Shown in pieces: positions 1-64,000 of a stretch of DNA of 64,000 nt. The stretch is taken from positions 128,001-192,000 of the forward strand of contig OY759726.1 of the NCBI GenBank assembly GCA_963662625.1. The letters are read 5' to 3'. Within the stretch, counting starts at the first letter, position 1. Every line of letters starts with the position of its first letter. The position numbers and the translations under genes were made by a program. Source of the DNA: Nitrosopumilus sp. Its GTDB lineage: Archaea; Thermoproteota; Nitrososphaeria; Nitrososphaerales; Nitrosopumilaceae. The notes under the pieces are model-generated. The model did not search any database. It saw only the letters and a list, made by a program, of their open reading frames with translations, and was not told the origin of the DNA.

Positions 1-341
1 AAGACGTTGGCGAACGTGTCCCAGCTCATCCCGGAGGAGCCGAAGCCCTCCAGCACGATCTTGCGCGAGTGCGAGTCGACCTTCAGGCTGATCCTCGCCC
101 CGTGCCCGCCACCGATCGCGGTCCTACAGGCGCGCGCCTCGTTGGCGTAGAGCTCCCTGATCCCAGACGACGGATTCGCGTAGAGGTCCTTGCTGATCCT
201 CTGCCTGACGACGTCCTTCTCCAGGTCGGTCGAAATGAACCCGCCCGCGCTTCCGTCCGGCATGTCGCCGGCCCATCCTGTCTGCTGGAGCTTCAGCGGC
301 TCCTCTTTCCTTATCTCTGGCTTGTAGTACTTCTCACCCAT
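1..341 (-). CDS. GHKL (Hsp90-like/rIIA-like) ATPase paralog, N-terminal part (runs off the window)
   Basis: Near-identical copy of the 5' end of the 457..2661 gene (MGEKYYKPEIR...LYANPSSGIRELYANEARA). It differs in one patch (RISLKVDSHS vs SIRLTVEYGS). Confidence 0.75.
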   Translation of the reverse strand, partial: MGEKYYKPEIRKEEPLKLQQTGWAGDMPDGSAGGFISTDLEKDVVRQRISKDLYANPSSGIRELYANEARACRTAIGGGHGARISLKVDSHSRKIVLEGFGSSGMSWDTFANV

Positions 342-457
342 GTGATCTACCCCCTTTGGTTCGTTGTCGCGGGCCTTCCACCCGCCAGCCGGCGCCGCCA
401 CGGCGCGGTCCCCACAGCGCGTCCCGGTGGCCTGGGGGCGGGCTCCCGCCCGCCGTC
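1..457. repeat. Direct repeat, copy 1 (pairs with 2321..2777): hairpin leader plus GHKL 5' coding region
   Basis: Identical at offset 2320 except for clustered substitutions at about 69-93 and one near 126. Confidence 0.95.
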
Positions 458-2661
458 TACTCATTCCGGACCCCGCCGCGGCGGCCGCCCTGGCTCCGGC
501 CTTGGTCGCTGGCCAGGCGAGCGTCTATCTCCCCGATCAGGCGCATGTAGGCATCCGACCAGTGGGGGTTCCCGCCCCTCATGAACTCGGTGAACACCTC
601 CCTGATCATGGGCTCCCGGATCCCGACGTAAAACTCGTAGAACCGCATCACGTCGGCGTCGACGTCCCTCCAGGACTGGTACACCAGCCCGGCCACCCCG
701 GAGAACTCGGAGGACATGTCTTCCATCCTGAGGCACTTCTGCATTCCCCTTCGCATGGCCTTGCCGTACCTGTCTGGCTTCCCGTCAACCCCATGGTACA
801 GGAGGATCGGGAGAAGTGACTGCTTGCTGACGTCGACTGCCAGCAGGCCGCCCTGGCTCATCTTCCCGGCGGCCTTTCCGGCCGGGAACTTCACCATCCT
901 CAGGTCCCACTTGGGGTCGCATATGTCCCTCACCGTCATCACCCCCTCGCTGGTGGAGTAAATCCTCCCCCCGAGGGACTCGCGGAAGTCGGGCCACGCC
1001 ACCCCTTCAAAGTCCGGGCCGACGGAACCGGCCTTGGCGTACCTGAACCCGAACTCGTCGCTCTGGTAGTTCCAGGCGATGGCCGTGAGCCCGTTCTGCA
1101 CGGATTCGAACTCCTCCCCTACCAGCACCAGGTTTTCCGGCAGGTCATCGGAGGCCATGGACGTCGCCTTTTTGTGGCCCCAGGAGGTGTACACCCTGGT
1201 TTTCCTGGGGACCTTCGCCGATTTTTTCACCTTGATGCCGTTCTCCTTCATGTACCGCCTGACGGGGGTGAGGCCTTCGGCCTCCAGCATGTCATACGCC
1301 GCGGCGTCGGGGATCCTGACCACCTTAATTTCTCGGTCGTGCTCCTCGATCGCCTCGAGGATTGCCGAGCTGAACGCCCTGGTTATGAGGACCTTCGGCC
1401 CGCTGATGATACTCCCGAGCGGCCAGCATCCCCCGCCTATGCACCCGCTTGCCTCCACCGCCATGGCGCTCCTGTAGCCGGCGTACATGGCGCGGTGCCT
1501 GAACGGCACCAGCCCCTCGTACACCCCGCGCCCGACGTGGTTCGTCAGGCAGTCAAGCAGCCTGCATGATGGATCGGACAGGTAGCCTGTCAGCGTCCTC
1601 TTCCCATGGGACATTACCCTGGCCTCGATCAGGGCGTCGACCCTCTCGCTGACCCTGCCGGCGGCCTCGTCGCTGAGCCTCTCCCTGTCAGGCGTGGGCT
1701 TGTACTTGCGCTCGTCCCTGACGTTGACCGACACCAGTCCGATGTGTCCGCGGTACTTGCCAACGTAGTCGTACTGGATTGGTATGCCGCACAGGTATGC
1801 CACCGTCCTGCCGCCGCCCACTCCGGGCGAGGCCATCACGACCACCTCGATCTCGTCGTCACCCACGTCTTGGACGGTGGGCTTCCTGAGGATCGCCTCG
1901 GCGTAATCGCCATCAACGCGGAACCGCCCGGCGGATATCTCCCCAAGCGTCTTCCGCGTGACGGCGCCCTCGTACTCCGAAACCCCGTTGTCCGGGTTAC
2001 GCCCCCTGCCGTCGAGGACGATCTCAGTGGGGACCCCGCTCATCTCGGCGCAGGCGTGCACCATCCTGACGATCTCCCCCAGGTCGACGTCCTCCCTGGC
2101 CGTCAGGGAGACCCTGGTCCCAAAGTCGCCCTTATCGGGCGTGGGGAGCCCCGTCTGGAACCCCTCCCCGGCCTTGCCCATCACGGCGTACCTTTCGCCG
2201 GTCTCGCGGCAGTGCGTCTCCAGGATCATGATGTCGGAGATGCACATGTACGCCGCGCGCCCGAAGCCGAACTGGCCGGACTCCCGCCCGTCGAAGTTGG
2301 TGCTGCGCCCGAGGACGCAGAAGACGTTGGCGAACGTGTCCCAGCTCATCCCGGAGGAGCCGAAGCCCTCCAGCACGATCTTGCGCGACCCGTACTCCAC
2401 CGTGAGACGGATGCTCGCCCCGTGCCCGCCACCGATCGCGGTCCTGCAGGCGCGCGCCTCGTTGGCGTAGAGCTCCCTGATCCCAGACGACGGATTCGCG
2501 TAGAGGTCCTTGCTGATCCTCTGCCTGACGACGTCCTTCTCCAGGTCGGTCGAAATGAACCCGCCCGCGCTTCCGTCCGGCATGTCGCCGGCCCATCCTG
2601 TCTGCTGGAGCTTCAGCGGCTCCTCTTTCCTTATCTCTGGCTTGTAGTACTTCTCACCCAT
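457..2661 (-). CDS. GHKL/HATPase_c (Hsp90-like, phage rIIA-like) ATPase, about 734 aa
   Basis: LYANP..IRELYAN motif, G.GMS, GQFGFG, later PTPDRERLS (rIIA-like PxRExL). Start placed at MGEKYY behind a GGGGGT SD-like sequence. Confidence 0.75.
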   Translation of the reverse strand: MGEKYYKPEIRKEEPLKLQQTGWAGDMPDGSAGGFISTDLEKDVVRQRISKDLYANPSSGIRELYANEARACRTAIGGGHGASIRLTVEYGSRKIVLEGFGSSGMSWDTFANVFCVLGRSTNFDGRESGQFGFGRAAYMCISDIMILETHCRETGERYAVMGKAGEGFQTGLPTPDKGDFGTRVSLTAREDVDLGEIVRMVHACAEMSGVPTEIVLDGRGRNPDNGVSEYEGAVTRKTLGEISAGRFRVDGDYAEAILRKPTVQDVGDDEIEVVVMASPGVGGGRTVAYLCGIPIQYDYVGKYRGHIGLVSVNVRDERKYKPTPDRERLSDEAAGRVSERVDALIEARVMSHGKRTLTGYLSDPSCRLLDCLTNHVGRGVYEGLVPFRHRAMYAGYRSAMAVEASGCIGGGCWPLGSIISGPKVLITRAFSSAILEAIEEHDREIKVVRIPDAAAYDMLEAEGLTPVRRYMKENGIKVKKSAKVPRKTRVYTSWGHKKATSMASDDLPENLVLVGEEFESVQNGLTAIAWNYQSDEFGFRYAKAGSVGPDFEGVAWPDFRESLGGRIYSTSEGVMTVRDICDPKWDLRMVKFPAGKAAGKMSQGGLLAVDVSKQSLLPILLYHGVDGKPDRYGKAMRRGMQKCLRMEDMSSEFSGVAGLVYQSWRDVDADVMRFYEFYVGIREPMIREVFTEFMRGGNPHWSDAYMRLIGEIDARLASDQGRSQGGRRGGVRNE

Positions 2662-2777
2662 GTGATCTACCCCCTTTGGTTCGTTGTCGCGGGCCTTCCA
2701 CCCGCCAGCCGGCGCCGCCACGGCGCGGTCCCCACAGCGCGTCCCGGTGGCCTGGGGGCGGGCTCCCGCCCGCCGTC
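2321..2777. repeat. Direct repeat, copy 2 (pairs with 1..457)
   Basis: Direct sequence comparison. Confidence 0.95.
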
Positions 2778-2790
2778 GATGTCCGGGGCG

Positions 2791-3327
2791 TCATTCCCCC
2801 GCCCCCATGCTGATCACCCTGTCGCAGGTGGCAAGCCCGCACGGGTGCATCCAGTCCTTTTTTGGTACCTGCGGCCGGGAGACTGTTATCCTCCCGTGGA
2901 TGGTCCGGTCCCTCAGGGACTCCTCGACCTCCGCGGGGTCGAACCCCGTGGTGCTGAACTTGATGTAGAACGGCCTCCCGTCGGCCCTGAGGACCGACGT
3001 GTTGGCGTACCTCTCCCACATTGGATATGGCACCAGCCAGCCGCTCTCCCCGGGGCCGCCGTCATCCGGCCCGTACCGCACTGTGGAGCCGTCGGAGATC
3101 ATCCGCCCCATCATGAACCTCGCGCTGTCCATGATGGCTCCGTCCGGGACCCTGTCCCTGAGCGCCCCGCTGGAGCCGGAGGGGATCTTGACCCAGCCGC
3201 CGCACACCAGGAAGTTGGGGAAGACGTCCCAGAACCGCATGATCCGGGTCACCATCTTCCCGGACCTCCCGGAGAACATCTTCTCTTGGGGGATCACCTC
3301 TAGCGACAGTTCCGCCATGGACGCCAT
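2791..3327 (-). CDS. Hypothetical protein
   Basis: Normal amino-acid composition from MASMAELSLEV; GGGGGTGG SD-like sequence upstream. Confidence 0.6.
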   Translation of the reverse strand: MASMAELSLEVIPQEKMFSGRSGKMVTRIMRFWDVFPNFLVCGGWVKIPSGSSGALRDRVPDGAIMDSARFMMGRMISDGSTVRYGPDDGGPGESGWLVPYPMWERYANTSVLRADGRPFYIKFSTTGFDPAEVEESLRDRTIHGRITVSRPQVPKKDWMHPCGLATCDRVISMGAGE

Positions 3328-3364
3328 CCGGCACCACCCCCGGCGCGCGGCGTGGTTTCGGACA

Positions 3365-3661
3365 TCAGTCCCCGTACCTCGCCCCGGCGTCATCGTGCCC
3401 GCACTCATGGCAGTGGAACGCGCCGTCGTCGGCGCGTTCGTATTCCGGCGAGTCGCACTCGGGACAGTTGTCCCTTATCCAGTACTCCCACATGTTGACG
3501 GCGATGTCGCGCGGGGCACGCGCCCCTTCGGGATCCCAGTCCGCGTCGAAGAAACTTTCGTTCGTCGAGGGGCTCGGGATCAGCATCGCGTTTACCGCCG
3601 CGTCCCCGTGATCCCGTCGGAGTATCCGCTCGACCTCGCCCATCTTTTCGGAGTCGGCCAT
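3365..3661 (-). CDS. Small zinc-ribbon protein
   Basis: CPEC...CHECG; start overlaps the upstream stop (TGATG). Confidence 0.65.
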   Translation of the reverse strand: MADSEKMGEVERILRRDHGDAAVNAMLIPSPSTNESFFDADWDPEGARAPRDIAVNMWEYWIRDNCPECDSPEYERADDGAFHCHECGHDDAGARYGD

Positions 3662-4134
3662 CACGCAAACCTCTCGTGCAGCTTGTCCTTGAGGGCCAGG
3701 TCTTCCTCGTCCAGTTCGCCGTAATCCAGCTTCTCGAATGGCTCGCCCGTGTGGTCCGACGCCCATGTATCCATCTCTCTGGTCACGGCGCAACCTGCCC
3801 GGGCGCAGTGTTTGCCGATTCGGGCGCCGCCGCCGTGTCCCCAGGCCCCCGGGTTTTCGGTCAAGCCGCCCTCAATCTCGACGGATGCGGCCCACTTGTG
3901 GCCGCCGTTGTGGGTGCATGGAGGCTCCGGGGGGTCGATGACCACGGCCGTCTGGTGGTCATCGCCGTCGGGATCCGTCACGACGCCGTAGACGCGGCAC
4001 GGCGCGGAGTCTGACCACTCGTCCCGCATCCAGTCGCGGGCCTGCCGGAGGGCGTCGTCCAGGGATTCGGCCTGGATCGTCTCCTCGGTGTCGGAATCAT
4101 CCGTTACGGTGTAGGTCTGCATCTTCCGAGTCAT
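3661..4134 (-). CDS. Hypothetical acidic protein
   Basis: ATGA overlap with the 4131 stop; MTRKMQTYTV start. Confidence 0.65.
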   Translation of the reverse strand: MTRKMQTYTVTDDSDTEETIQAESLDDALRQARDWMRDEWSDSAPCRVYGVVTDPDGDDHQTAVVIDPPEPPCTHNGGHKWAASVEIEGGLTENPGAWGHGGGARIGKHCARAGCAVTREMDTWASDHTGEPFEKLDYGELDEEDLALKDKLHERFA

Positions 4135-4817
4135 GCCGCGGCCTCGCGCTCGCAGTTGGGGCACTCGACGTGCTCGTACGCGGCGTCATGGACCTCGCGC
4201 GCCTTCCAGTCGCACTCGCGGCACGCCAGGACGTGGAGCGAGCGCGCGTTGTAGGGCTCATGCCAGGAGATGACCAGGCCGGAGCAGTCGGGGCAGGGGA
4301 AATGCTTCACCGTGGTGTAGCCCGTCTTGTCCCCGAGCCATCTCCCGTCGCTGCCGTCGTCCCTCCCCTTGTCGTTGATGGCTTTGTCATGGGCGGCCTC
4401 GCGCTCGCAGTTGGGGCACTCGACGTGCTCGTACGCGGCGTCATGGACCTCGCGCGCCTCCCAGTCGCACTCGCAGCACGCCAGGACGTGGAGCGAGCCA
4501 GCGTCGTGGTGCTCATACCAGGAGTTGACCTGGCCGTTACAGTCCGGGCAGGGGACATCCGTTACCGTGGTGTCACCCCCCGCCACCGCGGGGATCCCGC
4601 ACACCTGCCCGGACCCGTCCCGGACTATCTCCGCCGTGGCCGGCACCCTGGCATTCAGGGTCACCGCGTACGACCTGGCGCCGTGCCGCACGATGACGGC
4701 CGCGACGTTGCCGGGCCTGAAGCCCTCCGGGAGGAGGCTCGCCGCCTCCACCGTCTTACCTGCCATGGGGATCTCGCCCCACTCTAGTTCTCCCCTGTAC
4801 TTTGCTACCTGTTCCAA
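4131..4817 (-). CDS. Ubl-fusion 1: SAMP/MoaD-like domain (4575..4817) plus two tandem zinc-ribbon repeats
   Basis: TTG start behind GGAGGTGG; 81-aa module ends in VCGIPAVAGG; cargo is (CPDC..CxEC..CPNC)x2 from a 255-bp-period duplication. Confidence 0.8.
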   Translation of the reverse strand: MEQVAKYRGELEWGEIPMAGKTVEAASLLPEGFRPGNVAAVIVRHGARSYAVTLNARVPATAEIVRDGSGQVCGIPAVAGGDTTVTDVPCPDCNGQVNSWYEHHDAGSLHVLACCECDWEAREVHDAAYEHVECPNCEREAAHDKAINDKGRDDGSDGRWLGDKTGYTTVKHFPCPDCSGLVISWHEPYNARSLHVLACRECDWKAREVHDAAYEHVECPNCEREAAA

Positions 4818-4921
4818 GGAACCACCTCCAGTGATCCGTTGTCCTGCCGTGATGGCAGTGGCTGCCGCGGTTCCGCGGCGGGGGCCTGGCGGCCCCCAGT
4901 CTCGTCCCCTTCCGGCCGCGC
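4575..4921 (-). repeat. Ubl cassette plus type A leader, copy 1 (also 6986..7332 and 11191..11537)
   Basis: About 345-bp near-identical repeat; leader carries three adjacent GC hairpins and the SD. Confidence 0.95.
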
Positions 4922-4939
4922 CGGCCGCGCCGCCGCGCC

Positions 4940-5077
4940 TCATCCCCCCGCCTCCGCCACGAAGCAGGTGTGCCTTCCGCAGAACTGGCACGGGCCAAAG
5001 CCAACCACCTTTTCTATCTGAAGGCCGATCGGCCCCGCGCAGTTGGCGCAAGCATGCACCTCAAGATCGCCGCTCAT
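4940..5077 (-). CDS. Mini zinc-finger protein (45 aa)
   Basis: CANC...GPCQFCGRHTCF; ATGA-coupled to the upstream gene. Confidence 0.6.
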   Translation of the reverse strand: MSGDLEVHACANCAGPIGLQIEKVVGFGPCQFCGRHTCFVAEAGG

Positions 5078-5268
5078 CGCCGATCCCGCCCGTCGGGTTC
5101 GCTCCTGCCGCCAAGGCCCACGCGTTGAGGCTCGGTGAAGCAGGTCGTCCGGCCGCATTTCCGGCACGGCCCAGGCGGGAACCTCCTGGGATCACGGCCG
5201 TCGCCGAGGAACTCATCCTTGCAGTAGAGGCAGGTGTGATGGCCCGGGGGCCCTGCAGGCTGGCTCAC
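5074..5268 (-). CDS. Mini zinc-finger protein (64 aa)
   Basis: CLYC...GPCRKCGRTTCF; GTGA-coupled. Confidence 0.6.
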   Translation of the reverse strand: MSQPAGPPGHHTCLYCKDEFLGDGRDPRRFPPGPCRKCGRTTCFTEPQRVGLGGRSEPDGRDRR

Positions 5269-5408
5269 TCGTCACGCACCGTCCACACGAACCCGCACGT
5301 CAGTTCCCCGCAGCCATCGCAGAGCATGGGCTCCTGGCCCATCCCAGTCCTGATGGCGATCCTCTGCTCATCGGCGCATTCGTGGCATAGCGGGTGGGGC
5401 GGCATCAT
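5265..5408 (-). CDS. Mini zinc-finger protein (47 aa, not in the ORF track)
   Basis: Hand translation: MMPPHPLCHECADEQRIAIRTGMGQEPMLCDGCGELTCGFVWTVRDE; start/stop overlaps at both ends. Confidence 0.6.
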   Translation of the reverse strand: MMPPHPLCHECADEQRIAIRTGMGQEPMLCDGCGELTCGFVWTVRDE

Positions 5409-7228
5409 TCGTCCTCCCAGTCCCTGTCCCGGATGCGCTCCAGGATCCTCCCGTACTTCTCCTCCGCCTCTTCGACGTCCACCCGGAGGTAGTCATCGTT
5501 GACGCAGATGGAGTAGAACTCGCACTTGGTCAGGATCCGGACGCCGCCTTCCGGGGAGCCCATGATCTCCCTGATCGTCCCCAGTTCGGCATGGGTGGGG
5601 GAACGCCCGGCGTCCTCGTCATCCAGGACCACCGCGTACATTTCCACCCCGCCCTTCCCGGGGAACGTCTCCCATTCGAGGCCGCACTCGAACGACCAGT
5701 CGTCCCCGTCGCAGGAGTAGATCGTTTCCAACCCGCCGGTCCAGGAGGAGGACGATGGAAAGAAGGACGGCTCGCCTATCTCCCCGGTCTCCGGGTCCAC
5801 CTCCACGGCGGCCGAACCCCCGCCGAGACACCCGATCTCGTGGGCCTTCGCGACGTGCCCCGCGATCTTGTCGGATTCGTCCACCATTCCGGCGATCGCC
5901 CGCATCCGGTGGAGGAACCTCCGGTATGTCTCCACGGCCCCATCGGCGGCCTCGATGACCGTCTCTGGAGAGTACAGGCAGCCGGCCACCTCCGCATCGG
6001 TGAGCTTTCGCACGTCCTGGCGTTCGTCGAGACCGGATTCGCGGATCTCGGCAAGGGTGGCCTCGCGCCCCACCTTGTCGAGACCAAACAGTGAATTCCG
6101 GGCCTCCACCAGGCGCCCCTCGAATCCGGCGATGGACGCGTTCTCTACGCAACGCTCGTCAAGCTCCTCCCCAAGGTACACCGAGTCGAGGGAGTAAAGG
6201 CTGACCCAACCCGGGGTGCAGGAGCGGCCGTCTGGACTGGTGGCCACGGCGACGGCGCCGGTCTTCTCGCTTGCCTCAAGGGACTGGTGTGCCTCCCCGG
6301 GGTGGAGCGCGCAGTATACGTGCATCCCCCTCACCAGGGCCTCGATCTCGTCGGAATGGTCGGCTATCCCTTCCGCCGTCCCCCCGGCCAGCCTTTGGCA
6401 GGACTCGGTCAGCAGGCGCATTCCCCGGGCCACGTTGTCCACCATCGTGACGTCGGCCAGCAGCCCAGCGTACGCCTCTTGGGCCTTCAGGATCTCGTCC
6501 CCATAGTACTCCTCGAGGTCGAGGGCGTCGTAAAGCTCCTCGTCGGAGAAGACGCGCACCGGCCTCGACAGGTCTAGCGTGGCCCCCTCCTCGCGGAGCG
6601 TGGCCAGCTCCCCAGCGCTGGCCTCGCGGCCGGCATCGGCCAGGCACGTCCCGGCCCCGGGGTTGAGCGCGTAATGGGTGGCGAACTGGTTTCGCCGGCA
6701 CTCCGGCTCGATCTCGACTGCCCCCAGTTCCGGGTGGTCGTCCAGCCAGAAACCGTACGGCGACATCTCGGCGATGATCCCGTGCCCGTCCTTGGGGGGG
6801 TCACCATCGTCCAGCCCCTCCTCCGGCGTCTGCGTCCTGACGGAGCCTATGCTGCCGGTGGAGTAATTCGCCTCGATCCTCGCGACCATGTTTCCGATGG
6901 CGGCCTCCCTCATCATCGCCATCACGTAGCCCTTGATGTTTTCGGACTCGTCGACGATTTCGGGAATCCCGCGGGCAGCGCATGAGCCCCCCGCCACCGC
7001 GGGGATCCCGCACACCTGCCCGGACCCGTCCCGGACTATCTCCGCCGTGGCCGGCACCCGCGCCCGAAGGCACGCGGCGTACGACCTGGCGCCGTGCCGC
7101 ACGATGACGGCCGCGACGTTGCCGGGCCTGAAGCCCTCCGGGAGGAGGCTCGCCGCCTCCACCGTCTTACCTGCCATGGGGATCTCGCCCCACTCTAGTT
7201 CTCCCCTGTACTTTGCTACCTGTTCCAA
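5405..7228 (-). CDS. Ubl-fusion 2: Ubl (6986..7228) plus acidic cargo with three internal repeats
   Basis: Same 81-aa N-terminus. Repeat anchors GREASAGELATLRE / GREATLAEIRE / GRSPTHAELGTIRE and VRVFSD / VRKLTD / VRILTK. Confidence 0.85.
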   Translation of the reverse strand: MEQVAKYRGELEWGEIPMAGKTVEAASLLPEGFRPGNVAAVIVRHGARSYAACLRARVPATAEIVRDGSGQVCGIPAVAGGSCAARGIPEIVDESENIKGYVMAMMREAAIGNMVARIEANYSTGSIGSVRTQTPEEGLDDGDPPKDGHGIIAEMSPYGFWLDDHPELGAVEIEPECRRNQFATHYALNPGAGTCLADAGREASAGELATLREEGATLDLSRPVRVFSDEELYDALDLEEYYGDEILKAQEAYAGLLADVTMVDNVARGMRLLTESCQRLAGGTAEGIADHSDEIEALVRGMHVYCALHPGEAHQSLEASEKTGAVAVATSPDGRSCTPGWVSLYSLDSVYLGEELDERCVENASIAGFEGRLVEARNSLFGLDKVGREATLAEIRESGLDERQDVRKLTDAEVAGCLYSPETVIEAADGAVETYRRFLHRMRAIAGMVDESDKIAGHVAKAHEIGCLGGGSAAVEVDPETGEIGEPSFFPSSSSWTGGLETIYSCDGDDWSFECGLEWETFPGKGGVEMYAVVLDDEDAGRSPTHAELGTIREIMGSPEGGVRILTKCEFYSICVNDDYLRVDVEEAEEKYGRILERIRDRDWEDE

Positions 7229-7562
7229 GGAACCACCTCCAGTGATCCGTTGTCCTGCCGTGACGGCAGTGGCTGCCGCGGTTCCGCGGCGGGGGCCGGG
7301 CGGCCCCCGGTCTCGTCCCCTTCCGGCCGCGCCTGGCGGCCAGTCCCGGCAAGTGCCGGCCGGCGCATCTACGTTTCGGGGCCTTGGCCCCTTCCGGCCG
7401 CGGGCCCGCCAGTGGGCGGGCCGCCCGCAGCCACGCCTGGGGGGTCACCCCCAAGGCCTGGTGACGCTGCTTGTCCAACGACGGCGCGGGCCACGCCCGG
7501 GTTGGATCCGTGGTGGCATCGGGTGGTCGCGGCCGTCATGCCAACACCTGCCTCACGGGAGG

Positions 7563-7569
7563 ATATAAG
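7563..7569 (-). promoter_or_regulatory. Archaeal TATA box ahead of a roughly 310-nt hairpin-rich leader of Ubl-fusion 2
   Basis: CTTATAT on the minus strand; the only AT-rich spot in the 7229-7586 intergenic region. Confidence 0.5.
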
Positions 7570-7586
7570 CCAACCCGTGGCGGCGG

Positions 7587-8216
7587 TCACGTCCCGGGCC
7601 ACGGGTTGGAACCAAGCCAGCCGTCACGGTCGGCCCTGGAGAGGGCGTCCAGAAGCTCATCGCTGGGGGAGTGGTTCCTCACCCTTCCCACCAGGCTCCT
7701 GAGCCCCCTTTTCCCCCTCTCGACCAGGCCCTCCATCCCGCAGGCCTCGCACTGTTCCAGGTGGCAGGTAGCCTTCCCGACTGACTCGTACAGCCTCAGC
7801 AGCGGGCTGTCCCACATCATCACGGCGTAGGACACGCCAAGTTCGGTCTGGAAGTCGTACCTCTTCACCCCCAGCAGTATCCCGACCGGGGAGGTCGTGA
7901 CGTACTGGCACATCGCGCGGAGGGGGACCCATTCCCTGTGGCTGATCATGGAGTCGATCTCCCCCCACCTCTGTTCCGCGCCCATCCCCACGTGGCCGAA
8001 GACCCTCCTGACTCGGCCAGTGTCGCCATCCAGGAGCGCCACCTTGACGCCGCGGGCGTCACCGCCCATGGTGGGGATTGTCCTGTCCACTACCCCCACG
8101 CGGAGGTGGCGCGCGCCTGACTTTTGGCGGGTCTCGATCTCCACCACCTGGCCCTCCACGGTGCCGCCGTCGACTGGAATTTCGAACCCAGTCGCCGGCC
8201 TTTTCCGGCGGTCCAC
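7587..8216 (-). CDS. Hypothetical protein
   Basis: 209-aa ORF tightly packed with its neighbour. Confidence 0.6.
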   Translation of the reverse strand: MDRRKRPATGFEIPVDGGTVEGQVVEIETRQKSGARHLRVGVVDRTIPTMGGDARGVKVALLDGDTGRVRRVFGHVGMGAEQRWGEIDSMISHREWVPLRAMCQYVTTSPVGILLGVKRYDFQTELGVSYAVMMWDSPLLRLYESVGKATCHLEQCEACGMEGLVERGKRGLRSLVGRVRNHSPSDELLDALSRADRDGWLGSNPWPGT

Positions 8217-8217
8217 G

Positions 8218-8622
8218 CTACCTCACGACGAATGCGTCGCCCTTCGATCCGGGGTCGCGAGCGGTGCACTTCTCCGGGGAGTCGCCGAACGGCTTTTCGT
8301 GCAGCACTATGCGATCCTCCCGGCCCGTGCAGGGCTGGCAGACGAAATAGTGCGACTCCCCGCCGCCCCTGGCCAGTTCCACGAGTTCGGCCGCCAGGCT
8401 CGCCAGGTCGTCCCCGGATATGCTGAACCCGGTGGTGCGCCTGACCCCGGCGTCCCCCTCCCCATTGCGCATGTTCTCCGGGACGCGGTACGTGGTGTTC
8501 ACGTAGTATTGCTTCCCCTTGATGTTGCCGCCCTTCATCTGCGACACCGTGAGTATCGTGTCCGACAGGTGGCCCAGGGTCATGACCTTCTGCAGGTCGT
8601 AGGCGTATGACTCGCGGCTCAT
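8218..8622 (-). CDS. Hypothetical protein
   Basis: 134 aa; TTTTAAG box about 21 nt upstream (8643-8649). Confidence 0.65.
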   Translation of the reverse strand: MSRESYAYDLQKVMTLGHLSDTILTVSQMKGGNIKGKQYYVNTTYRVPENMRNGEGDAGVRRTTGFSISGDDLASLAAELVELARGGGESHYFVCQPCTGREDRIVLHEKPFGDSPEKCTARDPGSKGDAFVVR

Positions 8623-8987
8623 GCCGTCCGTACCCCGCTGGACTTAAAAGGCCCGAAGCAAAGTCCGCGCAGCGACGCCGCCGCCGCGGCAATCCTGCCC
8701 CCTCTATCCGGCCTGGCCTGGGCCCTCCCGGCCTCGGCCGCGGCCAGCGCCAGCAGCGACCGCCGCATCCCGTCGCCGCAGCCCGGCACCCCGACGCCGT
8801 CGACGCACTGGACCCCCACCAGGGCGACGCCCCCGTCTGGCGCGACAGTAGACTTTGACCTCCGCGGGTAGTGGGCCAGCCTGACCCTGTCCCCGTGCAG
8901 TTCCACCTGCAGGGTGCCGTCGAAGTGCCTAGACACTTCCAGCATCGCCAGCACCTTGCCCTTGACGCTCTCCTGGAGCCGGCTCAT
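8619..8987 (-). CDS. Hypothetical protein
   Basis: MSRLQESVKG start; ATGA overlaps on both sides. Confidence 0.55.
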   Translation of the reverse strand: MSRLQESVKGKVLAMLEVSRHFDGTLQVELHGDRVRLAHYPRRSKSTVAPDGGVALVGVQCVDGVGVPGCGDGMRRSLLALAAAEAGRAQARPDRGGRIAAAAASLRGLCFGPFKSSGVRTA

Positions 8988-9373
8988 GCGGCCGCCCCCT
9001 GGGTGACCTCGGCGTACGTGCTTATGCAGTCCTCGCACCTGTGCGGTTCCTCAAAGTCCAGGTCGTGCCCGGCAAGGAACTGCGCCCAGCCCCCGACGTC
9101 CCTCTGGGCGAGGTATATCGCCGCGAACTTCTCGAACGTGCGCCCAATCCCGGCGTACCTGCCGTTGAGCGCCATCGCGATCCAGTCGTAGATCTTGTAC
9201 TTGGCAACGCACAGGTCGAACCTGGCGAGGCCAATCTCCCCCGCGCTGGCGCCAAAGTAGTCCATGGTGGCCAGCACCGTGTCGTAGTACGCCGGATCCA
9301 GCCTGTTGGCCGTCCCGGTCTCGATCTTTCTGCCCTCCCTGATTAGGGAGCGTATGGTCTCATCTCTGTCCAT
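8984..9373 (-). CDS. Hypothetical protein
   Basis: GGAGGTG SD; C-terminal HRCEDC. Confidence 0.65.
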   Translation of the reverse strand: MDRDETIRSLIREGRKIETGTANRLDPAYYDTVLATMDYFGASAGEIGLARFDLCVAKYKIYDWIAMALNGRYAGIGRTFEKFAAIYLAQRDVGGWAQFLAGHDLDFEEPHRCEDCISTYAEVTQGAAA

Positions 9374-9389
9374 TTCAACACCTCCTGTG

Positions 9390-9707
9390 TCAGTTGTACG
9401 GGCACATCGTGCCCGTCCAGTATTCCCCGAACTCGCATTCGAGGCTCATGCCGCCCGGCATCTGTCCTGCGGCGTCGTCCCACCTGCTGGACACAACCCT
9501 GCCGAGCACGTCTTTCAGTCCCCCACCACACGCCGTCTCGAACTTGCCGAGGTCGACGGTGCAGAGGAGCAGCAGCAGCCTTGCGCCGCCGTCCGAGGAG
9601 TCCCAGATGTCACGGATCTCCCCAAGCGTCCTGTTCCTCAGGAAGGCGCGTATCCCGGATACTGTCTCCAAGATATCCGCGCCACCCGTCCCGGCGGCGC
9701 CCGTCAC
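9390..9707 (-). CDS. Hypothetical protein related to the repeat unit in the cargo of Ubl-fusion 4
   Basis: RTLGEIRDIWDSSDGGAR resembles KTLAEIREAWNSSTAHDR and HSLEEIREMWDAGDDGER; GTGA-coupled start. Confidence 0.55.
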   Translation of the reverse strand: MTGAAGTGGADILETVSGIRAFLRNRTLGEIRDIWDSSDGGARLLLLLCTVDLGKFETACGGGLKDVLGRVVSSRWDDAAGQMPGGMSLECEFGEYWTGTMCPYN

Positions 9708-9865
9708 GGCCCCGAGGCTTCCGCCCTGGCTGCGCACGCGGGGGCGCAGCGCGAGCAGAGGAGGAACGTCTCCCCAGTCTCCTCGCCATCCCGGCCGATG
9801 GCCGCGATCACGGCCCAGAACTTGCCCATGCCACCGCCGCAGTTGCGGCACGACTGCCCCTCCAC
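9704..9865 (-). CDS. Small zinc-binding protein (53 aa)
   Basis: Hand translation contains CRNC...LCSRC; abuts both neighbours. Confidence 0.5.
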   Translation of the reverse strand: MEGQSCRNCGGGMGKFWAVIAAIGRDGEETGETFLLCSRCAPACAARAEASGP

Positions 9866-10033
9866 CTAGGATCCGCCCCCGTTTTGCGGGATGCAGAACC
9901 GGTGGCCGGGCACGTCGCCCTCCTCCAGGTAAACCTGGCAGTGGCGGCAGTAGAACACTACAGAGTCGTTGCCTAGGTCTATCGCCGGGACCAGGTGGTG
10001 CAGGAGGAGGAAGGACGACCCGCGGTCACCCAT
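9866..10033 (-). CDS. Small Cys/His protein (55 aa)
   Basis: Hand translation MGDRGSSFLLLHH...YCRHC...HRFC; fills the gap in the operon. Confidence 0.45.
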   Translation of the reverse strand: MGDRGSSFLLLHHLVPAIDLGNDSVVFYCRHCQVYLEEGDVPGHRFCIPQNGGGS

Positions 10034-10265
10034 GCCTTCCACCACCCGCGGAGAACTCCAGCGGCAGCGGCACCCTAAGCAGCCGGCCGCCGGCCGCCGC
10101 GAGCACCATGGCGCGCTGGCCGCACCTCCGGCATTTCTGCCTGTACTGCGGGCCGCGCGCGTGCGCCCTCTCGTAGGTCCCGTCGACCGTCACCCAGTCG
10201 CAGCGCCCGTCCAGGCCGTCGCCGCAGTCCGGGACGGAGTGGTGGTCTGCAGTCCCCGGCATCAT
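10026..10265 (-). CDS. Small Cys-rich protein (79 aa)
   Basis: ATGA-coupled start; CRRCG motif. Confidence 0.45.
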   Translation of the reverse strand: MMPGTADHHSVPDCGDGLDGRCDWVTVDGTYERAHARGPQYRQKCRRCGQRAMVLAAAGGRLLRVPLPLEFSAGGGRHG

Positions 10266-10948
10266 TCCCCGCCCTCCTGGGAGTTGAGCGATCTCTCCTT
10301 GCCCTCGACCGACTTCACGTGCCCCTGGATCTCCTTCGTGAGCTGCTGGAAGAAGACGTGGTCGGAGCTCTTCGGGTGGAGGAGGAAGAAGATCTTGGCT
10401 ATGATCACCATGGTCTGCGACGACACCTTGACGTCGCCGTGCACCGGTATGTTGATCACGGAGTTCATGCTCCCGCTGGAGACGATGCACACGAACTTCC
10501 ACTCGTTGTCGACACGGTAGTGCGCGGCCCCGTGCGAGTCCACCATGAACACCCCGTCCACGACGTAGTTGCCAGGTTCCGCCTCCATGTCGACCCTGTG
10601 CGGGTAGGCGCTGAAGACCGACTTTATCAGGTCCTCGTGAACCCTGATGGAGTACCACTCTCGGAATATCTCGGTGAACGCCTCGACGTCCTCGCCGAGT
10701 ATCGCCTTGCATATCCCCTCCGCGTCAGAGATCTGCATCGTCTTCCCGTCGTGGAAGGCGTTGAAGATCCCGTCGTCGTACGTCTCCCCGACGTGGGTCC
10801 CGTCGGCGAAGGTGTGGAATATCCGCTCCCCCTGGAGGCGAAGGTATTTCATCTCGTGGTACGGCGTCTTCGGCATCGTTGACACCCCCATCTCGGTCTG
10901 TATTATGTACAGGTCCTTCCTGTCCTCCAGTACCTTCACGGGTGGCAT
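10262..10948 (-). CDS. Hypothetical protein
   Basis: 228 aa with typical GC3 bias; starts 2 nt after the upstream stop. Confidence 0.75.
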   Translation of the reverse strand: MPPVKVLEDRKDLYIIQTEMGVSTMPKTPYHEMKYLRLQGERIFHTFADGTHVGETYDDGIFNAFHDGKTMQISDAEGICKAILGEDVEAFTEIFREWYSIRVHEDLIKSVFSAYPHRVDMEAEPGNYVVDGVFMVDSHGAAHYRVDNEWKFVCIVSSGSMNSVINIPVHGDVKVSSQTMVIIAKIFFLLHPKSSDHVFFQQLTKEIQGHVKSVEGKERSLNSQEGGE

Positions 10949-10950
10949 GC

Positions 10951-11433
10951 CTATGCAGACCCCCCGACGTTCCCGGATAGAAATGCTTCCACGGCAATGG
11001 CGTGGGAGCAGTGCTTCCTGAACCGGAAGCCGAGGCAGTCACACCTGCCGCTGCAGACGACGTGGACCCTTTCGGTGATCACCGCGTACGCGCCGTTGCC
11101 TATCTCCCTGACGGCGCCAGAGGCGAACAGGGCCTCCCCCTTCCGCCTGCACCTGGCGCTGGGTTCCACGGCCCGGGCCTCCTGCACGGATCCCCCCGCC
11201 ACCGCGGGGATCCCGCACACCTGCCCGGACCCGTCCAGGACTATCTCCGCCGTGGCCGGCACCCTGGCATTCAGGGTCACCGCGTACGACCTGGCGCCGT
11301 GCCGCACGATGACGGCCGCGACGTTGCCGGGCCTGAAGCCCTCCGGGAGGAGGCTCGCCGCCTCCACCGTCTTACCTGCCATGGGGATCTCGCCCCACTC
11401 TAGTTCTCCCCTGTACTTTGCTACCTGTTCCAA
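10951..11433 (-). CDS. Ubl-fusion 3: Ubl (11191..11433) plus SWIM zinc finger
   Basis: 81-aa module followed by CDCLGFRFRKHCSHAIAV (CxC-x8-CxH SWIM pattern). Confidence 0.85.
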   Translation of the reverse strand: MEQVAKYRGELEWGEIPMAGKTVEAASLLPEGFRPGNVAAVIVRHGARSYAVTLNARVPATAEIVLDGSGQVCGIPAVAGGSVQEARAVEPSARCRRKGEALFASGAVREIGNGAYAVITERVHVVCSGRCDCLGFRFRKHCSHAIAVEAFLSGNVGGSA

Positions 11434-11549
11434 GGAACCACCTCCAGTGATCCGTTGTCCTGCCGTGATGGCAGTGGCTGCCGCGGTTCCGCGGCGGGGG
11501 CCTGGCGGCCCCCGGTCTCGTCCCCTTCCGGCCGCGCTTGGCGGCGCGA

Positions 11550-12131
11550 TCATCTGGATTTGGGGGCGGAGATTGACACCTCCACCTCCCTGATCCCCGA
11601 GTCAAGGACGAACGCCCTGACGTCCTTGTCCAGCCCGGAATATATCGCCCAGACCTGCCCTGCCGGGTTGCTGCCCATGTATCCGACGTCCGTCTCCGAC
11701 GGGTACGCCACCCCGCTAGGGTGGGAGTGGAATATCCCGACCACCTCGACCCCTAGGCCAGCCGCCCTGGCGTGCGCCCCGACCAGCTCCCCGTCCGGGA
11801 TGCTGAATGTGACCGGAGACCTCGCCGCGTTTCCGGTGATCACGACCTCCGTGACCTCCACGGCGCTCCCTGGCCTGCCTAGCAGGACGGCGCATGACTC
11901 GTCAGGCATGCACGCCTCGGCGTGCCTCATGATCTTGCGAAGCCCCTCCCCGCTGAGGGTTATCCTGGACGGCCAGGAACGCGACTCCTCCGAGTCGCAC
12001 CTGCCGCAGTCGCACCCCATGCATTTGGCATGGTCGCCCCCGCTGCAGTTGGTGCAGTGAAATCGCGGGCCGTCCCACTCCCCGGCGCCGGAGCGCCGGA
12101 AGGGGGGGACCCTGCCCTGGTAGGCGCTCAT
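11550..12131 (-). CDS. JAB/MPN+ (JAMM, M67) metalloprotease with N-terminal Cys-rich segment
   Basis: Complete JAMM motif: PDESCAVLLG ... IFHSHPSGVAYPSETD. N-terminal CTNC..HAKC.GCDCGRC. ATGA overlap with the ArdC stop. Confidence 0.9.
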   Translation of the reverse strand: MSAYQGRVPPFRRSGAGEWDGPRFHCTNCSGGDHAKCMGCDCGRCDSEESRSWPSRITLSGEGLRKIMRHAEACMPDESCAVLLGRPGSAVEVTEVVITGNAARSPVTFSIPDGELVGAHARAAGLGVEVVGIFHSHPSGVAYPSETDVGYMGSNPAGQVWAIYSGLDKDVRAFVLDSGIREVEVSISAPKSR

Positions 12132-12967
12132 GCCGCCGGCGTGGGGGCCACCAGGCGGCCGTCGCCAGTCCCAGCTCCCGGCTTGCCGGCGCCGGCCGAG
12201 AGTATCATGTCGAGCACCTTCTCGACCTTGCTCATCACCCTGACGCAGGACCGGCCGACCTCCTCCGGGGTCGCCTCCTTGGAGTAGTGGGCGATGTAAT
12301 TGTAGGAGTTGGCGTCCGCCGCGTGGCCGTACATCCTGGCAAGCACCGCAGCCGCGAGTTCGGCCACGGTCTCCTGCTCCGGATCCTGCCCGGGCTTCAG
12401 GTCCTCGATCCTCGAGTGCGCCAGGTGCGCCAGCTCGTGGAAGAAGACCTTCGGGTCGGAGGTGCACAGGCGTATGAGGCCACGCCCCTTCGAGAAGCTT
12501 CCCTCTTCCCCCCTGACCGTCTCGTCGTACTTGACGTCGGCGCCCCACTTTCTGGCCACCTCGAGGAGGGGCGGGGGCTCGACGTTCGAGTCTGCAATTT
12601 CAAGGTCGTCTCCCTCCGTGTCCTCGAAACGGAACACGGGGACGCAGCGGAATCCGGTGACGAACTCCCTATCCTCCTCCCCGTCCGGGCCTTGGATCGT
12701 GCGCTTCGCCACGCAGGGGGCCAGTATGTACGCGGCCTTGCTGCCCTTCCTGACCTGCCTGCCGACCTTCTGCCACTGCCTGTAGCCCCTGGCGTCGCCG
12801 GTGCCGGCGATGAACATGAAGAGCCTGTTGCTCATGCTCCAGGAGTCGGACGGCCTCCCGACCTTGAGCTTCAGGTACGTGGCCTTGACCATGTCCGGAA
12901 ACTCCTCGGAGGAGAACGCGTCGACTATCTTCTGGAGCTGCTCTATGGCCTTCTGGGTGCTGGGCAT
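12128..12967 (-). CDS. ardC: ArdC-like antirestriction protein (ssDNA-binding domain plus zincin metallopeptidase)
   Basis: WSMSNRL...GYRQWQKVGRQVRKGSKA; HELAH...ETVAE. Confidence 0.85.
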   Translation of the reverse strand: MPSTQKAIEQLQKIVDAFSSEEFPDMVKATYLKLKVGRPSDSWSMSNRLFMFIAGTGDARGYRQWQKVGRQVRKGSKAAYILAPCVAKRTIQGPDGEEDREFVTGFRCVPVFRFEDTEGDDLEIADSNVEPPPLLEVARKWGADVKYDETVRGEEGSFSKGRGLIRLCTSDPKVFFHELAHLAHSRIEDLKPGQDPEQETVAELAAAVLARMYGHAADANSYNYIAHYSKEATPEEVGRSCVRVMSKVEKVLDMILSAGAGKPGAGTGDGRLVAPTPAA

Positions 12968-12969
12968 GC

Positions 12970-13953
12970 CTATTTCCCCCTGCAGTACGGGGCGAAGACG
13001 TCGCTGGTCTTGACGTGCTCGTACTGGTCCCAGTCAGAGTCCAGGAGGTCCCTCTCCATCTCGTCCTGGGTGTACCCCCCTTCCGCCGAAAAGTCATGGT
13101 CCTCCAGTTCGTCCCTCAGGCTGTTGCAGAACTCGACCATGTTTGTCCTGTCGTGCGCCGTGGAGGAGTTCCACGCCTCCCTGATCTCGGCCAGGGTCTT
13201 CCCTGAGTACTGGAGCCTCGCCGCCCTGTCGTTCAGCTCAATCCTCCTGGCTTTCAGGTCATGCAGCGCGGAGCCGATCTCCCTGATTTCACTGACCAGT
13301 TTCTCGACGGTCTTCCCAGACCCGTCTCTCACCGGCCCGCCCCTGCAGTACGGGGCGAAGACGTCGCTGGTCTTGACGTGCTCGTACTGGTCCCACTTTG
13401 AATTCAGGAACTGGTGAAGCATTTCTGGCTGGCTCCAGCCCCCCTCCATGGAATAGTCGTTGTCCTGCAGTTCGTCCTCGAGGCTGCCGCAGAATTCAGT
13501 CATGGCGTACCTTTCGCCATCGTCGCCGGCGTCCCACATCTCCCGGATCTCTTCCAGGGAGTGGACGGAGTACTTTATGGCCGCGGCCTGGTCGTTCAGC
13601 GCCCTCCTCCTGGTCCTGAGTCCCAAGATCTCGATGTCGACGTCCTCGCGCCTGCCTGCGATCTTCTCGACTTCTGGCGAGTTGGCAATCAAGCCCCCAG
13701 CCCCCGGCGCGCCCCCCGCCACCGCGGGGATCCCGCACACCTGCCCGGACCCGTCCAGGACTATCTCCGCCGTGGCCGGCACCCGCGCCCGAAGGCACAC
13801 GGCGTACGACCTGGCGCCGTGCCGCACGATGACGGCCGCGACGTTGCCGGGCCTGAAGCCCTCCGGGAGGAGGCTCGCCGCCTCCACCGTCTTACCTGCC
13901 ATGGGGATCTCCCCCCACTCTAGTTCTCCCCTGTACTTTGCTACCTGTTCCAA
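12970..13953 (-). CDS. Ubl-fusion 4: Ubl (13711..13953) plus cargo with two ~120-aa coiled-coil/acidic repeats
   Basis: 81-aa module; WDQYEHVKTSDVFAPYCRG occurs twice (56-bp exact repeat 12977..13032 = 13340..13395). Confidence 0.85.
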   Translation of the reverse strand: MEQVAKYRGELEWGEIPMAGKTVEAASLLPEGFRPGNVAAVIVRHGARSYAVCLRARVPATAEIVLDGSGQVCGIPAVAGGAPGAGGLIANSPEVEKIAGRREDVDIEILGLRTRRRALNDQAAAIKYSVHSLEEIREMWDAGDDGERYAMTEFCGSLEDELQDNDYSMEGGWSQPEMLHQFLNSKWDQYEHVKTSDVFAPYCRGGPVRDGSGKTVEKLVSEIREIGSALHDLKARRIELNDRAARLQYSGKTLAEIREAWNSSTAHDRTNMVEFCNSLRDELEDHDFSAEGGYTQDEMERDLLDSDWDQYEHVKTSDVFAPYCRGK

Positions 13954-14344
13954 GATACCACCTCCGTGATATGTCGTGCCGCTCTCGCGGTCGGCGGGGG
14001 CCATGCCCCCGCGGGGCGGGCATCGTCTTCCCGGTGCCTCGGTAGTCGTTCATCCCGATCGGGATGGGTTGTCGTATTCCCCGACCCGCGCCCGGCACAC
14101 GCCGGGTTCGGGTTTCGGCGAGGCCCGCGCGGGACCAAGCCAACCCGGCCAGTGAGGCCGAGCATCCGGCGGCTGTCTGTTCCGCCAGCCGGAATCCTCA
14201 GGGGGTTTGCCCGCATCCAAGGCGGGTCACGGCTCTGAGAGTGGCCGTGATTCGCCCCGCCGCGCCGCAGGCGCCCGGGACACGTCATTTCCGGGCAGTT
14301 CCCCGGAAGTGGCGCTGGGCGCCGGCGGCGCCGGCCTGGGTTCC
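13711..14344 (-). repeat. Ubl cassette plus type B leader (634 bp), copy 1 (pairs with 15359..15992)
   Basis: Identical at offset 1648 apart from one patch in the Ubl coding part; many inverted repeats, including the ATCCCGATCGGGAT palindrome. Confidence 0.95.
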
Positions 14345-14497
14345 CACAGCCCCCGCCGGACGGCAGGCACCTGGCGTGGGAGGGGTGATCAGGCCCGGCG
14401 GGCCCCGGGGTTCCCCCCGGCCAGTCCCTGGCCAGTCCGTAGTCCCCTAGGGAGATCGTGCCGCCGGGTGGGGGGGGCGTCTACCCTCCCGCCGCCG

Positions 14498-14665
14498 TCA
14501 CCCTCCCCCCTCGGAGGCGTCCACGCCCAACTTCTCGGCCATCTTGGCCTTGAAGGCGGAGGCGAACTTGTCCTTGGATTCATGGTCGGGGAACCCGCCG
14601 ACAACGGACACGCTGACGCGGTCGCTGATCCTGATCTCGCCCGAACCATTCCCGTCGGAGGGCAT
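14498..14665 (-). CDS. Small hypothetical protein (55 aa)
   Basis: MPSDGNG...ASEGGG; starts 2 nt after the upstream stop. Confidence 0.5.
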   Translation of the reverse strand: MPSDGNGSGEIRISDRVSVSVVGGFPDHESKDKFASAFKAKMAEKLGVDASEGGG

Positions 14666-14667
14666 GG

Positions 14668-15258
14668 CTAGTCCCCCCTGAACAGGGTAAAGTCGGAGCC
14701 GTACCCCAGGAAGTGGTCGCACAGCCACATGCCGTCCTTCCAGTCCTTGGCCTCGCCGTCGCTGCTCACCAGCATCCCGTCCCCGAGGTGGTGCTTGGCC
14801 ACGATCAGGCACGCGTTGACAGCCAGGTCGTACGGCTTGTACGCGGTCTTGCAGCAGTTAAAGTGGAACTGCCTGCCGTCCCTTTCGGTAACGTGCCCGG
14901 AGCTCTTCCTCTGGAGGAGGAATGTCTCGTGCGAGCAGTCGCCGTCGCACATCCTGGTGTCTATCTCGTCCCCGGCGAACCACTGGCTCGACGGCCCGTC
15001 GCCGCCGACCATGACGCCCGACGCGTTCTCGGACGGCCAGGTCAGCCTGAGGGACTGCTCCTTGTGCCCGCACGCCGCCGGGCCGTTGAAGCGGATCTCG
15101 TTGGCGGTGAACTGCGGGAATTTCCCCCCGACGCCGTTTGCCAGCTTGACCCCCAGGTGTTCCAGCGGCTTGACCAGCCGCTTGAAGTCGGAGGCCACCT
15201 TCCTGAACTCTGCGGGCGGGAAGGATGGCTCGGTGTACCAGTAGTGGCTGTAGCCCAT
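14668..15258 (-). CDS. Hypothetical protein
   Basis: MGYSHYWY...HETF...CKTAYKPYDLAV; well-formed ORF. Confidence 0.75.
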   Translation of the reverse strand: MGYSHYWYTEPSFPPAEFRKVASDFKRLVKPLEHLGVKLANGVGGKFPQFTANEIRFNGPAACGHKEQSLRLTWPSENASGVMVGGDGPSSQWFAGDEIDTRMCDGDCSHETFLLQRKSSGHVTERDGRQFHFNCCKTAYKPYDLAVNACLIVAKHHLGDGMLVSSDGEAKDWKDGMWLCDHFLGYGSDFTLFRGD

Positions 15259-15259
15259 C

Positions 15260-15601
15260 CTAGTACGCCCCCTTGAGCGCGCGCACTCCCCCGTACGTGG
15301 GGGAGGGGGTCCCGCCGGAACCCCCTTCGGCCGCGGGAATCCCGCGGGCAGCGCATGAGCCCCCCGCCACCGCGGGGATCCCGCACACCTGCCCGGACCC
15401 GTCCAGGACTATCTCCGCCGTGGCCGGCACCCTGGCATTCAGGGTCACCGCGTACGACCTGGCGCCGTGCCGCACGATGACGGCCGCGACGTTGCCGGGC
15501 CTGAAGCCCTCCGGGAGGAGGCTCGCCGCCTCCACCGTCTTACCTGCCATGGGGATCTCCCCCCACTCTAGTTCTCCCCTGTACTTTGCTACCTGTTCCA
15601 A
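15260..15601 (-). CDS. Ubl-fusion 5: Ubl (15359..15601) plus 32-aa tail
   Basis: 81-aa module followed by SCAARGIPAAEGGSGG...KGAY. Confidence 0.75.
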   Translation of the reverse strand: MEQVAKYRGELEWGEIPMAGKTVEAASLLPEGFRPGNVAAVIVRHGARSYAVTLNARVPATAEIVLDGSGQVCGIPAVAGGSCAARGIPAAEGGSGGTPSPTYGGVRALKGAY

Positions 15602-15992
15602 GATACCACCTCCGTGATATGTCGTGCCGCTCTCGCGGTCGGCGGGGGCCATGCCCCCGCGGGGCGGGCATCGTCTTCCCGGTGCCTCGGTAGTCGTTCA
15701 TCCCGATCGGGATGGGTTGTCGTATTCCCCGACCCGCGCCCGGCACACGCCGGGTTCGGGTTTCGGCGAGGCCCGCGCGGGACCAAGCCAACCCGGCCAG
15801 TGAGGCCGAGCATCCGGCGGCTGTCTGTTCCGCCAGCCGGAATCCTCAGGGGGTTTGCCCGCATCCAAGGCGGGTCACGGCTCTGAGAGTGGCCGTGATT
15901 CGCCCCGCCGCGCCGCAGGCGCCCGGGACACGTCATTTCCGGGCAGTTCCCCGGAAGTGGCGCTGGGCGCCGGCGGCGCCGGCCTGGGTTCC
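15359..15992 (-). repeat. Ubl cassette plus type B leader, copy 2
   Basis: Matches 13711..14344. Confidence 0.95.
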
Positions 15993-15995
15993 GGC

Positions 15996-16907
15996 CTAGT
16001 GGCCGGCCTTGTGGATGACGTGCTGGTAGCCGGTGGCGGCGATCCTGGCCGATTCCAGGCTGTCTGCCGCCATCGAGGCTAACTTGGACACCTGCATGCC
16101 GCAGCCGTCCGCCCCCAGCATGTCATTCACGGCGCGGATCGCGCTGTGTATGGAGGACACGGCGGCCCGTCCCTCGTCGCAAAGGTCACGCGTGCCGAAC
16201 GCCGTGAGGATCTCCTCGGCGCACTTTGTGGCCGATGCCACGTGGTGCAGCGCCTCAGTCACCCCCGACCTCTCCGCGTCGTTGTGCGGAAGGGACGATT
16301 CCAGGCTGGCGCGCGCGTGTCCGAGGTCCCTTATGACCCCGAGGTTCGCCTCGTGTATCCCCGCGCCGACGGCCTTCAGCCTCTTCAGCCTGCCGCTGGC
16401 CATGGCGTGCACGTGGTCGACGCACCTCCATCCTTCGGTGACCCCGATTATGGTCTCCAGGTCTGACGCCCCGGCCAACTTGACGCCCCTCATGGTGTCC
16501 GAGAGCCCGATTTCAAGATCCTCGGGATAGGCGTCCAGTTTCTCCGGGTACTGCTTGCCGAGCATGTTGTCGTCGATGTACTTTTGCAGCGCCGCCGACT
16601 CCTTTGCCGGCAGGGCAGGCGCCGTCCGCCGCCCGGCCCCGGCCCTGTAACCGTCGGACCTTGAAAGCCTCAGCGGGTCGTTGGTAGTGGCCAGCGTTAT
16701 GGCCCCGCCCTCGACGAATCCGACCATGTCCTTGCCGCACCTGAACGAGACGATGCCGCCGGAGACCTCGATCCTGATCCATCTGCTGGTGTTGATGGCC
16801 TTCCTGACCTTCCCGCACACGTACTGCGCGCTGTATTTAGTGCCGCCTATGGTGACGGTCTGGACGTTTCCCTTTGCCTGTTTTTTGCTCATGTTGTCCT
16901 GTTCCAT
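15996..16907 (-). CDS. Hypothetical protein with N-terminal domain shared with the 17963 and 21050 ORFs
   Basis: GGAGGTGG SD; TIGGTKY..YVC..VR...FRC motif. Confidence 0.75.
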   Translation of the reverse strand: MEQDNMSKKQAKGNVQTVTIGGTKYSAQYVCGKVRKAINTSRWIRIEVSGGIVSFRCGKDMVGFVEGGAITLATTNDPLRLSRSDGYRAGAGRRTAPALPAKESAALQKYIDDNMLGKQYPEKLDAYPEDLEIGLSDTMRGVKLAGASDLETIIGVTEGWRCVDHVHAMASGRLKRLKAVGAGIHEANLGVIRDLGHARASLESSLPHNDAERSGVTEALHHVASATKCAEEILTAFGTRDLCDEGRAAVSSIHSAIRAVNDMLGADGCGMQVSKLASMAADSLESARIAATGYQHVIHKAGH

Positions 16908-16954
16908 GATACCACCTCCTGGTGTTGTGTTGTTCCGGTCTTGCCGGAGACGAT

Positions 16955-17157
16955 GCCATTCCGGGCATCCGTGCTGAGAAAGAAAACTCAGTGGGTTTGG
17001 GGGGATCGCTCCCCCCGCGTCGCGACACGGATGATGTCGCGTCCCCGTCCGGGGGCCGGGCCGTGGAATCGGCCCTCGGGTTCCACACCGGCCTGCCTGT
17101 CAGCCCTCTCGGGTAACGCCGGTTTGAACTCGGATGTCAGGTCACGAAAAAATGGTT
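16955..17157 (-). repeat. About 200-bp multi-hairpin leader repeat (pairs with 19691..19893); contains motif X
   Basis: Near-identical at offset 2736. Confidence 0.9.
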
Positions 17158-17842
17158 ATAGGTTTGGCACAAGTCTGCACGATGCCCAGTGCTCGCCGGA
17201 GAACTCGCTCACGCCGCAGAACCTGTCGTAGACCACGGCGTGGCCGCTCTCCACCAGGAGCTCGTTGAGGGACTTTGCCGGGGGCTTCCCGTCCTCGAGG
17301 CACCACACCATCCCTATCTCGCGGTCGTACGACCCCCCCGGCTGGCCGGAGTCCAGTCTGTACATCGCCTGCGAGAAAAGGGGGCATTGCGCCGAGGCAA
17401 AGTCCTTCGCCTCTCCGTATCCCGGTTCCCCCCTTTCGGGGGTGTTGACCAGGGCCAGCCTCACCTTGGTCCCGCCTATCGCCAGGGTATCGCCGTCGAT
17501 TATCTTCGTGACGATCCCCTTGTGGAGCAGGCTCCTTGGCTTGTCTGCTGGTGTCGGCTCTGCATCTGGCTGTCGCGCTTCGCCGTCCCCCCCGCTGCCG
17601 GCGGGGCTGGCGTCCTTGTGACCCTGTATCTGCGCCGTCGTGTCCGTGAGCGCGCCTCCCATCGCATCGTCGACGGCGCCTATCCCGTCGGCAAGGAGTG
17701 CCCCTCCCTGCGCGGCGGTGTCGGCTGCCTGTCCCGATATGACGAAGGGAACCACGTAGGCGTACGTGAGGGTCGACACCCCCATCACGATTGCCATCCC
17801 CAGGACCAAAAGGCCGAGTCTTTTGAGGAATTGTCTTGCCAT
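17156..17842 (-). CDS. Membrane-anchored thermonuclease (SNase) family protein
   Basis: N-terminal TM segment; KIIDGDTL...VRLALVNTPE...YDR...SLNELLVESGHA. Confidence 0.9.
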   Translation of the reverse strand: MARQFLKRLGLLVLGMAIVMGVSTLTYAYVVPFVISGQAADTAAQGGALLADGIGAVDDAMGGALTDTTAQIQGHKDASPAGSGGDGEARQPDAEPTPADKPRSLLHKGIVTKIIDGDTLAIGGTKVRLALVNTPERGEPGYGEAKDFASAQCPLFSQAMYRLDSGQPGGSYDREIGMVWCLEDGKPPAKSLNELLVESGHAVVYDRFCGVSEFSGEHWASCRLVPNL

Positions 17843-17866
17843 CTGTTTTTCACCTTTTCAGCGTAC

Positions 17867-17939
17867 TCCACACCGGCCTGCCTGTCAGCCGCCTTCGCGG
17901 TATTGCCGGTTTGAGTCCGCACGTCAGGTCGCGAAAAAA
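17867..17939 (-). promoter_or_regulatory. Motif X, four copies (17082..17152, 17867..17939, 19818..19888, 20652..20722)
   Basis: T5-6-(C)GYGACCTGAC-N9-CAAACCGGC-[hairpin]-CTGACAGGCAGGCCGGTGTGGA upstream of four consecutive genes. Confidence 0.7.
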
Positions 17940-17962
17940 GGTTGGTTGGATTCCTGAAGGAA

Positions 17963-19639
17963 TCAGACCCTGGATGGGGAGGGAGCCCCACCCTTCCCTG
18001 CTCGGCTCGCAAGAATCACGTTTGCGACTTCCAGGCGGGTCCTCTGCTCCGCTAGGAGCTTGGACCTGCCCGGGAAGGGCCTGCAGGTTTCGAGTTCGGA
18101 GGCGAAGTCCTTCACCGCGCGGAGGAAGGCGTCAGCCATCTCCGGGGTGGCGCTTCGGATCATCCCCACGACCTCGGCCGAACCGATCAATGCGTTGTTG
18201 GTCTCGGGGTAAGAGTCCTCACCCCACCAGTACTTCTCGCCAAGGCGGTTCCCCTTGACGTATTGCAGGGCGGCGCGGTAGTTCGCGCCTCCCCCGTAGA
18301 GGGCCATCTCCCTGGCGCGGGAGAGGATCTTCCTCTTGGTGCCGACAGATTCCCTGACGGAGTCAGGGTTCGGGTGGGAGCGGAGCCCGTCCAGCTCGCC
18401 CTTGATGGTCCCGATGATCCGCTTGAGTCGGGGAAGGTCGGCCTCCTCCACCTCTCGGATCTGCTCCCCGAACGTCAGGGAGTCTTGGGGTTCCGGGCTG
18501 GGGCTGCTCCGCCTCCCGGCTCGGGCGGCGATCCCATCAGGGCGCCCGACGCAGTCCGCGCCGCGGACGCTGTCCCCCCAGCTCTTCCCGGTGGGAACGC
18601 GCTGGCCGCGCCCCCTCATCCCGACCTCGCGGCGCCTAGAGCGGCCGGCGACGCCAGGTTCGTACTCTGGGGAGCGCGTCCCGGAAGCCGGAACGGCCGG
18701 CAGCGCGCCGTCCCCGAACTCCGCGGACTTGAACGCGTCCACGGACTCGAGCCTCGCGGCCCCCATCTCCCTGGTCACCACCGCGTGGAGTCCGTGGCCG
18801 GGCGCCACCGCCGCCTTACGCGAGGACCTCGCGGCCCTGAAGGCGGAGGCGGTGAGGCACTTTGCGGCGTCTGCCAGCGTGCACTGCGGCTCCCCGGTCC
18901 AGGTGGTCGTGCCAAGGTACTCGCCGGACGTCCCGAACGCGTACCCCTTCACTGGCCTGGCGGGTTCCGCGGCCCGCTCCTGTGCCGCCCACCCATTGCC
19001 GTAGTACGGCTTGGGCGCGCGCCTCTGGCGCCTCTCGGCCATGCGGGTGGAGTGCTCGTCCATCAGGGCGAACTGCACCTCCTTGCCCTCGGGCACCTTC
19101 TCCATCTCAACGATGGGGGTGCCGCGGTTATGGTGGACGATGTCCCCGATCTCGACCCCATCGATTGGGAGTGAGATCACGTCGTCGTTCCACCTGGTGA
19201 CGTGGAGCGCGCCGCCCTTCCCGTCCTTGAAAATCACGGACGAGAAGGAGCCTCCAGTGGTGTCCTCCCCCACGCAGTTGACGAAGTCGTCTATCGCCCC
19301 GTCGTCATACGGCACCTCGAAGGCATCCATGCTGGTCTCGATGGTCTCGAGCGAGTGCCATTGCGCCAGCGGGCTCCTTTTCAGTTTCAGGATCTCCCCG
19401 GTGCCCAGCATCTCGATCCCGTCTAGGGTCAAGACTGCCAGGGAAGTCCCCTTGCAGTGGAACCGGATCCCGGTCCCATCCCTGCTTGCCTGCACCGGGA
19501 CCTTTAGTCCCAGCTTGCTCCTTATGCGCTTGCACACATGGGAGACTTTGTACTGCTCGCCGCCGACAATGATCATGCCGTTGGCGCTTCCCTTTTTGGG
19601 TCTGCTACTTGTGTTTGGATTTTTTTGATCGCATTTCAT
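17963..19639 (-). CDS. Hypothetical multidomain protein
   Basis: GGAGGTG SD; shared N-terminal domain; AALQYVKGNRLG..SYPE resembles AALQKYIDDNMLG..AYPE in the 15996 ORF. Confidence 0.75.
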   Translation of the reverse strand: MKCDQKNPNTSSRPKKGSANGMIIVGGEQYKVSHVCKRIRSKLGLKVPVQASRDGTGIRFHCKGTSLAVLTLDGIEMLGTGEILKLKRSPLAQWHSLETIETSMDAFEVPYDDGAIDDFVNCVGEDTTGGSFSSVIFKDGKGGALHVTRWNDDVISLPIDGVEIGDIVHHNRGTPIVEMEKVPEGKEVQFALMDEHSTRMAERRQRRAPKPYYGNGWAAQERAAEPARPVKGYAFGTSGEYLGTTTWTGEPQCTLADAAKCLTASAFRAARSSRKAAVAPGHGLHAVVTREMGAARLESVDAFKSAEFGDGALPAVPASGTRSPEYEPGVAGRSRRREVGMRGRGQRVPTGKSWGDSVRGADCVGRPDGIAARAGRRSSPSPEPQDSLTFGEQIREVEEADLPRLKRIIGTIKGELDGLRSHPNPDSVRESVGTKRKILSRAREMALYGGGANYRAALQYVKGNRLGEKYWWGEDSYPETNNALIGSAEVVGMIRSATPEMADAFLRAVKDFASELETCRPFPGRSKLLAEQRTRLEVANVILASRAGKGGAPSPSRV

Positions 19640-19690
19640 GAATCAATACACCTCCAATTGGCGTCGGTGACCGGTCAAGCCGGCCATGGA

Positions 19691-19893
19691 GCCATTCCGG
19701 ACTCCCGTGCTGAGAAAGAAAACTCAGTGGGTTTGGGGGGATCGCTCCCCCCGCGTCGCGACACGGATGATGTCGCGCCCCCGTCCGGGGGCCGGGCCGT
19801 GGAATCGGCCCTCGGGTTCCACACCGGCCTGCCTGTCAGCCCTCTCGGGTAACGCCGGTTTGAACTCGGATGTCAGGTCACGAAAAAATGGTT
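19691..19893 (-). repeat. Leader repeat, copy 2
   Basis: Matches 16955..17157. Confidence 0.9.
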
Positions 19894-19910
19894 TGGGAAT
19901 GCTGAGGGTG

Positions 19911-20627
19911 TCAGCACCCGTGAACCCTGGCCCACACCTCGCCGCCGAATGAGCTGCCGCTGCAAGCCGACCTCGCCAACTCCGCGCCGCCTGACTGCAG
20001 CAGCAGGGCGTTGACCGAGACGCCGGTCCCGGACTGGCCGCACCAGACCTTGGCGTATGGCGAGCCGTACCCGTCGGTTCCGAGCCCCACGTCAATGACG
20101 TAGAGGGCGGGGCCGCCGACCGGGCAGAAGGAGTTCAGGGCGGAGTACGCCCCCCCATAGTGGGCGTTGGTCCTGACCATCGTGAGGTTCAGGATCCTGC
20201 CGTTTATGGAGAGGGTGTCCGGATCGATGATCCGGTCCACGCCGCCTGCCGTCGCCTGCCCAATGTCGGGCGGGTCCGAGTAGTCGTGGGCCGTTTCGGC
20301 CCCGTCCAACTCGGAGCAGAGGGAGAGCCCGCACACGACCCTTCCGGCGTCTCCCGCCGGTTCAGGCTCCTCCTCCGGAACCGGCTCCTCCACCGCCGCA
20401 GGCGCTTCTGGCGCCGGGTCGGGGAGGGAGACGTTCAGGATTTGGGGCCCGCAGGACGAGTGGGAGCACTGGCCTTCGCTGACAACCCTGTCCGCCGCCG
20501 GCGCGCTCCAGGAACCATGGGCACCCATCCCGCCGTTAAGGTAGGCAAAGCCGACCGAAAAGGCAAGGACCATGACCATGGCCACCAGGGACGCGACGAT
20601 GACGTTTCTAACAAAGTTGCTTGCCAT
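19911..20627 (-). CDS. Membrane-anchored SNase-fold paralog with degenerate active site
   Basis: TM segment plus RIIDPDTL...VWC...VNALLLQSG; paralog of the 17156 ORF lacking DGDT, R and PE. Confidence 0.75.
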   Translation of the reverse strand: MASNFVRNVIVASLVAMVMVLAFSVGFAYLNGGMGAHGSWSAPAADRVVSEGQCSHSSCGPQILNVSLPDPAPEAPAAVEEPVPEEEPEPAGDAGRVVCGLSLCSELDGAETAHDYSDPPDIGQATAGGVDRIIDPDTLSINGRILNLTMVRTNAHYGGAYSALNSFCPVGGPALYVIDVGLGTDGYGSPYAKVWCGQSGTGVSVNALLLQSGGAELARSACSGSSFGGEVWARVHGC

Positions 20628-20775
20628 CTTCTATCTCCTGTATTTTCGCCCTCCACACCGGCCTGCCTGTCAGCCGCCTTCGCGGTATTGCCGGTTTGAG
20701 GATGAATGTCAGGTCACAAAAATAGAGGGTTCCACCGCCAAGTGGCGGGTGGTGTCGGGGCCGCCTGGCGGCCCG

Positions 20776-20964
20776 TCAGTCGAACAGACTGTAGAACTGG
20801 CTGTCTGTAAGACGTGGGACTTCGCGGGTCTCGGAGTACATGTTTGACACGTACCTGCCGTGTTCCGGAAGGTAGATGCCCTTCCCCGGAACGTATCTCC
20901 CGATGCCCTGCAGTATGCGGGCGACGTCCCTGTGAGAGTGGCCCTCTGCCACTGAAGTTGCCAT
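20776..20964 (-). CDS. Small hypothetical protein (62 aa) directly after hammerhead 1
   Basis: ATG begins 1 nt after the predicted ribozyme cleavage site. Confidence 0.65.
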   Translation of the reverse strand: MATSVAEGHSHRDVARILQGIGRYVPGKGIYLPEHGRYVSNMYSETREVPRLTDSQFYSLFD

Positions 20965-21010
20965 GGACCCCGTTCCGGGGTTTCGGCCATCAAGGCCTCG
21001 TCAGCATGGC
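20960..21010 (-). ncRNA. Type I hammerhead ribozyme 1
   Basis: gccaug CUGACGA ggcc-uugau-ggcc GAAA cccc-ggaac-gggg UC^ cauggc: complete core and three perfect stems. Confidence 0.92.
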
Positions 21011-21049
21011 TTCGTTTAGCGAAAAAAGGGGGAGGGTCCCCCGGGGTGG

Positions 21050-21646
21050 CTACCGCCTGCCGCCCATGCCGTCCCGGAGCCTTTGCCAGCGGGACTTTTT
21101 CGGTTCCACGACCTTTTTGGCGCAGAACTCGAGCCGCCGGAGGACCCCGCGGGGGAGGCACTCTTCCAGGTCAGACCTGGACTCCCCCCGGAGCAGCTGC
21201 TCCAGAACCGCCTTGCACTCGGCCGGCCCCATGGCTTGGAATTGCTCCCTGTACCAATCGGAACCGCGGAAGTCCGGCGGGTTGCAGACCAGGCACTCCT
21301 CCTCGTACTCGTCCCCGTGGGGATTGACGTGGTCGTGCGCGTCCGCTTGATCCTTTTCGATCAGTTTGGCGCCCAGCAGGTTCTGCTCGACCACCCGAGC
21401 CGATGGGAGTTCCCTCCATCCGGTGCCGATTGGCTTCCCGGAGACTACGTCCGTCAGTACGTCGCCGTCACTTATGGCGACAACATCGTTCTTGCAATAA
21501 AATTTGCAGGTTTGGCCCTCTGGGCCGGCTTGGGCGCGTACGGCGTCGTCGAGGCCTAGCCTCTCCTGTACGTGCTTGCAGACGCTTTTGGTTAAGAACG
21601 TCCTATCTCCTATGGAGATTTGCTTCATGACTGTTTGTTTTGCCAT
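21050..21646 (-). CDS. Hypothetical protein with the shared N-terminal domain, directly after hammerhead 2
   Basis: ISIGDRTF..SVC..VQ.RLGL...FYC; no SD sequence. Confidence 0.75.
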   Translation of the reverse strand: MAKQTVMKQISIGDRTFLTKSVCKHVQERLGLDDAVRAQAGPEGQTCKFYCKNDVVAISDGDVLTDVVSGKPIGTGWRELPSARVVEQNLLGAKLIEKDQADAHDHVNPHGDEYEEECLVCNPPDFRGSDWYREQFQAMGPAECKAVLEQLLRGESRSDLEECLPRGVLRRLEFCAKKVVEPKKSRWQRLRDGMGGRR

Positions 21647-21695
21647 GCGACGCCCGTGTCGGGCGTTTCGACCATTCAGGTCTCATCAGGCAGGC
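21642..21695 (-). ncRNA. Type I hammerhead ribozyme 2
   Basis: gccugc CUGAUGA gacc-ugaau-gguc GAAA cgccc-gacac-gggcg UC^ gca(u)ggc. Confidence 0.88.
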
Positions 21696-21715
21696 TGTCT
21701 GGGCGTCTTTCAAAA

Positions 21716-21723
21716 ATTAAATA
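21716..21723 (-). promoter_or_regulatory. TATA box heading the leftward region
   Basis: TATTTAAT about 21 nt upstream of the 5' end of hammerhead 2. Confidence 0.55.
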
Positions 21724-22359
21724 CTCGGGGGTCCAACATCAGGTGGTGGGGGCTCAGTTGTCGTAATATCCAACTGTGTTCATCATGGAACAGTCAGTTG
21801 TCGTTTCATTCATCATCGCCCTCACCATCCAAGCCCGTCCCAAGGGACGGCCATCCCAAATCGAACACTAAAATAACTCAGGGGCCGCCTGGAGGTGGCG
21901 AGGGGTCAGATTTAGAATCAAATCACCATGTGATTCATAGTGCAAATCGTTCATCATCCCCCTCGCCTTGGAAACTTCAGGCCTGAATCGCCCCAAAACC
22001 GTGTACCTCCTGACGGGGGACACCTCTCCCCGGCTCCGGGAAATGTCCCTGTGACGGGAATGTTTGGTCGGCATGAAAAATCCAGCAGGGAAGATAGGGG
22101 GTTTACTAGGGTCCGATTTTGTGTTTGGTGTTTTGTTCCTATTTCGACCGGAACGCCCACCATAACCGCGAAGGATACTAGGGAGTTCGGGTTTTGTCGG
22201 AGCCCGCAGACGTCCTCCCCCGCAGGGTATATGGATCGCGCCGTCCCGGGGTTGCCAACGGGGCCACTGGCTGCCGGCGCGGCCGCGCCGTACAGGAACG
22301 TGGCACGTGCCACCAGGAATCCAAGACCCGCGTTAAATATCACTGCCGTTGTGTCCAGT

Positions 22360-22650
22360 GTGCCTGGGGCCATATTCAACACCGGGAGGAAGAGGAGGCT
22401 GCTGGACTCCCCAGACTCGCTGACCCCCAGGCAGCGGGCCAGGATCACCTACGCGGCAAAGGCGTCCATCCGCTCGGCGGTGGCTGACATGAGGGCAATC
22501 CTGGAGTCCGACAACGAGGCCCTGGGGTCGTTCCTGCTGGGGGAGCTTGCCTCCCTGCCTGGGACAGGGAGGATGCCGGGGGATCCGGAGGCCGGGGACA
22601 CAGTCGTGGACGACGGGGAGGAGTTCTGGACCGGCGCGGTGGAACTGTGA
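22360..22650 (+). CDS. Small hypothetical protein (96 aa)
   Basis: GTG about 21 nt after a TTAAAT box (22333-22338). Confidence 0.55.
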   Translation: MPGAIFNTGRKRRLLDSPDSLTPRQRARITYAAKASIRSAVADMRAILESDNEALGSFLLGELASLPGTGRMPGDPEAGDTVVDDGEEFWTGAVEL

Positions 22651-22837
22651 GGCGTTGAATGCAGGCTCAGTGGTTGTGCGTGCCCGCGTGCCGAATCTGC
22701 CGACGCGCCTTCAGCGCCCTGTGGGGCCCAGCCTTCCCCGCGGGAACGCGTCCCGCATTCCCAAGCCACCCCAACAGGAACCAAGTCTGACCACCCACAT
22801 CATTAATTACCGTGCCCCACCCAAAATCACCAGAAAC

Positions 22838-23410
22838 ATGATCGCAGTTGAGATATACTATGTGCTTTTGGGCGCCGGAGTGGGCGCATTCACCTCGTTT
22901 CTAGGGAACTGCGCACTGGCAAAAATTACCGAAAGGAAGGAAACCGAAAGGACAAAGTCGGTGCTGAAAAAGGAGTTCCGGTGGATGTACAAAATACTGC
23001 TGAACAACCTTGTGGTTTGTGACATAATCAGGAATTCAGAACCCGGAGAGCGTGACGATTTCACAAAGTATTCTGTCCTTGGGCACATTCTGGTGGGCGG
23101 CGCCGTCCTGGACTCGTTAATGTCAAGCGGCTCCATACTGAGGCTCAAGCCCGAAGAGATCGGAAGGGTGAAAGCCATAGGAAATAACGTGGCCGCCTAC
23201 GACAACATGGTGGAATGGCTCCGGAACCGGCCGGAAAGGTTCAGCCCGGACGAATTGCTGGACACCATGAATAAGATAGAATCCGAGACCAAGCGAACCA
23301 TAGAATCGCTGGACTCGTTCAAATCCGAATGGATCGACATGGAGAAGGCCAAAAGGGAGGCCGGGGAGGAACTGAAACGCCACTCCGAGGATTGGACCCC
23401 GTTCTCCTAA
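22838..23410 (+). CDS. Hypothetical protein with N-terminal TM segment
   Basis: MIAVEIYYVLLGAGVGAFTSFLG; lower-GC codon usage. Confidence 0.7.
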   Translation: MIAVEIYYVLLGAGVGAFTSFLGNCALAKITERKETERTKSVLKKEFRWMYKILLNNLVVCDIIRNSEPGERDDFTKYSVLGHILVGGAVLDSLMSSGSILRLKPEEIGRVKAIGNNVAAYDNMVEWLRNRPERFSPDELLDTMNKIESETKRTIESLDSFKSEWIDMEKAKREAGEELKRHSEDWTPFS

Positions 23411-23513
23411 ACCCCGGTGCCTACAAGGCCAGCCTGGGAGGGGCTTCAAAGCCCGCTTTTAAACGGCGCGTGCCAACTATGCTGGTAACCGGAAGTGGCA
23501 CCGGTGGGTGGAA

Positions 23514-24461
23514 CTACCGCAGTCCGTAAGGCCCGACAAACCGTTCCCCGTCAAAGTGGATCATGTGGTCCGGGTCGTCGGCAACCCACACCTCGGTCTC
23601 CCACGATATGTCAGACGCGTATTTTCTCATGGTGTCCCTGTCTGCAAATGCCGTAACGTATACGATTCCGGCCTTAGCCCCAGAGAACATCCCCTGAAGC
23701 TCCCTTCTCCTCTTTGTGTCTACAGGGCCATGGCTTGTGACGGCCTCAATGACAAAAATCCATTCCCGCACCGTGTCGTACATCACCATGTCCGGCATCT
23801 TGCCGTGTGGATCCAGATTGACCCCGAGTTTTGAGAGTAAATTCCGGTCAAAGTACGCGAACTTTTTTGCAGTGTCGCCGACATATACGGGCACATGCTT
23901 CTTCATGAACCTGGAGGTGAATTCGACGTAGATGTCCCTCACGAGGTGGCTGTGTTCCCCGGCAGACAGACGAACCGTCTCCGCCGGTGAAACGTGTATG
24001 GAAACCGCCCCGTCCCTCCTCCTGTATGGGGTTCCCCCATGCCGCAATGGGTGCGTTGCAAGGTACATTTCGAGGTGCTTCTTCCAGGTCTTTTCCCCGT
24101 AGCTTTGCATCAGCTTTAGCGATTCCGGGGTGATCTGGTAGACGGTCTTGCCGCTGTTGGTTGGCCTGTCCGGATTGTCCGGGTTTTCTGATATCAGCGA
24201 CGCGTGCAGGAACTGGTGGATCGTCTGCCTCCGCACCGTCTCACGTGAGTTCGGCGCGTACCTCTTTCCGTAATGTTCCGCAAAGAAGTCCATCATCGGC
24301 GTGATCCCACGGAGCGGGTTTTTTGCCTTCTTCCATGTCCCGTCAGGCCTCAAGTCCAGCAGCGCAAGAAGCGTGAGCGCCGACCTGACGTTTTGCTGTC
24401 TTTTCGGGAGCCCGATCTGTTTCAGGACGTCCAATGCCTCCTCTACCCTTGGATGGATCAA
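23514..24461 (-). CDS. BsuBI/PstI-family type II restriction endonuclease (315 aa)
   Basis: YAPNSRETVRRQTIHQF; HGKMPD...IEAVTSHGP; ISWETEVW...HMIHFDG. TTGA overlap with the MTase stop. Confidence 0.92.
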   Translation of the reverse strand: MIHPRVEEALDVLKQIGLPKRQQNVRSALTLLALLDLRPDGTWKKAKNPLRGITPMMDFFAEHYGKRYAPNSRETVRRQTIHQFLHASLISENPDNPDRPTNSGKTVYQITPESLKLMQSYGEKTWKKHLEMYLATHPLRHGGTPYRRRDGAVSIHVSPAETVRLSAGEHSHLVRDIYVEFTSRFMKKHVPVYVGDTAKKFAYFDRNLLSKLGVNLDPHGKMPDMVMYDTVREWIFVIEAVTSHGPVDTKRRRELQGMFSGAKAGIVYVTAFADRDTMRKYASDISWETEVWVADDPDHMIHFDGERFVGPYGLR

Positions 24462-25975
24462 TGCCTCCCCGCCACCTGGCCGGACAGCAGTCCGCCTACC
24501 GCCCCGTCTATCTCGTCTTGGCCCATCCAACACGCGGTGCGCCGCCCAAGGCTCCCAATCTGCCTCTTGGACGGGTACCTCAGGTACCTCAAATCTGCGG
24601 CGTTGACCTGCGTGCTCCCGTTGAACTGTCGAAAATAGGCATCGACCGCGCTGGAGTTTAGAAAGGCCCACAGTCCTTGCGCCACATTGCCCGCAAGTGG
24701 ACCGCCGCCACTGTGAAAATAATTCACCCTGTTTTCAAAGCCCACCAGATCGGAATCGTGCTCACTGCCGCTCCACACGGATGCCGTGACTCTCCTCCTC
24801 TGTTCTACCGTGGTGAAGCGTTTCACCAGGACGTAGTGGCCATTGGCGACTAGGAGTTTTTTTGACCTTTCGCTTGGCGCGATAAAGTTACAGTGCTTTG
24901 TGTTCCTGCCAGGAAACTGTGTCTTCCCGTCAGATATGTTGAATGGCCTGACCAGGGGGACCGCGTCCTCCCCGTCAGAGAATCTGAGGTCGTCGCTTAT
25001 CCTGAAATCCACCACCTTTCCGGTGGAGACCTCGACGCCAATGTCGCTGAGCGTGCATGGGAGCCGGCGCATCATCTCGGATATCCGCGCCCCAGCCTCG
25101 TCTGGCACTATGTGTATGAACATGTGCGGATCGTCGCCGAACACGATGTCGGATTTTTCCACGCGCCTTTGCACCATGTCGTCCGCCGGGCCAACACTGG
25201 CGGACACCACGGCCTTCCTGTTGGCGCCGTTCTTTCTGGCGCATATTATCACGTTCTCCTGGAGCACCCCGTCGTCACTGAACGATGATGTCCTCGACCT
25301 GAACAGATGGATCCTTTTCGGGGACATCGATCCGAGGAAATCCCTCCTGAAAGGATGGAAATAGGCGCCGTTGCAGAAGCTCCGTGGCGAGATGAATGTC
25401 ATCTGGCCTCCCGTGCCTAGCAGGTTGTGGGAGATGGCGATGAACGCTGAATACATGTTTGTCGTCTGTAACCCGACGCCGCGCAGCGTACCATACGTGT
25501 CTGATGACACGTTGATCTTTTGGTACGGGGGGTTCATTATGACATGCGTGAAACCTCCGGAGAGGGCGTCAGCCGAGGCCGCATAGTCATCAATAAAGTC
25601 CCTCTTCTCCAGGATGCCGGAGAACTCCACCCCGACGTCCCGACACGCGTCGCCGGCATGCCCCAGCGCCGCGTCTATGCCGCCGGATAGTGCGCCATCT
25701 ACCTCGTAGGCCACCACATGTATCGAGTCAGGCAGTCGCCTCCTGTCACATATGCGCTGGACGCACGCGGTGAAGAGGGAACCGGCGCCGGCCCCTGGAT
25801 CAAGGATCCGGATGTCCTTTTGGGAATAGTCCATCATCGATGCCATGAGGTTGGCGACGGAGGGGCTGGAGAAGTACTGCCCGAGCTTTTCCTTTTTTGC
25901 AAGATTTTTGCCTAGCGATTGCCTTGCCGTGCAGGTTCGTTCCAGGAACCCGACGCCCTGCGCTGTGGCGGTCAC
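24458..25975 (-). CDS. N6-adenine DNA methyltransferase (BsuBI/PstI/Eco57I-like)
   Basis: LGQYFS, ILDPGAGAG, NPPY, FRQFNGSTQVNAADLR. Confidence 0.93.
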   Translation of the reverse strand: MTATAQGVGFLERTCTARQSLGKNLAKKEKLGQYFSSPSVANLMASMMDYSQKDIRILDPGAGAGSLFTACVQRICDRRRLPDSIHVVAYEVDGALSGGIDAALGHAGDACRDVGVEFSGILEKRDFIDDYAASADALSGGFTHVIMNPPYQKINVSSDTYGTLRGVGLQTTNMYSAFIAISHNLLGTGGQMTFISPRSFCNGAYFHPFRRDFLGSMSPKRIHLFRSRTSSFSDDGVLQENVIICARKNGANRKAVVSASVGPADDMVQRRVEKSDIVFGDDPHMFIHIVPDEAGARISEMMRRLPCTLSDIGVEVSTGKVVDFRISDDLRFSDGEDAVPLVRPFNISDGKTQFPGRNTKHCNFIAPSERSKKLLVANGHYVLVKRFTTVEQRRRVTASVWSGSEHDSDLVGFENRVNYFHSGGGPLAGNVAQGLWAFLNSSAVDAYFRQFNGSTQVNAADLRYLRYPSKRQIGSLGRRTACWMGQDEIDGAVGGLLSGQVAGRH

Positions 25976-27762
25976 CCCGTGTCTCCCCCAGCCCCGGCAA
26001 GGCCGTTCAGGAAGTCACTTATTCGCGCGTTGGCGTCGGGAAGATGCACCGGGATTGGAAGGCCGTCTATTCCGGTAGCGCTGTGGCTTATGAGCAGCCA
26101 CTGGCCCACGCCAAACCGCAGCGATTCCTGCAACGTTTCGTCAGATAGCCCGAATGCCTCCTGTATTTTTTCCCTGTCCGATGCCCGCGGGAGCTTGCTC
26201 ACAAAGTACGTGTGCGGCTGCCCGAGTATGTTGGTGTCCAGGTACACTATCCTCTGGGTGGCTATCCCTATGCCCAGGCCGTACTTTCTCCCACGTCTCG
26301 CGAGCTGCTCCCCCATATGCTTTGATTCCTTCATCCCGGGCTGTTTGTCATCCTGCGCGATGAATTGGTCAGCCTCGTCGTAGATGAACGAGACGGGCGG
26401 CGATATGATCCCTCCCTCCCTTCTTGAGCGGAGCATACGCATTCCAAGCGTGTTTGAGAATTCCCTGACCTTCACGTCGTCTGTGTCCTGTATGATGTAA
26501 AGCGAGCTGGTTGAATCCCGGTTGAGATCCATAACCATGTCGCCGCCTGAGATCTTGTATTTTTGATCCACCTTCTCAACGTTTGAGAGCGTCTTCTTGG
26601 TGTCATTCAGCTTCAAAATAACCCTGAGCCTTAGGTTGTCTGCCTTTGCATGCGAACTCTGGGTAAAGTCATGGCTGTCCAGTTTTGTGATCAGGGTCTC
26701 TATGTCACTGACGGTGCATTTCCTACGGCCGCATCCATCCAGTATTGAAATGAGTTCCCGCGAGGCAGCTGATGTGTCTGCTGAGTCGACGATGTCCCGG
26801 AGCAGTTTTGCAATAGTCTGATCGTCTGGAATCAACACTTTGATCTTTCCACCCATCAGCATGCTTTTGACTGGCTTGTGGAACATCTCTCGTTTGCCAG
26901 CAAGCATCTTTGGGAGTACCGTGGTCTTCACTATGTCCATGGCTGCAGTGTCTGCATTGCTCGCAGATGCGTCACCCCAGAAACGATGCACGGAGCTTGG
27001 GACTGCATCGTATGAAAGAAACACGATGTACGCGTCATCGCTGCCGTACAGTACGTCTGCGAGCAGTATGCCGTATTCCCCCATGAGATCGTAGATCACG
27101 GCCTTGACGGAACCGCGGCTTTCAAATATCTTGGACGTGACTGTGCTCAGAAGGTTTGACTTGCCGGCATTGGTGTATGCGAACACCCCAAAGTGCGTCC
27201 GTATCATGCTGTCCCACAGCGCGAGTATCTCGACGTCTTTCATGTTTGCGAGGGTTCCGAGCACTACGGTGCCGTCCTGACCCTGTAGGTCATGGTTTAT
27301 GATCCTACGCGTCCACTCGGAGTTGAGCAGCCTGGCCCGCTCGCCAGGCATGGGGATGTTGGTCTCTGGTGCCATCTCGGGCTCTCTGCCGTCCATGGAG
27401 CGAGGCCTTGTCACCTCAAACCTGCTTGGCACTGCATCGCACACTATCTTGGTTGTGTCCTCGACCGGCTTGTTCTGGTTCCAGTCCTTGGATGCGCTCA
27501 TTGCGGCTTCTTCCACGAATCCCGGATACCCGTCCATGCTTGCCATCATGGCATAGTGTGTGGGCATTACAGACGTTATCCTCATCACGCTGTAGTGGTC
27601 GACGTCTTTGTTGCTTGAAAAGTTCCTCACGGCCACCAGCGACCCTTCCCGGATCGCATTCATGTGGGAACGCACGAAAGGAAACCAGATCGTAAACCCC
27701 ATGCTTGTCTGGCTTGACTTTCTCATGTCCATCAGCGTTCCTGATATTCCATCTTCAAACAA
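25972..27762 (-). CDS. herA: HerA-family ATPase/helicase
   Basis: N-terminal barrel; HFGVFAYTNAGKS; YDLMGEY; DEADQF; ARRGRKYGLGIGIATQR. Confidence 0.88.
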   Translation of the reverse strand: MFEDGISGTLMDMRKSSQTSMGFTIWFPFVRSHMNAIREGSLVAVRNFSSNKDVDHYSVMRITSVMPTHYAMMASMDGYPGFVEEAAMSASKDWNQNKPVEDTTKIVCDAVPSRFEVTRPRSMDGREPEMAPETNIPMPGERARLLNSEWTRRIINHDLQGQDGTVVLGTLANMKDVEILALWDSMIRTHFGVFAYTNAGKSNLLSTVTSKIFESRGSVKAVIYDLMGEYGILLADVLYGSDDAYIVFLSYDAVPSSVHRFWGDASASNADTAAMDIVKTTVLPKMLAGKREMFHKPVKSMLMGGKIKVLIPDDQTIAKLLRDIVDSADTSAASRELISILDGCGRRKCTVSDIETLITKLDSHDFTQSSHAKADNLRLRVILKLNDTKKTLSNVEKVDQKYKISGGDMVMDLNRDSTSSLYIIQDTDDVKVREFSNTLGMRMLRSRREGGIISPPVSFIYDEADQFIAQDDKQPGMKESKHMGEQLARRGRKYGLGIGIATQRIVYLDTNILGQPHTYFVSKLPRASDREKIQEAFGLSDETLQESLRFGVGQWLLISHSATGIDGLPIPVHLPDANARISDFLNGLAGAGGDTG

Positions 27763-27768
27763 TTGAAA

Positions 27769-29592
27769 CTACCTCCCAAAATTGCGCCTTATTTCCCTTA
27801 ATGTGTTTATCAGCGGCCGCGATCGGAACTTTATCTCGGAGCTATCGAGCAGTTTTCTCACGCTGTCCCTCATGGACTTTGCCCCCTGGTCTGCCTTGTG
27901 GAGGGGGTCGGGATACCCTATCATCTCCGAGAAGTGGTTTTTCGTGAGCGTGTCAAGCAGGAAATAAGTCACCAGTTGTCCCCTGTTTGTAGTCTTGTTT
28001 GACTGGTAGAAGAACGGCCTCATCTCGCCGGTGCTGGCGTCACTGATCTCGATCCGTTCTGACTCCCCGTCCCATTCCGGAAATGCGAGCCTGTCTATGA
28101 ATATGGCGTGGCCGGTAAGCGGGGACTCGGCACTGCGCCTGGTGTAAAACTGCGCTATGGATCTCAGGAACAGGCATTCCGGCCTGGCTATCCCCCCAAA
28201 CGTGCCGCCAAACTCCTCCTTCCCGCCTCGCTCCTCAACGCGCAGTGTCATGAATGTGGAGTCAAACTCTATCGTGCCCCATGGGCTGTTCAGCCCGTCG
28301 TCTATGTACGGAAGCATCTCGCAGAATACGCGGTCTGTAGGGGGCAGCACTCCGAATGTTTTGCCTGACAATTGCCTGTATTTTCCAAAATGCCGGCACA
28401 CGCCAATGTAGTTTTTTGTCAGGTATGCAGATGCCGAGTCTTTTGCTATCCCGGTCAGCAGTATCTTCCTTGACCAGCATTCTTCTATCAGTGCCCGCAG
28501 CCCTACAGCGATGAGGAACCTCACGTCGTCGGGCGACATCCATTTTGCCACTTTCCTGCCCGCGTCAACCGCCTCGTATTTGAGAGCGTTCTCCCTCTTG
28601 TCGAGGAATATGGCCTTGCAGATTCCCTGGAACATGGACTTTGTCTTCTCCCAGCTCTTGTACGGTTCAATCTTTTGGGTTATGTCGCCAGACGGTCCGA
28701 GCTCCACTATTCCGTTCCCCGCCAGCCCCCGAACCACGCGCTCGAGCCTCTCGCGCCTTATTCCTGTTTCGGATGAGATGTCTTCCATGCGGATGGCCCC
28801 TGGTCCTTTCTCGTGCAGGAACCGCATGACTGATGACCTTTCCGTGAATTTCTTCGTGCTTGGGATCCCCAGTTCAGAGTTGAATGGGTGGGCCTGGGCT
28901 ACAATTACGTCCTGCTTGCTAAACACCATGCCATCAGACATCGCGCAACCCACAAGTCGAACCTTGTCTGCGCCAAAGTCAGTGTAGCCCAGCATGCCGC
29001 TCAGGCTGTTGTCTATCAATATTATGTCCGGGCGGTCCAGGTTTGAACTCGTGGCCGAATTGTACGCAAGGAAGATCTCGGCAAGCTGCATCATCGGGAG
29101 GTGCATGCTCGTAAGCTCTATCTTGTCTGACTCGGATACCGCGAACATGTTTGCCTCCCTGCCGTCGTTTACCTCCAGTATCCTGCTGTATGGAATTGGC
29201 ACGAATGCGACCATGCTCACGTCCTTTTCTATCTCCCACCGCCTGTATTCCACAGTCGCCTCCCCGCCAGACAGGGACAGCACCCCCTTTGCGCCATATG
29301 CCCCCCCGTAAAACGAGATGAACTCCCCCGAGCTGTGCTTGTGGCAGCTCCCATCCACCGCAACAAAGTTCAGCTCGCGTTTCCCAAAAAAGCCCTCGGT
29401 CTCGTCTGCCACCATGTTAACAAATTCCCTGTCCGCGAGCCTTCCTCCCATGTTAACTGTCAGGTCCCTGAAAAAATCATTGTAAAACTCCCTTGCGTTT
29501 GATGAGCCAAGCCGCACGGTTTCCTCATATTCGTCCTGGGCCTGATCCAAGCTTCTCTTGTATGACGAATAAATCTCGGAGATCCGCCCCAT
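27769..29592 (-). CDS. nurA: NurA-family nuclease with HTH-like insert
   Basis: FVAVDGS, ILIDNSL, GIAKDS, GYPDPLHKAD; adjacent to HerA. Confidence 0.85.
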   Translation of the reverse strand: MGRISEIYSSYKRSLDQAQDEYEETVRLGSSNAREFYNDFFRDLTVNMGGRLADREFVNMVADETEGFFGKRELNFVAVDGSCHKHSSGEFISFYGGAYGAKGVLSLSGGEATVEYRRWEIEKDVSMVAFVPIPYSRILEVNDGREANMFAVSESDKIELTSMHLPMMQLAEIFLAYNSATSSNLDRPDIILIDNSLSGMLGYTDFGADKVRLVGCAMSDGMVFSKQDVIVAQAHPFNSELGIPSTKKFTERSSVMRFLHEKGPGAIRMEDISSETGIRRERLERVVRGLAGNGIVELGPSGDITQKIEPYKSWEKTKSMFQGICKAIFLDKRENALKYEAVDAGRKVAKWMSPDDVRFLIAVGLRALIEECWSRKILLTGIAKDSASAYLTKNYIGVCRHFGKYRQLSGKTFGVLPPTDRVFCEMLPYIDDGLNSPWGTIEFDSTFMTLRVEERGGKEEFGGTFGGIARPECLFLRSIAQFYTRRSAESPLTGHAIFIDRLAFPEWDGESERIEISDASTGEMRPFFYQSNKTTNRGQLVTYFLLDTLTKNHFSEMIGYPDPLHKADQGAKSMRDSVRKLLDSSEIKFRSRPLINTLREIRRNFGR

Positions 29593-29623
29593 CGGGGTTA
29601 GTCCGCAGGCCTCGTATTAAAGA

Positions 29624-30613
29624 TCATTCGTCTGAGCGTTCCAAGCATCTTCTCATCCTAGCTCCCAGGATCATGGCGAAGAGGGGTGGCATGGCGTTGC
29701 CTATCTGTTTCATCTTGCTGTATTTGGAACCGGAAAACCCAAACCAGTCTGGAAACCCCTGCAGCCTGGCGGCCTCCCTGACAAAAAGTGTGCGCCTCCT
29801 TCCGTCACGGGTCCGGATCCGGTGCATGTCGCTTGAGTGCCCTCCCAGGTTTCTGCATGTCAGTGTCCGCGCTGGTCTGCCACGATCCAGGTCGCGTGCC
29901 CGGCGACATTGGGATGCCATTTCGTATGCCGATATGTATCGGTCCATCTCGGGCGTCAGGTATGACGGTTCCTCCCTCTCCGCTCTGGGGATGTTTTTCA
30001 GCGCCTCCCCGGCGGTCACCTGTACCCCGAGCCCGGACGGGGGCAGGTATCCACCGTGATGCCCTATTGCAATCACGCGTTCCCGGCTTTGCGGAACCCC
30101 GTAATCAGAGCAGTTTGCGACCGACACGTCCACAGAGTACCCGAGTTTTTCGAGCCTTTTCATCGATGATGTGAAATAGTCCCTGTTTCTGTACAGCATC
30201 CCGCGCACGTTCTCAAAGACCCACATCCTGGGCTTGAGTTGTTTCACGGCCGCTACGAATGAGGGAATTCCATTCCTGTCGTCCATCGGGCCCATCTGCT
30301 TGCCGCGCACGCTGAATGGCTGGCACGGGGGTCCGCCTGCCACTATGTCTGCGTATGGAAAGTCGTACCCCGGAGTGATGGATCCGTTCACGCAGGTTCC
30401 CCTCAGGTTGGAATTATATGTGGCGCAGCAGTCCGGGTTGCTGTCTATTCCGATCACCTTGAAACCTGCCGCCTCCAGTCCCAGGGACAGCCCGCCTGCG
30501 CCGGAATATATGTCAAGCACCGCGTATCTTGGGTTTTTTTTTGGCCTCAGAATTTTATCCAGTTCCGCCGCATAGTTTTTCTTGAGTGCGCACGGGTCGA
30601 TCAAGGTTTGCAA
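29624..30613 (-). CDS. dcm: C5-cytosine DNA methyltransferase
   Basis: YSGAGG, GGPPCQPFS, ENV, PQSRER, EAARLQGFPD, QIGNA. Confidence 0.95.
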   Translation of the reverse strand: MQTLIDPCALKKNYAAELDKILRPKKNPRYAVLDIYSGAGGLSLGLEAAGFKVIGIDSNPDCCATYNSNLRGTCVNGSITPGYDFPYADIVAGGPPCQPFSVRGKQMGPMDDRNGIPSFVAAVKQLKPRMWVFENVRGMLYRNRDYFTSSMKRLEKLGYSVDVSVANCSDYGVPQSRERVIAIGHHGGYLPPSGLGVQVTAGEALKNIPRAEREEPSYLTPEMDRYISAYEMASQCRRARDLDRGRPARTLTCRNLGGHSSDMHRIRTRDGRRRTLFVREAARLQGFPDWFGFSGSKYSKMKQIGNAMPPLFAMILGARMRRCLERSDE

Positions 30614-30911
30614 TACATCTCATCTCAACAAAAAATAATTTATTAGTATTCTTTAAAAGCAGGACAGGGGGAGTCTACGGCACATAATTCCCCGTGGGGC
30701 AGTCTGGCAGATCGGGATCTAAACGCCAACACCAAGCACGCCGGCCCCGCAGAAACTAGCCTTCAAGCACAGGAACCACGGAAGGCACTTTCTTGCAGAT
30801 AGGCACCGGGTGTGACGCCATACTTGTGATTATCCATGTCGTGATGGAGTGGATGGGGCACACACAGCCCATGTGGAAAAAATCAAATAACAATGGAGGA
30901 TAGGTTGGGTA

Positions 30912-31535
30912 TTGGCCACCATCTTTATTTCGCATAGCAGGAAAGATGAGGAGCTAGTGCGCGCAGTGAAAAAAGCATTGGAGAATGTGGGACACACTCC
31001 AGTGATTGAAGAGTTGATTCCAACCGAAGAACAGGAAGCGGTACCATACGAAGAGATTCAAACAAACGTGAAAGAAAGCGAATTTCTTTTTCTGTTTTTG
31101 ACTGATAACGTGGTGGCCACGGAGTTTACGCAGAATTGGGTGTGCCACGAAGCAGGACTGGCAGCGGCGTACTCGAAAAGACTTTTTGTGTTTGAGAGGG
31201 CTGGAACCCCAATAAAATTCCCAATTCCATATCTTACGGATTATGCATTGTTTGACCCAGAGGACCCAGAAGATATATTGGGACTGCAAAACCTTGCCAA
31301 GGATTTGGGGAAACTTAGACGCGATCTCCTGACTGCAGGCGGTGGGGCGGCGTTGGGGGCAACGTTGGGGCCGGTTGGGATGGTGTTGGGGGCAGTGGGG
31401 GGTTATCTGATAGGCCCAAAGCCACCAAAGCCACTTACTGTAAAATGCGATCACTGCAATGTTGGTTTCAATTACTATTCTATAGAAAAAGCATTCAGGT
31501 GCCCGTCTTGTAGAAGAGACATCGTCCTGGGGTGA
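30912..31535 (+). CDS. TIR-domain protein with glycine-zipper segment and C-terminal zinc ribbon
   Basis: IFISHSRKD...NWVCHEAGLA; GGGAALGATLGPVG..GAVGG; CDHC...CPSC. Confidence 0.85.
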   Translation: MATIFISHSRKDEELVRAVKKALENVGHTPVIEELIPTEEQEAVPYEEIQTNVKESEFLFLFLTDNVVATEFTQNWVCHEAGLAAAYSKRLFVFERAGTPIKFPIPYLTDYALFDPEDPEDILGLQNLAKDLGKLRRDLLTAGGGAALGATLGPVGMVLGAVGGYLIGPKPPKPLTVKCDHCNVGFNYYSIEKAFRCPSCRRDIVLG

Positions 31536-31539
31536 CAAT

Positions 31540-31842
31540 GTGGAAACGGTGACCCGGCGTGAATATGCTCATGATGCTGAACTCGTGTTTGCCATACTTC
31601 TACCCATCCTCAGCAAGCTCTATGATATAAAAAATATCCACAAAAAGATCAAATGTGTGGAGGTGTCTTCTGGTGCGTCCTTGTTTTCTTTTGGGGAGAC
31701 GTTTGAGGTTTCTGTCGCTGCGAATGATGGTGGTTCTGTTGTCAGGGTGAGGGCAAAATCAAAAGTCCGCTGGAACGTGACAAGCAACGTGGAAGGAAAA
31801 GCGGAAGAACTTCTTGATTTGCTAGGGAAAAATTTGGGTTAA
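31540..31842 (+). CDS. Small hypothetical protein, probably co-transcribed with the TIR gene
   Basis: Starts 4 nt after the TIR stop; same low GC. Confidence 0.7.
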   Translation: METVTRREYAHDAELVFAILLPILSKLYDIKNIHKKIKCVEVSSGASLFSFGETFEVSVAANDGGSVVRVRAKSKVRWNVTSNVEGKAEELLDLLGKNLG

Positions 31843-31862
31843 GCCCTGCCAAGAACGCTGTC

Positions 31863-32669
31863 CTACCCCGCGAGCCTCGACTCTATCGCCCGCTCGAACA
31901 CCCAGAACGGCTGCGCGCCGCTCACGATCTCCCACCCGGCGCCGTCGCTGCCTACCAGGAATCCAGGCGTGCCCGTGATCCCGTATTCTGAGCCGTCGGA
32001 ATAGTCGGCCATGACCTCCGCCTCCATCCCGGGGTCGTCGAGGCAGGAGGAGAACTCCCCCGCGTCAAGCCCCAGCGCCGCGGCGTAGCCAACCAGCGCC
32101 GCCCTGAGCCCGGGTCCCGCCGACGCCCACTCGGCCTGCGCCTCGAACAGCGCGTCGTGGTACTCCCAGAACGCGCCCTGCTCGTCGGCGCACTCGGCGG
32201 CGACGTGCGCGGGGAGCGCGGACTGGTGGAACCCGAGCGGAAAGTCGCGGTACACGAAGGACGCCTTGCCGGTGTCGACGTACCTGGCCTCGATGAGGGG
32301 GAGGGTCTCCTCGTAGAACCTCAGGCAGAACGGGCACTCAAAGTCGGAGAACTCGACGATGGTGACAGGGGCCCGGGGGTCGCCCTTGGCCGGGTCGTCG
32401 TCGACCGACACCGAGTCCGGGCCGGCGTGGTCGGTTCCGTCCCAGGCCGCCCCGGGCGGCGCGGCATCGTGGGCCCCGGCACGTCCCCCCCCGCCGGCGC
32501 CCCCATCACGGAACCCGTCGGGGAGGACGTACACCGGCGCCGGCTGCGCGCCGCCGTCCATGATGCCGCACGCGTGCGCCCCGGCCAGGAACGAGGCTGC
32601 GGAGGCAAGCGCCACCACGGCCCAGACGAGCCTCGGGGAGCCCCGGCACCCGCACTTTTCCCCGCTCAT
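31863..32669 (-). CDS. dsbA: DsbA-family thioredoxin
   Basis: EFSDFECPFC, YRDFPL, GITGTPGF, GAQPF; N-terminal TM segment. Confidence 0.92.
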   Translation of the reverse strand: MSGEKCGCRGSPRLVWAVVALASAASFLAGAHACGIMDGGAQPAPVYVLPDGFRDGGAGGGGRAGAHDAAPPGAAWDGTDHAGPDSVSVDDDPAKGDPRAPVTIVEFSDFECPFCLRFYEETLPLIEARYVDTGKASFVYRDFPLGFHQSALPAHVAAECADEQGAFWEYHDALFEAQAEWASAGPGLRAALVGYAAALGLDAGEFSSCLDDPGMEAEVMADYSDGSEYGITGTPGFLVGSDGAGWEIVSGAQPFWVFERAIESRLAG

Positions 32670-33688
32670 TCCCCGCCGCCCCCGCGGCCTTCCCCGGCGC
32701 CAGGCCGGCCGTCCCCCGCCGGGATCCCGCCGGCACTGCCGCCTGCCCCCTGCAGCCCGTCATCGGGGGCGCCGCCGACGCGTCCGCGGCCCCCTGGGGG
32801 TGGGGCGCCCCCTCCTTCTTCCCCTCCCCCGCGCCGCGGGCCAGGGCCGGGGACCCTTCCCGGGTTCCTCGCCGCCAGCATCTCCAGGCCAAGCGCGTTC
32901 GAGAACACGGGATCGTCGGGGACCGTTATCTCGGCGTCCATGATCCTCCCCATCGCCTCCCTGACCCCCGGGATCAGCGAGCCGCCACCCGCGAGGATTA
33001 TGGCGTCCCCGGCATGGTCCATCCTGGACGCCTCGTCGGCGACGTGCTCCGCCAGCAGCCTGGCCAGCTTGGCCACCATCCCGGGGTTCCCAGAAAACAG
33101 CGCCTCGTGGCCGACGTACGAGTCCCTCCCGCCGCCAAGCTGCGACGTCACGAACTCGCTTGCCTTCCTGATGGACCTCCCGTCGACCCTCCCGGGCCGG
33201 ATGGATATTATCTCAGTGGTGCCGTGGCCGATGTTCACGACCATCCCCTGCTTCATCCCGCAGTACACCAGGGTGCCGTACGCCTGGGGGAGTATCCGCA
33301 GGGTGGCGGGGCCAAGCCTCGAGGAGAACATCCTCTCCATCCTCTTCCTCTCGCCCCTGGCGTCGTAGGTGATCCCGACCGCCAGGTTGAGCGGCACGCC
33401 GGCGTCCCAGCCGACAGACTCCGCCGCCTTCATCGCCAGGGCCTCGTACCCACGGCCGTTGTGCGGCATCCCGTGCCTCACCGGCCTTATGAGTATGGCC
33501 CTGTCGCCGCCCCCCATCCGGATCGCCTCGGAACCTACGGCCTCGGCCAGCACGCTCTTCCCAGCCTCGTCCTCCACGGTCTTCCTCCCGTCGGAGTACA
33601 TGCAGGAATACAGCGAGGGGAACGACACCTTCCTCCCCCCGGACGCGACCTTGGTGAACCCGGTGCCGATGTCGATCCCCACGTCCAT
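32666..33688 (-). CDS. ParM/StbA-like actin-fold ATPase
   Basis: GIDIGTGFTK, VNIGHGTT, ILAGGGS, FSNALG; CTTAAAT box about 20 nt upstream. Confidence 0.85.
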   Translation of the reverse strand: MDVGIDIGTGFTKVASGGRKVSFPSLYSCMYSDGRKTVEDEAGKSVLAEAVGSEAIRMGGGDRAILIRPVRHGMPHNGRGYEALAMKAAESVGWDAGVPLNLAVGITYDARGERKRMERMFSSRLGPATLRILPQAYGTLVYCGMKQGMVVNIGHGTTEIISIRPGRVDGRSIRKASEFVTSQLGGGRDSYVGHEALFSGNPGMVAKLARLLAEHVADEASRMDHAGDAIILAGGGSLIPGVREAMGRIMDAEITVPDDPVFSNALGLEMLAARNPGRVPGPGPRRGGGEEGGGAPPPGGRGRVGGAPDDGLQGAGGSAGGIPAGDGRPGAGEGRGGGGE

Positions 33689-33707
33689 GCCGACCACCAC
33701 CCAGTGA

Positions 33708-35033
33708 TTATTTAAGGAGGGGGGCCTCAATCCCACTCCCAGCGCGCCCGGACCCGGCCAGGACGTACCGGCCAGGGCCGCGCCCCCGCCCGTCCCGCTC
33801 CAGGATCCCGGCGTGCAGCAGGGCCTCGATGCACGCCCTCCCCACCCTCACGTTGCCGGCGTGGCGACTCTCGGCCGGCGGGGGGACGTCGCCATCCGAG
33901 AACCGCCCCCCCGGCACGGCCCCCAGGAACCTCCCCAGCAGCGATCGCCGGTCGCCCGGCCTGCCAAGGTCGACCCTGAACTGCCTGCCGGACGGGGTGA
34001 TGATGAAGCAGCAGAACCCCCCGGACTTCCCCCGGTAGTACGCGTGGAGGTCCGGCGGAGGCCTCCCCCACGCCCCGGGCCAGGTCACGAAGGCCAGCGC
34101 GTGGCCGCCTGGGACGTTGGCCGAAAGGTCGGCCTCCCAGGTGTCGAAGAACCCGGACTGGTCGTCGCGAGACCACGACTCCTTGTGGTACACCGGGATG
34201 AGGACGTCCGACAGCGACGGCACGCCCCCCACCCTGGAGCGGGACTCGGAGACGTACTCCTTCCTGACGTCGAACCCGAGGTACCCCCTCCCCAGCGCCC
34301 TGGCGACCCTGGGCACCTGCCCGCTGCCGCACATGGGATCCATCACCATGTCGCCCTTCCCGCTGAACAGCGTGACCAGGCGGAACGGGATCTGCTCCGG
34401 GAAGGGACAGGGGTGGGAGACCGTCCCGGGCGGCACAGGGGCCACGTTCCACACGGAGTTTGCCACCTCCCTCTTCACCACGCGGTTGAGCGGGATCCTC
34501 CCGGACCTGCTCCTCCCCCCCTTCCCCTTCTGCAGCACCAGTATGTGCTCGTGCATCAGGTTGGCGCGAAAGTACCCTGGGTACGGGTTCTGGATGAACG
34601 AGCCGGCGCGGTTCCTGGAGCCGTGCCCTGTCCCCCCGACCTTGTTCCATATTATGGAGTCGCGCAGCACCCACCCGCCGTCCTCCTCGCCGCTCACCAG
34701 CCTGGCCAGCAGCATGGATGGGAGGGGGACGACCCTGCCGTCGGCGACCTCGTCGCCAACCACTATGCAGCACCTCCCGCCGGGCCTCGTGGCCCTGAAC
34801 ACCTGGGAGAACACCTCCTCCATGTCGTCCAGCCAGGACCCGGTGGTGGCCTTGCCGGCGCCCCTGTACCATCCCCCTCTCCCGGAGGCGTGGGCGTCAT
34901 AGTCTATGGCGTTGCGGTATGGCGGCGACGTGACGGTCAGGGCCACGGATCCGGGTCTGACCAGCCCGGAAAGGTCCCTGGCGTCGGCGCGGCGGATGGA
35001 GCCGCCTGGCCCCCGGCCCGGGGCGGCCGTCAC
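33708..35033 (-). CDS. N4-C/N6-A DNA methyltransferase (beta class), orphan
   Basis: TSPPY, HPCPFPE, DPMCGSG. Confidence 0.9.
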   Translation of the reverse strand: MTAAPGRGPGGSIRRADARDLSGLVRPGSVALTVTSPPYRNAIDYDAHASGRGGWYRGAGKATTGSWLDDMEEVFSQVFRATRPGGRCCIVVGDEVADGRVVPLPSMLLARLVSGEEDGGWVLRDSIIWNKVGGTGHGSRNRAGSFIQNPYPGYFRANLMHEHILVLQKGKGGRSRSGRIPLNRVVKREVANSVWNVAPVPPGTVSHPCPFPEQIPFRLVTLFSGKGDMVMDPMCGSGQVPRVARALGRGYLGFDVRKEYVSESRSRVGGVPSLSDVLIPVYHKESWSRDDQSGFFDTWEADLSANVPGGHALAFVTWPGAWGRPPPDLHAYYRGKSGGFCCFIITPSGRQFRVDLGRPGDRRSLLGRFLGAVPGGRFSDGDVPPPAESRHAGNVRVGRACIEALLHAGILERDGRGRGPGRYVLAGSGRAGSGIEAPLLK

Positions 35034-36463
35034 TGGCAGCGGCCTCCCCAGCGGGCCCGTGCCAGATCAAGCCGGCGCTCGTAGAGCGCTATCACGAGGT
35101 CGACGTCCCCCCCTATGGCGGAATCCCAGTCTATGGCGCGCAGGGCCCCATCGAGCGTGAGCATCCTGGGGGTCCTCCCCCCGATCCCGCGGATCATGGA
35201 GATCTCCTCCCCGGGGTCGCCGCCCGCGGAGGCGAGCTTCCCGCCATCGGCCAGCAGCACCACCATGTCGGCGCCGTCCCGTCGGACCGTGAACCACTCC
35301 CCAGGCATGATGGGCTTCCACGCGTCCGGGCCGGCCACGTAAAGCACCTCCGCCCCGCTGAACGTGAAGTGGCGGTTGGGCCTGGCGCGGACGCCAAGAT
35401 CCCCGTCGCGGGACGCCATCACCACGCAGTGCGCCACCCCGCTGACGGCCGCCTTCTTCACGGCATCCTCCACGAGGAAGCGGATGGACTCCACGCAGTC
35501 CAGTATCGCCGGTTCCCCCTCCGCGTAGTCCAGGACCGGGACGCCCCCATTCCCGGGGGACAGCCTGGCGACTCGCCCGCAGTCCGGGCACCTCGCCTTC
35601 CTGCCATGGGCGCCGCCCAACGGCCACGCGCAGTCCCCCCACGAGTGGTGGACGCGCACGCAGTCGGGCGTGGGCGCCACCACGTCCACCCTGATCTCCA
35701 GGCTGGGGAGCCCCTTCCCCTTCCAGCCGGGTTCCGGCTCGACGTACAACCCATCATCCGCCCGGCGGCCCCCGCGGGGGCCCTCCACGCTGCCGGGATC
35801 GTCCACCCCAGTTTCAAAGTCGCCGCCCATGGGGCCGTACATCACCGCCCTGAACCCCCCGGCGCCGTGGTCCATCTTCATGATCTCCCCCAGGCACGCC
35901 AGCCTGGCGCGCTCCTGGTCGCCGCCGTACACCCTGAATGGGTCGCATCCCTCGTCGAACTCCACGACGTACATCCCCATCGGTTCCATGGGGGAATGGA
36001 ATGGGGCGAACGCGCCGTGGGGAAGGCTGCCTCCCCCCTCCTTCACGCCAAGGCCCGCCGCCCCCGGCGACTTCCCGCCGGAGTCGGGCTTTGGGCTGCA
36101 GCCCGCCCCCTTCCCCGCGGGGCCCCCGGACTTGCGCGGCCTGCCCCTCCTCCTTTTGGCGCCGCCGGCCGGCCCTTGGCCAGGCACCTGCGACTCGCGC
36201 GGCCCTTCCCCCCCGGGCGCGCCCCCGGCCACGGCCGGGATCCCGCACACCTGCCCGGATCCGTCACGCGCCAGTTCGGCGCCCTCGGGCACCATCGAGT
36301 CCAGCGTGACGGCGTAGGACATCCCGCCGTGCCTCACGATCACCGCCGCCACGTCGTCCGCCGCGAACCCGTCAGGGAGGAGGCTCCTGGCCTTCGCCGC
36401 CTTCCCAGGCTTGGGGATCTCGCCCCACTCCAGCTTCCCTCTGTACTTTGCCAACCGTCCCAT
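35030..36463 (-). CDS. Ubl-fusion 6: divergent Ubl (36221..36463), AT-hook-like motif, and a repeat related to the Ubl-fusion 2 cargo
   Basis: MGRLAKYRGKLEWGEIP...VCGIPAVAGG (81 aa); KRRRGRPRK; TTTTATA box about 23 nt upstream. Confidence 0.8.
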   Translation of the reverse strand: MGRLAKYRGKLEWGEIPKPGKAAKARSLLPDGFAADDVAAVIVRHGGMSYAVTLDSMVPEGAELARDGSGQVCGIPAVAGGAPGGEGPRESQVPGQGPAGGAKRRRGRPRKSGGPAGKGAGCSPKPDSGGKSPGAAGLGVKEGGGSLPHGAFAPFHSPMEPMGMYVVEFDEGCDPFRVYGGDQERARLACLGEIMKMDHGAGGFRAVMYGPMGGDFETGVDDPGSVEGPRGGRRADDGLYVEPEPGWKGKGLPSLEIRVDVVAPTPDCVRVHHSWGDCAWPLGGAHGRKARCPDCGRVARLSPGNGGVPVLDYAEGEPAILDCVESIRFLVEDAVKKAAVSGVAHCVVMASRDGDLGVRARPNRHFTFSGAEVLYVAGPDAWKPIMPGEWFTVRRDGADMVVLLADGGKLASAGGDPGEEISMIRGIGGRTPRMLTLDGALRAIDWDSAIGGDVDLVIALYERRLDLARARWGGRCQ

Positions 36464-36589
36464 CCTGCCCACAAGACCGCCGCCACTATAAAAGCCCGGG
36501 GCGCCGCGCGAGGCGGACCCGGCCGCGGCATGCCGCGGGGTCCGGGATCCCCGGGCCGGCCCTTTAATTCCCGCGCCATGCTTCGCTGC

Positions 36590-38233
36590 ATGGGCGGGGG
36601 GATCACCGCCGCGGGGGCGGCGTACGACAGGTGCATGGCCGGCAGGTCCGGCATCCTGCTCAACGCCGGCAACGTGGCGATGTCGCACGAGTCCCCATAC
36701 TCCCTCTACTGCACGCTCTACGGCGACGAGTCAAGGAGGGATCCGCCTGACCCGTTCCTGCGGGCGCTGGCCGGCCGCGGGATGGAGCACGAGTCGGAGG
36801 TGCTGGAGGCCATCCATCCCGGGCGCCGCCGGGCGGCATACTCCACACTGAAGGAGGGCTTCATGATGGCACTGGAATCCATGGCGGGCGGCTCCACGGC
36901 CATATCCAACCCCCCGATCTTCCACGTCCCATCGTCAATGTACGGCAAGCCAGACCTCCTGGAGAGGGAGGAGGGCGGGTCGGAGTTGGGCGGCCACCAT
37001 TATGCCGTCACGGAGATCAAGGTGGCGAGGAAGGTGGCCGGGGCGCACGTCCTGCAGGCGGCGTTCTACACCATGCTGATCGGGCGGGTCCAGGGCAGGA
37101 TCCCGGACTCGTTCTCCATAGTCAACGGGGACGGGGAGAAGACGGGGTACAGCTACGCGGAACACGAGGGGGACCTGGCCGACGCGCTGGACGTGGCATT
37201 CGTGATCCGGGACGGGGGCGTCCCCCCGGCCATATACGGCGCCGGGGTCCCGCCGTGGACCAGGCTCTGCAACGAGGCGGCGGCCGAGGCCAGGGACGTG
37301 TCCATGATACCTGGCGTGGGGAGGAAGAGGAGGGACGCCATGGTCGCCGCCGGGTTCCGGACCGTCGAGGACGTGGCGGCGTCCTCCAGGGAGGGGCTGC
37401 GGCCGGTCAGGGGAGTCGGCGCGTCCACGTCCGGGGCGTACCTCGCCTCGGCCAGGGCGCTGGCGTCGGGGAACGCCGTGAGGCGCGCCCCGACGGCGCC
37501 CCTCCCGGACAGGGGGACCGAGATGTTCCTCGACCTCGAGGGCATCAACCCCCTGCTGGGGGACGACATCACGGACTACCTGATAGGGGTGCTGGTCCGC
37601 CGCGGCGGCAGGGAGGAGTACCTCCCGTTCGTGGCGGAGGACGGCGACGAGTGGGCGATGCTCCGCCATTTCCTGGACTGGCTGGGGACGCAGGACGACT
37701 ACGTCATCTACCACTGGCACCACTACGAGAGGACGCACCTGGCCAAGCTCATGGACACCCACGGGCGCGTCGAGCCCGGCCTGACGGACGCCGGGACGAT
37801 GGTCGACCTGTCCAGGGTGGCGACGGACGCGTTCGCCTTCCCCACCTGCCGCAACAGCATAAAGGACGTGGCCAGGTGGATGGGGTTCTCGTGGCGCCAC
37901 GAGGGGGTGGGGGCGCTGTCTGCCATAACGGTATACCAGCGGTACAGGGAGGATCCAGAGGCCAACAGGGAGGCCATGGGGATGGTGATCGACTACAACG
38001 AGGACGACTGCGCGGCCACCAGGGTGGTGAGGGACTGGCTGGCGTCACAGGAACCGCCCGCCCCGGCCCGCCATGGCCACGGGCGCCCGCCTCCCGGCGC
38101 CGGCCCGGAAGCCGGCGACCCCGGTCCCACAGGCCGGCGGGGTCACCATGGCAGGAGGCCGGGGAACAGCACGGCGACGGCCAGCGCGCCGGCCAGCCCC
38201 AGCGCCAGGAAGAATGCCAGTGGCATGGCGTAG
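36590..38233 (+). CDS. TM0106-family RecB-like nuclease with RNase H-like C-terminal domain
   Basis: GKPDLL...EIK...HVLQAAFY; HhH repeats (IPGVG, VRGVG); FLDLE, YHWHHYE, YNEDDC; TTTAAT box upstream. Confidence 0.88.
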   Translation: MGGGITAAGAAYDRCMAGRSGILLNAGNVAMSHESPYSLYCTLYGDESRRDPPDPFLRALAGRGMEHESEVLEAIHPGRRRAAYSTLKEGFMMALESMAGGSTAISNPPIFHVPSSMYGKPDLLEREEGGSELGGHHYAVTEIKVARKVAGAHVLQAAFYTMLIGRVQGRIPDSFSIVNGDGEKTGYSYAEHEGDLADALDVAFVIRDGGVPPAIYGAGVPPWTRLCNEAAAEARDVSMIPGVGRKRRDAMVAAGFRTVEDVAASSREGLRPVRGVGASTSGAYLASARALASGNAVRRAPTAPLPDRGTEMFLDLEGINPLLGDDITDYLIGVLVRRGGREEYLPFVAEDGDEWAMLRHFLDWLGTQDDYVIYHWHHYERTHLAKLMDTHGRVEPGLTDAGTMVDLSRVATDAFAFPTCRNSIKDVARWMGFSWRHEGVGALSAITVYQRYREDPEANREAMGMVIDYNEDDCAATRVVRDWLASQEPPAPARHGHGRPPPGAGPEAGDPGPTGRRGHHGRRPGNSTATASAPASPSARKNASGMA

Positions 38234-38814
38234 ACCACCTCCATCCCCTCCGATTCCGCCGGGAGGAACGCCCTGGAGCCGTCCCTCTTGACAGGCTCGT
38301 CGCCGGCCAGCGGGGCGAGCCCCGCCGGGTCCCCCGCCGCCATCCGGAACCTCTGCCCCCTTCTCTTGTAGTGGGTGAGGACCAGGTTGGGGGAGAACCT
38401 CCTCCCGGCGGCCATGTCCGACACGTTGCTGGCCGCCGCCGTGAGCATCGCCGCCGCCACCCCGGACACCATCCCAGCCAGCAGTGCCCAGATCGGCACG
38501 GCCGTCCCGCCCACCACCGGCAGCATGAACGCCACCACGGCAAACGCCGACGGGTCGCCGGCTCCGCACATCCCCCTGAGGTGCAGCGCCACCATCGCGC
38601 CTACGACGCCGTACATCCCGCAGTTGCTCCAGAACGCCATCCCCTGCCACGGGCCGATCCCACCGGTGGCCACGTCGTACGCCAGGAACGCCGCGGCGAT
38701 GCCCACGCACACCAGCGTCACGTCCAGGTACATCATCCGCTCCCTCAGGTCGTAATACGCCATCGGCGCCAGCATGACCATCGCCACGGCTACCCTGAGG
38801 GCGTCCATCTCCAT
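38143..38814 (-). CDS. A24 prepilin/preflagellin peptidase
   Basis: YYDLRER and GAGD aspartates; multiple TM segments; C-terminal MPLAFFL. Confidence 0.8.
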   Translation of the reverse strand: MEMDALRVAVAMVMLAPMAYYDLRERMMYLDVTLVCVGIAAAFLAYDVATGGIGPWQGMAFWSNCGMYGVVGAMVALHLRGMCGAGDPSAFAVVAFMLPVVGGTAVPIWALLAGMVSGVAAAMLTAAASNVSDMAAGRRFSPNLVLTHYKRRGQRFRMAAGDPAGLAPLAGDEPVKRDGSRAFLPAESEGMEVVYAMPLAFFLALGLAGALAVAVLFPGLLPW

Positions 38815-38847
38815 GGGCACCTCCATTCCGTGCGGATTTAAGCCGGG

Positions 38848-39909
38848 TCAGGAGTCTATTATCTGGGATATGAGCACCATCTTCTTCTTGGATATGCGCT
38901 TCTTGCTCAGTACGATGGCGTCCCCGGTATCCCCCCTGCCGACGTGGTAGGTGTTGATGACCGGGGATAGGTCGAGCCCCAAAAAGTCAGCGTCCCCGTC
39001 GGAGAGGCCGTAGATCACCCTGCCGTCCACGTCGGTGGCCGCCACGTTGGAGCCGGTGTCGGTCATCTTCTTTATGGTGCCGTTCTTCAGGCTGATCAGG
39101 TAGTCGTTGCCGCATTCGCACCTGTACTTCACGGAGTCCGTCACGGACCTGACCTCGGTCCCGATGTCCCTGGAGCCGCCGTCGACGGTGACCCTCACCT
39201 CGTCCCCGCCTCCCCCGTCCGGCTCCCCGGCGGCGCCCTTCCTCCCCTTCTCCGGGATCTTCACCGTGTCCCCGGCGCCGCCCTTCCTGTACTTGGCGAA
39301 TATGGACCTGGCCACCCTGTCCCCGGCGTAGCCGATCTTCCCCTCCATCGTGGAGTACTTTACCAGGTCGTTGACCGCGTCATACTGCCTGCCCTTGCTG
39401 AGCTTGGAGAGCGGGTGGATTATCTGCACCATGGATGGGACCTCCGTCTTCTTCTTGGCCAGCAGCCCGACGAACCCGTCGAGCTTCCTCTCGGCCCTGG
39501 AGTCCAGGTCGACCTCCGCCAGGAAGACGTACTCGGAGGGGATGTACCCGGTGTCCCCCCCGCCCTCCACCACGTCCCTCACGACCCTCATCAGCCTGGT
39601 CGGGTGGTACGTCTTGGTGCGGGAGTTGAGCATGTGCAGCATCACGACCTTCTCCTCGGAGTCGGCCTCCTCCACCACGCAGTCGAGGCTGTCCGCGCCG
39701 CACTCCCTCGCCGCCGCCACGGTCTCGATGTTCCCGATCGCGTAGAGCCTGCCCCCGCGGGACGCGAGGACGGGGACCGGGTACCTCGACCCGTCCCTTA
39801 TCAGCGCGGCGACGTGGGACACGGAGGCGTCGACCACCACGGTGACGTTGCACGGGGCGTCCTCTATGTCGGACACCCTGACCTTCTGCACGTTCTCCAG
39901 GCCGCTCAT
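38848..39909 (-). CDS. ParB/Srx-like N-terminal domain protein
   Basis: KVRVSDIE...LIRDG..PVPVL....YAIGN...AAARECG..LDCVV; the GxxR motif is degenerate. Confidence 0.55.
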   Translation of the reverse strand: MSGLENVQKVRVSDIEDAPCNVTVVVDASVSHVAALIRDGSRYPVPVLASRGGRLYAIGNIETVAAARECGADSLDCVVEEADSEEKVVMLHMLNSRTKTYHPTRLMRVVRDVVEGGGDTGYIPSEYVFLAEVDLDSRAERKLDGFVGLLAKKKTEVPSMVQIIHPLSKLSKGRQYDAVNDLVKYSTMEGKIGYAGDRVARSIFAKYRKGGAGDTVKIPEKGRKGAAGEPDGGGGDEVRVTVDGGSRDIGTEVRSVTDSVKYRCECGNDYLISLKNGTIKKMTDTGSNVAATDVDGRVIYGLSDGDADFLGLDLSPVINTYHVGRGDTGDAIVLSKKRISKKKMVLISQIIDS

Positions 39910-40625
39910 TCCGCCACCCCGAACGCCTCGCAGACGGCCGCCCTGGCCCTGCTGGGGTAGCTCCCCGTGGTGTAGACGTCGTTGTACAGCGCCCAGGCCA
40001 GCCTCTCCATCTCGGAATAGTCGCCCTTGAGGTACTCCCTGCCCTCCAGCACCGACATTATCGCCGCGCGGAAGTTGTACACCATGTCGTTGTCGTGCGG
40101 GGTCTCGACGTCCATCATCTTGTAGAGCATCTTGGTCATGTCCGGGAAGTGGGCCTTGCGGAACTCCCCGCGGACGACCGCTATGGCCTCCTTCCCCGTG
40201 ATCGGCACCCCGTGGACCTTGGCGGACTTGTACAGCGCCCAGGCGGCCACGAACGCGTACTGCCTGGAGCCGGTCGTCTCCCTGCCGCGCCGGAAGAGCC
40301 TGAACGCGTACTCCGACTCGTTGCGGTTGAGCCCGAGCTTCTGGGCGCTGTTGGAGAACTTCCTCAGCCAGTCCATCTCCTTCACGCTCACCCTGTCGCG
40401 CATCTCCGAGCGGAGGTACGCCCTCAGGCCGTCGGTTTCCATGGCCTTGGGCAGGAGGTTCTTGGAGCCTGTCGCGTGCCTCTCGAACAGGTTGGTCCTC
40501 GAGCTGCCCTCGTATGGCGCCTCGACGGTCCCCTCCTGCATCACCATCCCGCACGCGGAGCAGACCACCTCGCCGTTGGTCTCGATCCTGTTCCCGTGCC
40601 CGCACGCTATGGCAGCCATCCTCAT
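39906..40625 (-). CDS. TFIIB/TFB-like protein
   Basis: N-terminal zinc ribbon (CGH..GEVVCSACGMV); cyclin-like helices (KLGL...AAWALY..AK..GVPIT.KE). Confidence 0.7.
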   Translation of the reverse strand: MRMAAIACGHGNRIETNGEVVCSACGMVMQEGTVEAPYEGSSRTNLFERHATGSKNLLPKAMETDGLRAYLRSEMRDRVSVKEMDWLRKFSNSAQKLGLNRNESEYAFRLFRRGRETTGSRQYAFVAAWALYKSAKVHGVPITGKEAIAVVRGEFRKAHFPDMTKMLYKMMDVETPHDNDMVYNFRAAIMSVLEGREYLKGDYSEMERLAWALYNDVYTTGSYPSRARAAVCEAFGVAE

Positions 40626-40724
40626 GCGTTGACCCCCCCTGCATTTTTTTTATATTTTTCCAGCGCCGGAATTGTTGCCCGGGATTCAACACCCGGGTCA
40701 AATGATGCTGAGCAGGCCGGCAGG

Positions 40725-43049
40725 TCACCCCTCCCCGCCGCCGAGGGGGAACGCCTTCCTGAGGGCGGCGTAGGATGCGAAGATCACGAACCCGGCCGCC
40801 ATCACCAGCCACACCAGCTCCGCAGACGAGTCCACCCTCTCGGCGAACGGCTCGGGGGACACCCCGGACTCCGGCTCCAGGTCGGCGACGGCGCTCCCCC
40901 CCCACACGTTCTCGAGCCTCAGCTCCCCGCCATGCCTGGCCACCAGCACGCAGGGGGGGTAGCACTCTACCTGAGACGCCACCTCGGCCCCGTCCACGGT
41001 GGCGCTCCTGACGGTGTTCATCCATTCCGGGGCGTGCACCCTCACGAGCCCCGCCTCCCCGTGCAGCCCCCGCATCCTCTCGGCCTCCAGCGGCGCCCCG
41101 GACTCCTGGGTGAGCATCTCCCTGTACCCGGCGGACTCGAACTCGAACATGAACCCCCTGTCGAGCCTCTCCGCGCCGGCGCCCATGACGGCGTGGTACC
41201 TGGCGTCCATGTCGAACGCGTCGTACCTGGTCATGTTGAGTATCCCGCCCTCGGGGACGTACCCGTGGGGGAACTCGAGGGCGGTCTTGTTCATCCACAT
41301 CGCGGCCTCCCCCGCCCCGGAGGCGCGGTTGAGCATCCCGTGCGTCTCGTCCCGGACCCCGGTGGCAAAGTGATCGTCGCCGGTGTCGTGGAGGGCCTTG
41401 GCGTACACGTACTCGTCGAGCATGACCACGACGTTGGAGCCGGGAGGCGGGAAGTCCGGGATGTTGCCGGCCGTGTTCGACACGTCCAGCACGTAGACCG
41501 CCGACGTCAGCTGGGTGGGCACCACCGCCCCGTCCCAGGAGTGCGCCGACATGTTGTACCAGTGGGCGAACGGGGAGTGGGGGTACTGGTACGTGTAGTT
41601 CCAGTTCCGGTACGACTCGTGCCCGGCCCAGCGGTCCGAGGCGATCTCGTTGTAGGTGGTGGCGTTGACGTACCATTTCTCGACGTTCTCCTGGAGCATC
41701 GCGATCGGGCTGAGCTCCTGGGCCAGCCGGAGTATGCCGTACCCGTCGCCGGTGAACATGGCGTGCTTGCCGCGGCTTTCCCACCTCGACTGGTCCGTCC
41801 CGTCGACGTGGCCGATGCCGTCCCACTCCAGGAGGGACCGGGGCACCGCTAGCGGGGGGTGGAGCGACTCGGAGTGCAGCGAGGTTTCCGGGTAGAAGGC
41901 GTTTATCCTAGCGCGCCTGTCTGGCTCGAGCGCGCCGCTGTCGCCGGGGCCGCTGCCGATCGAGCCGCCGTACCGGATGACCATCCCCTGCCTGTCGTCG
42001 TAGGCGTACTTTTTCCCGTCCCCCAGGACGGGGTACTCGTAGTGCTCGAAGACCGGGTCGTACCTGACGACCAGCTGCCTCTCGACGTTGGTGTGGGTGT
42101 TTATCACCCTCCCCTGGTTCAGGACCGTGACGCCGTAGGCGATGTCGTGCTCCCCGGCGTCGCCCACGGAAGTCGCGGCGTACGCGTACGCCCCCCCGCC
42201 GTTCTCGCAGGGGAGCCGGTACGGGAGGAAGCCTATCCCGGCGGCCGCGAACGGGTCGCCGCCGTCCACCTCCAGGGTCCCGGTCCCGGCGGCGTCGCAC
42301 TCGTAGCCCCCCTCCTCGGCCAGCGGCCGGAATTCGCGGTCGTACTCGAACGTTATGGTCCCCTCCCGCTCTGTCTTCCAGTCAAAGTCGGCCTCGTGCT
42401 CGATGGCTATGGGGTCCCAGGGGTAGTTGGTATGGTCCGCGTTGGCGGCCATGTACCCGTATGGATCCTCGATCACGTGCTCGGTGAACAGCGTCTCGGT
42501 GACCGGGGCCACGGTCGGCGGGCGGAGGGTGTCGCTCGCCGCCTTCCGGACGCACACCACGCTCCCGTTGTGGAAGTGCATCTCGCACGCCCTTATGGCG
42601 AGGGTGATGCTGCCGCACGCCTTGGCGTTCCCCCTGGCCCATCCGCCCTCCCCGCCGTACCCGAGCGCCCCGCGCCCCCCTCCGCCGTGGCAGTCGTTGG
42701 TGCCGGCGATCAGGGCCTCGGCGGTTCCTGAAGTCCCGCCCGTTATCCTGACCGCGCCGGAGGTCGACATGGAGGTGCTCCTGCTGGCGCACCCGTCGCT
42801 GAACCCGTAGTTGAAGGCGTACCTGACGGCGTCGCCCGGGTAAAGTGTGTTGCCGGGGTTGTTCCTGGGGTTCCCGGCGCCGTCGGTGACGTCGTAGTGG
42901 AGGGTCCCGCTGACCCACAGGCGGCACGGGTTCCCGGGCCTGTCGGCGTGCGCTTCCATGGGGGAGGGGAACGCGGCGAGGGCGCACGCCAGGGCCAGCG
43001 AGGCGCATGCCGCCAGCGCCGGGAGCGCGCCGCGGGGGGGCGGGGTCAT
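40725..43049 (-). CDS. Large secreted or surface protein with C-terminal TM anchor
   Basis: Signal peptide (…EAHA); C-terminal LVWLVMAAGFVIFASY. Confidence 0.75.
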   Translation of the reverse strand: MTPPPRGALPALAACASLALACALAAFPSPMEAHADRPGNPCRLWVSGTLHYDVTDGAGNPRNNPGNTLYPGDAVRYAFNYGFSDGCASRSTSMSTSGAVRITGGTSGTAEALIAGTNDCHGGGGRGALGYGGEGGWARGNAKACGSITLAIRACEMHFHNGSVVCVRKAASDTLRPPTVAPVTETLFTEHVIEDPYGYMAANADHTNYPWDPIAIEHEADFDWKTEREGTITFEYDREFRPLAEEGGYECDAAGTGTLEVDGGDPFAAAGIGFLPYRLPCENGGGAYAYAATSVGDAGEHDIAYGVTVLNQGRVINTHTNVERQLVVRYDPVFEHYEYPVLGDGKKYAYDDRQGMVIRYGGSIGSGPGDSGALEPDRRARINAFYPETSLHSESLHPPLAVPRSLLEWDGIGHVDGTDQSRWESRGKHAMFTGDGYGILRLAQELSPIAMLQENVEKWYVNATTYNEIASDRWAGHESYRNWNYTYQYPHSPFAHWYNMSAHSWDGAVVPTQLTSAVYVLDVSNTAGNIPDFPPPGSNVVVMLDEYVYAKALHDTGDDHFATGVRDETHGMLNRASGAGEAAMWMNKTALEFPHGYVPEGGILNMTRYDAFDMDARYHAVMGAGAERLDRGFMFEFESAGYREMLTQESGAPLEAERMRGLHGEAGLVRVHAPEWMNTVRSATVDGAEVASQVECYPPCVLVARHGGELRLENVWGGSAVADLEPESGVSPEPFAERVDSSAELVWLVMAAGFVIFASYAALRKAFPLGGGEG

Positions 43050-45271
43050 GTGCAGGACGGCTGCCCCAGGGGCCTGTGCGTTCCAGCCGGGCATTTCTCA
43101 CACCCTGTCACCTGGTTTGGGTTGTGGTAGTCCTGACTGCATTCCACGCACTTGTGGCCCACCCCGGTCTGGATATCGCTGCAGTTGAGGCTTTTGCAGG
43201 ACTTGTCCCCCAAATTGCGATACTCGTCCTGCGCGCAAGGAACGCAGGAAGTGCCGGACGGCCTGTGGTAGTTTTTGGCGCACTCCGAGCACCCGTTGTT
43301 TCTTGGTTCCTGGTGGCCCTCGCAGACGGTTTCCGTGCATCCCGCCTCGCCCGCGCCCCGGCTCTCTGTGGCCGGGCATTTCACGCAGGATATTCCGGAC
43401 GGCCTGTGGTAGTTTTCGGCGCACTCCGAGCAGGTGTGGTTTGTCGGGTATTCATTGCCACTGCATTGCGTGTCCTGACATCCGTCCTGGCTGTAATAAT
43501 ACCTGTATTGGTGGCCGGGGCACGCCTCGCAACCTCCGCTTACAGTCTTCCGAGCCGTCTGTCCGGAACAAAGTGAGCATGACGTCCCGTCGCCATACGT
43601 CCCCTTTCCGCATTCCACGCATTTGTTCCCAACCGGACGGTGGTTTTTTGCACAGCTGACCGGGTTGATTGAGTCCTTGGTGCACGTCCCGCCGACGTCG
43701 CTGTACCCGGACTTGCAGACGCACACGTGGCCGACCGCCCTCTCGTTCGTGCCGCATGAAAGCGCGGTACAGGCGGTCTGGGATCCCGTCCTTTCCTCGT
43801 CGGCCGCGCACTCCGTGCAGGACGCGGCCGTCCCGCCGGCACTGACGTGGTGGTCGGCGCACGCAACGCACGAGCTGCCAGAAACGTACTCGTTGGCGCC
43901 GCAGGTGGTGGAGCTGCACGCCGGCGACCCTGCCGACCTGCTCTCCCCCTGCGGGCACGCCTCGCAGGCGGTCTTTCCCGCCGGCCTGTGCTGGTCTGCC
44001 GGGCATTCCGTGCAGGACGTGGCGCCGGCCGACGTGCTGTACTCGTGCCCCCCGCACTCGGAGCAGACGTGGACGTCAACGTGGTGGCTCCCGGCCGTGC
44101 AGGTGAACGCGGCGCAGGACGCGGCCGGCGGGATCCTCCGCTCCCCCGACGGGCACGCGGTGCACGTGCCCACGTTCCCCCCCGGGCTGGTCTGGTTGTC
44201 TGGGCAGGCGACGCACTGCCCGAACGATATCCTCTCGTTCGCTTGGCAGTTGAGGGGGGCGGCGCAGGCGGCGGAACCCTGCGGCCTCGTCTCCCCGGTC
44301 GGGCACGGGGCGCACGCGTCCGTCTTCCCCCCCGCGCTCTCGTGGTCGGCGGGGCACTCGACGCAGGCGTTCCCGACGTACTTTTGCGCGGTGGAGCAGT
44401 CCAGGTCGGTGCATGCCGAATGCACGCCATCCAGCCTCTCCTGCCCGTCCGGGCACTGGACGCACGGCGCCGAGCCCCCCTGGCTGACGTGGTGGTCGGC
44501 GCAAGCCACGCACGAGTTCCCGGTCACCTTCTCGTTGGCGCCGCACGTGAACGCGGCGCAGGACGCGCCGGCGGCGCTCTTCTGGCCTGCCGGGCACGGG
44601 GCGCACGAGGCGTCCCCGGGCCCCCTTTCCGTGTTCGCCTGGCAGTTCGTGCACGCCGAGCCGCCTGGGAGCCTGTGCTGGTTGGCGGGGCACTCCACGC
44701 AGGCCGTCCCGGGGCGGTGCTCGTTGGAGGCGCACTTTGGGAGGCACGCCGGCGGGTTCCCGACCGGGTCGTGGGTGCCGGGGCACGACGTTATGCAGGC
44801 CGGGCCGGACGCCCCCTCCACCCTGACGATCTCTCCGGCCGGCGTGGAGAGGAGGAGCGTCTCCCCGCAGGCTATCCCGGAATACGATACCTTCCCGAAG
44901 GACTGGCTGGGGATCACGCCGGAGGCCCCCCCCACGTCTGACATGGACAGCCTGGACTGGTCCCCGGGGCGGACGTTCCCGGCCTGGTCGGCCACGTACA
45001 CCCCAAAGTCCGACTTTGCCAGGTCGGAGTCCCTGGAATAGTTGTGGAGGACGAACGTCCTCTGCCCGAACTCGGATATCGTGTTGGAGACCGCCATCAT
45101 CTCGCTCGCCCTCATGCGGGAGACCTCAGCCCTGTCCACTATCAGTTCCCCGACGTCCTCCCCCTGCTCCGAGTAGGTGGCGAAGAGGAACGAGCCGATC
45201 ACGGCCGACGCGGCTATTATAATCACGGCCGAGAGCACCTCGGAGACCCCCAGGACGCGCCCCCTGGTCAT
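43046..45271 (-). CDS. Archaeal pilin-like adhesin: class III signal peptide plus long Cys-rich (furin-like/GCC2-GCC3-type) repeat array
   Basis: RGRVLG/VSEVLSAVIIIAASAVIG followed by about 570 aa of CxxCPxxx repeats. Confidence 0.8.
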   Translation of the reverse strand: MTRGRVLGVSEVLSAVIIIAASAVIGSFLFATYSEQGEDVGELIVDRAEVSRMRASEMMAVSNTISEFGQRTFVLHNYSRDSDLAKSDFGVYVADQAGNVRPGDQSRLSMSDVGGASGVIPSQSFGKVSYSGIACGETLLLSTPAGEIVRVEGASGPACITSCPGTHDPVGNPPACLPKCASNEHRPGTACVECPANQHRLPGGSACTNCQANTERGPGDASCAPCPAGQKSAAGASCAAFTCGANEKVTGNSCVACADHHVSQGGSAPCVQCPDGQERLDGVHSACTDLDCSTAQKYVGNACVECPADHESAGGKTDACAPCPTGETRPQGSAACAAPLNCQANERISFGQCVACPDNQTSPGGNVGTCTACPSGERRIPPAASCAAFTCTAGSHHVDVHVCSECGGHEYSTSAGATSCTECPADQHRPAGKTACEACPQGESRSAGSPACSSTTCGANEYVSGSSCVACADHHVSAGGTAASCTECAADEERTGSQTACTALSCGTNERAVGHVCVCKSGYSDVGGTCTKDSINPVSCAKNHRPVGNKCVECGKGTYGDGTSCSLCSGQTARKTVSGGCEACPGHQYRYYYSQDGCQDTQCSGNEYPTNHTCSECAENYHRPSGISCVKCPATESRGAGEAGCTETVCEGHQEPRNNGCSECAKNYHRPSGTSCVPCAQDEYRNLGDKSCKSLNCSDIQTGVGHKCVECSQDYHNPNQVTGCEKCPAGTHRPLGQPSCT

Positions 45272-46014
45272 CGCTCCCTCACCATGGCCGGGCGCGCCGT
45301 CCCCGCCGAGTCGCCCTCGACCGTCACCGTCACGTACTCCCCGCCCCACGCCGGGGACGCCAGCGTCGCCATCCCGCGGTACGATATCGCCGACATGGTG
45401 TCAAGGTGCCGGATCATGGCCGGGGGGACCGGGTTCCCGTCGGGATCCGTGAGCCTGGAATTTGCGGTCTGGATCTGCAGGCCGCCCCCGACCACCAGGT
45501 TCCCAGGGGAATTCGTCCTCACCTCCATCTCCACGATGGCGGATCTGGCCCCGGGCCCGAACACCGTCACCTCCAGCCTCTCCACCTCGACGTAGTCCTG
45601 CTCGGCGGGGTCGATCTGGGACATGGCGATCTGGAAGAATGCCGCCCCGGCCGCGGCGGCGATCCCGATCAGGATCATTGTCCCCAGGATCGACGACACC
45701 GCCGCCACCCTGTCCCTCACCGGCCTCGTCAGCCTGACCCAGTTGCGGAATATCATCTTGAGCGCCGTCCTGTCGCCGTCCGCGCCGCGCATCTCGTAGA
45801 GCTCCATCAGGTACTCGCCGTCGGAGTTCTTGGACACCGTCCTCACCCGGAACACCATGTCCGTGCGGGTGTTGTGCGCCAGCATCCCCACCTCCGAGTC
45901 CCCGGCTCCGGAGATTATTCCGGCCATCTCCTTCTCCGGGAGAGTGACTATCCCGCAGACCCGCTGGAAGTTGGAGTACCGCTTGTTCTTCCTTTTCACC
46001 CAAAAAAGCAGCAT
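45268..46014 (-). CDS. Pilin-like protein with an internal class III signal
   Basis: RDRVAA/VSSILGTMILIGIAAAAG after about 100 aa. A GTG start at 45999 fits the TATA box at 46021-46027. Confidence 0.65.
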   Translation of the reverse strand: MLLFWVKRKNKRYSNFQRVCGIVTLPEKEMAGIISGAGDSEVGMLAHNTRTDMVFRVRTVSKNSDGEYLMELYEMRGADGDRTALKMIFRNWVRLTRPVRDRVAAVSSILGTMILIGIAAAAGAAFFQIAMSQIDPAEQDYVEVERLEVTVFGPGARSAIVEMEVRTNSPGNLVVGGGLQIQTANSRLTDPDGNPVPPAMIRHLDTMSAISYRGMATLASPAWGGEYVTVTVEGDSAGTARPAMVRER

Positions 46015-46035
46015 CCAGCGATATAAGGGGGGGAG

Positions 46036-49000
46036 TCACGACTCCTTGGCCCTCCTCTCGATCTCCTCGAGTATGGCGGGGTGGTGCACCTTCTGGGTGT
46101 CGTCGCAGAACATGGCCGACAGCGCCTCGATGGTGAAGTTCTTCACGTCAAAGTCGTCCATGGCGACCATCCTCCCCCTGGAACCGTGCACGTCCCCCAC
46201 CCCGTACTCCGGGGCCTTCTCGTCCCCCACGTCGTATGGATCCTCCCGGCCGGCGGCCGCGCCGGGCGGGCCTGGACGCCCTCCCCCGGCCCGGGGTTCC
46301 GGCGCGTCCCCCGCCGGGGCGGCCTTCCAGCCCGGCGCCGCCGGCGGTTCCCGCCGTCCGGCGGATCCGGGGTCCCCAGCTTCCTGATCCCCCCGGCCTT
46401 CCCCGCCGGGGGCCGGCGGGGCCGGGTCAGCCAGCAGGGCCCCGGAATCCGGGGTGTCGTCCGCGGCCCCCGGCGGCCTGGGTTTCCCGCCCCGGGGGCC
46501 ATCCCGCCGGCGGCCCCTCCTGGCCACCCCTCCCATGTGGCCCGACGCCGCGCCGCCGGCCGGCTCGAGGGGCGTGGCCAGCGCCCCCTGGCCCCCGCCG
46601 GCCATGTCCTCGCCCTCCCACGGGTCGTCCGGGACCTCCACGGAGGGGAGCAGGTCGCCGTCGCAGAACCTGCAGGGGCCCCGCTCCCCGTCCCAGCCGT
46701 GGACGTGCATCTCCCTGCCGGCCAGGCGCACGGCGTCGGCCGCAGCGAGGTCCCCCTCGGCGTGCTGCCACCTCGGGGCCTCCCACGAGTCCACCTGCTC
46801 GCCGTCGCCGTCGCAGGCGTGGCAGGGGTCGGCAAAGTCCTCGGGGTGCGAGTGCAGCCTGTTCATCACCTCCTCCTCGATGTCCATGGCGACCTTCCCC
46901 ACGTCCAAGTTCCTCCTGGCCTCCTCCCTCTCCCTGCGGGCGGCCTCGGTGTTGTTTGGATCGTACATCGCCTCCAGGTCCGTGGGCTGCACCGTCTCCC
47001 CGATGTCCCGCTCCTCCCCCTCCCACACAGGCTCCAGCACCTTGACCTTCTTGGTCGTGCGGTGCTCCCCGGTTCCGTCGGTCCTGGTGACCCGCTCCTG
47101 GGTGATCCTGTACACCACCCTGACCAGGCCGTAGGAATGGAGCCGCCGGACGGCCTGCTTCACCTCGGACAGCGGCGGCCCGCCGACCCTGGAGGCGATC
47201 ATCTTCCAGTCGCAGACCCCTATGTTGAACCGCCGGATCCCGTCGAGGATCCTGTAGTCTAGCTCCGGCAGCCTGATCACCTTCCCCCTGCGGCGCACCT
47301 TCACGTCCGGGCCGACGTGGTCCGTCCCGGTGGTGCCGACGAACGCCCCGCCGGCCCTCTTCCTGGCAAGCTCGTTCTGCACCCTCATCGACTCGCGGGA
47401 GACGTGGGTGCTCGGCTCCCTCCTGGTGGCCATCTCGTCCTCCGTGACCCCCACGACCTCCAGCATGTCCTTGACCCTCACCCCGGAGAATGACTCGTCG
47501 TAGGTGTCTGGGATCCCGTCCTCCCCCCGCGCCGTCCTGGAATAGTTTATCACGTCCATCCTGCAGCGCTCGAACCCGGGGTACTCCTTCCGTATGGCCT
47601 CCTCGAGCGCCTCCCTCCCCTCCGCGGAGAAGCAGACGAACCAGACGTCGTACCCCCTCTCCACGTTCTTGGAGTAGTTCCGCACCGAGTGCTCCATGTG
47701 CTTGGTGGGGTCGGTCTCGACCTCGACCGCGAGCCTGCCCTTCTCGTTCCACCTGTGCGGGTCGAACCTGAGGTTGTCGAACTTGTCGGTGACCGTCTCG
47801 GGCTCGATGACCAGGAGGTCGGGCATCTCCCTGGACGAGTCCCCGGTGTCCGGGATGCAGTACCTGTGCTTGCGCATGTTGGCCTCGGCGATGGAGAAGA
47901 CTATCTCCATGTGGTCCTCGCCCCCGGCCCTCCTGCCACCGTACGCCTTGGATAGGTACGTGGACTCGGCCTTCTGCCCCAGCACGTACCTCTTGCGGTC
48001 CTCGTTCTGGTCGCCGTCGTCGGCCATGGGGTACCTTATGGTGACGAACCTGTCCCGGGTCAGCTTGTCGATCGCCGCGGAGACGTGCTTCTGCAGCACC
48101 CCCGGGAAGACGATCCCGGCCCTGTGCAGTATCTCCTCGCGGTACCAGTCCCGCCGGTCAAAGTGCATCATGTGGATTATGCACGCCTCGAGGGGGGTGA
48201 ACATCAGCCTGCCCAGGCCCGCCCTCGGGATGTACTTTTCCACGTTGACCTCCTTGCCCCACCTCTCGGCCGACCTCGCGGCGACCTTCTTCCAGTCCCA
48301 GGTCTGGCTTCCTGGGAACGGCACGGGCCTGGAGCGGAGTATGGCGTTGGCCGCCGCGCCCCCCTCGTCGCTGAACATGGCGAAGAGGTGCTTGGGGAGC
48401 CTCTGCATCTCCTCGGCGGAGACGGACATGACGGCCCTCAGCAGGTTGGCGGTGTTGAAGTCGCACCTGCTGGTCACTATGGTCTTGCACGTCCCCGGTA
48501 TCTCCTGGGCGAACTCCTGCTCGTAGGCGTTGGAGGTCTGCGTGGCCAGCGTCATCTTCACGCCGAACTTGCGGAGGGCCCTGAGCATCTCGGACATCGT
48601 GGAGTTGCTGAACATGTGCGCCTCGTCGACGTAGACGTAGAAGGGGTTGTCGTCCTCGGACTCCGTCCCCTTGACGTCCAGCCTCTTCTTGGCGTCCACG
48701 TACAGCATGTTGAGGAATATGCTGCCCAGGAACTTGGCGATGTCGTCGGACGCCCCCGTGGAGAGGTCCACCACCAGCATCTTCCTCTCGTGCATGACGT
48801 CGTGGATGGATATGCTGGACTTCGTGGTGTCGAAGATCGCCGCCACCGTCGGGGTGGACAGTATCTTGTCTATCTTGTTGTACGCCGACGATCCGGCGTC
48901 CTTGGAGTACTGCTTGGCGAATATCTCGGTCCAGAAGTGCTTTACGTTGGGGGAGGAGACGTTCTCGAGTATCTCGTTGCGGGCGTGCTCGTCGGTGATC

Positions 49001-49593
49001 ATCGCCGAGATGTTGCCCAGCGTGTTGTTGCCCTCGGACTCCACCAGGGCGTTGGCGGCGTTCCTCAGCACCGTCTCCAGCCTGGGGCCCCACGACTCCG
49101 AGTACAGGTTGAACAGCGCCGAGACGAAGCTCATCACCACCACGTACCTCTCGTCCTCGTTGGCCACCTCCAGCGGGTTGACCTGTATCGTCCTGCCGTA
49201 CCGGTACAGCGACGCCGGGTTGACGTATATCACGTCGTCCCACCTGTCCGGCGGGACCATGCTCATAACGTCGCGCGCCAGCGAGCCGTGCGGGTCCAGC
49301 ACCATGAAGCCGTTGCCGCGCGATATGTTCTGGTAGATCAGCAGCTTCAGCAGCGACGACTTTCCGTAGCCGGGGGATCCGAAGATGGCCATGTGGACGC
49401 GCTCGCCCGCCGAGATGCCGTACGCCTTGTTGGCGTCGGCCTTCACGGCGGCCTGGGAGGGATCCCCGTACTTGAAGCCGATGTAGTCGACGTCCCCATT
49501 CCGCTCCCCCCCGGCTGCCCTCCTGGCCTTGGGAGGGGGCTTCCTGCTCCCGGCGATCCTCCCCAGGATCCGGGAGACCCTGCCGCCGCCCAT
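46036..49593 (-). CDS. VirD4/TraD-like (or VirB4/HerA-FtsK-like) conjugative ATPase with C-terminal extension
   Basis: HMAIFGSPGYGKS, VLDPHG, WGPRLE.VLRNA, YVDEAH, LRKFG..TLATQ; later MPDLLV...LAVEVE. Confidence 0.82.
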   Translation of the reverse strand: MGGGRVSRILGRIAGSRKPPPKARRAAGGERNGDVDYIGFKYGDPSQAAVKADANKAYGISAGERVHMAIFGSPGYGKSSLLKLLIYQNISRGNGFMVLDPHGSLARDVMSMVPPDRWDDVIYVNPASLYRYGRTIQVNPLEVANEDERYVVVMSFVSALFNLYSESWGPRLETVLRNAANALVESEGNNTLGNISAMITDEHARNEILENVSSPNVKHFWTEIFAKQYSKDAGSSAYNKIDKILSTPTVAAIFDTTKSSISIHDVMHERKMLVVDLSTGASDDIAKFLGSIFLNMLYVDAKKRLDVKGTESEDDNPFYVYVDEAHMFSNSTMSEMLRALRKFGVKMTLATQTSNAYEQEFAQEIPGTCKTIVTSRCDFNTANLLRAVMSVSAEEMQRLPKHLFAMFSDEGGAAANAILRSRPVPFPGSQTWDWKKVAARSAERWGKEVNVEKYIPRAGLGRLMFTPLEACIIHMMHFDRRDWYREEILHRAGIVFPGVLQKHVSAAIDKLTRDRFVTIRYPMADDGDQNEDRKRYVLGQKAESTYLSKAYGGRRAGGEDHMEIVFSIAEANMRKHRYCIPDTGDSSREMPDLLVIEPETVTDKFDNLRFDPHRWNEKGRLAVEVETDPTKHMEHSVRNYSKNVERGYDVWFVCFSAEGREALEEAIRKEYPGFERCRMDVINYSRTARGEDGIPDTYDESFSGVRVKDMLEVVGVTEDEMATRREPSTHVSRESMRVQNELARKRAGGAFVGTTGTDHVGPDVKVRRRGKVIRLPELDYRILDGIRRFNIGVCDWKMIASRVGGPPLSEVKQAVRRLHSYGLVRVVYRITQERVTRTDGTGEHRTTKKVKVLEPVWEGEERDIGETVQPTDLEAMYDPNNTEAARREREEARRNLDVGKVAMDIEEEVMNRLHSHPEDFADPCHACDGDGEQVDSWEAPRWQHAEGDLAAADAVRLAGREMHVHGWDGERGPCRFCDGDLLPSVEVPDDPWEGEDMAGGGQGALATPLEPAGGAASGHMGGVARRGRRRDGPRGGKPRPPGAADDTPDSGALLADPAPPAPGGEGRGDQEAGDPGSAGRREPPAAPGWKAAPAGDAPEPRAGGGRPGPPGAAAGREDPYDVGDEKAPEYGVGDVHGSRGRMVAMDDFDVKNFTIEALSAMFCDDTQKVHHPAILEEIERRAKES

Positions 49594-49595
49594 GC

Positions 49596-51452
49596 CTACC
49601 CGAACCCGAACCCGGCCACCAGCGCCGGGGTAACGTGGATGGCCAGGATGGTGGTGAGGCTGACTATGGCGACTGGCAGCGTGTTCTTGACCGTGAAGTT
49701 GGCTATCTTGCTGGCGACCACCCCCATCGGGACGCAGGTCGTCACCGACATTATGGCGATGGTGTGCACCAGGGAGGGGTCTATCCCCGAGAACGAGCCG
49801 AACATCCCGGCGTTGCTCTCCGGCTCCATGTCGGCGAACATCCCGACCATGATGTGGGAGACGCCCAGCATGATGAAGGGCGCCGCGAAGACCAGCAGCG
49901 TCAGCGATGACAGCCCCTTGCGGATCTGTGACTTTTTCTGGTTGATCTTGGTGATGAACTCGGTGATGGAGTTGAAGATGTCCGTGCTCCCCCCGCCGGT
50001 GACGTACGTCCGCGCCAGCAGGAAGAATATGAACCTGACGTGGGTCGACTTTGCCCGCACGTCCATGGCGGCCTGGTCGAAGGACTCCCCCACCCGCACG
50101 TCCAGGGCCATGTCCTCCAGCAGGCGGTTGAAGTGGCCGTTGTAGCTCCGCCTCCCGGCCTGCCGCTGTATTATCTGGCTGACGTTCTGCCCGGTCTTGG
50201 AGATCTCCGTGACGTCGCGCATGAACTCCGGGGCGGCCGACTCTATCGCGCCGTCGCCCCTGACCTGCGACTTCACCGTGGCGTAGTTGGCGATCGCCCC
50301 GACGAAGCACGCCAGGGCCAGCGACGTCGCCGGGTCGGCGCCGGCGGCCAGCGAGAATATGCCGACGGCGGCGCCGGCCACGAAGGTGAAATAGGCGACG
50401 GGGAGCCTGCTCCCGGTGGCCGGCTGGCTGGAGTTGAGCATTATTATCATGAGGACCGAGACCACCGGGGAGATCATGATCCCGAGGAGGAGGAGGAGCG
50501 AGGCCGACGCCGACGTGCCTATGATGGAGTTGAACGCCATCATCATCGGTATTATTATGGAGATCATGAATATGGCCGAGAATATTTCCTGGGCGCTCTT
50601 CTCGTAGCGCTCCCACGACCCGAGGTACTCGTCGAAGAAGTAGTTGGCCTTGGACTCGGTGTATGCCGGGACGTTCCCGACGCTGGTTATCTTGGCGATG
50701 TAGCCGTTGATAAAGTCCCCGAACGGCTTGGACGGGTGGCTCTTCCCGTACTTTTCCAGGGAGTCGTTCTGGGTGTTGCCGAGCATCTCGACGCTCTTCA
50801 CCACCTCCCTGGCGTCCTTCTCCATGGCGGGGAACACGTTCCACCCCCGGATCTGCCGGAACGCCGAGTAGAGCCCGTGGCCGACGGTCTGCATGATGTT
50901 GACGTAGCAGAGGAAGTACGCCATCTCCTCCTCTATCCTGACCTTCCTCTCGGCGATCGAGAGCTTCATGTGCATCCAGGGGTGCACGAACAGCACCGCC
51001 GGCAGCCCCGCCAGCGCCACGAGCGCCAGCATGTCGAGGTGTACCGCCAGCCCCACCCCCGCGGCGGCGGCCGGGGCCGCGGTGAGCGCGAACCTGGTCG
51101 ACGACGTGGCCATCTTCTCCGGGTCGTGGGGGGTGCCGCTCGCCGGCACCATGCCGGTGATGACCTTCTCGTTCCAGAGGCGCAGCCTCCTGACCGCCCC
51201 GACTTTCCCCTCGATCGAGATGAAGATCCTGCTGAACGGGGACGCCGTCACCTCCTTGGCGGTCACCGTGCGGTCGCGGCTCTTGTACCTCTTCTGCGGC
51301 TTCGGGACGAAGAGGCACAGCATCGCGCCGGCCGAGAAGAATATCGAGAGGAAGACGTAGTCCAGCGTCCCCGGGGAGAACGCCAACACGGCGAGCAGCA
51401 TCCCGCAGAACCCGGCCGCCGCCGCGATCCTCTGCTCACCCAAGGGCGGCAC
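49596..51452 (-). CDS. TadC/ArlJ-like (T2SS F) pilus platform membrane protein
   Basis: Two T2SSF-like repeats (IEEEMAYFL..; IESAAPEFMRDV..) with multiple TM segments. Confidence 0.8.
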   Translation of the reverse strand: MPPLGEQRIAAAAGFCGMLLAVLAFSPGTLDYVFLSIFFSAGAMLCLFVPKPQKRYKSRDRTVTAKEVTASPFSRIFISIEGKVGAVRRLRLWNEKVITGMVPASGTPHDPEKMATSSTRFALTAAPAAAAGVGLAVHLDMLALVALAGLPAVLFVHPWMHMKLSIAERKVRIEEEMAYFLCYVNIMQTVGHGLYSAFRQIRGWNVFPAMEKDAREVVKSVEMLGNTQNDSLEKYGKSHPSKPFGDFINGYIAKITSVGNVPAYTESKANYFFDEYLGSWERYEKSAQEIFSAIFMISIIIPMMMAFNSIIGTSASASLLLLLGIMISPVVSVLMIIMLNSSQPATGSRLPVAYFTFVAGAAVGIFSLAAGADPATSLALACFVGAIANYATVKSQVRGDGAIESAAPEFMRDVTEISKTGQNVSQIIQRQAGRRSYNGHFNRLLEDMALDVRVGESFDQAAMDVRAKSTHVRFIFFLLARTYVTGGGSTDIFNSITEFITKINQKKSQIRKGLSSLTLLVFAAPFIMLGVSHIMVGMFADMEPESNAGMFGSFSGIDPSLVHTIAIMSVTTCVPMGVVASKIANFTVKNTLPVAIVSLTTILAIHVTPALVAGFGFG

Positions 51453-53328
51453 CTGCCAGCTTCAGCGGCACGTACAGGGCGGCGTACCCGGCCGCGCGGG
51501 CCAGTGGGTCGCGCTCCAGGATCTCCACCGCGGCCGGGGAGGCGGCATAGTACGCCGCGTGCGCCGCGTGCAGCAGCCACCAGTGCCCGCCGTCCACCAT
51601 GGACTGGCGGATCTCCCTGAGCTCCTGCGCCCCCCGCGCCAGTTCCGTCCCCCGGACGAGGTACGCTATGGCGCATCCCTCGGTCCTGATCTCCCCGGCC
51701 GACTCGGCCACCCCCTCCGCCGCGCCGGTGATCGAGTCCGACGCGCCAGTGACGGCGCCAGTGACGGCGCCCGCCGCCTCCATGGCGGCGCCAGGGAGCG
51801 CCGAGGCCGCCTCCACGGCGGCGTCCTTCACCGCGTCGGCCGCCTCCGCGGCGGCGGTGATCCCGGGGCAGCGGCCCCACCCGAACCCGGTGGTCGCGCA
51901 GCCGAGGGGGTCTGGATCGGCCAGGCCGGCGTCCATCATCCTCAGGTTCACCGGGACCAGGTCGAACGAGCAGTACACCGCCGCGTACGAGTTGGAGTCC
52001 AGCGGCTTCCCGCCCTCCCTGGTGTCCCCCGCCAGCGCGGAGTCCGCGTCCACCACGGCGGTGGATCCTGCCGGGCATGAGGATTCCAGCATCTCCCTGG
52101 CGGCGTCGCGGTAGGATGGGTTGGCCACCGTCAGCGTCACGAGGGCGCCGCCTATCCTTAGGGTGTCGTGGTCGATCACCCCGTCGACGACCCCGGCGTT
52201 GCACCAGCCCCCGCCTCCCTGCGGGAGGCAGGCTGTCCCGTGCCGGTATATGACGATCCGCTTCTCGGCCGACTCGCCGTCCCGCGTCTCCGCCCTCAGG
52301 AGGTACCTGCCAGGCTCCCACCCGGGCTGGGTGACCTCCCTGTACCCCGCCGTCCCGCCGACGACGGGGATCTCGGCGGCCGAGAGCGCCGCCCCGTCCG
52401 GGCCGTACAGCGTGAGCATGACGTGCCTGGAGCGGGCGTCGCCGACGACGGCGTCCACCGAGATCGTGTCCCCGGCGTTGTGCCACCTCACCCCGCCCTC
52501 GAGCGCCAGCGGGGGAGGCGGGGGGCGCGGATCCTCCTGGGTGGCTGGCTCCCTGACGGCCTCCGCGGGCCCCCCGGGCGCCCCCCGCACCGTTATGCTG
52601 CCGTCCATCCAGGGGTGGAAGACGCAGGCGTACCCGATCCCGACGGGTTCGGGGAACGCCGTGACCAGCGTGGCCCCCGGCGGCAGCACCCCGGTCTCGA
52701 AGATGTCGTCGCCCGGCTCCACGTCTCTCAGCGTCCCTCCGGTCCCCTGGGAGTGCGCCCTGATCAGGTGCGGGGTCTCGCTCGAGTTCACCCACTCCAC
52801 GGTGCCGCCGGCCGGTATCGCGGCCGAACCCCCAGCGTAGCACTCCCCGGACGGCGGGCACCCCGGCTCCCCGTTGGCGATGATCTCCACCACGTGGTCA
52901 GCGCGGAACCCCTCCAGCAGCGCGGTGAACGAGCCCGAACCCAGCGGCGAGTGGCCCCCGCCGCCCGGCGGGGAGTATGACGCCGACACCGAGTACGTCC
53001 CCTCGGCGTCCCGCGAGCCAGTCACCTTCAGGAAGCCGTGGAAGGAGCCGTCGCCGGCGGCGGTGAACCTGTGCTCCGAGGAGGTCCCGTCCGGCGCGGT
53101 GACCGACGCCGTGACCTCGCCCCCCCCGCGGCCCGTCCCCCCGTGGATGGGGACGCTGTAGTCCCTCCCCTTCTCCATCCACACCGTCCCGGACGGGAGC
53201 ACCACCCCGGCGAAGTCCGGCTCGGGCCTGTTGATGTACCTGCAGTCGTGCACGCTGTCGCACGACGCCAGCGCGGGCGCCGCCATCGCGGCCGGGAGGA
53301 GCGCCGCCGCGGCGAGCAGCGCCGCCAT
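51436..53328 (-). CDS. Secreted protein: cupredoxin-like domain, SNase-like domain and CFI-box-CTERM
   Basis: VEWVN...H...YACVFHPWMDGSITV; VIDHDTL; GCAIA...GTELA..Q.LREIR...YYAASP. Confidence 0.8.
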   Translation of the reverse strand: MAALLAAAALLPAAMAAPALASCDSVHDCRYINRPEPDFAGVVLPSGTVWMEKGRDYSVPIHGGTGRGGGEVTASVTAPDGTSSEHRFTAAGDGSFHGFLKVTGSRDAEGTYSVSASYSPPGGGGHSPLGSGSFTALLEGFRADHVVEIIANGEPGCPPSGECYAGGSAAIPAGGTVEWVNSSETPHLIRAHSQGTGGTLRDVEPGDDIFETGVLPPGATLVTAFPEPVGIGYACVFHPWMDGSITVRGAPGGPAEAVREPATQEDPRPPPPPLALEGGVRWHNAGDTISVDAVVGDARSRHVMLTLYGPDGAALSAAEIPVVGGTAGYREVTQPGWEPGRYLLRAETRDGESAEKRIVIYRHGTACLPQGGGGWCNAGVVDGVIDHDTLRIGGALVTLTVANPSYRDAAREMLESSCPAGSTAVVDADSALAGDTREGGKPLDSNSYAAVYCSFDLVPVNLRMMDAGLADPDPLGCATTGFGWGRCPGITAAAEAADAVKDAAVEAASALPGAAMEAAGAVTGAVTGASDSITGAAEGVAESAGEIRTEGCAIAYLVRGTELARGAQELREIRQSMVDGGHWWLLHAAHAAYYAASPAAVEILERDPLARAAGYAALYVPLKLAGAALG

Positions 53329-53335
53329 GGGCGCC

Positions 53336-56300
53336 CTAATCCCCCCTCCCCTCCTTCTTCCTGCCGAGCCCCAGCCCGAACCCGCCGAGCATGCCCGACG
53401 CCTTCCCGGCGATCCCGCCGTCTCCGCCCGCCCGGGCCCGGGGCGCCTGCGCCTGGGGGGCGCCTCCCCCCTTCCTCGAGAAGGCGGAGCCGAGCCCGCG
53501 CGCGGCGTCGGCGAGGTTCAGGAAGGTGTCCGGCGACTTCAGCCTGACCAGGATTACCGGCGCGGCGGTGCCGGCGGCGATGACGGCCATCAGGACGGTA
53601 TAGTCCGGCTCGTACTCCACATGGGCGTCGACGGAGTCCAAGGCCTCGAACCTCACGGTGTTGCCGGACAGCACTGCGTCGGCTGGCACGTCCCTCCACG
53701 CCGAGGGGTTGTGCCAGACCAGGCCGAAGAGCTCGGAGGACGGCCTGGCCGTCACGGCCACGGGATCCCCGTACTTGTAGGGGCCGGTGCCGTCGACCAC
53801 GGGGACCGCCGCCGAGTCGGAGAACGCCTCGACGCGGACGTCGATCTCCCTCTGGTACGTGGCCTCGAACACGGAGTCCTCGTCGATGTTGTAGGTGAAC
53901 GTCTCGGCGAAGCGCACCTCCTCGCCGTTGTGATTCATGGCCCGGGCGTTGTAGATCCTGTCGCTCCCTATGGCGTGGTCGGTCTCGACCGACACCTCGT
54001 AGACGCCGGCGGGCACCCTCTCCGTGAAGCCGTTCTTGACGGTCACCGGCCCACCTCCGGAGTCCACGGTTATGGACGCCGGTATGGGGGTGCCGTCGTC
54101 GACCAGCGCCACGAACTTGAGGTCGACCATGTGCTCCACTTCCCAATCGAGGGTCTCGACGAACTCGTCCCACCCGTCGGCCGTCACCCTCACGGTCGCC
54201 GAGTAGGCCCCGGCGGCGTCGGGGGTGGCCGACCACGTGCCGTCGGGGAGCGGCTCGAAGAACCCACGCGGGCTCACCGACACCGCCGGGCTGGCAAGCG
54301 ACGAGGCGTCCACCCTGAACCTGATGTCCTCCCCGAAGGAGACCCTCTCGGGGGAGATCGACGCCACCGAGACCTTGCCCCCGGTGAGGTTCGAGTACGA
54401 GTCAAAGCCCGCCTCCGCTATGTACTTGTCGTCGGATATCACCGTGAACCTCCAGTCGGGCCGGTCCCCGTCTTCCCCCTCCCCCCCGGCGGCGCCGCCG
54501 TCCATGGCCGGATCCCCGAAGACCACCGCCCTGGTCTGCCCGGCGGAGGTGTCGTATGCCGTCACGCCCGGGTCAGTGAACGTGAGGCCCGCCGCCGCGT
54601 ACCTGTCAAGCGGCACCCCCTCGGCGTTGACGGAATGGACCACGAACGGGAACTCCGATCCAAGGTTGATCCTCCCCGGCGTCCACGCCTCGATGGCCGA
54701 GTTCAGGCCGCTCACGGAGATCCTGACTGGCTCCGACGTGGCCCTGGGGAGTATCGGGTGCATCACGGCCGACTCCTTCACGTAGGTTCCGGACACCGTG
54801 GTCACCCCTCCCGTCCACCTGTCCCCGACCTCGATGCCCGCCAGCCCGTCCCCGGACTGCGACACCATGGCAAGCTCCATCTGCTCGGCCGACACGTCGC
54901 CGGTTATCGCCCCGGTGGCCGCGTCCAGCACGTACATGTACGCGACGTCGGCGGGCCGCCCCAGGATGGCTGGGATGGAGGAGAGGGCGACGGAGTTGTC
55001 GCTGCCGTAGGCCGGCGCGTTTGTGAACTCCACGGTGGCTGATATCCCGTCGATCCCGGCGGTCACCACGTGGTCGCCGAAGGTGTGGAGATCCATCGGG
55101 ACGACTATGGAGGAGGAATAGTACATGCTGGTCAGCGGGTCGCCGAACTCTATGCTGTCGTCGGAGGAGAACTGCGATATCCCGGCGAGCCTGTTTGGCT
55201 CCATCCTCACCGGCTCCATCCCGCCTCCCCCGGACAGCGGGTCCGGGCACTCCCCGGCCGCGGGCGCCCCGCCAGACGAGTACGAGGCCGCCACCAGCCA
55301 CGCGAAATCCGCCGGGACTTCCGGGTAGACCCAGGCGCACGTCACCCGGACCGGCTCCCCCCGGCCCCCGGCGTCACCGCCGCCGGCTGGGCGGCTGACC
55401 GCCACGGGGGCCACGGCGGTGCCCACCCCGTCGATGGTGACCGTTATGGCGCCAAGGCCGTCGCCCCTGGCCGGGCCCTGTTCCCCATGATCGTCCGGCG
55501 GCGGCGCCCGCGGCCCTGGATCCGCCTGCCCCGCGGGGCCGCCCGCCCCGTCCCCAAAGGCGTACTTTTCCCTCACCGCCGGGGAGAAGAGCACGTCGGT
55601 CATGGCCATCCCGCCGCGCAGCATCATCCCCACCGAATGGAGGTCCGACGACTCCCCGGCCGAGAACCTGGCGACTGACTCCGGGTCGGCCGCGGACGCC
55701 GTCACCTCCACCAGCCCGTCCGGGACGAAGAGCCTCCCGCCCTTCTCGGTCCACGCCACCAGCTTGCCGTGGGTGCCCGGGGCGCCCGGGGAGGGGAAAA
55801 CCACCGCCCTCAGGTCGACCTCGTTCTCGACGTAGTCGATCCGGACTGCGTCCGACTCGAACCCGTCCGAGGAGGCGTACACCGTCCCGTCGCCGTTGAC
55901 GTGGATGAAAAAGTCGGCGGCGTACTCGCCCCGGGGTATCACGACGCGCATCTGCCCCCCAAAGTCGCCGTGGCCGGTCTGGCTGAACCCCGAGTCGGAG
56001 GTCGACGTCAGGACCACCGGTATTCCCATCGGCGCCGGCGTCGGCACCCCCAGGTTGTCGGTGAGCACCGCCTTTGCGGGGACGACGGTCGATGAGGTGG
56101 CGAGCACCGGGCCGCTTTCCGCCCCGCCCGCGGCGCCAGGGCCCCCGGCGCGGTCCTGGGCGTCGCCACCCGCGCCGCCCTGGGCCGGCGCCTGGCCCCC
56201 GCCCGGGACCACCAGCCTTATCGACGTCGGCATGTTCACGACCACGTACACGCTGGTCTCGTCGGTCGCGATCTCCCCCCCGGCCACCGCGTTGAGGGTG

Positions 56301-56581
56301 ACGGACTCCAGGTCGGAGGTGGTGTTCGAGCTGAAGGGGAATATGGCGTGGTTCCTCCCAGCCTCGAGCACCACCGTCCGGGGGAACGCCATGTCCCCGG
56401 AATGGTCGCTCGCCAGGTTCACCACGGTCTCCGAGTCCATGGGGGAGTCTGTGGAGACCATCCCCTCGTACTGCACGCCGGCGATCATCTTGTCGGGTAT
56501 GTCGACCGCCAGCTCGGCGTGAGCCGCCGCGGCGGGCAGCGCGGCGGCGGCGAGCAGGAGGAGGAGGGCGCGGTTCAGCAC
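53336..56581 (-). CDS. Large surface protein (about 1080 aa) with signal peptide and C-terminal TM
   Basis: GTG start VLNRALLLLLAAAALPAAAAHA; beta-rich acidic body. Confidence 0.75.
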   Translation of the reverse strand: MLNRALLLLLAAAALPAAAAHAELAVDIPDKMIAGVQYEGMVSTDSPMDSETVVNLASDHSGDMAFPRTVVLEAGRNHAIFPFSSNTTSDLESVTLNAVAGGEIATDETSVYVVVNMPTSIRLVVPGGGQAPAQGGAGGDAQDRAGGPGAAGGAESGPVLATSSTVVPAKAVLTDNLGVPTPAPMGIPVVLTSTSDSGFSQTGHGDFGGQMRVVIPRGEYAADFFIHVNGDGTVYASSDGFESDAVRIDYVENEVDLRAVVFPSPGAPGTHGKLVAWTEKGGRLFVPDGLVEVTASAADPESVARFSAGESSDLHSVGMMLRGGMAMTDVLFSPAVREKYAFGDGAGGPAGQADPGPRAPPPDDHGEQGPARGDGLGAITVTIDGVGTAVAPVAVSRPAGGGDAGGRGEPVRVTCAWVYPEVPADFAWLVAASYSSGGAPAAGECPDPLSGGGGMEPVRMEPNRLAGISQFSSDDSIEFGDPLTSMYYSSSIVVPMDLHTFGDHVVTAGIDGISATVEFTNAPAYGSDNSVALSSIPAILGRPADVAYMYVLDAATGAITGDVSAEQMELAMVSQSGDGLAGIEVGDRWTGGVTTVSGTYVKESAVMHPILPRATSEPVRISVSGLNSAIEAWTPGRINLGSEFPFVVHSVNAEGVPLDRYAAAGLTFTDPGVTAYDTSAGQTRAVVFGDPAMDGGAAGGEGEDGDRPDWRFTVISDDKYIAEAGFDSYSNLTGGKVSVASISPERVSFGEDIRFRVDASSLASPAVSVSPRGFFEPLPDGTWSATPDAAGAYSATVRVTADGWDEFVETLDWEVEHMVDLKFVALVDDGTPIPASITVDSGGGPVTVKNGFTERVPAGVYEVSVETDHAIGSDRIYNARAMNHNGEEVRFAETFTYNIDEDSVFEATYQREIDVRVEAFSDSAAVPVVDGTGPYKYGDPVAVTARPSSELFGLVWHNPSAWRDVPADAVLSGNTVRFEALDSVDAHVEYEPDYTVLMAVIAAGTAAPVILVRLKSPDTFLNLADAARGLGSAFSRKGGGAPQAQAPRARAGGDGGIAGKASGMLGGFGLGLGRKKEGRGD

Positions 56582-56976
56582 CTTGCCTCGAGCCCCTTTA
56601 GCGCCTGGGTGAAGTTCCCGACCAGCGCCCTCGTAGCCGCGTCCGTGGCGTTGGCGCTGAACACGCTCTTGCCCCCTACGGACATCCTGTACGGCGCCTC
56701 GTGCGTCCTGCCGTCGTCGCACCTCACCATCAGCCCTATCACGTTGACCTGGTTCGGCCCCCTGTTCTCCACGGTGAGCGTGTCGGTCCCGTTGAGCGGC
56801 CCCGTGTCCGGCCTCTTGAGGTACACCGTGGCGACCTCCTCCCTTATCCGGTCCGTCTGCAGCGAGGAGGCCTCCTCCCGCCTCTCCGCCACGTCGTCCC
56901 TGTGGGAGAAGTAGAGCATGGCCGTGGAGAGGGCCATGAAGATCAGCACTATCGCCACTATCGTGGTTATTATCAC
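56575..56976 (-). CDS. Pilin/archaellin-accessory-like protein
   Basis: N-terminal hydrophobic helix; TLTVENRG motif; TATA box at 56997-57003. Confidence 0.6.
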   Translation of the reverse strand: MIITTIVAIVLIFMALSTAMLYFSHRDDVAERREEASSLQTDRIREEVATVYLKRPDTGPLNGTDTLTVENRGPNQVNVIGLMVRCDDGRTHEAPYRMSVGGKSVFSANATDAATRALVGNFTQALKGLEARC

Positions 56977-57006
56977 GGGAGGAACAACCGGCGCGGCTTA
57001 AAAGGG

Positions 57007-57837
57007 TCACGAGATCTCCCCCTCGCCCAGCCCGGAGCTCTTCGACGCCATCCTCCCCACGTCGAACTCGACGGTCATGGTGTCGTGGTTCGACGGGAAG
57101 GATAGGAAGGACATGATCTCAAAGTCGGCCAGGATCGGCACGCGGGACGCCCCGAGGAACGGGATCCCGCACCTGCCGTGCATGTCTGCCATGGCCCGCT
57201 TTTCGGACACCCGCTTGCGCCGGAACGCGCCGGATGGGAAGCCGCCCCCGATCACCGACCCGTCGTCGGGGTTCATGGCCCCGGACACCAGGCGGCAGAC
57301 GAAGATGTTCCTGGTGCCGAGCTTCTCCCTGGCCGAGGCGATCCTGTCGCGCTTGGCGCCGGACACCGTCTTGGTCGCCTTGGAGAGGAACCTCATGGCG
57401 CTGGAGGGGTCCTGGCCCCTCTCCAGCGTGGATATGTACTGCCTGACCGGCTGCGGGTTCTGCGACTTGCGGGCGTGCAGGGCGAAGAAGGCGGAGTCGG
57501 ACGTCTGGTTTGCCAGGGTGCCGTACATGGATATCGGCTCCATCTGCTTCGGGGTTATCACCTCGGCGCAGTGCCTCGCCGTCGAGTACGAGGAGTAGGA
57601 GGCAAATCCGGCGAGGTCCGGGCCTGGGGACGCCAGCACCTCCGTGCCCTCCAGCGCCAGCAGCGTGGCCCTGTTGGCCTCTTCCGCCCTGAGGAATATC
57701 CTGGTGGTGGAGCCTTCCTTGATCACCGCCATCAGGAACTCCCGGACGTGGTCCAGCACCCTCATCATGTTGTCCTCCCCGCTGGTGTCGGAGTCCGTCC
57801 TGTACGGCCTGAGCTCGTACCACTGCGCGTTCAGCAC
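57007..57837 (-). CDS. Hypothetical protein in the transfer region
   Basis: GTG start overlapping the upstream stop; normal composition from VLNAQWYELRPY. Confidence 0.65.
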   Translation of the reverse strand: MLNAQWYELRPYRTDSDTSGEDNMMRVLDHVREFLMAVIKEGSTTRIFLRAEEANRATLLALEGTEVLASPGPDLAGFASYSSYSTARHCAEVITPKQMEPISMYGTLANQTSDSAFFALHARKSQNPQPVRQYISTLERGQDPSSAMRFLSKATKTVSGAKRDRIASAREKLGTRNIFVCRLVSGAMNPDDGSVIGGGFPSGAFRRKRVSEKRAMADMHGRCGIPFLGASRVPILADFEIMSFLSFPSNHDTMTVEFDVGRMASKSSGLGEGEIS

Positions 57838-59813
57838 CCGTTCGCCACCGCCCACGCGTCGTGCCGGAACTCGCTGTCCTGGCAGAACCTCCAGCTTATC
57901 GAGGAGGCCCCCGAGACGTCTAGCAGGTACTCGTTGAGGACGGCGCCGTTGCACGTGACCTTGGCCACCATCCTGCCGTACGACCCGGTGAGCTGCCCGT
58001 CGTCCTCGTCGAGCGTCGCCGTGCTCCCGGGGGGGCACGCCTCGCGGATGGCGTCCCTGGCCTGCGCGCCCCCCGGCATCGAGAGCTCCGGCGCCGACGC
58101 CAGGGCGAACCTGGCCACCGTCCCGTCGAGCATCCTTACGGTGTCGCCGTCGATGACCGCCGCCACCGTCCCCGTGGCGCACCTTGCCACCCCGGAGCAC
58201 CGCGGCGGCTCCGGCGCGGCCTCGCGCACCTCCACGATGCTGCGCTCCCCCGGTACCTCGAACGCGAGGATCCTCGAGCCAGGCCCGGACATGTCGTCGT
58301 GGGGGACCGGCTCCCCCCCGACCGAGACCGAGAGGGGGAGGGCCTCGCCAGTCAGAGACGTGCCCAGCATGGACCGTGGAAACTCCAGGGTGACGCTGCG
58401 CTGCATGCCAGGCTCTACGGCTACCCATATCGCCCCCTCGGAGGCGTAGGGGACGTGCGCCCTCCCGTGCAGGACCACCGGCTCGGCGGCCGGGTCCACG
58501 AGGGTGAACGCGGCCGACGCCGAGGCGCCGCCGTGCGCCAGCGTCGCCGTCACCCTCCCGGAGTGGGCGAGTCCGGAAGTCGGGATCTCCTCGGAAAAGT
58601 ACCCCGGCGGGAGCGCGGGAAACGTGCTGGCCTGCAGGGGGTCGCCGTCCGGCGAGTAGAGCGTCACGGTGGCGTCCCCGGACATGGGGGTGTGGCCGAA
58701 GAGCGTCACCGGATCCCCCGCGCGGTGGGCGTCGCCCGAGACCTCCAGGGTGATTGCCAGCGGCTCGCTTGCCACCTTCCGCAGGTACGACATCACCATC
58801 GCGTAAAGGTCCTCGATCCCGTAGTCCTCGATGAACGCGGCGACGTCCTCCCTGGTCTGGAGGTCACGGAGCGACTCGAGGAAGGACGGCGCGTCGGCAA
58901 GCGGGGGGCCGTCCGGCGCGGCCGGCGCGGGGGAGGGGGCCTCCGCGGGAGGCGGCGCCGGCGCCGGTTCTGGCTCTTTTGGGACGGCCTCAGACAGCCC
59001 CCCTGGGGATTCGGCCACGGAGGGGTGGGAGGAGCCGATGAGCCTGAACCAGAACTTGCCGCCGACGTTGGGGTCCCGGTACGCGTCCATGGTGGACGCC
59101 GTCATGGTCCCCGACACCGGGAAGGGGAACCCCGGGTGGACCAGCATCTGCACCATCTGGCCGCCCGGGACGTACCCCACGCGGTACAGCATCCCGGCAA
59201 GCGACGTCCCGCCGAACTCGTAGCCGTACTGCCTGCCGGTGACCAGGATTTCCCCGTCCCTGTCCCACTGCTCCCCGACGCGCAGGACCGGGTAGTACTG
59301 GAGCAGCCTCCCGTCGCCGATCCTCACCTTGGCGCCCATGAAGAGCAGCGTCTCCTCGAGGAGGGCGTAGTGGGGGTCGGTATAGTACCCCGGGCTGTGG
59401 CGGAGCGTCCACCCGGCGTCGGCCACCAGCGCCAGGTCCGTCACCGGGCCGGACGACGCCATGCGGTCGTAGGAGATGGCCGACTGGTCCCCCGCCACCT
59501 CCCCGGAGACGTGTCCCACCCTGGCATAGTTCCCGCCGTGAAAGCCGCCGTGGCCGAGCCTGTCCTGCAGCCTGGCCTCGAACCCGGTGCCGCCCGGCGC
59601 CGGGCCGGCATTCTCGAGGACGACGTCAAAGCACGTCGCCCTCTCCACGCAGACGCGGTACGCGTAGGTGTCGCCGGGGGCGGTCGCCCCGGCCCTGTCC
59701 CACCGGTCCGCCCTGGCAAGCGAGTCCTCGGCAAGCCCGGCGTGGGCCGGTGCCAGCCAGGCCGAGAGCGCCACCGCGGCCGCCGCCAGCGCGAGTAGGC
59801 TAGCCGCGGACAA
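57831..59813 (-). CDS. Secreted multidomain protein with C-terminal thermonuclease domain
   Basis: Signal peptide; VIDGDTV...RFALASAPE...SYGR...LNEYLL. Confidence 0.82.
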   Translation of the reverse strand: MSAASLLALAAAAVALSAWLAPAHAGLAEDSLARADRWDRAGATAPGDTYAYRVCVERATCFDVVLENAGPAPGGTGFEARLQDRLGHGGFHGGNYARVGHVSGEVAGDQSAISYDRMASSGPVTDLALVADAGWTLRHSPGYYTDPHYALLEETLLFMGAKVRIGDGRLLQYYPVLRVGEQWDRDGEILVTGRQYGYEFGGTSLAGMLYRVGYVPGGQMVQMLVHPGFPFPVSGTMTASTMDAYRDPNVGGKFWFRLIGSSHPSVAESPGGLSEAVPKEPEPAPAPPPAEAPSPAPAAPDGPPLADAPSFLESLRDLQTREDVAAFIEDYGIEDLYAMVMSYLRKVASEPLAITLEVSGDAHRAGDPVTLFGHTPMSGDATVTLYSPDGDPLQASTFPALPPGYFSEEIPTSGLAHSGRVTATLAHGGASASAAFTLVDPAAEPVVLHGRAHVPYASEGAIWVAVEPGMQRSVTLEFPRSMLGTSLTGEALPLSVSVGGEPVPHDDMSGPGSRILAFEVPGERSIVEVREAAPEPPRCSGVARCATGTVAAVIDGDTVRMLDGTVARFALASAPELSMPGGAQARDAIREACPPGSTATLDEDDGQLTGSYGRMVAKVTCNGAVLNEYLLDVSGASSISWRFCQDSEFRHDAWAVANGC

Positions 59814-60498
59814 ACTTGATCTCCCTCTCCACTATGCTGTCGCCGGTGCGATCCCCGTCGACCTCGGCTATGGTGATCTTCCTCGTGCCGTGGCAGTCCC
59901 CGTAGTCCAGGATCACGTCGACCTCGCCGGCCGCCGAGGAGATGTCGGTGCGGATCGGCCTGCCGTCAAGCACCACCCTGACCCTCTTCCTCGGGATGAT
60001 CTGGCCGTCCCTGGTCTTGAGGACTATCGAGATGCGCATCAGCGCCCCCGGGGATACGTGCACCTCCATCTTCTGCGGCTTGCGCTGGCGCTGGGGGGCG
60101 GCCTCCGGCCTGTGCCGCTCCCGGCGCCTGGCCAGGGAGGACGAGGGGACCGCCAGCACCCCGGAGTCCGCCCCCGCCGCGGCCTTCTTGCCCCTTTTCG
60201 TCCCCCTGGGGGTCTTCCTGCCCCCGGCGTAAAAGGTGACTATGGAGAGCAGCCTGCCCTCGTAGCCGATCACGGGGGGGCGGACCATGGCGAAGACGGC
60301 GAACGCCGCCAGGGTTATGGCCGCGGTGTGGATCTCCTGGCTTGCCTGCAGGACGGCGAACATCGCCGGGAGGCCCAGCCCGAAAATGATGATGGCCTGG
60401 TAGAGCGATATGAATCCAAGCACGGGGAAGGTCAGGAGCGGCTGGGTGAGGGTCGGGTTTTTCGGGAACCACGTCATGTTCTCCTGCGCGTACGACAT
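59800..60498 (-). CDS. Two-TM membrane protein, possibly PrgI/VirB3-like
   Basis: FPKN..LTQPLL..GFISLYQ plus two TM segments; CTTAAAA box 22 nt upstream. Confidence 0.55.
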   Translation of the reverse strand: MSYAQENMTWFPKNPTLTQPLLTFPVLGFISLYQAIIIFGLGLPAMFAVLQASQEIHTAAITLAAFAVFAMVRPPVIGYEGRLLSIVTFYAGGRKTPRGTKRGKKAAAGADSGVLAVPSSSLARRRERHRPEAAPQRQRKPQKMEVHVSPGALMRISIVLKTRDGQIIPRKRVRVVLDGRPIRTDISSAAGEVDVILDYGDCHGTRKITIAEVDGDRTGDSIVEREIKFVRG

Positions 60499-60601
60499 CG
60501 TGGAATAGCAAGGCGGGCGCTTTTAAGGGGGCGGATCCCCATGGCTGGCGCCGGGGCGGGCGGCGCCTGCCGGGACGCGGCCTTCCCGCGCCAGGCGACG
60601 C

Positions 60602-60985
60602 TCACCCGCGCCTGGCCCTGGCCTCGATTATCCCCATTATCTCCATGGCCCCCGCGGTGTCCAGCCCCCCGAGCGAGCCGTCGGCCCGCCCGTCGTCCTG
60701 CGCCGGCCTGGCCACGGTCCCCATCCCCGGGGCGGTTATCCTCAGCGAGGAGGAAAAGTAGCCCCTTTCTATCGCGACGTTCATGATGTCGCGGTACCGA
60801 AAGTACTCCACCTTCTCGCGCAGCCCCAGCAGCAGGGGGTTCCTGATTATGACCTTGCGGTCGGTGGCGAATATGGTGCCCGGCGTCACGGGGGAGCCTC
60901 CCGGGACGTGCCTCGCCTGGGTGGCCATGGCGAGGACCTCCTCGCCTTCGTCCAGGTATCGGGAGATCCTGCCAGTCTCGCTCAA
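60602..60985 (-). CDS. Bacterial/archaeal PH-domain protein
   Basis: LDEGEEVL..A.Q...IFATDRKVII...F.Y.DI.NV.IERGYFSS.L.I. Confidence 0.8.
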   Translation of the reverse strand: MSETGRISRYLDEGEEVLAMATQARHVPGGSPVTPGTIFATDRKVIIRNPLLLGLREKVEYFRYRDIMNVAIERGYFSSSLRITAPGMGTVARPAQDDGRADGSLGGLDTAGAMEIMGIIEARARRG

Positions 60986-61093
60986 AACAGGCTCTTCACC
61001 CCGGTCGTCATCCTAGATACGGCGGCGGCTCCGGCCAGGACCAGCAGGACGGCGCAGATCGCGAGGAACATGGGAAAAAAGCGAAGGGGGTGG

Positions 61094-61783
61094 CTAGCCC
61101 GGCTTTACGCGGGTGTTGTAGATGTCGGACACGTACTCGTCGTCGCCTGAGGTGTACGCCAGCTGCATGGTGAGGCGGTCGGATATGGTGATGTTGTCGG
61201 ATATCACCCCCCCTGCTGCTACGGGGACGTTGCCTGTTCCATTAGGCAGACTGACCTTCAACTGGAGGGCCACAGACGCGCCGCCGTCAAGTGATGATAC
61301 GTCGGTGGGACATATTGAGAATCCCTTTTGGGTGTCCAATATGTCATCGCCTGTGGCTTCAGTAGTTGGTATTGCTGGGGTGGCGGGAATACCGCACTGA
61401 GCGTTAGTTTTACCATTGACGAAAGATTCAACGGTAGAAGTACCTGAAACAACATTCAACCTCCCATCCTCTCTGTCATCATCCGTGATCTTGAAGCTGT
61501 CCCCGGTCGAGATCTCGTTGATGAATATGTCAGTCACCGACGTGGAGCCGGCGTTCTTGATGTTGGCGGTGATGGACAGCGTGTCCCCGTTCCTGATGGC
61601 GTTGACGTTCCGAATCTCCAGCTGCGTCGAGGTGCTGAACAGGTCCGCCTGCTCCTGGAAGGCATAGTACACGCCGCCCCCCACGGAGGCGGTGATCCCT
61701 ATCCCTATCACCATGCCGAGCACGGCCGAGACCGCCAGCAGCTTCTTCCTTTTTGTCGTCATTGTCCGTTCCTTGGATTGCAT
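61094..61783 (-). CDS. Archaeal type IV pilin (probable major pilin)
   Basis: KRKKLLA/VSAVLGMVIGIGITASVGG; NIKNAGS; CTTAAATA box about 21 nt upstream. Confidence 0.8.
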   Translation of the reverse strand: MQSKERTMTTKRKKLLAVSAVLGMVIGIGITASVGGGVYYAFQEQADLFSTSTQLEIRNVNAIRNGDTLSITANIKNAGSTSVTDIFINEISTGDSFKITDDDREDGRLNVVSGTSTVESFVNGKTNAQCGIPATPAIPTTEATGDDILDTQKGFSICPTDVSSLDGGASVALQLKVSLPNGTGNVPVAAGGVISDNITISDRLTMQLAYTSGDDEYVSDIYNTRVKPG

Positions 61784-61961
61784 TGCTGCCAAGGATGGCG
61801 GGCGTATTTAAGGGGTGGAAAATAGGGCGGTTGATCGCGGGGGAGTCCAGGAGGTGCATGGAATGTGGGAATGGGGCGTACTGCGCGGCCCCCGGATCTG
61901 CCGGGGCTTGACTGGCAGAATCGCCTGCCGCCAACTTTGAGGGCCGGGTGGGCTTCTCCTA

Positions 61962-62255
61962 TCAGACAAGCCAGTCCCTCCTCATGTCAATTTCGATGGT
62001 GGAGACGTACCTTCTCACTCCCTCCACTTCCACCTGGGCCGAACTGGTCCTGATCCCGCCCATGGTGAATTTGACCAACTCTTCCTCGGCCCCGAGCCTC
62101 TTCCTGGCAATCACGGCGATGTCCACCGCCTTCGTGATGTTCCTCCCGGAAGCCCTCAGGGTGATCCACCCGCCTGGATCCGACATGGCTTCCAGAAGCT
62201 GCGTGGCGTACACCATGGACTCCCCGTCCCCCACGGTCACCGTCGCCTCCCCCAT
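61962..62255 (-). CDS. Alba-like chromatin protein (97 aa)
   Basis: ITLRASGRNITKAVDIA...RYVSTIEI. Confidence 0.82.
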   Translation of the reverse strand: MGEATVTVGDGESMVYATQLLEAMSDPGGWITLRASGRNITKAVDIAVIARKRLGAEEELVKFTMGGIRTSSAQVEVEGVRRYVSTIEIDMRRDWLV

Positions 62256-62538
62256 GGGCGTTGGTTTGCTGGGGGCAGATTTGAGGTTGGCTGGGGCCCA
62301 CATGCCAGATTGGCGCGTGGTGCCACGCGCCCGCCACTTGAATCCCAACCCCCAGATCCGCGTCCGGCGCGGCCGTCGCCATTAGGAAGGGGTCGCCCTC
62401 AGGAAGGCGGCCTCCTGCCGGCTCCTCACCGGGATCCCATTGGGCCTTCGTGATCATCCCATGGGGCGCCCCATCCATGCCGCGCGCCGGGCCGTGGGCC
62501 GGCCGCCGCCCTTTTATGCCCGCCAGGTTGTTAGTCCC

Positions 62539-62703
62539 GTGATCGACGTCCCCTTCCGCTGCCCAAAATGCGGCGGCGGGCTGCAGATGACGTACTATGT
62601 CGCCCCGCTGCGGGTGCTGAGGAAGAGGACGTGGTACTGCTGCAAAAAATGCGGCTTCGAGGCGCAGGCCGACGAGTTCAAGGCCGAGCTGTTCTGCCCC
62701 TGA
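62539..62703 (+). CDS. Small zinc-ribbon protein (54 aa)
   Basis: CPKCGG...CKKCGF; TTTTAT box about 21 nt upstream. Confidence 0.65.
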   Translation: MIDVPFRCPKCGGGLQMTYYVAPLRVLRKRTWYCCKKCGFEAQADEFKAELFCP

Positions 62704-63091
62704 CGTTGAGGCGCCACCCCGCGAGGTGCAACCCCCCGAACGCCACCAGCGCCGCCCCGGCCATCCCGGCGTCGGGGGCGGCGAACATGAGCATTGGGAG
62801 GACCAGCGCGGCGATCGAGATCTCAAACCCGATCTGCGCGGCCACCGCCGTCCCGAACCCCCTCCTGCACAGCGCCGAGAACAGCGGTGACGTCTCGCAC
62901 CTCCTGACCGTCTCCAGCCCGTAGGAGACGGTGCTCCTGACGTCGAGGGCGAACCCGACAGAATACGCGGCGGCCCCCGCGAGGAGCGCCCACCACGACA
63001 GCCACTGCGGGATGAGGAACGACGCGGCGACGGGCGCCGCCGACGCGGCGACCAGGAGGAAAAAAATGGGGGGTCGGATCAGTCCCGGCAC
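62678..63091 (-). CDS. Multi-TM membrane protein
   Basis: About four hydrophobic segments; DVRST...ETSPLF. Confidence 0.55.
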   Translation of the reverse strand: MPGLIRPPIFFLLVAASAAPVAASFLIPQWLSWWALLAGAAAYSVGFALDVRSTVSYGLETVRRCETSPLFSALCRRGFGTAVAAQIGFEISIAALVLPMLMFAAPDAGMAGAALVAFGGLHLAGWRLNVRGRTARP

Positions 63092-63453
63092 CCGGCGGCG
63101 GGCGCCGGCAGGGCGCGCACCCGCAGCATTATGACCGACGCCAGGATCCCCATGATCAGGACGATCTTGATGACCCACATCACGAGGGTGAACAGGTTGT
63201 TGAGCCCGCCGGTGACGCTGGCGGGCAGGAGGGCGCCGCTGGTCGCGTTGCCCTTGTCGTCGATGAAGGTCCCCTGCGGGGGCCTGAACAGCACGTCCTC
63301 GGCCGTCTCGCCGGACGGAATCTGCGTCCCCATCATCATGAGTATTATGCTCGGCGCTATGAACACCAGGATGGCCGCGAAGATGCAGGTTATCAGCATC
63401 CCCTGGAACTTGCTCATGTTCTCGGAGTCTTCCTTGCGGTTCTCCATTACCAT
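63079..63453 (-). CDS. Two-TM protein, possibly VirB2/conjugative-pilin-like
   Basis: Two hydrophobic helices; TTAAATA box about 21 nt upstream. Confidence 0.55.
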   Translation of the reverse strand: MVMENRKEDSENMSKFQGMLITCIFAAILVFIAPSIILMMMGTQIPSGETAEDVLFRPPQGTFIDDKGNATSGALLPASVTGGLNNLFTLVMWVIKIVLIMGILASVIMLRVRALPAPAAGCRD

Positions 63454-63537
63454 GGCGTGAACATCGCGGAGAGTATTTAACCCGGCCAGGAACAGGGGCG
63501 GGGGGCGGCTTAAATCCAAACGCGCGGGTTGTCACCG

Positions 63538-64000
63538 TTGCTCACGACAGAGAACGTCACGGCGACCGCGGACTGCGGGAGGAAGGTGGACATCGAGAGG
63601 CTGGCGAGGCACTCGGGCGCCCTGATGGACTTTGAGTTCCACGCCGTGAAGTTCAGCTTCAACATCCCGTCCCCCGCGGGGGAAAAGCAGGCGGTGGTGT
63701 CCGTGTACTCCACCGGGAAGGTGGTGTGCCTCGGCGCCAACACTGTGTCCAGGGCCGTCTCCTTCACGGGGAAGGTGCTGGCCATGCTGGGGTGCGGGGG
63801 CGCGGAGGTCGGGGTCTCCCGCGTCATGATGAACGGCTCGCTGGACGCTGGCCCAGGGGCCGACGCGTACTCCAGGGTGGGGGAGCTGAAAAAGGAGTTC
63901 AGGGTCGGGGTGGACACGGAGGTGATGGGCGGGGTGATGGTGCTCAATGCCGGCGGCGTCAGGGTCCAGCTCACGCCGAGGGAGGGGGGGACCAACGTCG
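63538..64000 (+). CDS. Divergent TATA-binding-protein (TBP)-like protein, partial
   Basis: Hand translation: MLTTENVTATADCGRKVDIERLA...VVSVYSTGKVVCLGANT, matching TBP ENIVA...IFSSGKVVCTGA; TTAAAT box at 63510. Confidence 0.75.
   Translation, partial: MLTTENVTATADCGRKVDIERLARHSGALMDFEFHAVKFSFNIPSPAGEKQAVVSVYSTGKVVCLGANTVSRAVSFTGKVLAMLGCGGAEVGVSRVMMNGSLDAGPGADAYSRVGELKKEFRVGVDTEVMGGVMVLNAGGVRVQLTPREGGTNV

What the first reader, a model, noticed from the sequence alone, without database searches (positions are those of the whole stretch)
4131..36463. Six different proteins carry the same N-terminal ubiquitin-like tag ending in GG, with a JAB protease inside the array
Seen: an 81-aa module (MEQVAKYRGELEWGEIP...SYAVTLNARVPATAEIVRDGSGQVCGIPAVAGG) begins six ORFs at 4575-4817, 6986-7228, 11191-11433, 13711-13953, 15359-15601 and 36221-36463. 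Similarity across all six ends at the GG codons. After GG come different cargos: zinc ribbons, an acidic triple repeat, SWIM, coiled-coil repeats, a 32-aa peptide and an AT-hook-like protein. The first cargo residues are D, S, S, A, S, A. A gene with an intact JAMM motif (11550-12131) lies immediately upstream of copy 3. Known: the C-terminal half matches the SAMP/MoaD/CysO beta-grasp signature (AVN...DGD.V..IPAVAGG), and JAMM proteases cleave after Ubl di-glycine. Inference: a mobile-element system that makes its cargo as Ubl fusions, like eukaryotic ubiquitin-ribosomal protein fusions, matured by its own deubiquitinase-like enzyme. The tag could serve expression or folding, keep cargo latent, mark it for export or degradation, or supply free Ubl as a decoy against host conjugation. 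I saw no E1/E2 in the window and know of no description of such an array in prokaryotes.
Basis: partly seen in the sequence, partly recalled or inferred. Interest (0 to 1): 0.95.

Follow-up and report, generated by a model that had tools for sequence, protein, structure and literature searches.

The report
Gly-Gly-tailed tag heading archaeal element genes
Seven genes of a mobile element in an ammonia-oxidising archaeon start with the same small domain whose Gly-Gly tail copies the host's own ubiquitin-like protein, so they are probably made as fusions that a ubiquitin-type protease, one copy of which the element carries, cuts apart.

Summary
Six minus-strand genes in the window begin with the same 81-aa module. 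A seventh lies 3 kb before the window, and a decayed eighth lies elsewhere in the genome. DNA and protein similarity stop exactly at the Gly-Gly codons.

For it:
- Of the 25 relatives I retrieved, 15 are free-standing 83-118 aa proteins that end exactly at ...PAV[AST]GG. Four have 2-6 aa tails and four carry unrelated cargo.
- The tail equals the host's SAMP1-like/E1 fusion junction, LPAVAGG|S.
- The neighbouring JAB is an intact JAMM enzyme, 52% identical to the host's desampylase-like JAB.
- A complex model puts module residues 75-81 on the JAMM residues (score 0.87, best control 0.14).

Against it:
- No test shows a beta-grasp: Pfam, NCBIfam, hhalign (tail only) and Foldseek on two confident models all fail.
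- None of six other module-bearing genomes has a JAB near its modules.
- The domain core also ends a conserved host membrane protein that has no GG.

Best reading (0.5): JAMM-cleaved pre-proteins carrying a host-tail-mimicking tag of undescribed fold. JAB cleavage of Ubl fusions is known (Bub). The module family and the multi-cargo array appear undescribed. Other readers of this scan noted the same stretch.

The parts
4131..4817 (-). Fusion gene 1: module (4575-4817) plus a 147-aa acidic cargo with two zinc-ribbon-like repeats
5405..7228 (-). Fusion gene 2: module (6986-7228) plus a 526-aa acidic cargo (pI 4.36) with no family match
10951..11433 (-). Fusion gene 3: module (11191-11433) plus a 79-aa basic cargo with a weak SWIM match (E 0.023)
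11550..12131 (-). JAMM/MPN+ metalloprotease with an N-terminal Cys-rich stretch. It is 52% identical over 132 aa to host JAB no. 1, and its best NCBIfam match is desampylase
12128..12967 (-). ArdC-N-like gene with an HELAH motif. It overlaps the JAB start by 4 nt
   Evidence: PF08401, E 3e-4, just under the cut-off
12970..13953 (-). Fusion gene 4: module (13711-13953) plus a 246-aa acidic cargo with a two-fold repeat
15260..15601 (-). Fusion gene 5: module (15359-15601) plus a 32-aa tail whose first 8 residues equal those of cargo 2. It is probably a recombinant or read-through copy
35030..36463 (-). Fusion gene 6: divergent module (36221-36463, 70% identical, ATG start) plus a 396-aa cargo with a GRP-rich basic stretch. 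No homologue of the cargo was found
4818..4927 (-). Shared leader of about 110 nt upstream of copy 1, with a GGAGGTG motif. The same leader lies at about 7229-7340 and 11434-11545 and before copy 7
   Evidence: fold z-score -2.18
13954..14350 (-). Second leader type, about 397 nt, shared by copies 4 and 5 (also at 15602-15998)
3661..4164 (-). Unfused gene directly downstream of fusion 1. Its C-terminal domain occurs fused to the module in relative P0013 (49% over 77 aa)

Best explanation
The module belongs to an undescribed domain family of about 80-90 aa. Within the sampled genomes it is confined to Nitrosopumilaceae and sister families. The mobile-element version has acquired the C-terminal tail of the host's SAMP1-like protein (PAVAGG). 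In this element seven genes are translated as module-GG-cargo pre-proteins.

A JAMM1/desampylase-type metalloprotease binds the module and cuts the peptide bond after the second Gly. This can be the element's own copy at 11550-12131, or the host enzyme from which it derives; in related elements it would be the host enzyme alone. Cleavage frees the cargo, and each cut also yields one free module with an exposed Gly-Gly end. This resembles ubiquitin-ribosomal-protein fusions and the BubAB pre-protein. Because extensions are trimmed, fusion of the module gene to whatever gene lies downstream is tolerated, and recombination between the near-identical copies shuffles cargos.

Shown: the repeat, its exact boundary, the free-standing relatives that end at GG, the tail identity with the host Ubl-E1 junction, the JAB's family and intact motif, and its kinship with the host JAB.

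Modelled only: docking of the tail in the JAB active site.

Inferred: cleavage itself, and what the freed module does. It could be activated by the host Ubl-E1, or it could compete with the host Ubl for E1 or JAB.
For: (1) Boundary. Similarity among 7 copies ends at the GG codons, and 7 different sequences follow.

(2) Relatives. Of the 32 representatives with E <= 0.001, 6 are the genome's own. Of the 26 others I retrieved 25, leaving out P0029 (1936 aa, partial match). Of these 25, 15 end exactly at GG, 4 have tails of 2-6 aa, 4 carry 33-182 aa of unrelated cargo, and 2 lack GG. In six other genomes, 14 distinct GG-type reading frames were found: 8 stop right after GG, 1 has a 6-aa tail and 5 have 20-182 aa extensions. 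This set partly overlaps the representatives.

(3) The extreme C-terminus is the best-conserved part of free-standing members.

(4) The host Ubl-E1 fusion has the junction [IL]LPAV[AS]GG followed by S or E in 7 of 7 loci examined. It scores as SAMP1-like plus UbaA-like. After the module's GG, Ser follows in 7 of 8 extended representatives.

(5) The JAB has PF14464 at 9.4e-19 and an intact E...HSH...S..D motif. It is 52% identical to host JAB no. 1. Its PDB relatives are JAMM1 (5ld9, 5lda) and an archaeal Rpn11-like protein (6fjv). Its best NCBIfam match is desampylase.

(6) Complex model of JAB 50-193 with the module: ipSAE 0.87 against a best-of-3-controls value of 0.14. That mark was reached by 58 of 80 solved complexes and 2 of 110 mismatched pairs. 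The runs agree in at least 98% of contacts, and the partner pLDDT is at least 86. Module residues 75-81 touch JAB residues 78, 135, 137, 145 and 147-148.

(7) A cargo domain fused to the module in P0013 is a separate downstream gene here.

(8) The module is under purifying selection: dN/dS is 0.19 and 0.26 against copy 6.

(9) Precedent. JAB cleavage of a Ubl-E2 pre-protein after the conserved Gly was shown by Edman sequencing (PMC11601596, passages).
Against: No cleavage has been observed; the evidence is sequence and models only. The complex model may score high from memory of JAMM-Ubl structures, because the tail resembles SAMP tails, and my own alignments were used, so the calibration holds only roughly. 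No element-borne JAB accompanies the modules in 6 of 6 other genomes, which have only 2-3 distant JABs each, so the JAB link rests on one genome plus an assumed host enzyme. The fold is not recognisably ubiquitin-like. The domain core is also the C-terminal domain of conserved host membrane proteins of about 200-260 aa that end ...CGISRF, without GG, so the domain has a function that does not need a Gly-Gly end. Free-standing copies show that the module does something on its own, which a pure processing tag does not explain. Two relatives (P0018, P0032) are fused without GG. No RNA or protein data were available.
Confidence: 0.5

Rival explanations
1. The module is an uncleaved N-terminal adaptor. 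It would be a soluble copy of the C-terminal domain of a host membrane protein, used to dock diverse element proteins, or itself when free, onto that protein's partner or onto the membrane. In this reading AVAGG-S is just a flexible linker.
For: The whole module (profile positions about 2-82) is homologous to the C-terminal domain of membrane proteins found once per genome in many Nitrosopumilaceae and two sister families. Two fused relatives lack GG. No JAB lies near the modules in 6 of 6 other genomes.
Against: A linker does not explain why 15 of 25 relatives terminate exactly at a conserved PAV[AST]GG. It does not explain why that tail equals the host Ubl tail. It does not explain why the element here carries a copy of the host desampylase-like JAB beside a fusion gene.
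Confidence: 0.2
2. The module is a true, highly derived ThiS/MoaD-type beta-grasp modifier that the host E1 conjugates to targets, and the fusions are merely its precursors.
For: The tail is identical to the host SAMP1-like domain. A forced hhalign alignment is colinear with ThiS (strand, helix, hairpin, tail). The order of predicted elements, strand-strand-short helices-hairpin-strand, is compatible. The host has one UbaA-like E1.
Against: There is no statistical support beyond the last 11-12 columns. Foldseek finds no ubiquitin-like match for either model. No E1 or E2 lies in the element: there is one ThiF in the genome, 530 kb away. The E2 searches were silent, but so were their controls.
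Confidence: 0.15
3. The repeat is mainly a DNA-level expression and recombination cassette (promoter, leader, start and first 81 codons) that lets the element swap and express new 3' genes. The encoded peptide would matter little.
For: The repeated DNA includes 110-397 nt of upstream leader. The copies are mosaics: the block at nt 153-169 and the site at nt 197 occur in all four combinations. Copy 5 carries the first 24 nt of cargo 2.
Against: The module is conserved as protein across genera at 30-55% identity, with dN/dS of 0.19-0.26, and it exists as a stand-alone gene. Recombination explains the shuffling, not the conserved GG end. This rival is compatible with the best explanation rather than exclusive of it.
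Confidence: 0.1
4. The module is a long double-glycine leader peptide of the NHLP/Nif11 kind, removed by a C39 peptidase-exporter.
For: It is about 80 aa long and ends in AGG, with variable sequence after GG. The comparison with NHLP/Nif11 is recalled, not taken from a call.
Against: Pfam and NCBIfam gave no match of any kind to the module. No peptidase-exporter family appeared among the 34 neighbouring proteins I scanned against Pfam. Cargos are 79-526 aa folded-looking proteins, and the predicted fold is mostly beta.
Confidence: 0.03

Closest known systems
Type I Bub pre-protein BubAB cleaved by the JAB domain of BubCD (PMC11601596; passages read)
   Same: An N-terminal tag ending in a conserved Gly is fused to another protein, and a JAB/JAMM peptidase cuts just after that Gly. 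The system is carried on mobile DNA.
   Different: Bub has a single fusion partner, its own E2. Its JAB is fused to a dedicated E1, and its tags contain beta-grasp domains. Here seven unrelated, non-enzymatic cargos carry the tag. No E1 or E2 was found in the element: ThiF has one match in the genome, 530 kb away, and the E2 searches and their controls were silent. The tag shows no recognisable beta-grasp, and the organism is an archaeon.
Archaeal sampylation: SAMP1, UbaA and the desampylase HvJAMM1, and the thaumarchaeal Ubl-E1-TBP fusion (PMC2948915, passages; NCBIfam names)
   Same: The tail PAVAGG equals that of the host SAMP1-like domain. The element JAB's best family match is desampylase. 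The host Ubl is itself made with an internal GG, fused to E1.
   Different: The module is not a member of ThiS/MoaD/SAMP by any test run here. It is encoded by a mobile element in many copies and is fused to cargo rather than to E1.
Eukaryotic ubiquitin fusion genes (ubiquitin-ribosomal protein fusions, polyubiquitin). This comparison is recalled, not taken from a call.
   Same: A tag ending in GG is translated in front of unrelated proteins and removed by a deubiquitinase. Short C-terminal extensions cap free copies.
   Different: The fold and lineage differ, cleavage is unproven here, and the cargos belong to a mobile element.
Phage tail assembly proteins TAPI/TAPK (predicted in PMC1779556; passages)
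   Same: A mobile-element protein with an N-terminal Ub-like part is predicted to be released by a JAB peptidase cutting after the last Gly.
   Different: That case has a single structural protein and a JAB fused to NlpC/P60. It has no array of cargos.

Membership tests
ThiS/MoaD/SAMP beta-grasp Ubl (PF02597) | Match to the family profile | tested here: not met
   Pfam and NCBIfam scans of the module gave no ThiS, MoaD or SAMP hit. A PF02597 search of the genome found only the two host domains.
ThiS/MoaD/SAMP beta-grasp Ubl (PF02597) | Beta-grasp fold | tested here: inconclusive
   Two AlphaFold models (pLDDT 87.7 and 85.0) gave no Foldseek PDB hit at E <= 0.001 (best 2.7 and 1.4) and no ubiquitin-like chain among those listed. 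hhalign aligns the tail only. The element order is compatible with a derived beta-grasp. I had no coordinates for a direct superposition.
ThiS/MoaD/SAMP beta-grasp Ubl (PF02597) | C-terminal Gly-Gly on a flexible tail after the last strand | tested here: met
   GG is invariant in all 7 copies and in 23 of 25 relatives. The last strand is at residues 72-76 and the tail has low confidence.
ThiS/MoaD/SAMP beta-grasp Ubl (PF02597) | Activation by an E1 (adenylation) | not testable with these tools
   The genome has one UbaA-like E1, fused to its own Ubl and not in the element.
JAMM/MPN+ metalloprotease (gene at 11550-12131) | Profile match and the E...HxH...S..D metal-site motif | tested here: met
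   PF14464 at E 9.4e-19. E78, H135, S136, H137, S145 and D148 are invariant in 6 aligned JABs. PDB relatives are JAMM1 and an Rpn11-like protein.
JAMM/MPN+ metalloprotease (gene at 11550-12131) | Cleaves after the GG of its Ubl substrate | tested here: inconclusive
   There is only a complex model: 0.87 against a best control of 0.14, with the tail on the metal-site residues. No biochemistry was possible.
Bub / Bil / CBASS-type ubiquitination-like operons | Ubl, E1 and E2 (with or without JAB) encoded together | tested here: not met
   There is no ThiF in the element. UQ_con, Prok-E2_A and Prok-E2_B gave no match, but their controls were silent too.
NHLP/Nif11 double-glycine leader peptides | Profile match, helical leader, and a C39 peptidase-exporter nearby | tested here: not met
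   No Pfam or NCBIfam match of any kind. The model is mostly beta. No exporter family appeared among the neighbouring proteins scanned.

The most novel reading that the evidence does not exclude
A protein-modifier family with a fold unlike ubiquitin evolved when a mobile element captured the C-terminal domain of a host membrane protein and grafted the host SAMP tail onto it. The element uses the host's JAMM protease and Ubl-E1 enzyme in two ways. First, it matures a set of fusion-encoded effector proteins. Second, the freed tag is either conjugated to host proteins or jams the host's only E1/desampylase pathway. That would make it a counter-host weapon built by tail mimicry.
Probability: 0.2. 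Interest if true: 0.9.

Novelty: new variant of a known kind. Interest (0 to 1): 0.72.

Why it matters
If cleavage is confirmed, this would be the first prokaryotic case I could find of one GG-ended tag serving many unrelated cargo proteins. It would be the counterpart of eukaryotic ubiquitin-fusion genes, in archaea, which are central to ideas about the origin of ubiquitin signalling.

It would also show a mobile element copying the recognition tail of the host's ubiquitin-like protein and carrying a copy of the host's trimming protease. That would be a new form of host-pathway hijacking.

The module itself matches no Pfam or NCBIfam family, has no PDB relative by sequence or by predicted fold, and its tail motif occurs in no searchable paper. 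It is therefore a candidate new fold that can be tested directly: co-express the fusions with the JAB and map the new N-termini.

In practice, the module marks a family of otherwise unannotated integrated elements in Nitrosopumilaceae.

Tried and rejected
Fold and family searches
- PDB sequence search with the module: nothing; the best match was a ribokinase at E 0.84.
- ESM Atlas with the module and with P0011: no usable hit and no stored model.
- Foldseek against viral predicted structures: 0 hits at E <= 0.001.
- The top Foldseek hit of the second model was a split intein (E 1.4, TM 0.27). It is not significant, so I dropped the idea of self-cleavage.
- PDB search with the 754-aa GHKL-like neighbour: nothing.
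- Homologue search with cargo 6: only itself.
- Homologue search with the JAB: 3 distant relatives, with no context.

Wider census
- Scans of viral contigs and metagenome contigs with the family alignment found no relative.

RNA
- Rfam found no family in the window at gathering score.
- At E <= 1 over 1-40000 it found only a weak C/D-box match and no hammerhead. Other readers' hammerhead notes were therefore not reproduced by this test.
- No tRNA was found.

E2 and integrase
- E2 families (UQ_con, Prok-E2_A, Prok-E2_B) gave no match in the genome, but the control genomes were silent too, so this is uninformative.
- No integrase appeared among the 34 neighbouring proteins scanned against Pfam, so the element's borders are not defined.

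Sequencing runs
- No RNA holder is listed.
- The three DNA holders, all from one study and possibly the source sample, give contigs that break at the module. Summed depth there is about 5-10 times that of the flanks in X1 and X2. This fits a multi-copy repeat but is not independent support.

Other
- Self-BLAST for cargo repeats printed nothing even for visibly repeated cargos, so it was uninformative.
- Supplementary files of papers were closed. Table S1 of PMC11601596 and the supplements of PMC2948915 and PMC6563490 might list related operons or elements.
- In PMC6563490 I searched only for JAB, ubiquitin, MPN, ArdC and SWIM (0 occurrences each) and symbiosum (2 occurrences).

Full report
OBSERVATION. 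The window lies at 128001-192000 of a 1.86-Mb single-contig genome. Its closest public relatives are Nitrosopumilaceae (record title).

Six minus-strand reading frames start with the same 81-aa module at the coordinates given. Copies 1-5 are 96-99% identical to copy 1 in protein, and copy 6 is 70% identical. In the DNA alignment the copies are near-identical up to the second Gly codon and unrelated after it. The exception is 24 further bases shared by copies 2 and 5.

The repeat also covers upstream DNA. About 110 nt is shared by copies 1, 2, 3 and 7, and about 397 nt by copies 4 and 5. It includes a GGAGGTG motif 6 nt before the TTG start, and copy 6 has ATG at the same codon.

A search of the whole genome found a seventh intact fusion 3 kb before the window (genome 124536-125018, 79-aa cargo) and a decayed eighth copy at 1.78 Mb.

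The 13 variable sites among the six close copies are mosaic. The block at nt 153-169 and the site at nt 197 occur in all four combinations, so the copies recombine. Against copy 6 the module has dN/dS of 0.19-0.26, so it is a protein under constraint.

The cargo parts have the high GC3 of real genes here (0.82-0.91). The 32-aa tail of copy 5 looks like read-through.

THE FAMILY. A profile of the six copies was scored against 1.84 billion representative proteins. It found 32 proteins at E <= 0.001: 6 from this genome and 26 others. I retrieved 25 of the 26, leaving out P0029, a 1936-aa protein with a partial match.
- 15 are 83-118 aa proteins that end exactly at ...PAV[AST]GG.
- 4 have 2-6 extra residues.
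- 4 carry 33-182 aa of unrelated sequence after GG.
- 2 are fused and lack GG.

In whole genomes, strong full-length matches occur in this genome (7) and in six other Nitrosopumilaceae genomes. Those six hold 14 distinct GG-type frames: 8 stop right after GG, 1 has a 6-aa tail and 5 have extensions of 20-182 aa. This set overlaps the representatives.

The residue after GG is Ser in 7 of 8 extended representatives. Here the residues are D, S, S, A, S, A and A.

The C-terminal domain of P0013's cargo is homologous to the unfused gene at 3661-4164, which sits just downstream of fusion 1 (49% over 77 aa). The tag is therefore attached and detached from cargo genes over evolutionary time.

The modules mark a conserved element type. 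The shared genes are two GHKL-like proteins of about 750 aa, genes of 134, 228 and 196 aa, secreted SNase-like nucleases, an actin-like protein and a DNA methylase.

Across the phylum, 10 of 401 sampled genomes matched, all within one order.

A SECOND HOME OF THE DOMAIN. Weaker matches (47 of 301 family genomes had some match) are mostly to the C-terminal end of membrane proteins of about 200-260 aa, one per genome. These end ...CGISRF or ...GIPKxxDGFNxW, without GG. No Pfam or NCBIfam family covers them. The element's tag therefore looks like a soluble derivative of a host domain that gained a new tail.

IS IT UBIQUITIN-LIKE? The tail is, but the body is not demonstrably so.
- Pfam, NCBIfam and PDB sequence searches give nothing for the module.
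- I compared the family with 27 ThiS-family domains taken from related genomes. hhalign aligns only the last 11-12 columns (probability 31% and 22%), and a global alignment scores 0.35%.
- Two AlphaFold models are confident: copy 1 with 27 sequences (pLDDT 87.7) and P0007 with 43 sequences (pLDDT 85.0). They are mostly beta with one or two short helices.
- Foldseek finds no PDB or viral hit at E <= 0.001 and no ubiquitin-like chain among those listed.
- The order of elements (weak strands, short helix, hairpin, strands, last strand, floppy tail) and a forced alignment are colinear with ThiS. A much-derived beta-grasp is therefore not excluded.

THE HOST CONNECTION. The genome has one E1, and it is fused behind a SAMP1-like domain that ends ...YILPAVAGG|SGQLSD. 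The junction [IL]LPAV[AS]GG followed by S or E holds in 7 of 7 loci from related genomes. This Ubl-E1-TBP fusion of Thaumarchaeota is on record (PMC2948915, passages). The module's last six residues are identical to this host tail.

The genome has three JABs. The one in the element is 52% identical over 132 aa to host JAB no. 1 and 26% identical to no. 2. The element JAB and host JAB no. 1 both have desampylase as their best NCBIfam match, below the cut-off. The PDB relatives of the element JAB are JAMM1 and an archaeal Rpn11-like enzyme. The element JAB adds an N-terminal Cys-rich stretch and overlaps an ArdC-N-like gene by 4 nt.

A complex model of JAB 50-193 with the module scored 0.87 against a best control of 0.14. 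That mark was reached by 58 of 80 solved complexes and 2 of 110 mismatched pairs. The runs agree in at least 98% of contacts, and the partner pLDDT is at least 86. Module residues 75-81 touch E78, H135, H137, S145 and D148. This supports binding but does not show it. It may reflect the likeness of the tail to solved JAMM-Ubl complexes.

AGAINST THE DEDICATED-JAB IDEA. In the six other module-bearing genomes, Prok-JAB matches number 2-3 each, and none lies near the modules. The nearest are 95-167 kb away or on other contigs. If cleavage is general, the host enzyme must do it.

MECHANISM. I commit, at 0.5, to pre-protein processing. A JAMM1-type protease recognises the module and its SAMP-like tail and cuts after GG, releasing the cargo and a free GG-ended module. 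Trimming makes fusion to downstream genes harmless, and recombination between copies shuffles cargos.

What the free module does is open. It could be activated by the host Ubl-E1, or it could compete with the host Ubl. The rivals are an uncleaved docking domain (0.2), a true derived beta-grasp modifier (0.15), a mainly DNA-level cassette (0.1) and a bacteriocin-like leader (0.03).

WHAT IS KNOWN. Release of Ubl moieties fused to other proteins by JAB enzymes was predicted in 2006, including for phage TAPI/TAPK (PMC1779556, passages). It was shown for the BubAB pre-protein (PMC11601596, passages).

I found no description of this module. The tail motif occurs in none of the searchable papers. 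A survey of thaumarchaeal integrated elements has no occurrence of JAB, ubiquitin, MPN, ArdC or SWIM in its main text. These searches cover only the held library, and supplements were closed.

Other first-stage readers of this scan noted the same stretch as a constant N-terminus with swappable C-termini and as recombinational mosaics. I found no follow-up report on it.

VERDICT. This is a new variant of a known kind: a JAB-processed, GG-ended tag. Three features are unusual: a multi-cargo array, a tag of unrecognised fold, and mimicry of the host Ubl tail. Interest is 0.72.

Noticed in passing
L060:1489-2100 (-) and about 25 similar loci (L053-L075, L089, L090): A conserved membrane protein of about 200-260 aa in Nitrosopumilaceae and two sister families ends in a domain homologous to the whole module, but without the GG tail. 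It matches no Pfam or NCBIfam family. In L060 it lies next to an ammonium-transporter-like gene.
   Followed up: partly
genome 663994-664935 (L032:439-1776, -): The host's only E1 is made as a SAMP1-like-GG-UbaA-like fusion, just downstream of a threonine-synthase-like gene. The fusion would itself need cutting after GG to free the Ubl.
   Followed up: partly
window 1-2721 and genome 126161-128464: Two tandem paralogous genes of about 750 aa have GHKL/HSP90-like ATPase boxes (NCBIfam HSP90 family, E 6.7e-5; no Pfam or PDB hit). They are the most conserved genes of this element type, and in related elements they often lie directly downstream of a module gene.
   Followed up: partly
window 22500-31600: A lower-GC island (52-58%) inside the element holds a BsuBI/PstI restriction enzyme with its methylase, a HerA-like ATPase with a NurA-like partner, a C5 cytosine methylase and a TIR-domain protein.
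   Followed up: partly
window 21752-21820 (-): A weak C/D-box small-RNA-like match (sR1, 19.9 bits against a cut-off of 45, E 0.54). No hammerhead family matched anywhere in 1-40000 at E <= 1, although other readers noted hammerhead-like motifs here.
   Followed up: partly
genome 1776190-1779405 (L008): A partial second copy of the element's left end lies 1.6 Mb away. It has a near-identical coiled-coil membrane gene and a decayed module copy.
   Followed up: partly
genome 100177-100845 and 120453-121121: Two ORFs of identical length (222 aa) and composition, with the same first 40 residues, lie 20 kb apart. They flank a 2579-aa protein gene and sit just left of the element. They may mark a duplication or an element border.
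   Followed up: no
window 4818-4935 (-): The shared 110-nt leader folds into three GC-rich hairpins closed by a long-range stem that includes the ribosome-binding motif (MFE -66.8 kcal/mol, z-score -2.18). It may regulate translation.
   Followed up: partly
window 32666-35033 (-): An actin-like (ParM/ALP-type) gene and an N4/N6 DNA methylase lie just downstream of fusion gene 6. Both are shared with the related element in L083.
   Followed up: partly

What the first reader, a model, noticed from the sequence alone, without database searches (positions are those of the whole stretch)
20776..21723. Two canonical hammerhead ribozymes that hide the start codon and cut 1-2 nt before it
Seen on the minus strand. 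HH1 (21010 to 20960): gccaug-CUGACGA-ggcc/ggcc-GAAA-cccc/gggg-UC^cAUGgc. HH2 (21695 to 21642): gccugc-CUGAUGA-gacc/gguc-GAAA-cgccc/gggcg-UC^gcAUGgc. The stems differ in sequence but all pair. In both, the AUG of the next ORF (20964 and 21646) lies in stem I and neither gene has an SD. A TATA box places the predicted transcription start at about the 5' end of HH2. Known: the hammerhead core cleaves after NUH, and archaea translate leaderless mRNA efficiently. Inference: self-cleavage turns a blocked transcript into a near-leaderless, 5'-OH mRNA, acting as a ribozyme-gated translation switch for the first two genes of the leftward region.
Basis: partly seen in the sequence, partly recalled or inferred. 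Interest (0 to 1): 0.88.

Follow-up and report, generated by a model that had tools for sequence, protein, structure and literature searches.

The report
Hammerhead ribozymes that uncover archaeal start codons
Two genuine self-cutting hammerhead RNAs in an ammonia-oxidising archaeon hold the start codon of the next gene inside one of their own stems and would cut 1-2 bases before it, which probably trims the message to the leaderless form that this organism normally translates.

Summary
HH1 (21011-20960, minus) and HH2 (21696-21642, minus) have the full type I hammerhead core, and their lowest-energy fold is the three-way junction. Four such motifs occur in the 1.86 Mb genome against none in 20 simulated genomes. 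Seventeen related copies show strong compensatory change. The AUGs of ORF62 and ORF198 lie in stem I, 1 and 2 nt after the predicted cut. The layout recurs in a decaying paralogous locus and in three other genomes of the same family (a relative's record title says Nitrosopumilaceae): 12 of 13 copies, against 1 of 87 related hammerheads elsewhere. In phage and bacterial relatives the cut lies 24-66 nt before a Shine-Dalgarno-led start. This genome's TATA-like signal sits 29 nt before ATGs, so leaderless mRNA is its default. My reading is a ribozyme that makes near-leaderless 5'-OH mRNAs within a compact, probably mobile gene block. Cleavage, RNA ends and translation are untested, and nothing supports a regulated switch. 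Published S. solfataricus data show that 5'-OH weakens leaderless initiation.

The parts
21642..21696 (-). HH2, a type I hammerhead. Stem I 5' strand 21695-21690, core CUGAUGA 21689-21683, C17 at 21649, predicted cut between 21649 and 21648. The stem I 3' strand holds the ATG at 21646-21644.
   Evidence: R1 82.3 bits, but the model was built from this copy; Rfam Hammerhead_1 19.9 bits, below cut-off; lowest-energy fold is the hammerhead
20960..21011 (-). HH1, a type I hammerhead. Stem I 5' strand 21010-21005, core CUGACGA 21004-20998, C17 at 20966, predicted cut between 20966 and 20965. The stem I 3' strand holds the ATG at 20964-20962.
21050..21646 (-). ORF198, whose start codon lies in stem I of HH2. 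No family assigned. Its only relative is a frameshifted paralog in the same genome.
   Evidence: GC1/2/3 0.65/0.41/0.77, coding-like
20776..20964 (-). ORF62, whose start codon lies in stem I of HH1. No family assigned. One paralog in the same genome.
   Evidence: GC1/2/3 0.57/0.44/0.71
21712..21723 (-). A/T-only run TATTTAATTTTT, a candidate TATA box for a transcript that starts at the 5' edge of HH2. It could also act as an oligo-T terminator for the sRNA upstream.
   Evidence: compared with the genome-wide -29 peak
21022..21027 (-). T6 run after the ORF198 stop codon, 17 nt before HH1. It is too close to be a promoter for an intact HH1 and looks like a leaky terminator.
21745..21826 (-). C/D box sRNA-like gene A: box C GAUGAUGA, 12-nt guide, D' CUGA, C' UGAUGA, D CUGA, terminal stem. 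It ends about 50 nt before HH2.
   Evidence: (sR1 19.9 bits, E 0.02, below cut-off)
21897..21967 (-). C/D box sRNA-like gene B, with a 9-bp terminal stem. Its internal D'/C' boxes are degenerate here and canonical in the paralog.
20629..20729 (-). Element X, copy 1: T-run, GUGACCUGACA, then a covarying multi-stem RNA. It precedes ORF238 (ATG at 20627), which has AGGAG 8 nt before its ATG.
19795..19893 (-). Element X, copy 2
17844..17944 (-). Element X, copy 3. It precedes the SNase-domain ORF228 (ATG at 17842, GGUGA 8 nt before it).
17059..17157 (-). Element X, copy 4

Best explanation
HH1 and HH2 are active type I hammerhead ribozymes that serve as 5'-end makers for the first two genes of a leftward, probably mobile-element-derived gene block in a Nitrosopumilaceae archaeon.

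Shown: the start codon forms part of stem I, so in the uncut RNA the AUG is neither free nor at a 5' end.

Inferred, not shown: the RNA cuts itself after C17. This removes everything upstream: the ribozyme, any upstream sRNA or leader, or the upstream cistron in the case of HH1. It leaves an mRNA with a 5'-OH and only 1-2 nt before the AUG. The 6-bp stem I (about -6 to -8 kcal/mol) then melts. The freed end is used by the leaderless initiation route that is the default in this genome.

The benefit is insulation. Whether the RNA starts at the nearby promoter or reads through from upstream, the message gets the same near-leaderless end. That lets a compact element chain sRNAs and several genes on one transcript without Shine-Dalgarno sites.
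For: 1. Canonical core and fold. Four strong motifs in the genome against 0 in 20 simulated genomes.

2. Covariation over 17 copies from 9 loci: 94.9% of cells paired, 12 of 15 pairs changed on both sides, 0 of 500 shuffles as high, and slid controls 24-40% paired. The alignment was fitted to the model, which favours the structure.

3. The cut-to-AUG layout is conserved. AUG lies at +1 or +2 after the cut in 12 of 13 copies from four genomes of the family: G000 5, G002 5, G029 1 of 2, G103 1. The ORFs are 27-227 aa.

4. Two orthologous secreted SNase-like proteins (G029 227 aa; G103 223 aa) have quite different hammerhead stems but the same layout. The G103 protein begins with a textbook signal peptide at that AUG.

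5. Stem I covaries while the AUG stays fixed: GCCAUC/GAUGGC against AGUCAUU/AAUGACU.

6. By contrast, only 1 of 87 well-formed hammerheads of the same architecture from viral and bacterial contigs has an AUG at +1. In that clade 51 of 74 unique copies lie 24-66 nt before an ORF start, against 20.5% of random positions, and 46 of those 51 have an SD-like tetramer.

7. In other families of the order and phylum, 6 of 6 copies lie 6-28 nt before a large ORF. So the spacing follows the host's way of starting translation.

8. This genome is leaderless-dominated. A/T hexamer starts peak at -29 (140 counts against a background of about 15-25) before the first ATG of 1221 ORFs, with no purine peak at -6 to -12.

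9. Within the same block, genes that lack a hammerhead and follow element X do carry AGGAG or GGUGA 8 nt before the ATG. The 16S 3' end carries CCUCC.

10. Precedent: Perreault 2011 proposed that clustered prophage hammerheads cut long RNAs into single-gene mRNAs. They also reported a halovirus hammerhead 13 nt before a start codon, with a mapped 5' end within 3 nt of the cut (PMC3088659, passages read).
Against: There is no RNA evidence at all. No RNA run holds the locus, so cleavage, transcription starts and translation are all inferred.

ORF198 and ORF62 have no homologues outside this genome. The ORF62 paralog pair differs by 2 synonymous and 6 non-synonymous changes, so purifying selection is not shown.

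Long ORFs are cheap in a 63% GC genome: 48% of all ATGs open 62 or more codons and 18% open 198 or more.

An AUG in stem I also occurs elsewhere without a gene. Among 14 well-formed UC^U-AUG-G hammerheads from metagenomes, only 3 open 35 or more codons.

If transcription starts at the 5' edge of the ribozyme, as the W-run spacing suggests in four separate cases, a plain leaderless promoter would give the same reading frame. Removing a leader then cannot be the whole benefit.

In S. solfataricus, 5'-OH leaderless mRNA forms less stable initiation complexes than 5'-triphosphate mRNA (PMC11698992).

I found no loop-loop or pseudoknot contact that would give fast cleavage at cellular Mg2+.

Two of six copies folded (HH2c and G029_a) do not have the hammerhead as their lowest-energy fold.
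Confidence: 0.6

Rival explanations
1. The ribozymes mainly process non-coding RNA or form mRNA 3' ends. They would release the upstream C/D box sRNA (and element X) from a co-transcript, or give the upstream fragment a 2',3'-cyclic phosphate end. That end would then be trimmed back to the sRNP, or joined into a circle. The nearby AUG would be a by-product of tight packing.
For: Canonical C/D box sRNAs end 32-50 nt before HH2, HH2b, HH2c and 4 of the 5 G002 copies. In G000 this sRNA type occurs only at the hammerhead loci. Element X, the sRNA and the hammerhead sit at fixed spacing in G002. In two G002 units the only A/T hexamers lie at -25 to -22 or closer, which would start transcription inside the ribozyme. 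This argues for read-through from upstream.
Against: HH1, G002_a, G029_a and the G103 copy have no sRNA upstream yet keep the cut 1-2 nt before the AUG. Packing alone does not explain why the AUG is always inside stem I while the stem covaries around it. No target was found for the sRNA guides: there was no match with 1 mismatch or fewer in the 16S gene.
Confidence: 0.15
2. Cleavage lowers or times expression rather than enabling it. The ribozyme strips the stabilising 5'-triphosphate, so the mRNAs initiate poorly or decay faster. This would keep element genes at a low level.
For: In S. solfataricus, de-phosphorylated leaderless mRNA gives weaker toeprints than triphosphorylated mRNA (PMC11698992). 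The W-run spacing suggests that transcripts could start at the ribozyme edge, so an uncut RNA carries a triphosphate on the ribozyme and not on the AUG.
Against: Without cleavage the AUG is buried in a helix about 50 nt from the 5' end with no SD, which should translate even worse. The cut always leaves at least 1 nt before the AUG (13 of 13 copies). The same paper says the triphosphate mimics a -1 base, so a real -1 base may compensate; that step is my inference. The phage and other archaeal relatives sit before SD-led, probably well-expressed genes such as a tail tube protein.
Confidence: 0.1
3. The hammerheads are leftovers of a selfish RNA or DNA element, for example one using tandem ribozymes to make circular RNA. 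They would have no role in translating the neighbouring genes.
For: The distribution is sporadic: 3 of 150 other family genomes at E <= 0.01, of which 2 are true hammerheads. Copies decay in duplicates: HH1b has an extra A before U16.1, G002_e has G12 changed to U, and there is a degenerate copy on G002 C24. The ribozymes are tandem and same-strand (5 in 2.5 kb in G002), an arrangement for which Perreault 2011 considered spliced or circular products but detected none.
Against: 12 of 13 copies are in frame with an ORF that starts 1-2 nt after the cut. Orthologous SNase genes in two genera keep the layout with diverged ribozyme stems.
Confidence: 0.1
4. The motifs arose by chance or are inactive look-alikes.
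For: Rfam gathering thresholds are not met in the window.
Against: 0 strong hits in 20 simulated genomes. Compensatory changes across species. One same-genus homologue passes the Rfam cut-off.
Confidence: 0.03

Closest known systems
Clustered type I hammerheads of prophages and phages (Perreault et al. 2011, PMC3088659; passages read)
   Same: Same core and same open-stem-I topology. The AGCC...GGCA stem I frame and the 4-bp stem II with a 5-nt loop are shared with 87 well-formed viral and bacterial copies. They are same-strand, lie between genes, are often tandem, and sit in mobile DNA next to anti-restriction genes. The paper describes copies flanking ardA; here an ArdC-N gene lies in the same block. 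The authors proposed that long RNAs are cut into single-gene mRNAs.
   Different: In the phage clade the cut lies 24-66 nt before the start and leaves an SD-bearing leader. Here the start codon is inside stem I and the leader shrinks to 1-2 nt.
HHphage of haloarchaeal viruses HF1/HF2 (Perreault et al. 2011; passages read)
   Same: An archaeal-virus hammerhead just upstream of the first gene of a transcript. The mapped 5' end lies within 3 nt of the cut, which suggests activity in vivo.
   Different: The cut is 13 nt before the start codon, not inside the ribozyme stem. It is a core-insertion variant that the authors suggest may respond to salt. It has no associated sRNA.
Type I hammerheads in 5' UTRs of chrysoviruses and fusariviruses, and HDV-like ribozymes at the 5' end of retrotransposon RNAs (Lopez-Galiano et al. 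2026, PMC13725137; abstract and discussion read)
   Same: Self-cleavage upstream of an ORF is needed for, or promotes, translation initiation without the usual 5' signal.
   Different: These are eukaryotic, cap-independent and of unknown mechanism, and the ribozyme is far from the AUG. Here there is a simple mechanistic route through the archaeal leaderless pathway.
Laboratory use of hammerheads to make exact 5' ends (PMC11698992 methods, read; RiboJ-type insulators, recalled and not checked in any call)
   Same: The ribozyme is placed between the transcription start and the AUG, so that cleavage yields an mRNA beginning at the start codon with a 5'-OH. This is exactly the predicted natural product, and it was shown to bind S. 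solfataricus 30S subunits.
   Different: Engineered, not natural. In that system 5'-OH was the less favourable end.

Membership tests
Hammerhead ribozyme, type I | Conserved core C3-U4-G5-A6-N7-G8-A9, G12-A13-A14, the A15.1-U16.1 pair, and H17 at the cleavage site | tested here: met
   HH1 has CUGACGA / GAAA / UC. HH2 has CUGAUGA / GAAA / UC. Both have G10.1-C11.1 and C15.2-G16.2. The core numbering is recalled knowledge.
Hammerhead ribozyme, type I | Three helices around the core, with stems II and III capped by loops and stem I open, supported by covariation | tested here: met
   The lowest-energy fold is this junction for HH1 and HH2. 12 of 15 pairs show changes on both sides, with 94.9% of cells paired, across 17 copies.
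Hammerhead ribozyme, type I | Score at or above the Rfam gathering cut-off (RF00163) | tested here: not met
   0 matches at gathering score. HH2 scores 19.9 bits against a cut-off of 34, and HH1 is not reported by RF00163. One same-genus homologue scores 35.4. The phage loci scanned alongside gave no match at gathering score, so the model is insensitive to this clade.
Hammerhead ribozyme, type I | Site-specific self-cleavage that gives 2',3'-cyclic phosphate and 5'-OH ends | not testable with these tools
   Needs in vitro transcription or end-specific RNA-seq. No RNA run was listed for this locus.
Hammerhead ribozyme, type I | A tertiary contact between stem I and stem II (loop-loop or pseudoknot) for fast cleavage at low Mg2+ | tested here: inconclusive
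   I saw no complement of loop II in the flanks by eye. The unpaired A's that flank stem I and the bulged U in HH2 could serve. I did not model this.
Leaderless mRNA | The mRNA 5' end lies at, or within a few nt of, the start codon | not testable with these tools
   The predicted 5' ends are 1 nt (20965) and 2 nt (21648) before the AUG. Genome-wide the TATA-like signal lies 29 nt before ATGs. There are no RNA data.
Archaeal C/D box sRNA (the elements upstream of HH2) | Box C RUGAUGA, D' CUGA, C' UGAUGA and D CUGA with guides of about 12 nt and a terminal stem | tested here: met
   Window sRNA-A has a 12-nt D' guide but a 22-nt D guide. The G002 copies have 12 + 12 nt. Matches to Rfam sR families are below threshold.
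Archaeal C/D box sRNA (the elements upstream of HH2) | A guide complementary to an rRNA or tRNA target | tested here: not met
   The 12-nt D' guide of sRNA-A has no match with 1 mismatch or fewer inside the 16S gene. Its only exact match in the genome is its own gene. 23S and tRNAs were not mapped separately.
Allosteric or ligand-gated ribozyme (a 'switch', as in glmS) | A sensor domain, or a conserved alternative fold that controls cleavage | tested here: not met
   The motif is a minimal 52-55 nt hammerhead with no extra domain. No riboswitch family was detected. Regulation by a protein cannot be excluded.

The most novel reading that the evidence does not exclude
Nitrosopumilaceae mobile elements may carry a ribozyme-based RNA-processing architecture. 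The repeated unit would be: element X (a new covarying structured RNA), a C/D box sRNA, a hammerhead, and an ORF whose AUG lies in stem I.

Long transcripts would be cut into two kinds of product. One is near-leaderless 5'-OH mRNAs, a natural equivalent of engineered ribozyme insulators, tuned to a host that starts translation at 5'-terminal AUGs. The other is sRNA-bearing fragments that end in a 2',3'-cyclic phosphate. These could be capped by the sRNP, or ligated by RtcB into the circular C/D sRNAs seen in other archaea. The RtcB chemistry and the circular sRNAs are recalled knowledge, not checked in any call.

The distance from cut to start would be an evolvable dial that follows the host's initiation mode: 24-66 nt with an SD in phages of bacteria, 6-28 nt in other Nitrososphaerales, and 1-2 nt here.
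Probability: 0.3. Interest if true: 0.88.

Novelty: new variant of a known kind. Interest (0 to 1): 0.8.

Why it matters
Small self-cleaving ribozymes are very common in phage and microbial DNA, but their biological purpose is mostly unknown. This case offers a concrete and easily tested purpose. The start codon is built into the ribozyme's own stem, so cutting yields the kind of message (a 5'-terminal AUG) that this archaeon's ribosomes normally use.

The comparison with phage relatives, which cut about 30 nt upstream and leave a Shine-Dalgarno leader, suggests a general rule. These ribozymes would define mRNA 5' ends to suit the host's translation system.

It would also show that 5'-OH leaderless mRNAs are used in nature, which bears on current structural work on archaeal initiation. 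It would link ribozymes to C/D box sRNA production. And it would add an RNA toolkit to the little-known mobile elements of ammonia-oxidising archaea.

Tried and rejected
RNA evidence: no RNA holder was listed for window 20700-22100. Three runs from one study hold the DNA as contigs.

Protein identity of the two genes: Pfam, PHROGs and NCBIfam gave nothing for ORF198 or ORF62. Two word-index searches and one full HMMER search found only the paralog or the protein itself. The second hit (E 3.8e-4, 15-residue stretch) I regard as noise. tblastn of ORF558 against phage records found no match.

sRNA targets: guide complements were searched in the genome. The short guides gave hundreds of meaningless hits and the output was cut. 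The only usable result is that the 12-nt and 22-nt guides of sRNA-A have no exact match other than their own gene.

My first strict C/D descriptor and the second missed sRNA-A because of a mismatch in its terminal stem. A family-specific pattern recovered it.

Hits I rejected as hammerheads: genome position 452625 (stems 1/3/4), and G042 L010, G019 L011 and L017, G038, G045 and G008 (no CUGANGA core or truncated).

I considered and rejected a plus-strand gene covering the ribozymes. The plus-strand ORFs there have non-coding GC1/2/3 patterns.

I considered that element X might be a known ribozyme class. No Rfam family matched it at E <= 10, which covered copy 1.

Literature: no paper in the library holds 'hammerhead' together with 'Cenarchaeum' (0 papers). 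For 'hammerhead' + 'Thaumarchaeota' + 'ribozyme' there were 3, none on natural ribozymes. For 'hammerhead ribozyme' + 'archaea' + 'leaderless' there were 7, none describing a natural case judging by the search listing; I read passages of only one, PMC11698992. The supplementary alignments of Perreault 2011 may list archaeal copies, and I could not see them.

Full report
WHAT IS THERE

On the minus strand, HH1 (21011-20960) and HH2 (21696-21642) each read: stem I 5' strand, CUGANGA, a 4-bp stem II with a 5-nt loop, GAAA, a 5-6-bp stem III with a 3-nt loop, UC, stem I 3' strand. That is the full type I hammerhead core and topology. The stem I 3' strands are C-AUG-GC (HH1) and GC-AUG-GC (HH2, with the U bulged). 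The AUGs are the first codons of ORF62 (20776..20964) and ORF198 (21050..21646). The lowest-energy fold of each is the hammerhead junction (-24.7 and -24.0 kcal/mol; z -2.8 and -3.4).

IS IT MORE THAN CHANCE?

Rfam calls nothing at gathering score in the window. Below threshold it gives Hammerhead_1 at 19.9 bits (cut-off 34) on HH2 and RAGATH-1-hammerhead at 19 bits on HH1.

My own descriptor found 5 hits in the 1,858,698-bp genome (63.4% GC). Four were strong, and 20 Markov-simulated genomes gave 0 strong hits.

The other two strong hits lie in a second locus (L001, genome 1.808-1.810 Mb). It is a 93% identical but decaying copy of this region, holding:
- HH2b;
- an ORF198 copy with three 1-nt deletions;
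- HH1b, with an extra A before U16.1;
- an intact ORF62 copy that differs by 2 synonymous and 6 non-synonymous changes;
- a third unit, HH2c, in front of an unrelated 189-aa ORF.

Among the five copies, stems II and III differ by compensatory changes.

RELATIVES

A covariance model built from the five copies (R1) found the following.
- Four copies on one contig of a same-genus genome, G002. A fifth turned up later, plus a degenerate one on another contig.
- Two copies in G029, a different genus of the same family.
- One copy in G103, a third genus of the family.
- Single copies in five genomes of other families of the order and in one more family of the phylum.

In the family sample, 4 of 151 genomes had a match at E <= 0.01, and one of those (G019) is not a hammerhead. 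In the order sample 8 of 151 matched at E <= 0.001. In the phylum sample 2 of 151 matched. The distribution is sporadic. These searches used strict filters and a narrow model, so copies are certainly missed; the G103 copy was.

The record title of the contig equal to G002:C31 reads 'uncultured Nitrosopumilaceae archaeon'. The host is therefore an ammonia-oxidising thaumarchaeon, not a hyperthermophile.

On a model-fitted alignment of 17 copies, 94.9% of cells pair. Twelve of 15 pairs show changes on both sides, none of 500 shuffles reaches this, and slid controls pair at 24-40%. One G002 copy passes the Rfam Hammerhead_1 cut-off at 35.4 bits.

THE START CODON RULE

In the family, 12 of 13 copies have AUG 1 or 2 nt after the predicted cut, and never 0 nt:
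- G000: HH1, HH1b, HH2, HH2b, HH2c;
- G002: copies a to e;
- G029: copy a;
- G103: one copy.

The ORFs they open are 62, 62, 198, 94 (the frameshifted copy), 189, 27, 39, 93, 56, 39, 227 and 223 aa. The exception, G029_b, has GUG and 11 codons and is followed by element X.

Stem I covaries around the fixed AUG: GCCAUC/GAUGGC against AGUCAUU/AAUGACU, which changes codon 2 from Ala to Thr.

The G029 and G103 ORFs are orthologous SNase-domain proteins (Pfam for G029; alignment by eye). Their ribozymes have quite different stems II and III but the same layout. The G103 protein starts with a basic n-region, a hydrophobic core and an A-x-A site right at that AUG, which marks it as the real start.

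For ORF198 and ORF62 the evidence for coding is weaker. They have no homologues. Their GC1/2/3 pattern is coding-like, 0.65/0.41/0.77 and 0.57/0.44/0.71 against a genome median of 0.62/0.51/0.85. ORF length alone means little at this GC content.

COMPARISON WITH THE WIDER CLADE

An unbiased pattern, AGCC-N3-CUGANGAG-N11-CGAAAC, hit 92 viral stretches and 58 genome stretches. Of 103 matches, 89 were well-formed type I hammerheads. Their typical sequence was AGCCUAA...GUC^UUAGGCA. Eighty-seven of them came from outside G002, and only one of those has AUG at +1.

Of 74 unique copies, 51 lie 24-66 nt before the start of an ORF of 60 aa or more. Random positions in the same loci do so 20.5% of the time. 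Forty-six of those 51 have an SD-like tetramer.

In other Nitrososphaerales families and one other family of the phylum, 6 of 6 copies lie 6-28 nt before ORFs. The five I measured are 318-480 aa: two EB_dh-domain secreted proteins, a phage tail tube protein and two with no family.

A second pattern that forces AGCCAU found, in metagenomes, 14 well-formed UC^U-AUG-G hammerheads. Only 3 of them open 35 or more codons. So an AUG in stem I does not by itself make a start codon. The family-wide link to ORFs is what counts.

HOST TRANSLATION MODE

For 1221 long ORFs with a coding-like GC pattern, A/T-only hexamers start in a sharp peak at -29 before the first ATG (counts 125, 140 and 114 at -30, -29 and -28, against about 15-25 elsewhere). 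There is no purine peak at -6 to -12. Archaeal TATA boxes sit about 26-27 nt before the transcription start (established knowledge, recalled). Most transcripts here therefore begin at or next to the AUG.

The 16S 3' end still carries CCUCC. Genes in the same block that follow element X rather than a hammerhead have AGGAG or GGUGA 8 nt before the ATG. So the block uses two solutions for a gene that sits behind structured RNA: a Shine-Dalgarno site, or a ribozyme.

WHERE DOES THE TRANSCRIPT START?

The W-run before HH2 begins 28 to 22 nt before the first stem I base. Similar spacings occur before G002_a (-28 to -26), G002_c (-30), G002_d (-29) and the G103 copy (T6 at about -30). With the -29 rule these put the start at the first bases of stem I. 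In that case the primary transcript would begin with the ribozyme.

The uncertainty is a few nt, and a start only 3-6 nt further in would disable stem I. Two G002 units have hexamers only at -25 to -22 or closer, and G029_a has one only at -52. HH1 and HH1b have only a T6 run at -17/-16, which cannot serve an intact ribozyme. They must be reached by read-through past what looks like a leaky terminator after ORF198. Both origins therefore probably occur, and this is why I favour insulation as the function.

If the proximal promoter is the main source, removing a leader cannot be the only benefit. The change from 5'-triphosphate to 5'-OH, or a delay before translation, would then matter. I leave this unexplained.

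CONTEXT

Directly upstream of HH2, HH2b, HH2c and four G002 copies lies a C/D box sRNA with canonical boxes. In G002 the guides are 12 + 12 nt. One 12-nt guide is 11 of 12 identical between the 63% GC host and the 39% GC contig of G002. No target was found.

A second repeated element, X, has a T-run, GUGACCUGACA, and then a multi-stem RNA in which 10 of 20 predicted pairs show changes on both sides. It occurs four times in the window's leftward block, at least four times in the G002 array, and in 10 of 151 family genomes, usually in same-strand clusters and often within about 30 nt upstream of an ORF start, sometimes after a longer leader. Rfam has no match for it.

The leftward block, from 21.6 kb down to about 8 kb, is mostly ORFs without a family. 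It also holds an SNase-domain gene, an ArdC-N-like anti-restriction gene and a JAB-domain gene. To the right lie restriction-modification genes and HerA/NurA-like genes in lower-GC DNA. Together with the sporadic distribution, this points to an integrated mobile or viral island. That is an inference: I found no integrase or tRNA border, and there are 0 tRNAs in the window.

MECHANISM AND RIVALS

Best reading (0.6): the ribozyme cuts right before the AUG and frees a near-leaderless 5'-OH mRNA for the host's default initiation route.
- Shown: the motifs, their fold, covariation, conserved placement, and the host's promoter-to-ATG geometry.
- Inferred: cleavage, stem I release and translation.

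The main counter-evidence comes from S. solfataricus. A hammerhead-made 5'-OH leaderless mRNA does form 30S complexes, but the triphosphate stabilises them by mimicking a -1 base (PMC11698992). All 13 natural products here keep a real -1 base, which may compensate; that is my inference.

The rivals are sRNA or 3'-end processing (0.15), down-tuning of expression (0.1), a selfish-element relic (0.1) and chance (0.03). Nothing supports a ligand- or signal-gated 'switch'.

NOVELTY

Hammerheads that flank genes in prophages, and one placed 13 nt before a halovirus gene, were described in 2011 together with the idea of cutting long RNAs into single-gene mRNAs (PMC3088659). Ribozyme-dependent translation is now reported for eukaryotic RNA viruses (PMC13725137).

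My searches found none of the following described:
- a start codon embedded in stem I;
- the resulting near-leaderless product in a leaderless-dominated archaeon;
- the way spacing follows the host's initiation mode;
- the linkage to C/D box sRNAs and element X.

I rate it a new variant of a known kind, with interest 0.8.

Noticed in passing
window 20629-20729, 19795-19893, 17844-17944, 17059-17157 (all minus); L020 minus about 2036-1939, 1511-1411, 771-674, 355-258; L021 11579-11677 (+): Element X is a conserved motif of about 100 nt: a T-run, GUGACCUGACA, then a multi-stem RNA with compensatory changes. Rfam has no match for it. It occurs in 10 of 151 family genomes, in same-strand clusters (9 copies in 21 kb in G029, 5 in 1.7 kb in G103). 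It often lies within about 30 nt upstream of an ORF start, and in G002 it sits before the C/D sRNA of each hammerhead unit. It may be a new structured leader or processing signal.
   Followed up: partly
window 21745-21826 and 21897-21967 (minus); L001 about 8720-8800, 8879-8940 and 10290-10420 (minus): C/D box sRNA-like genes lie directly upstream of the hammerhead units. This sRNA frame is found in the genome only at the two hammerhead loci. One 12-nt guide is 11 of 12 identical to a guide in the 39% GC G002 contig, yet no target was found in the genome.
   Followed up: partly
L001 (genome 1,808,000-1,810,400, minus): A 93% identical paralogous copy of window 20770-21762. Its ORF198 copy has three 1-nt deletions and its HH1 copy is altered. 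A third hammerhead unit sits in front of a 189-aa ORF that runs antisense into a JAB/MPN-like gene on the other strand.
   Followed up: partly
window 4576-4930, 6984-7340, 11189-11547, 13711-13981, 15357-15629, 36211-36462; genome 124776-125234 and 1777474-1777923: A repeat of about 350 nt (93-99% identical among most copies, about 75% to the outliers) recurs at least six times. Several copies cover the 5' part of minus-strand ORFs, which suggests a family of paralogous genes that share an N-terminal module. There is also a 634-nt duplication, 13711-14344 against 15359-15992 (98.6%).
   Followed up: no
window 23514-30613: A lower-GC island (0.52-0.58) with a BsuBI/PstI-type restriction enzyme, an Eco57I-type methylase, HerA-like and NurA-like genes and a C5 cytosine methylase. 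It looks like a defence island next to the hammerhead-bearing block.
   Followed up: no
L186 and L192 (metagenome contigs): AT-rich contigs of unknown host carry UC^U-AUG hammerheads that open 82- and 59-codon ORFs right after what looks like the end of an upstream coding region. The start-codon-in-stem-I layout may exist outside Nitrosopumilaceae.
   Followed up: no
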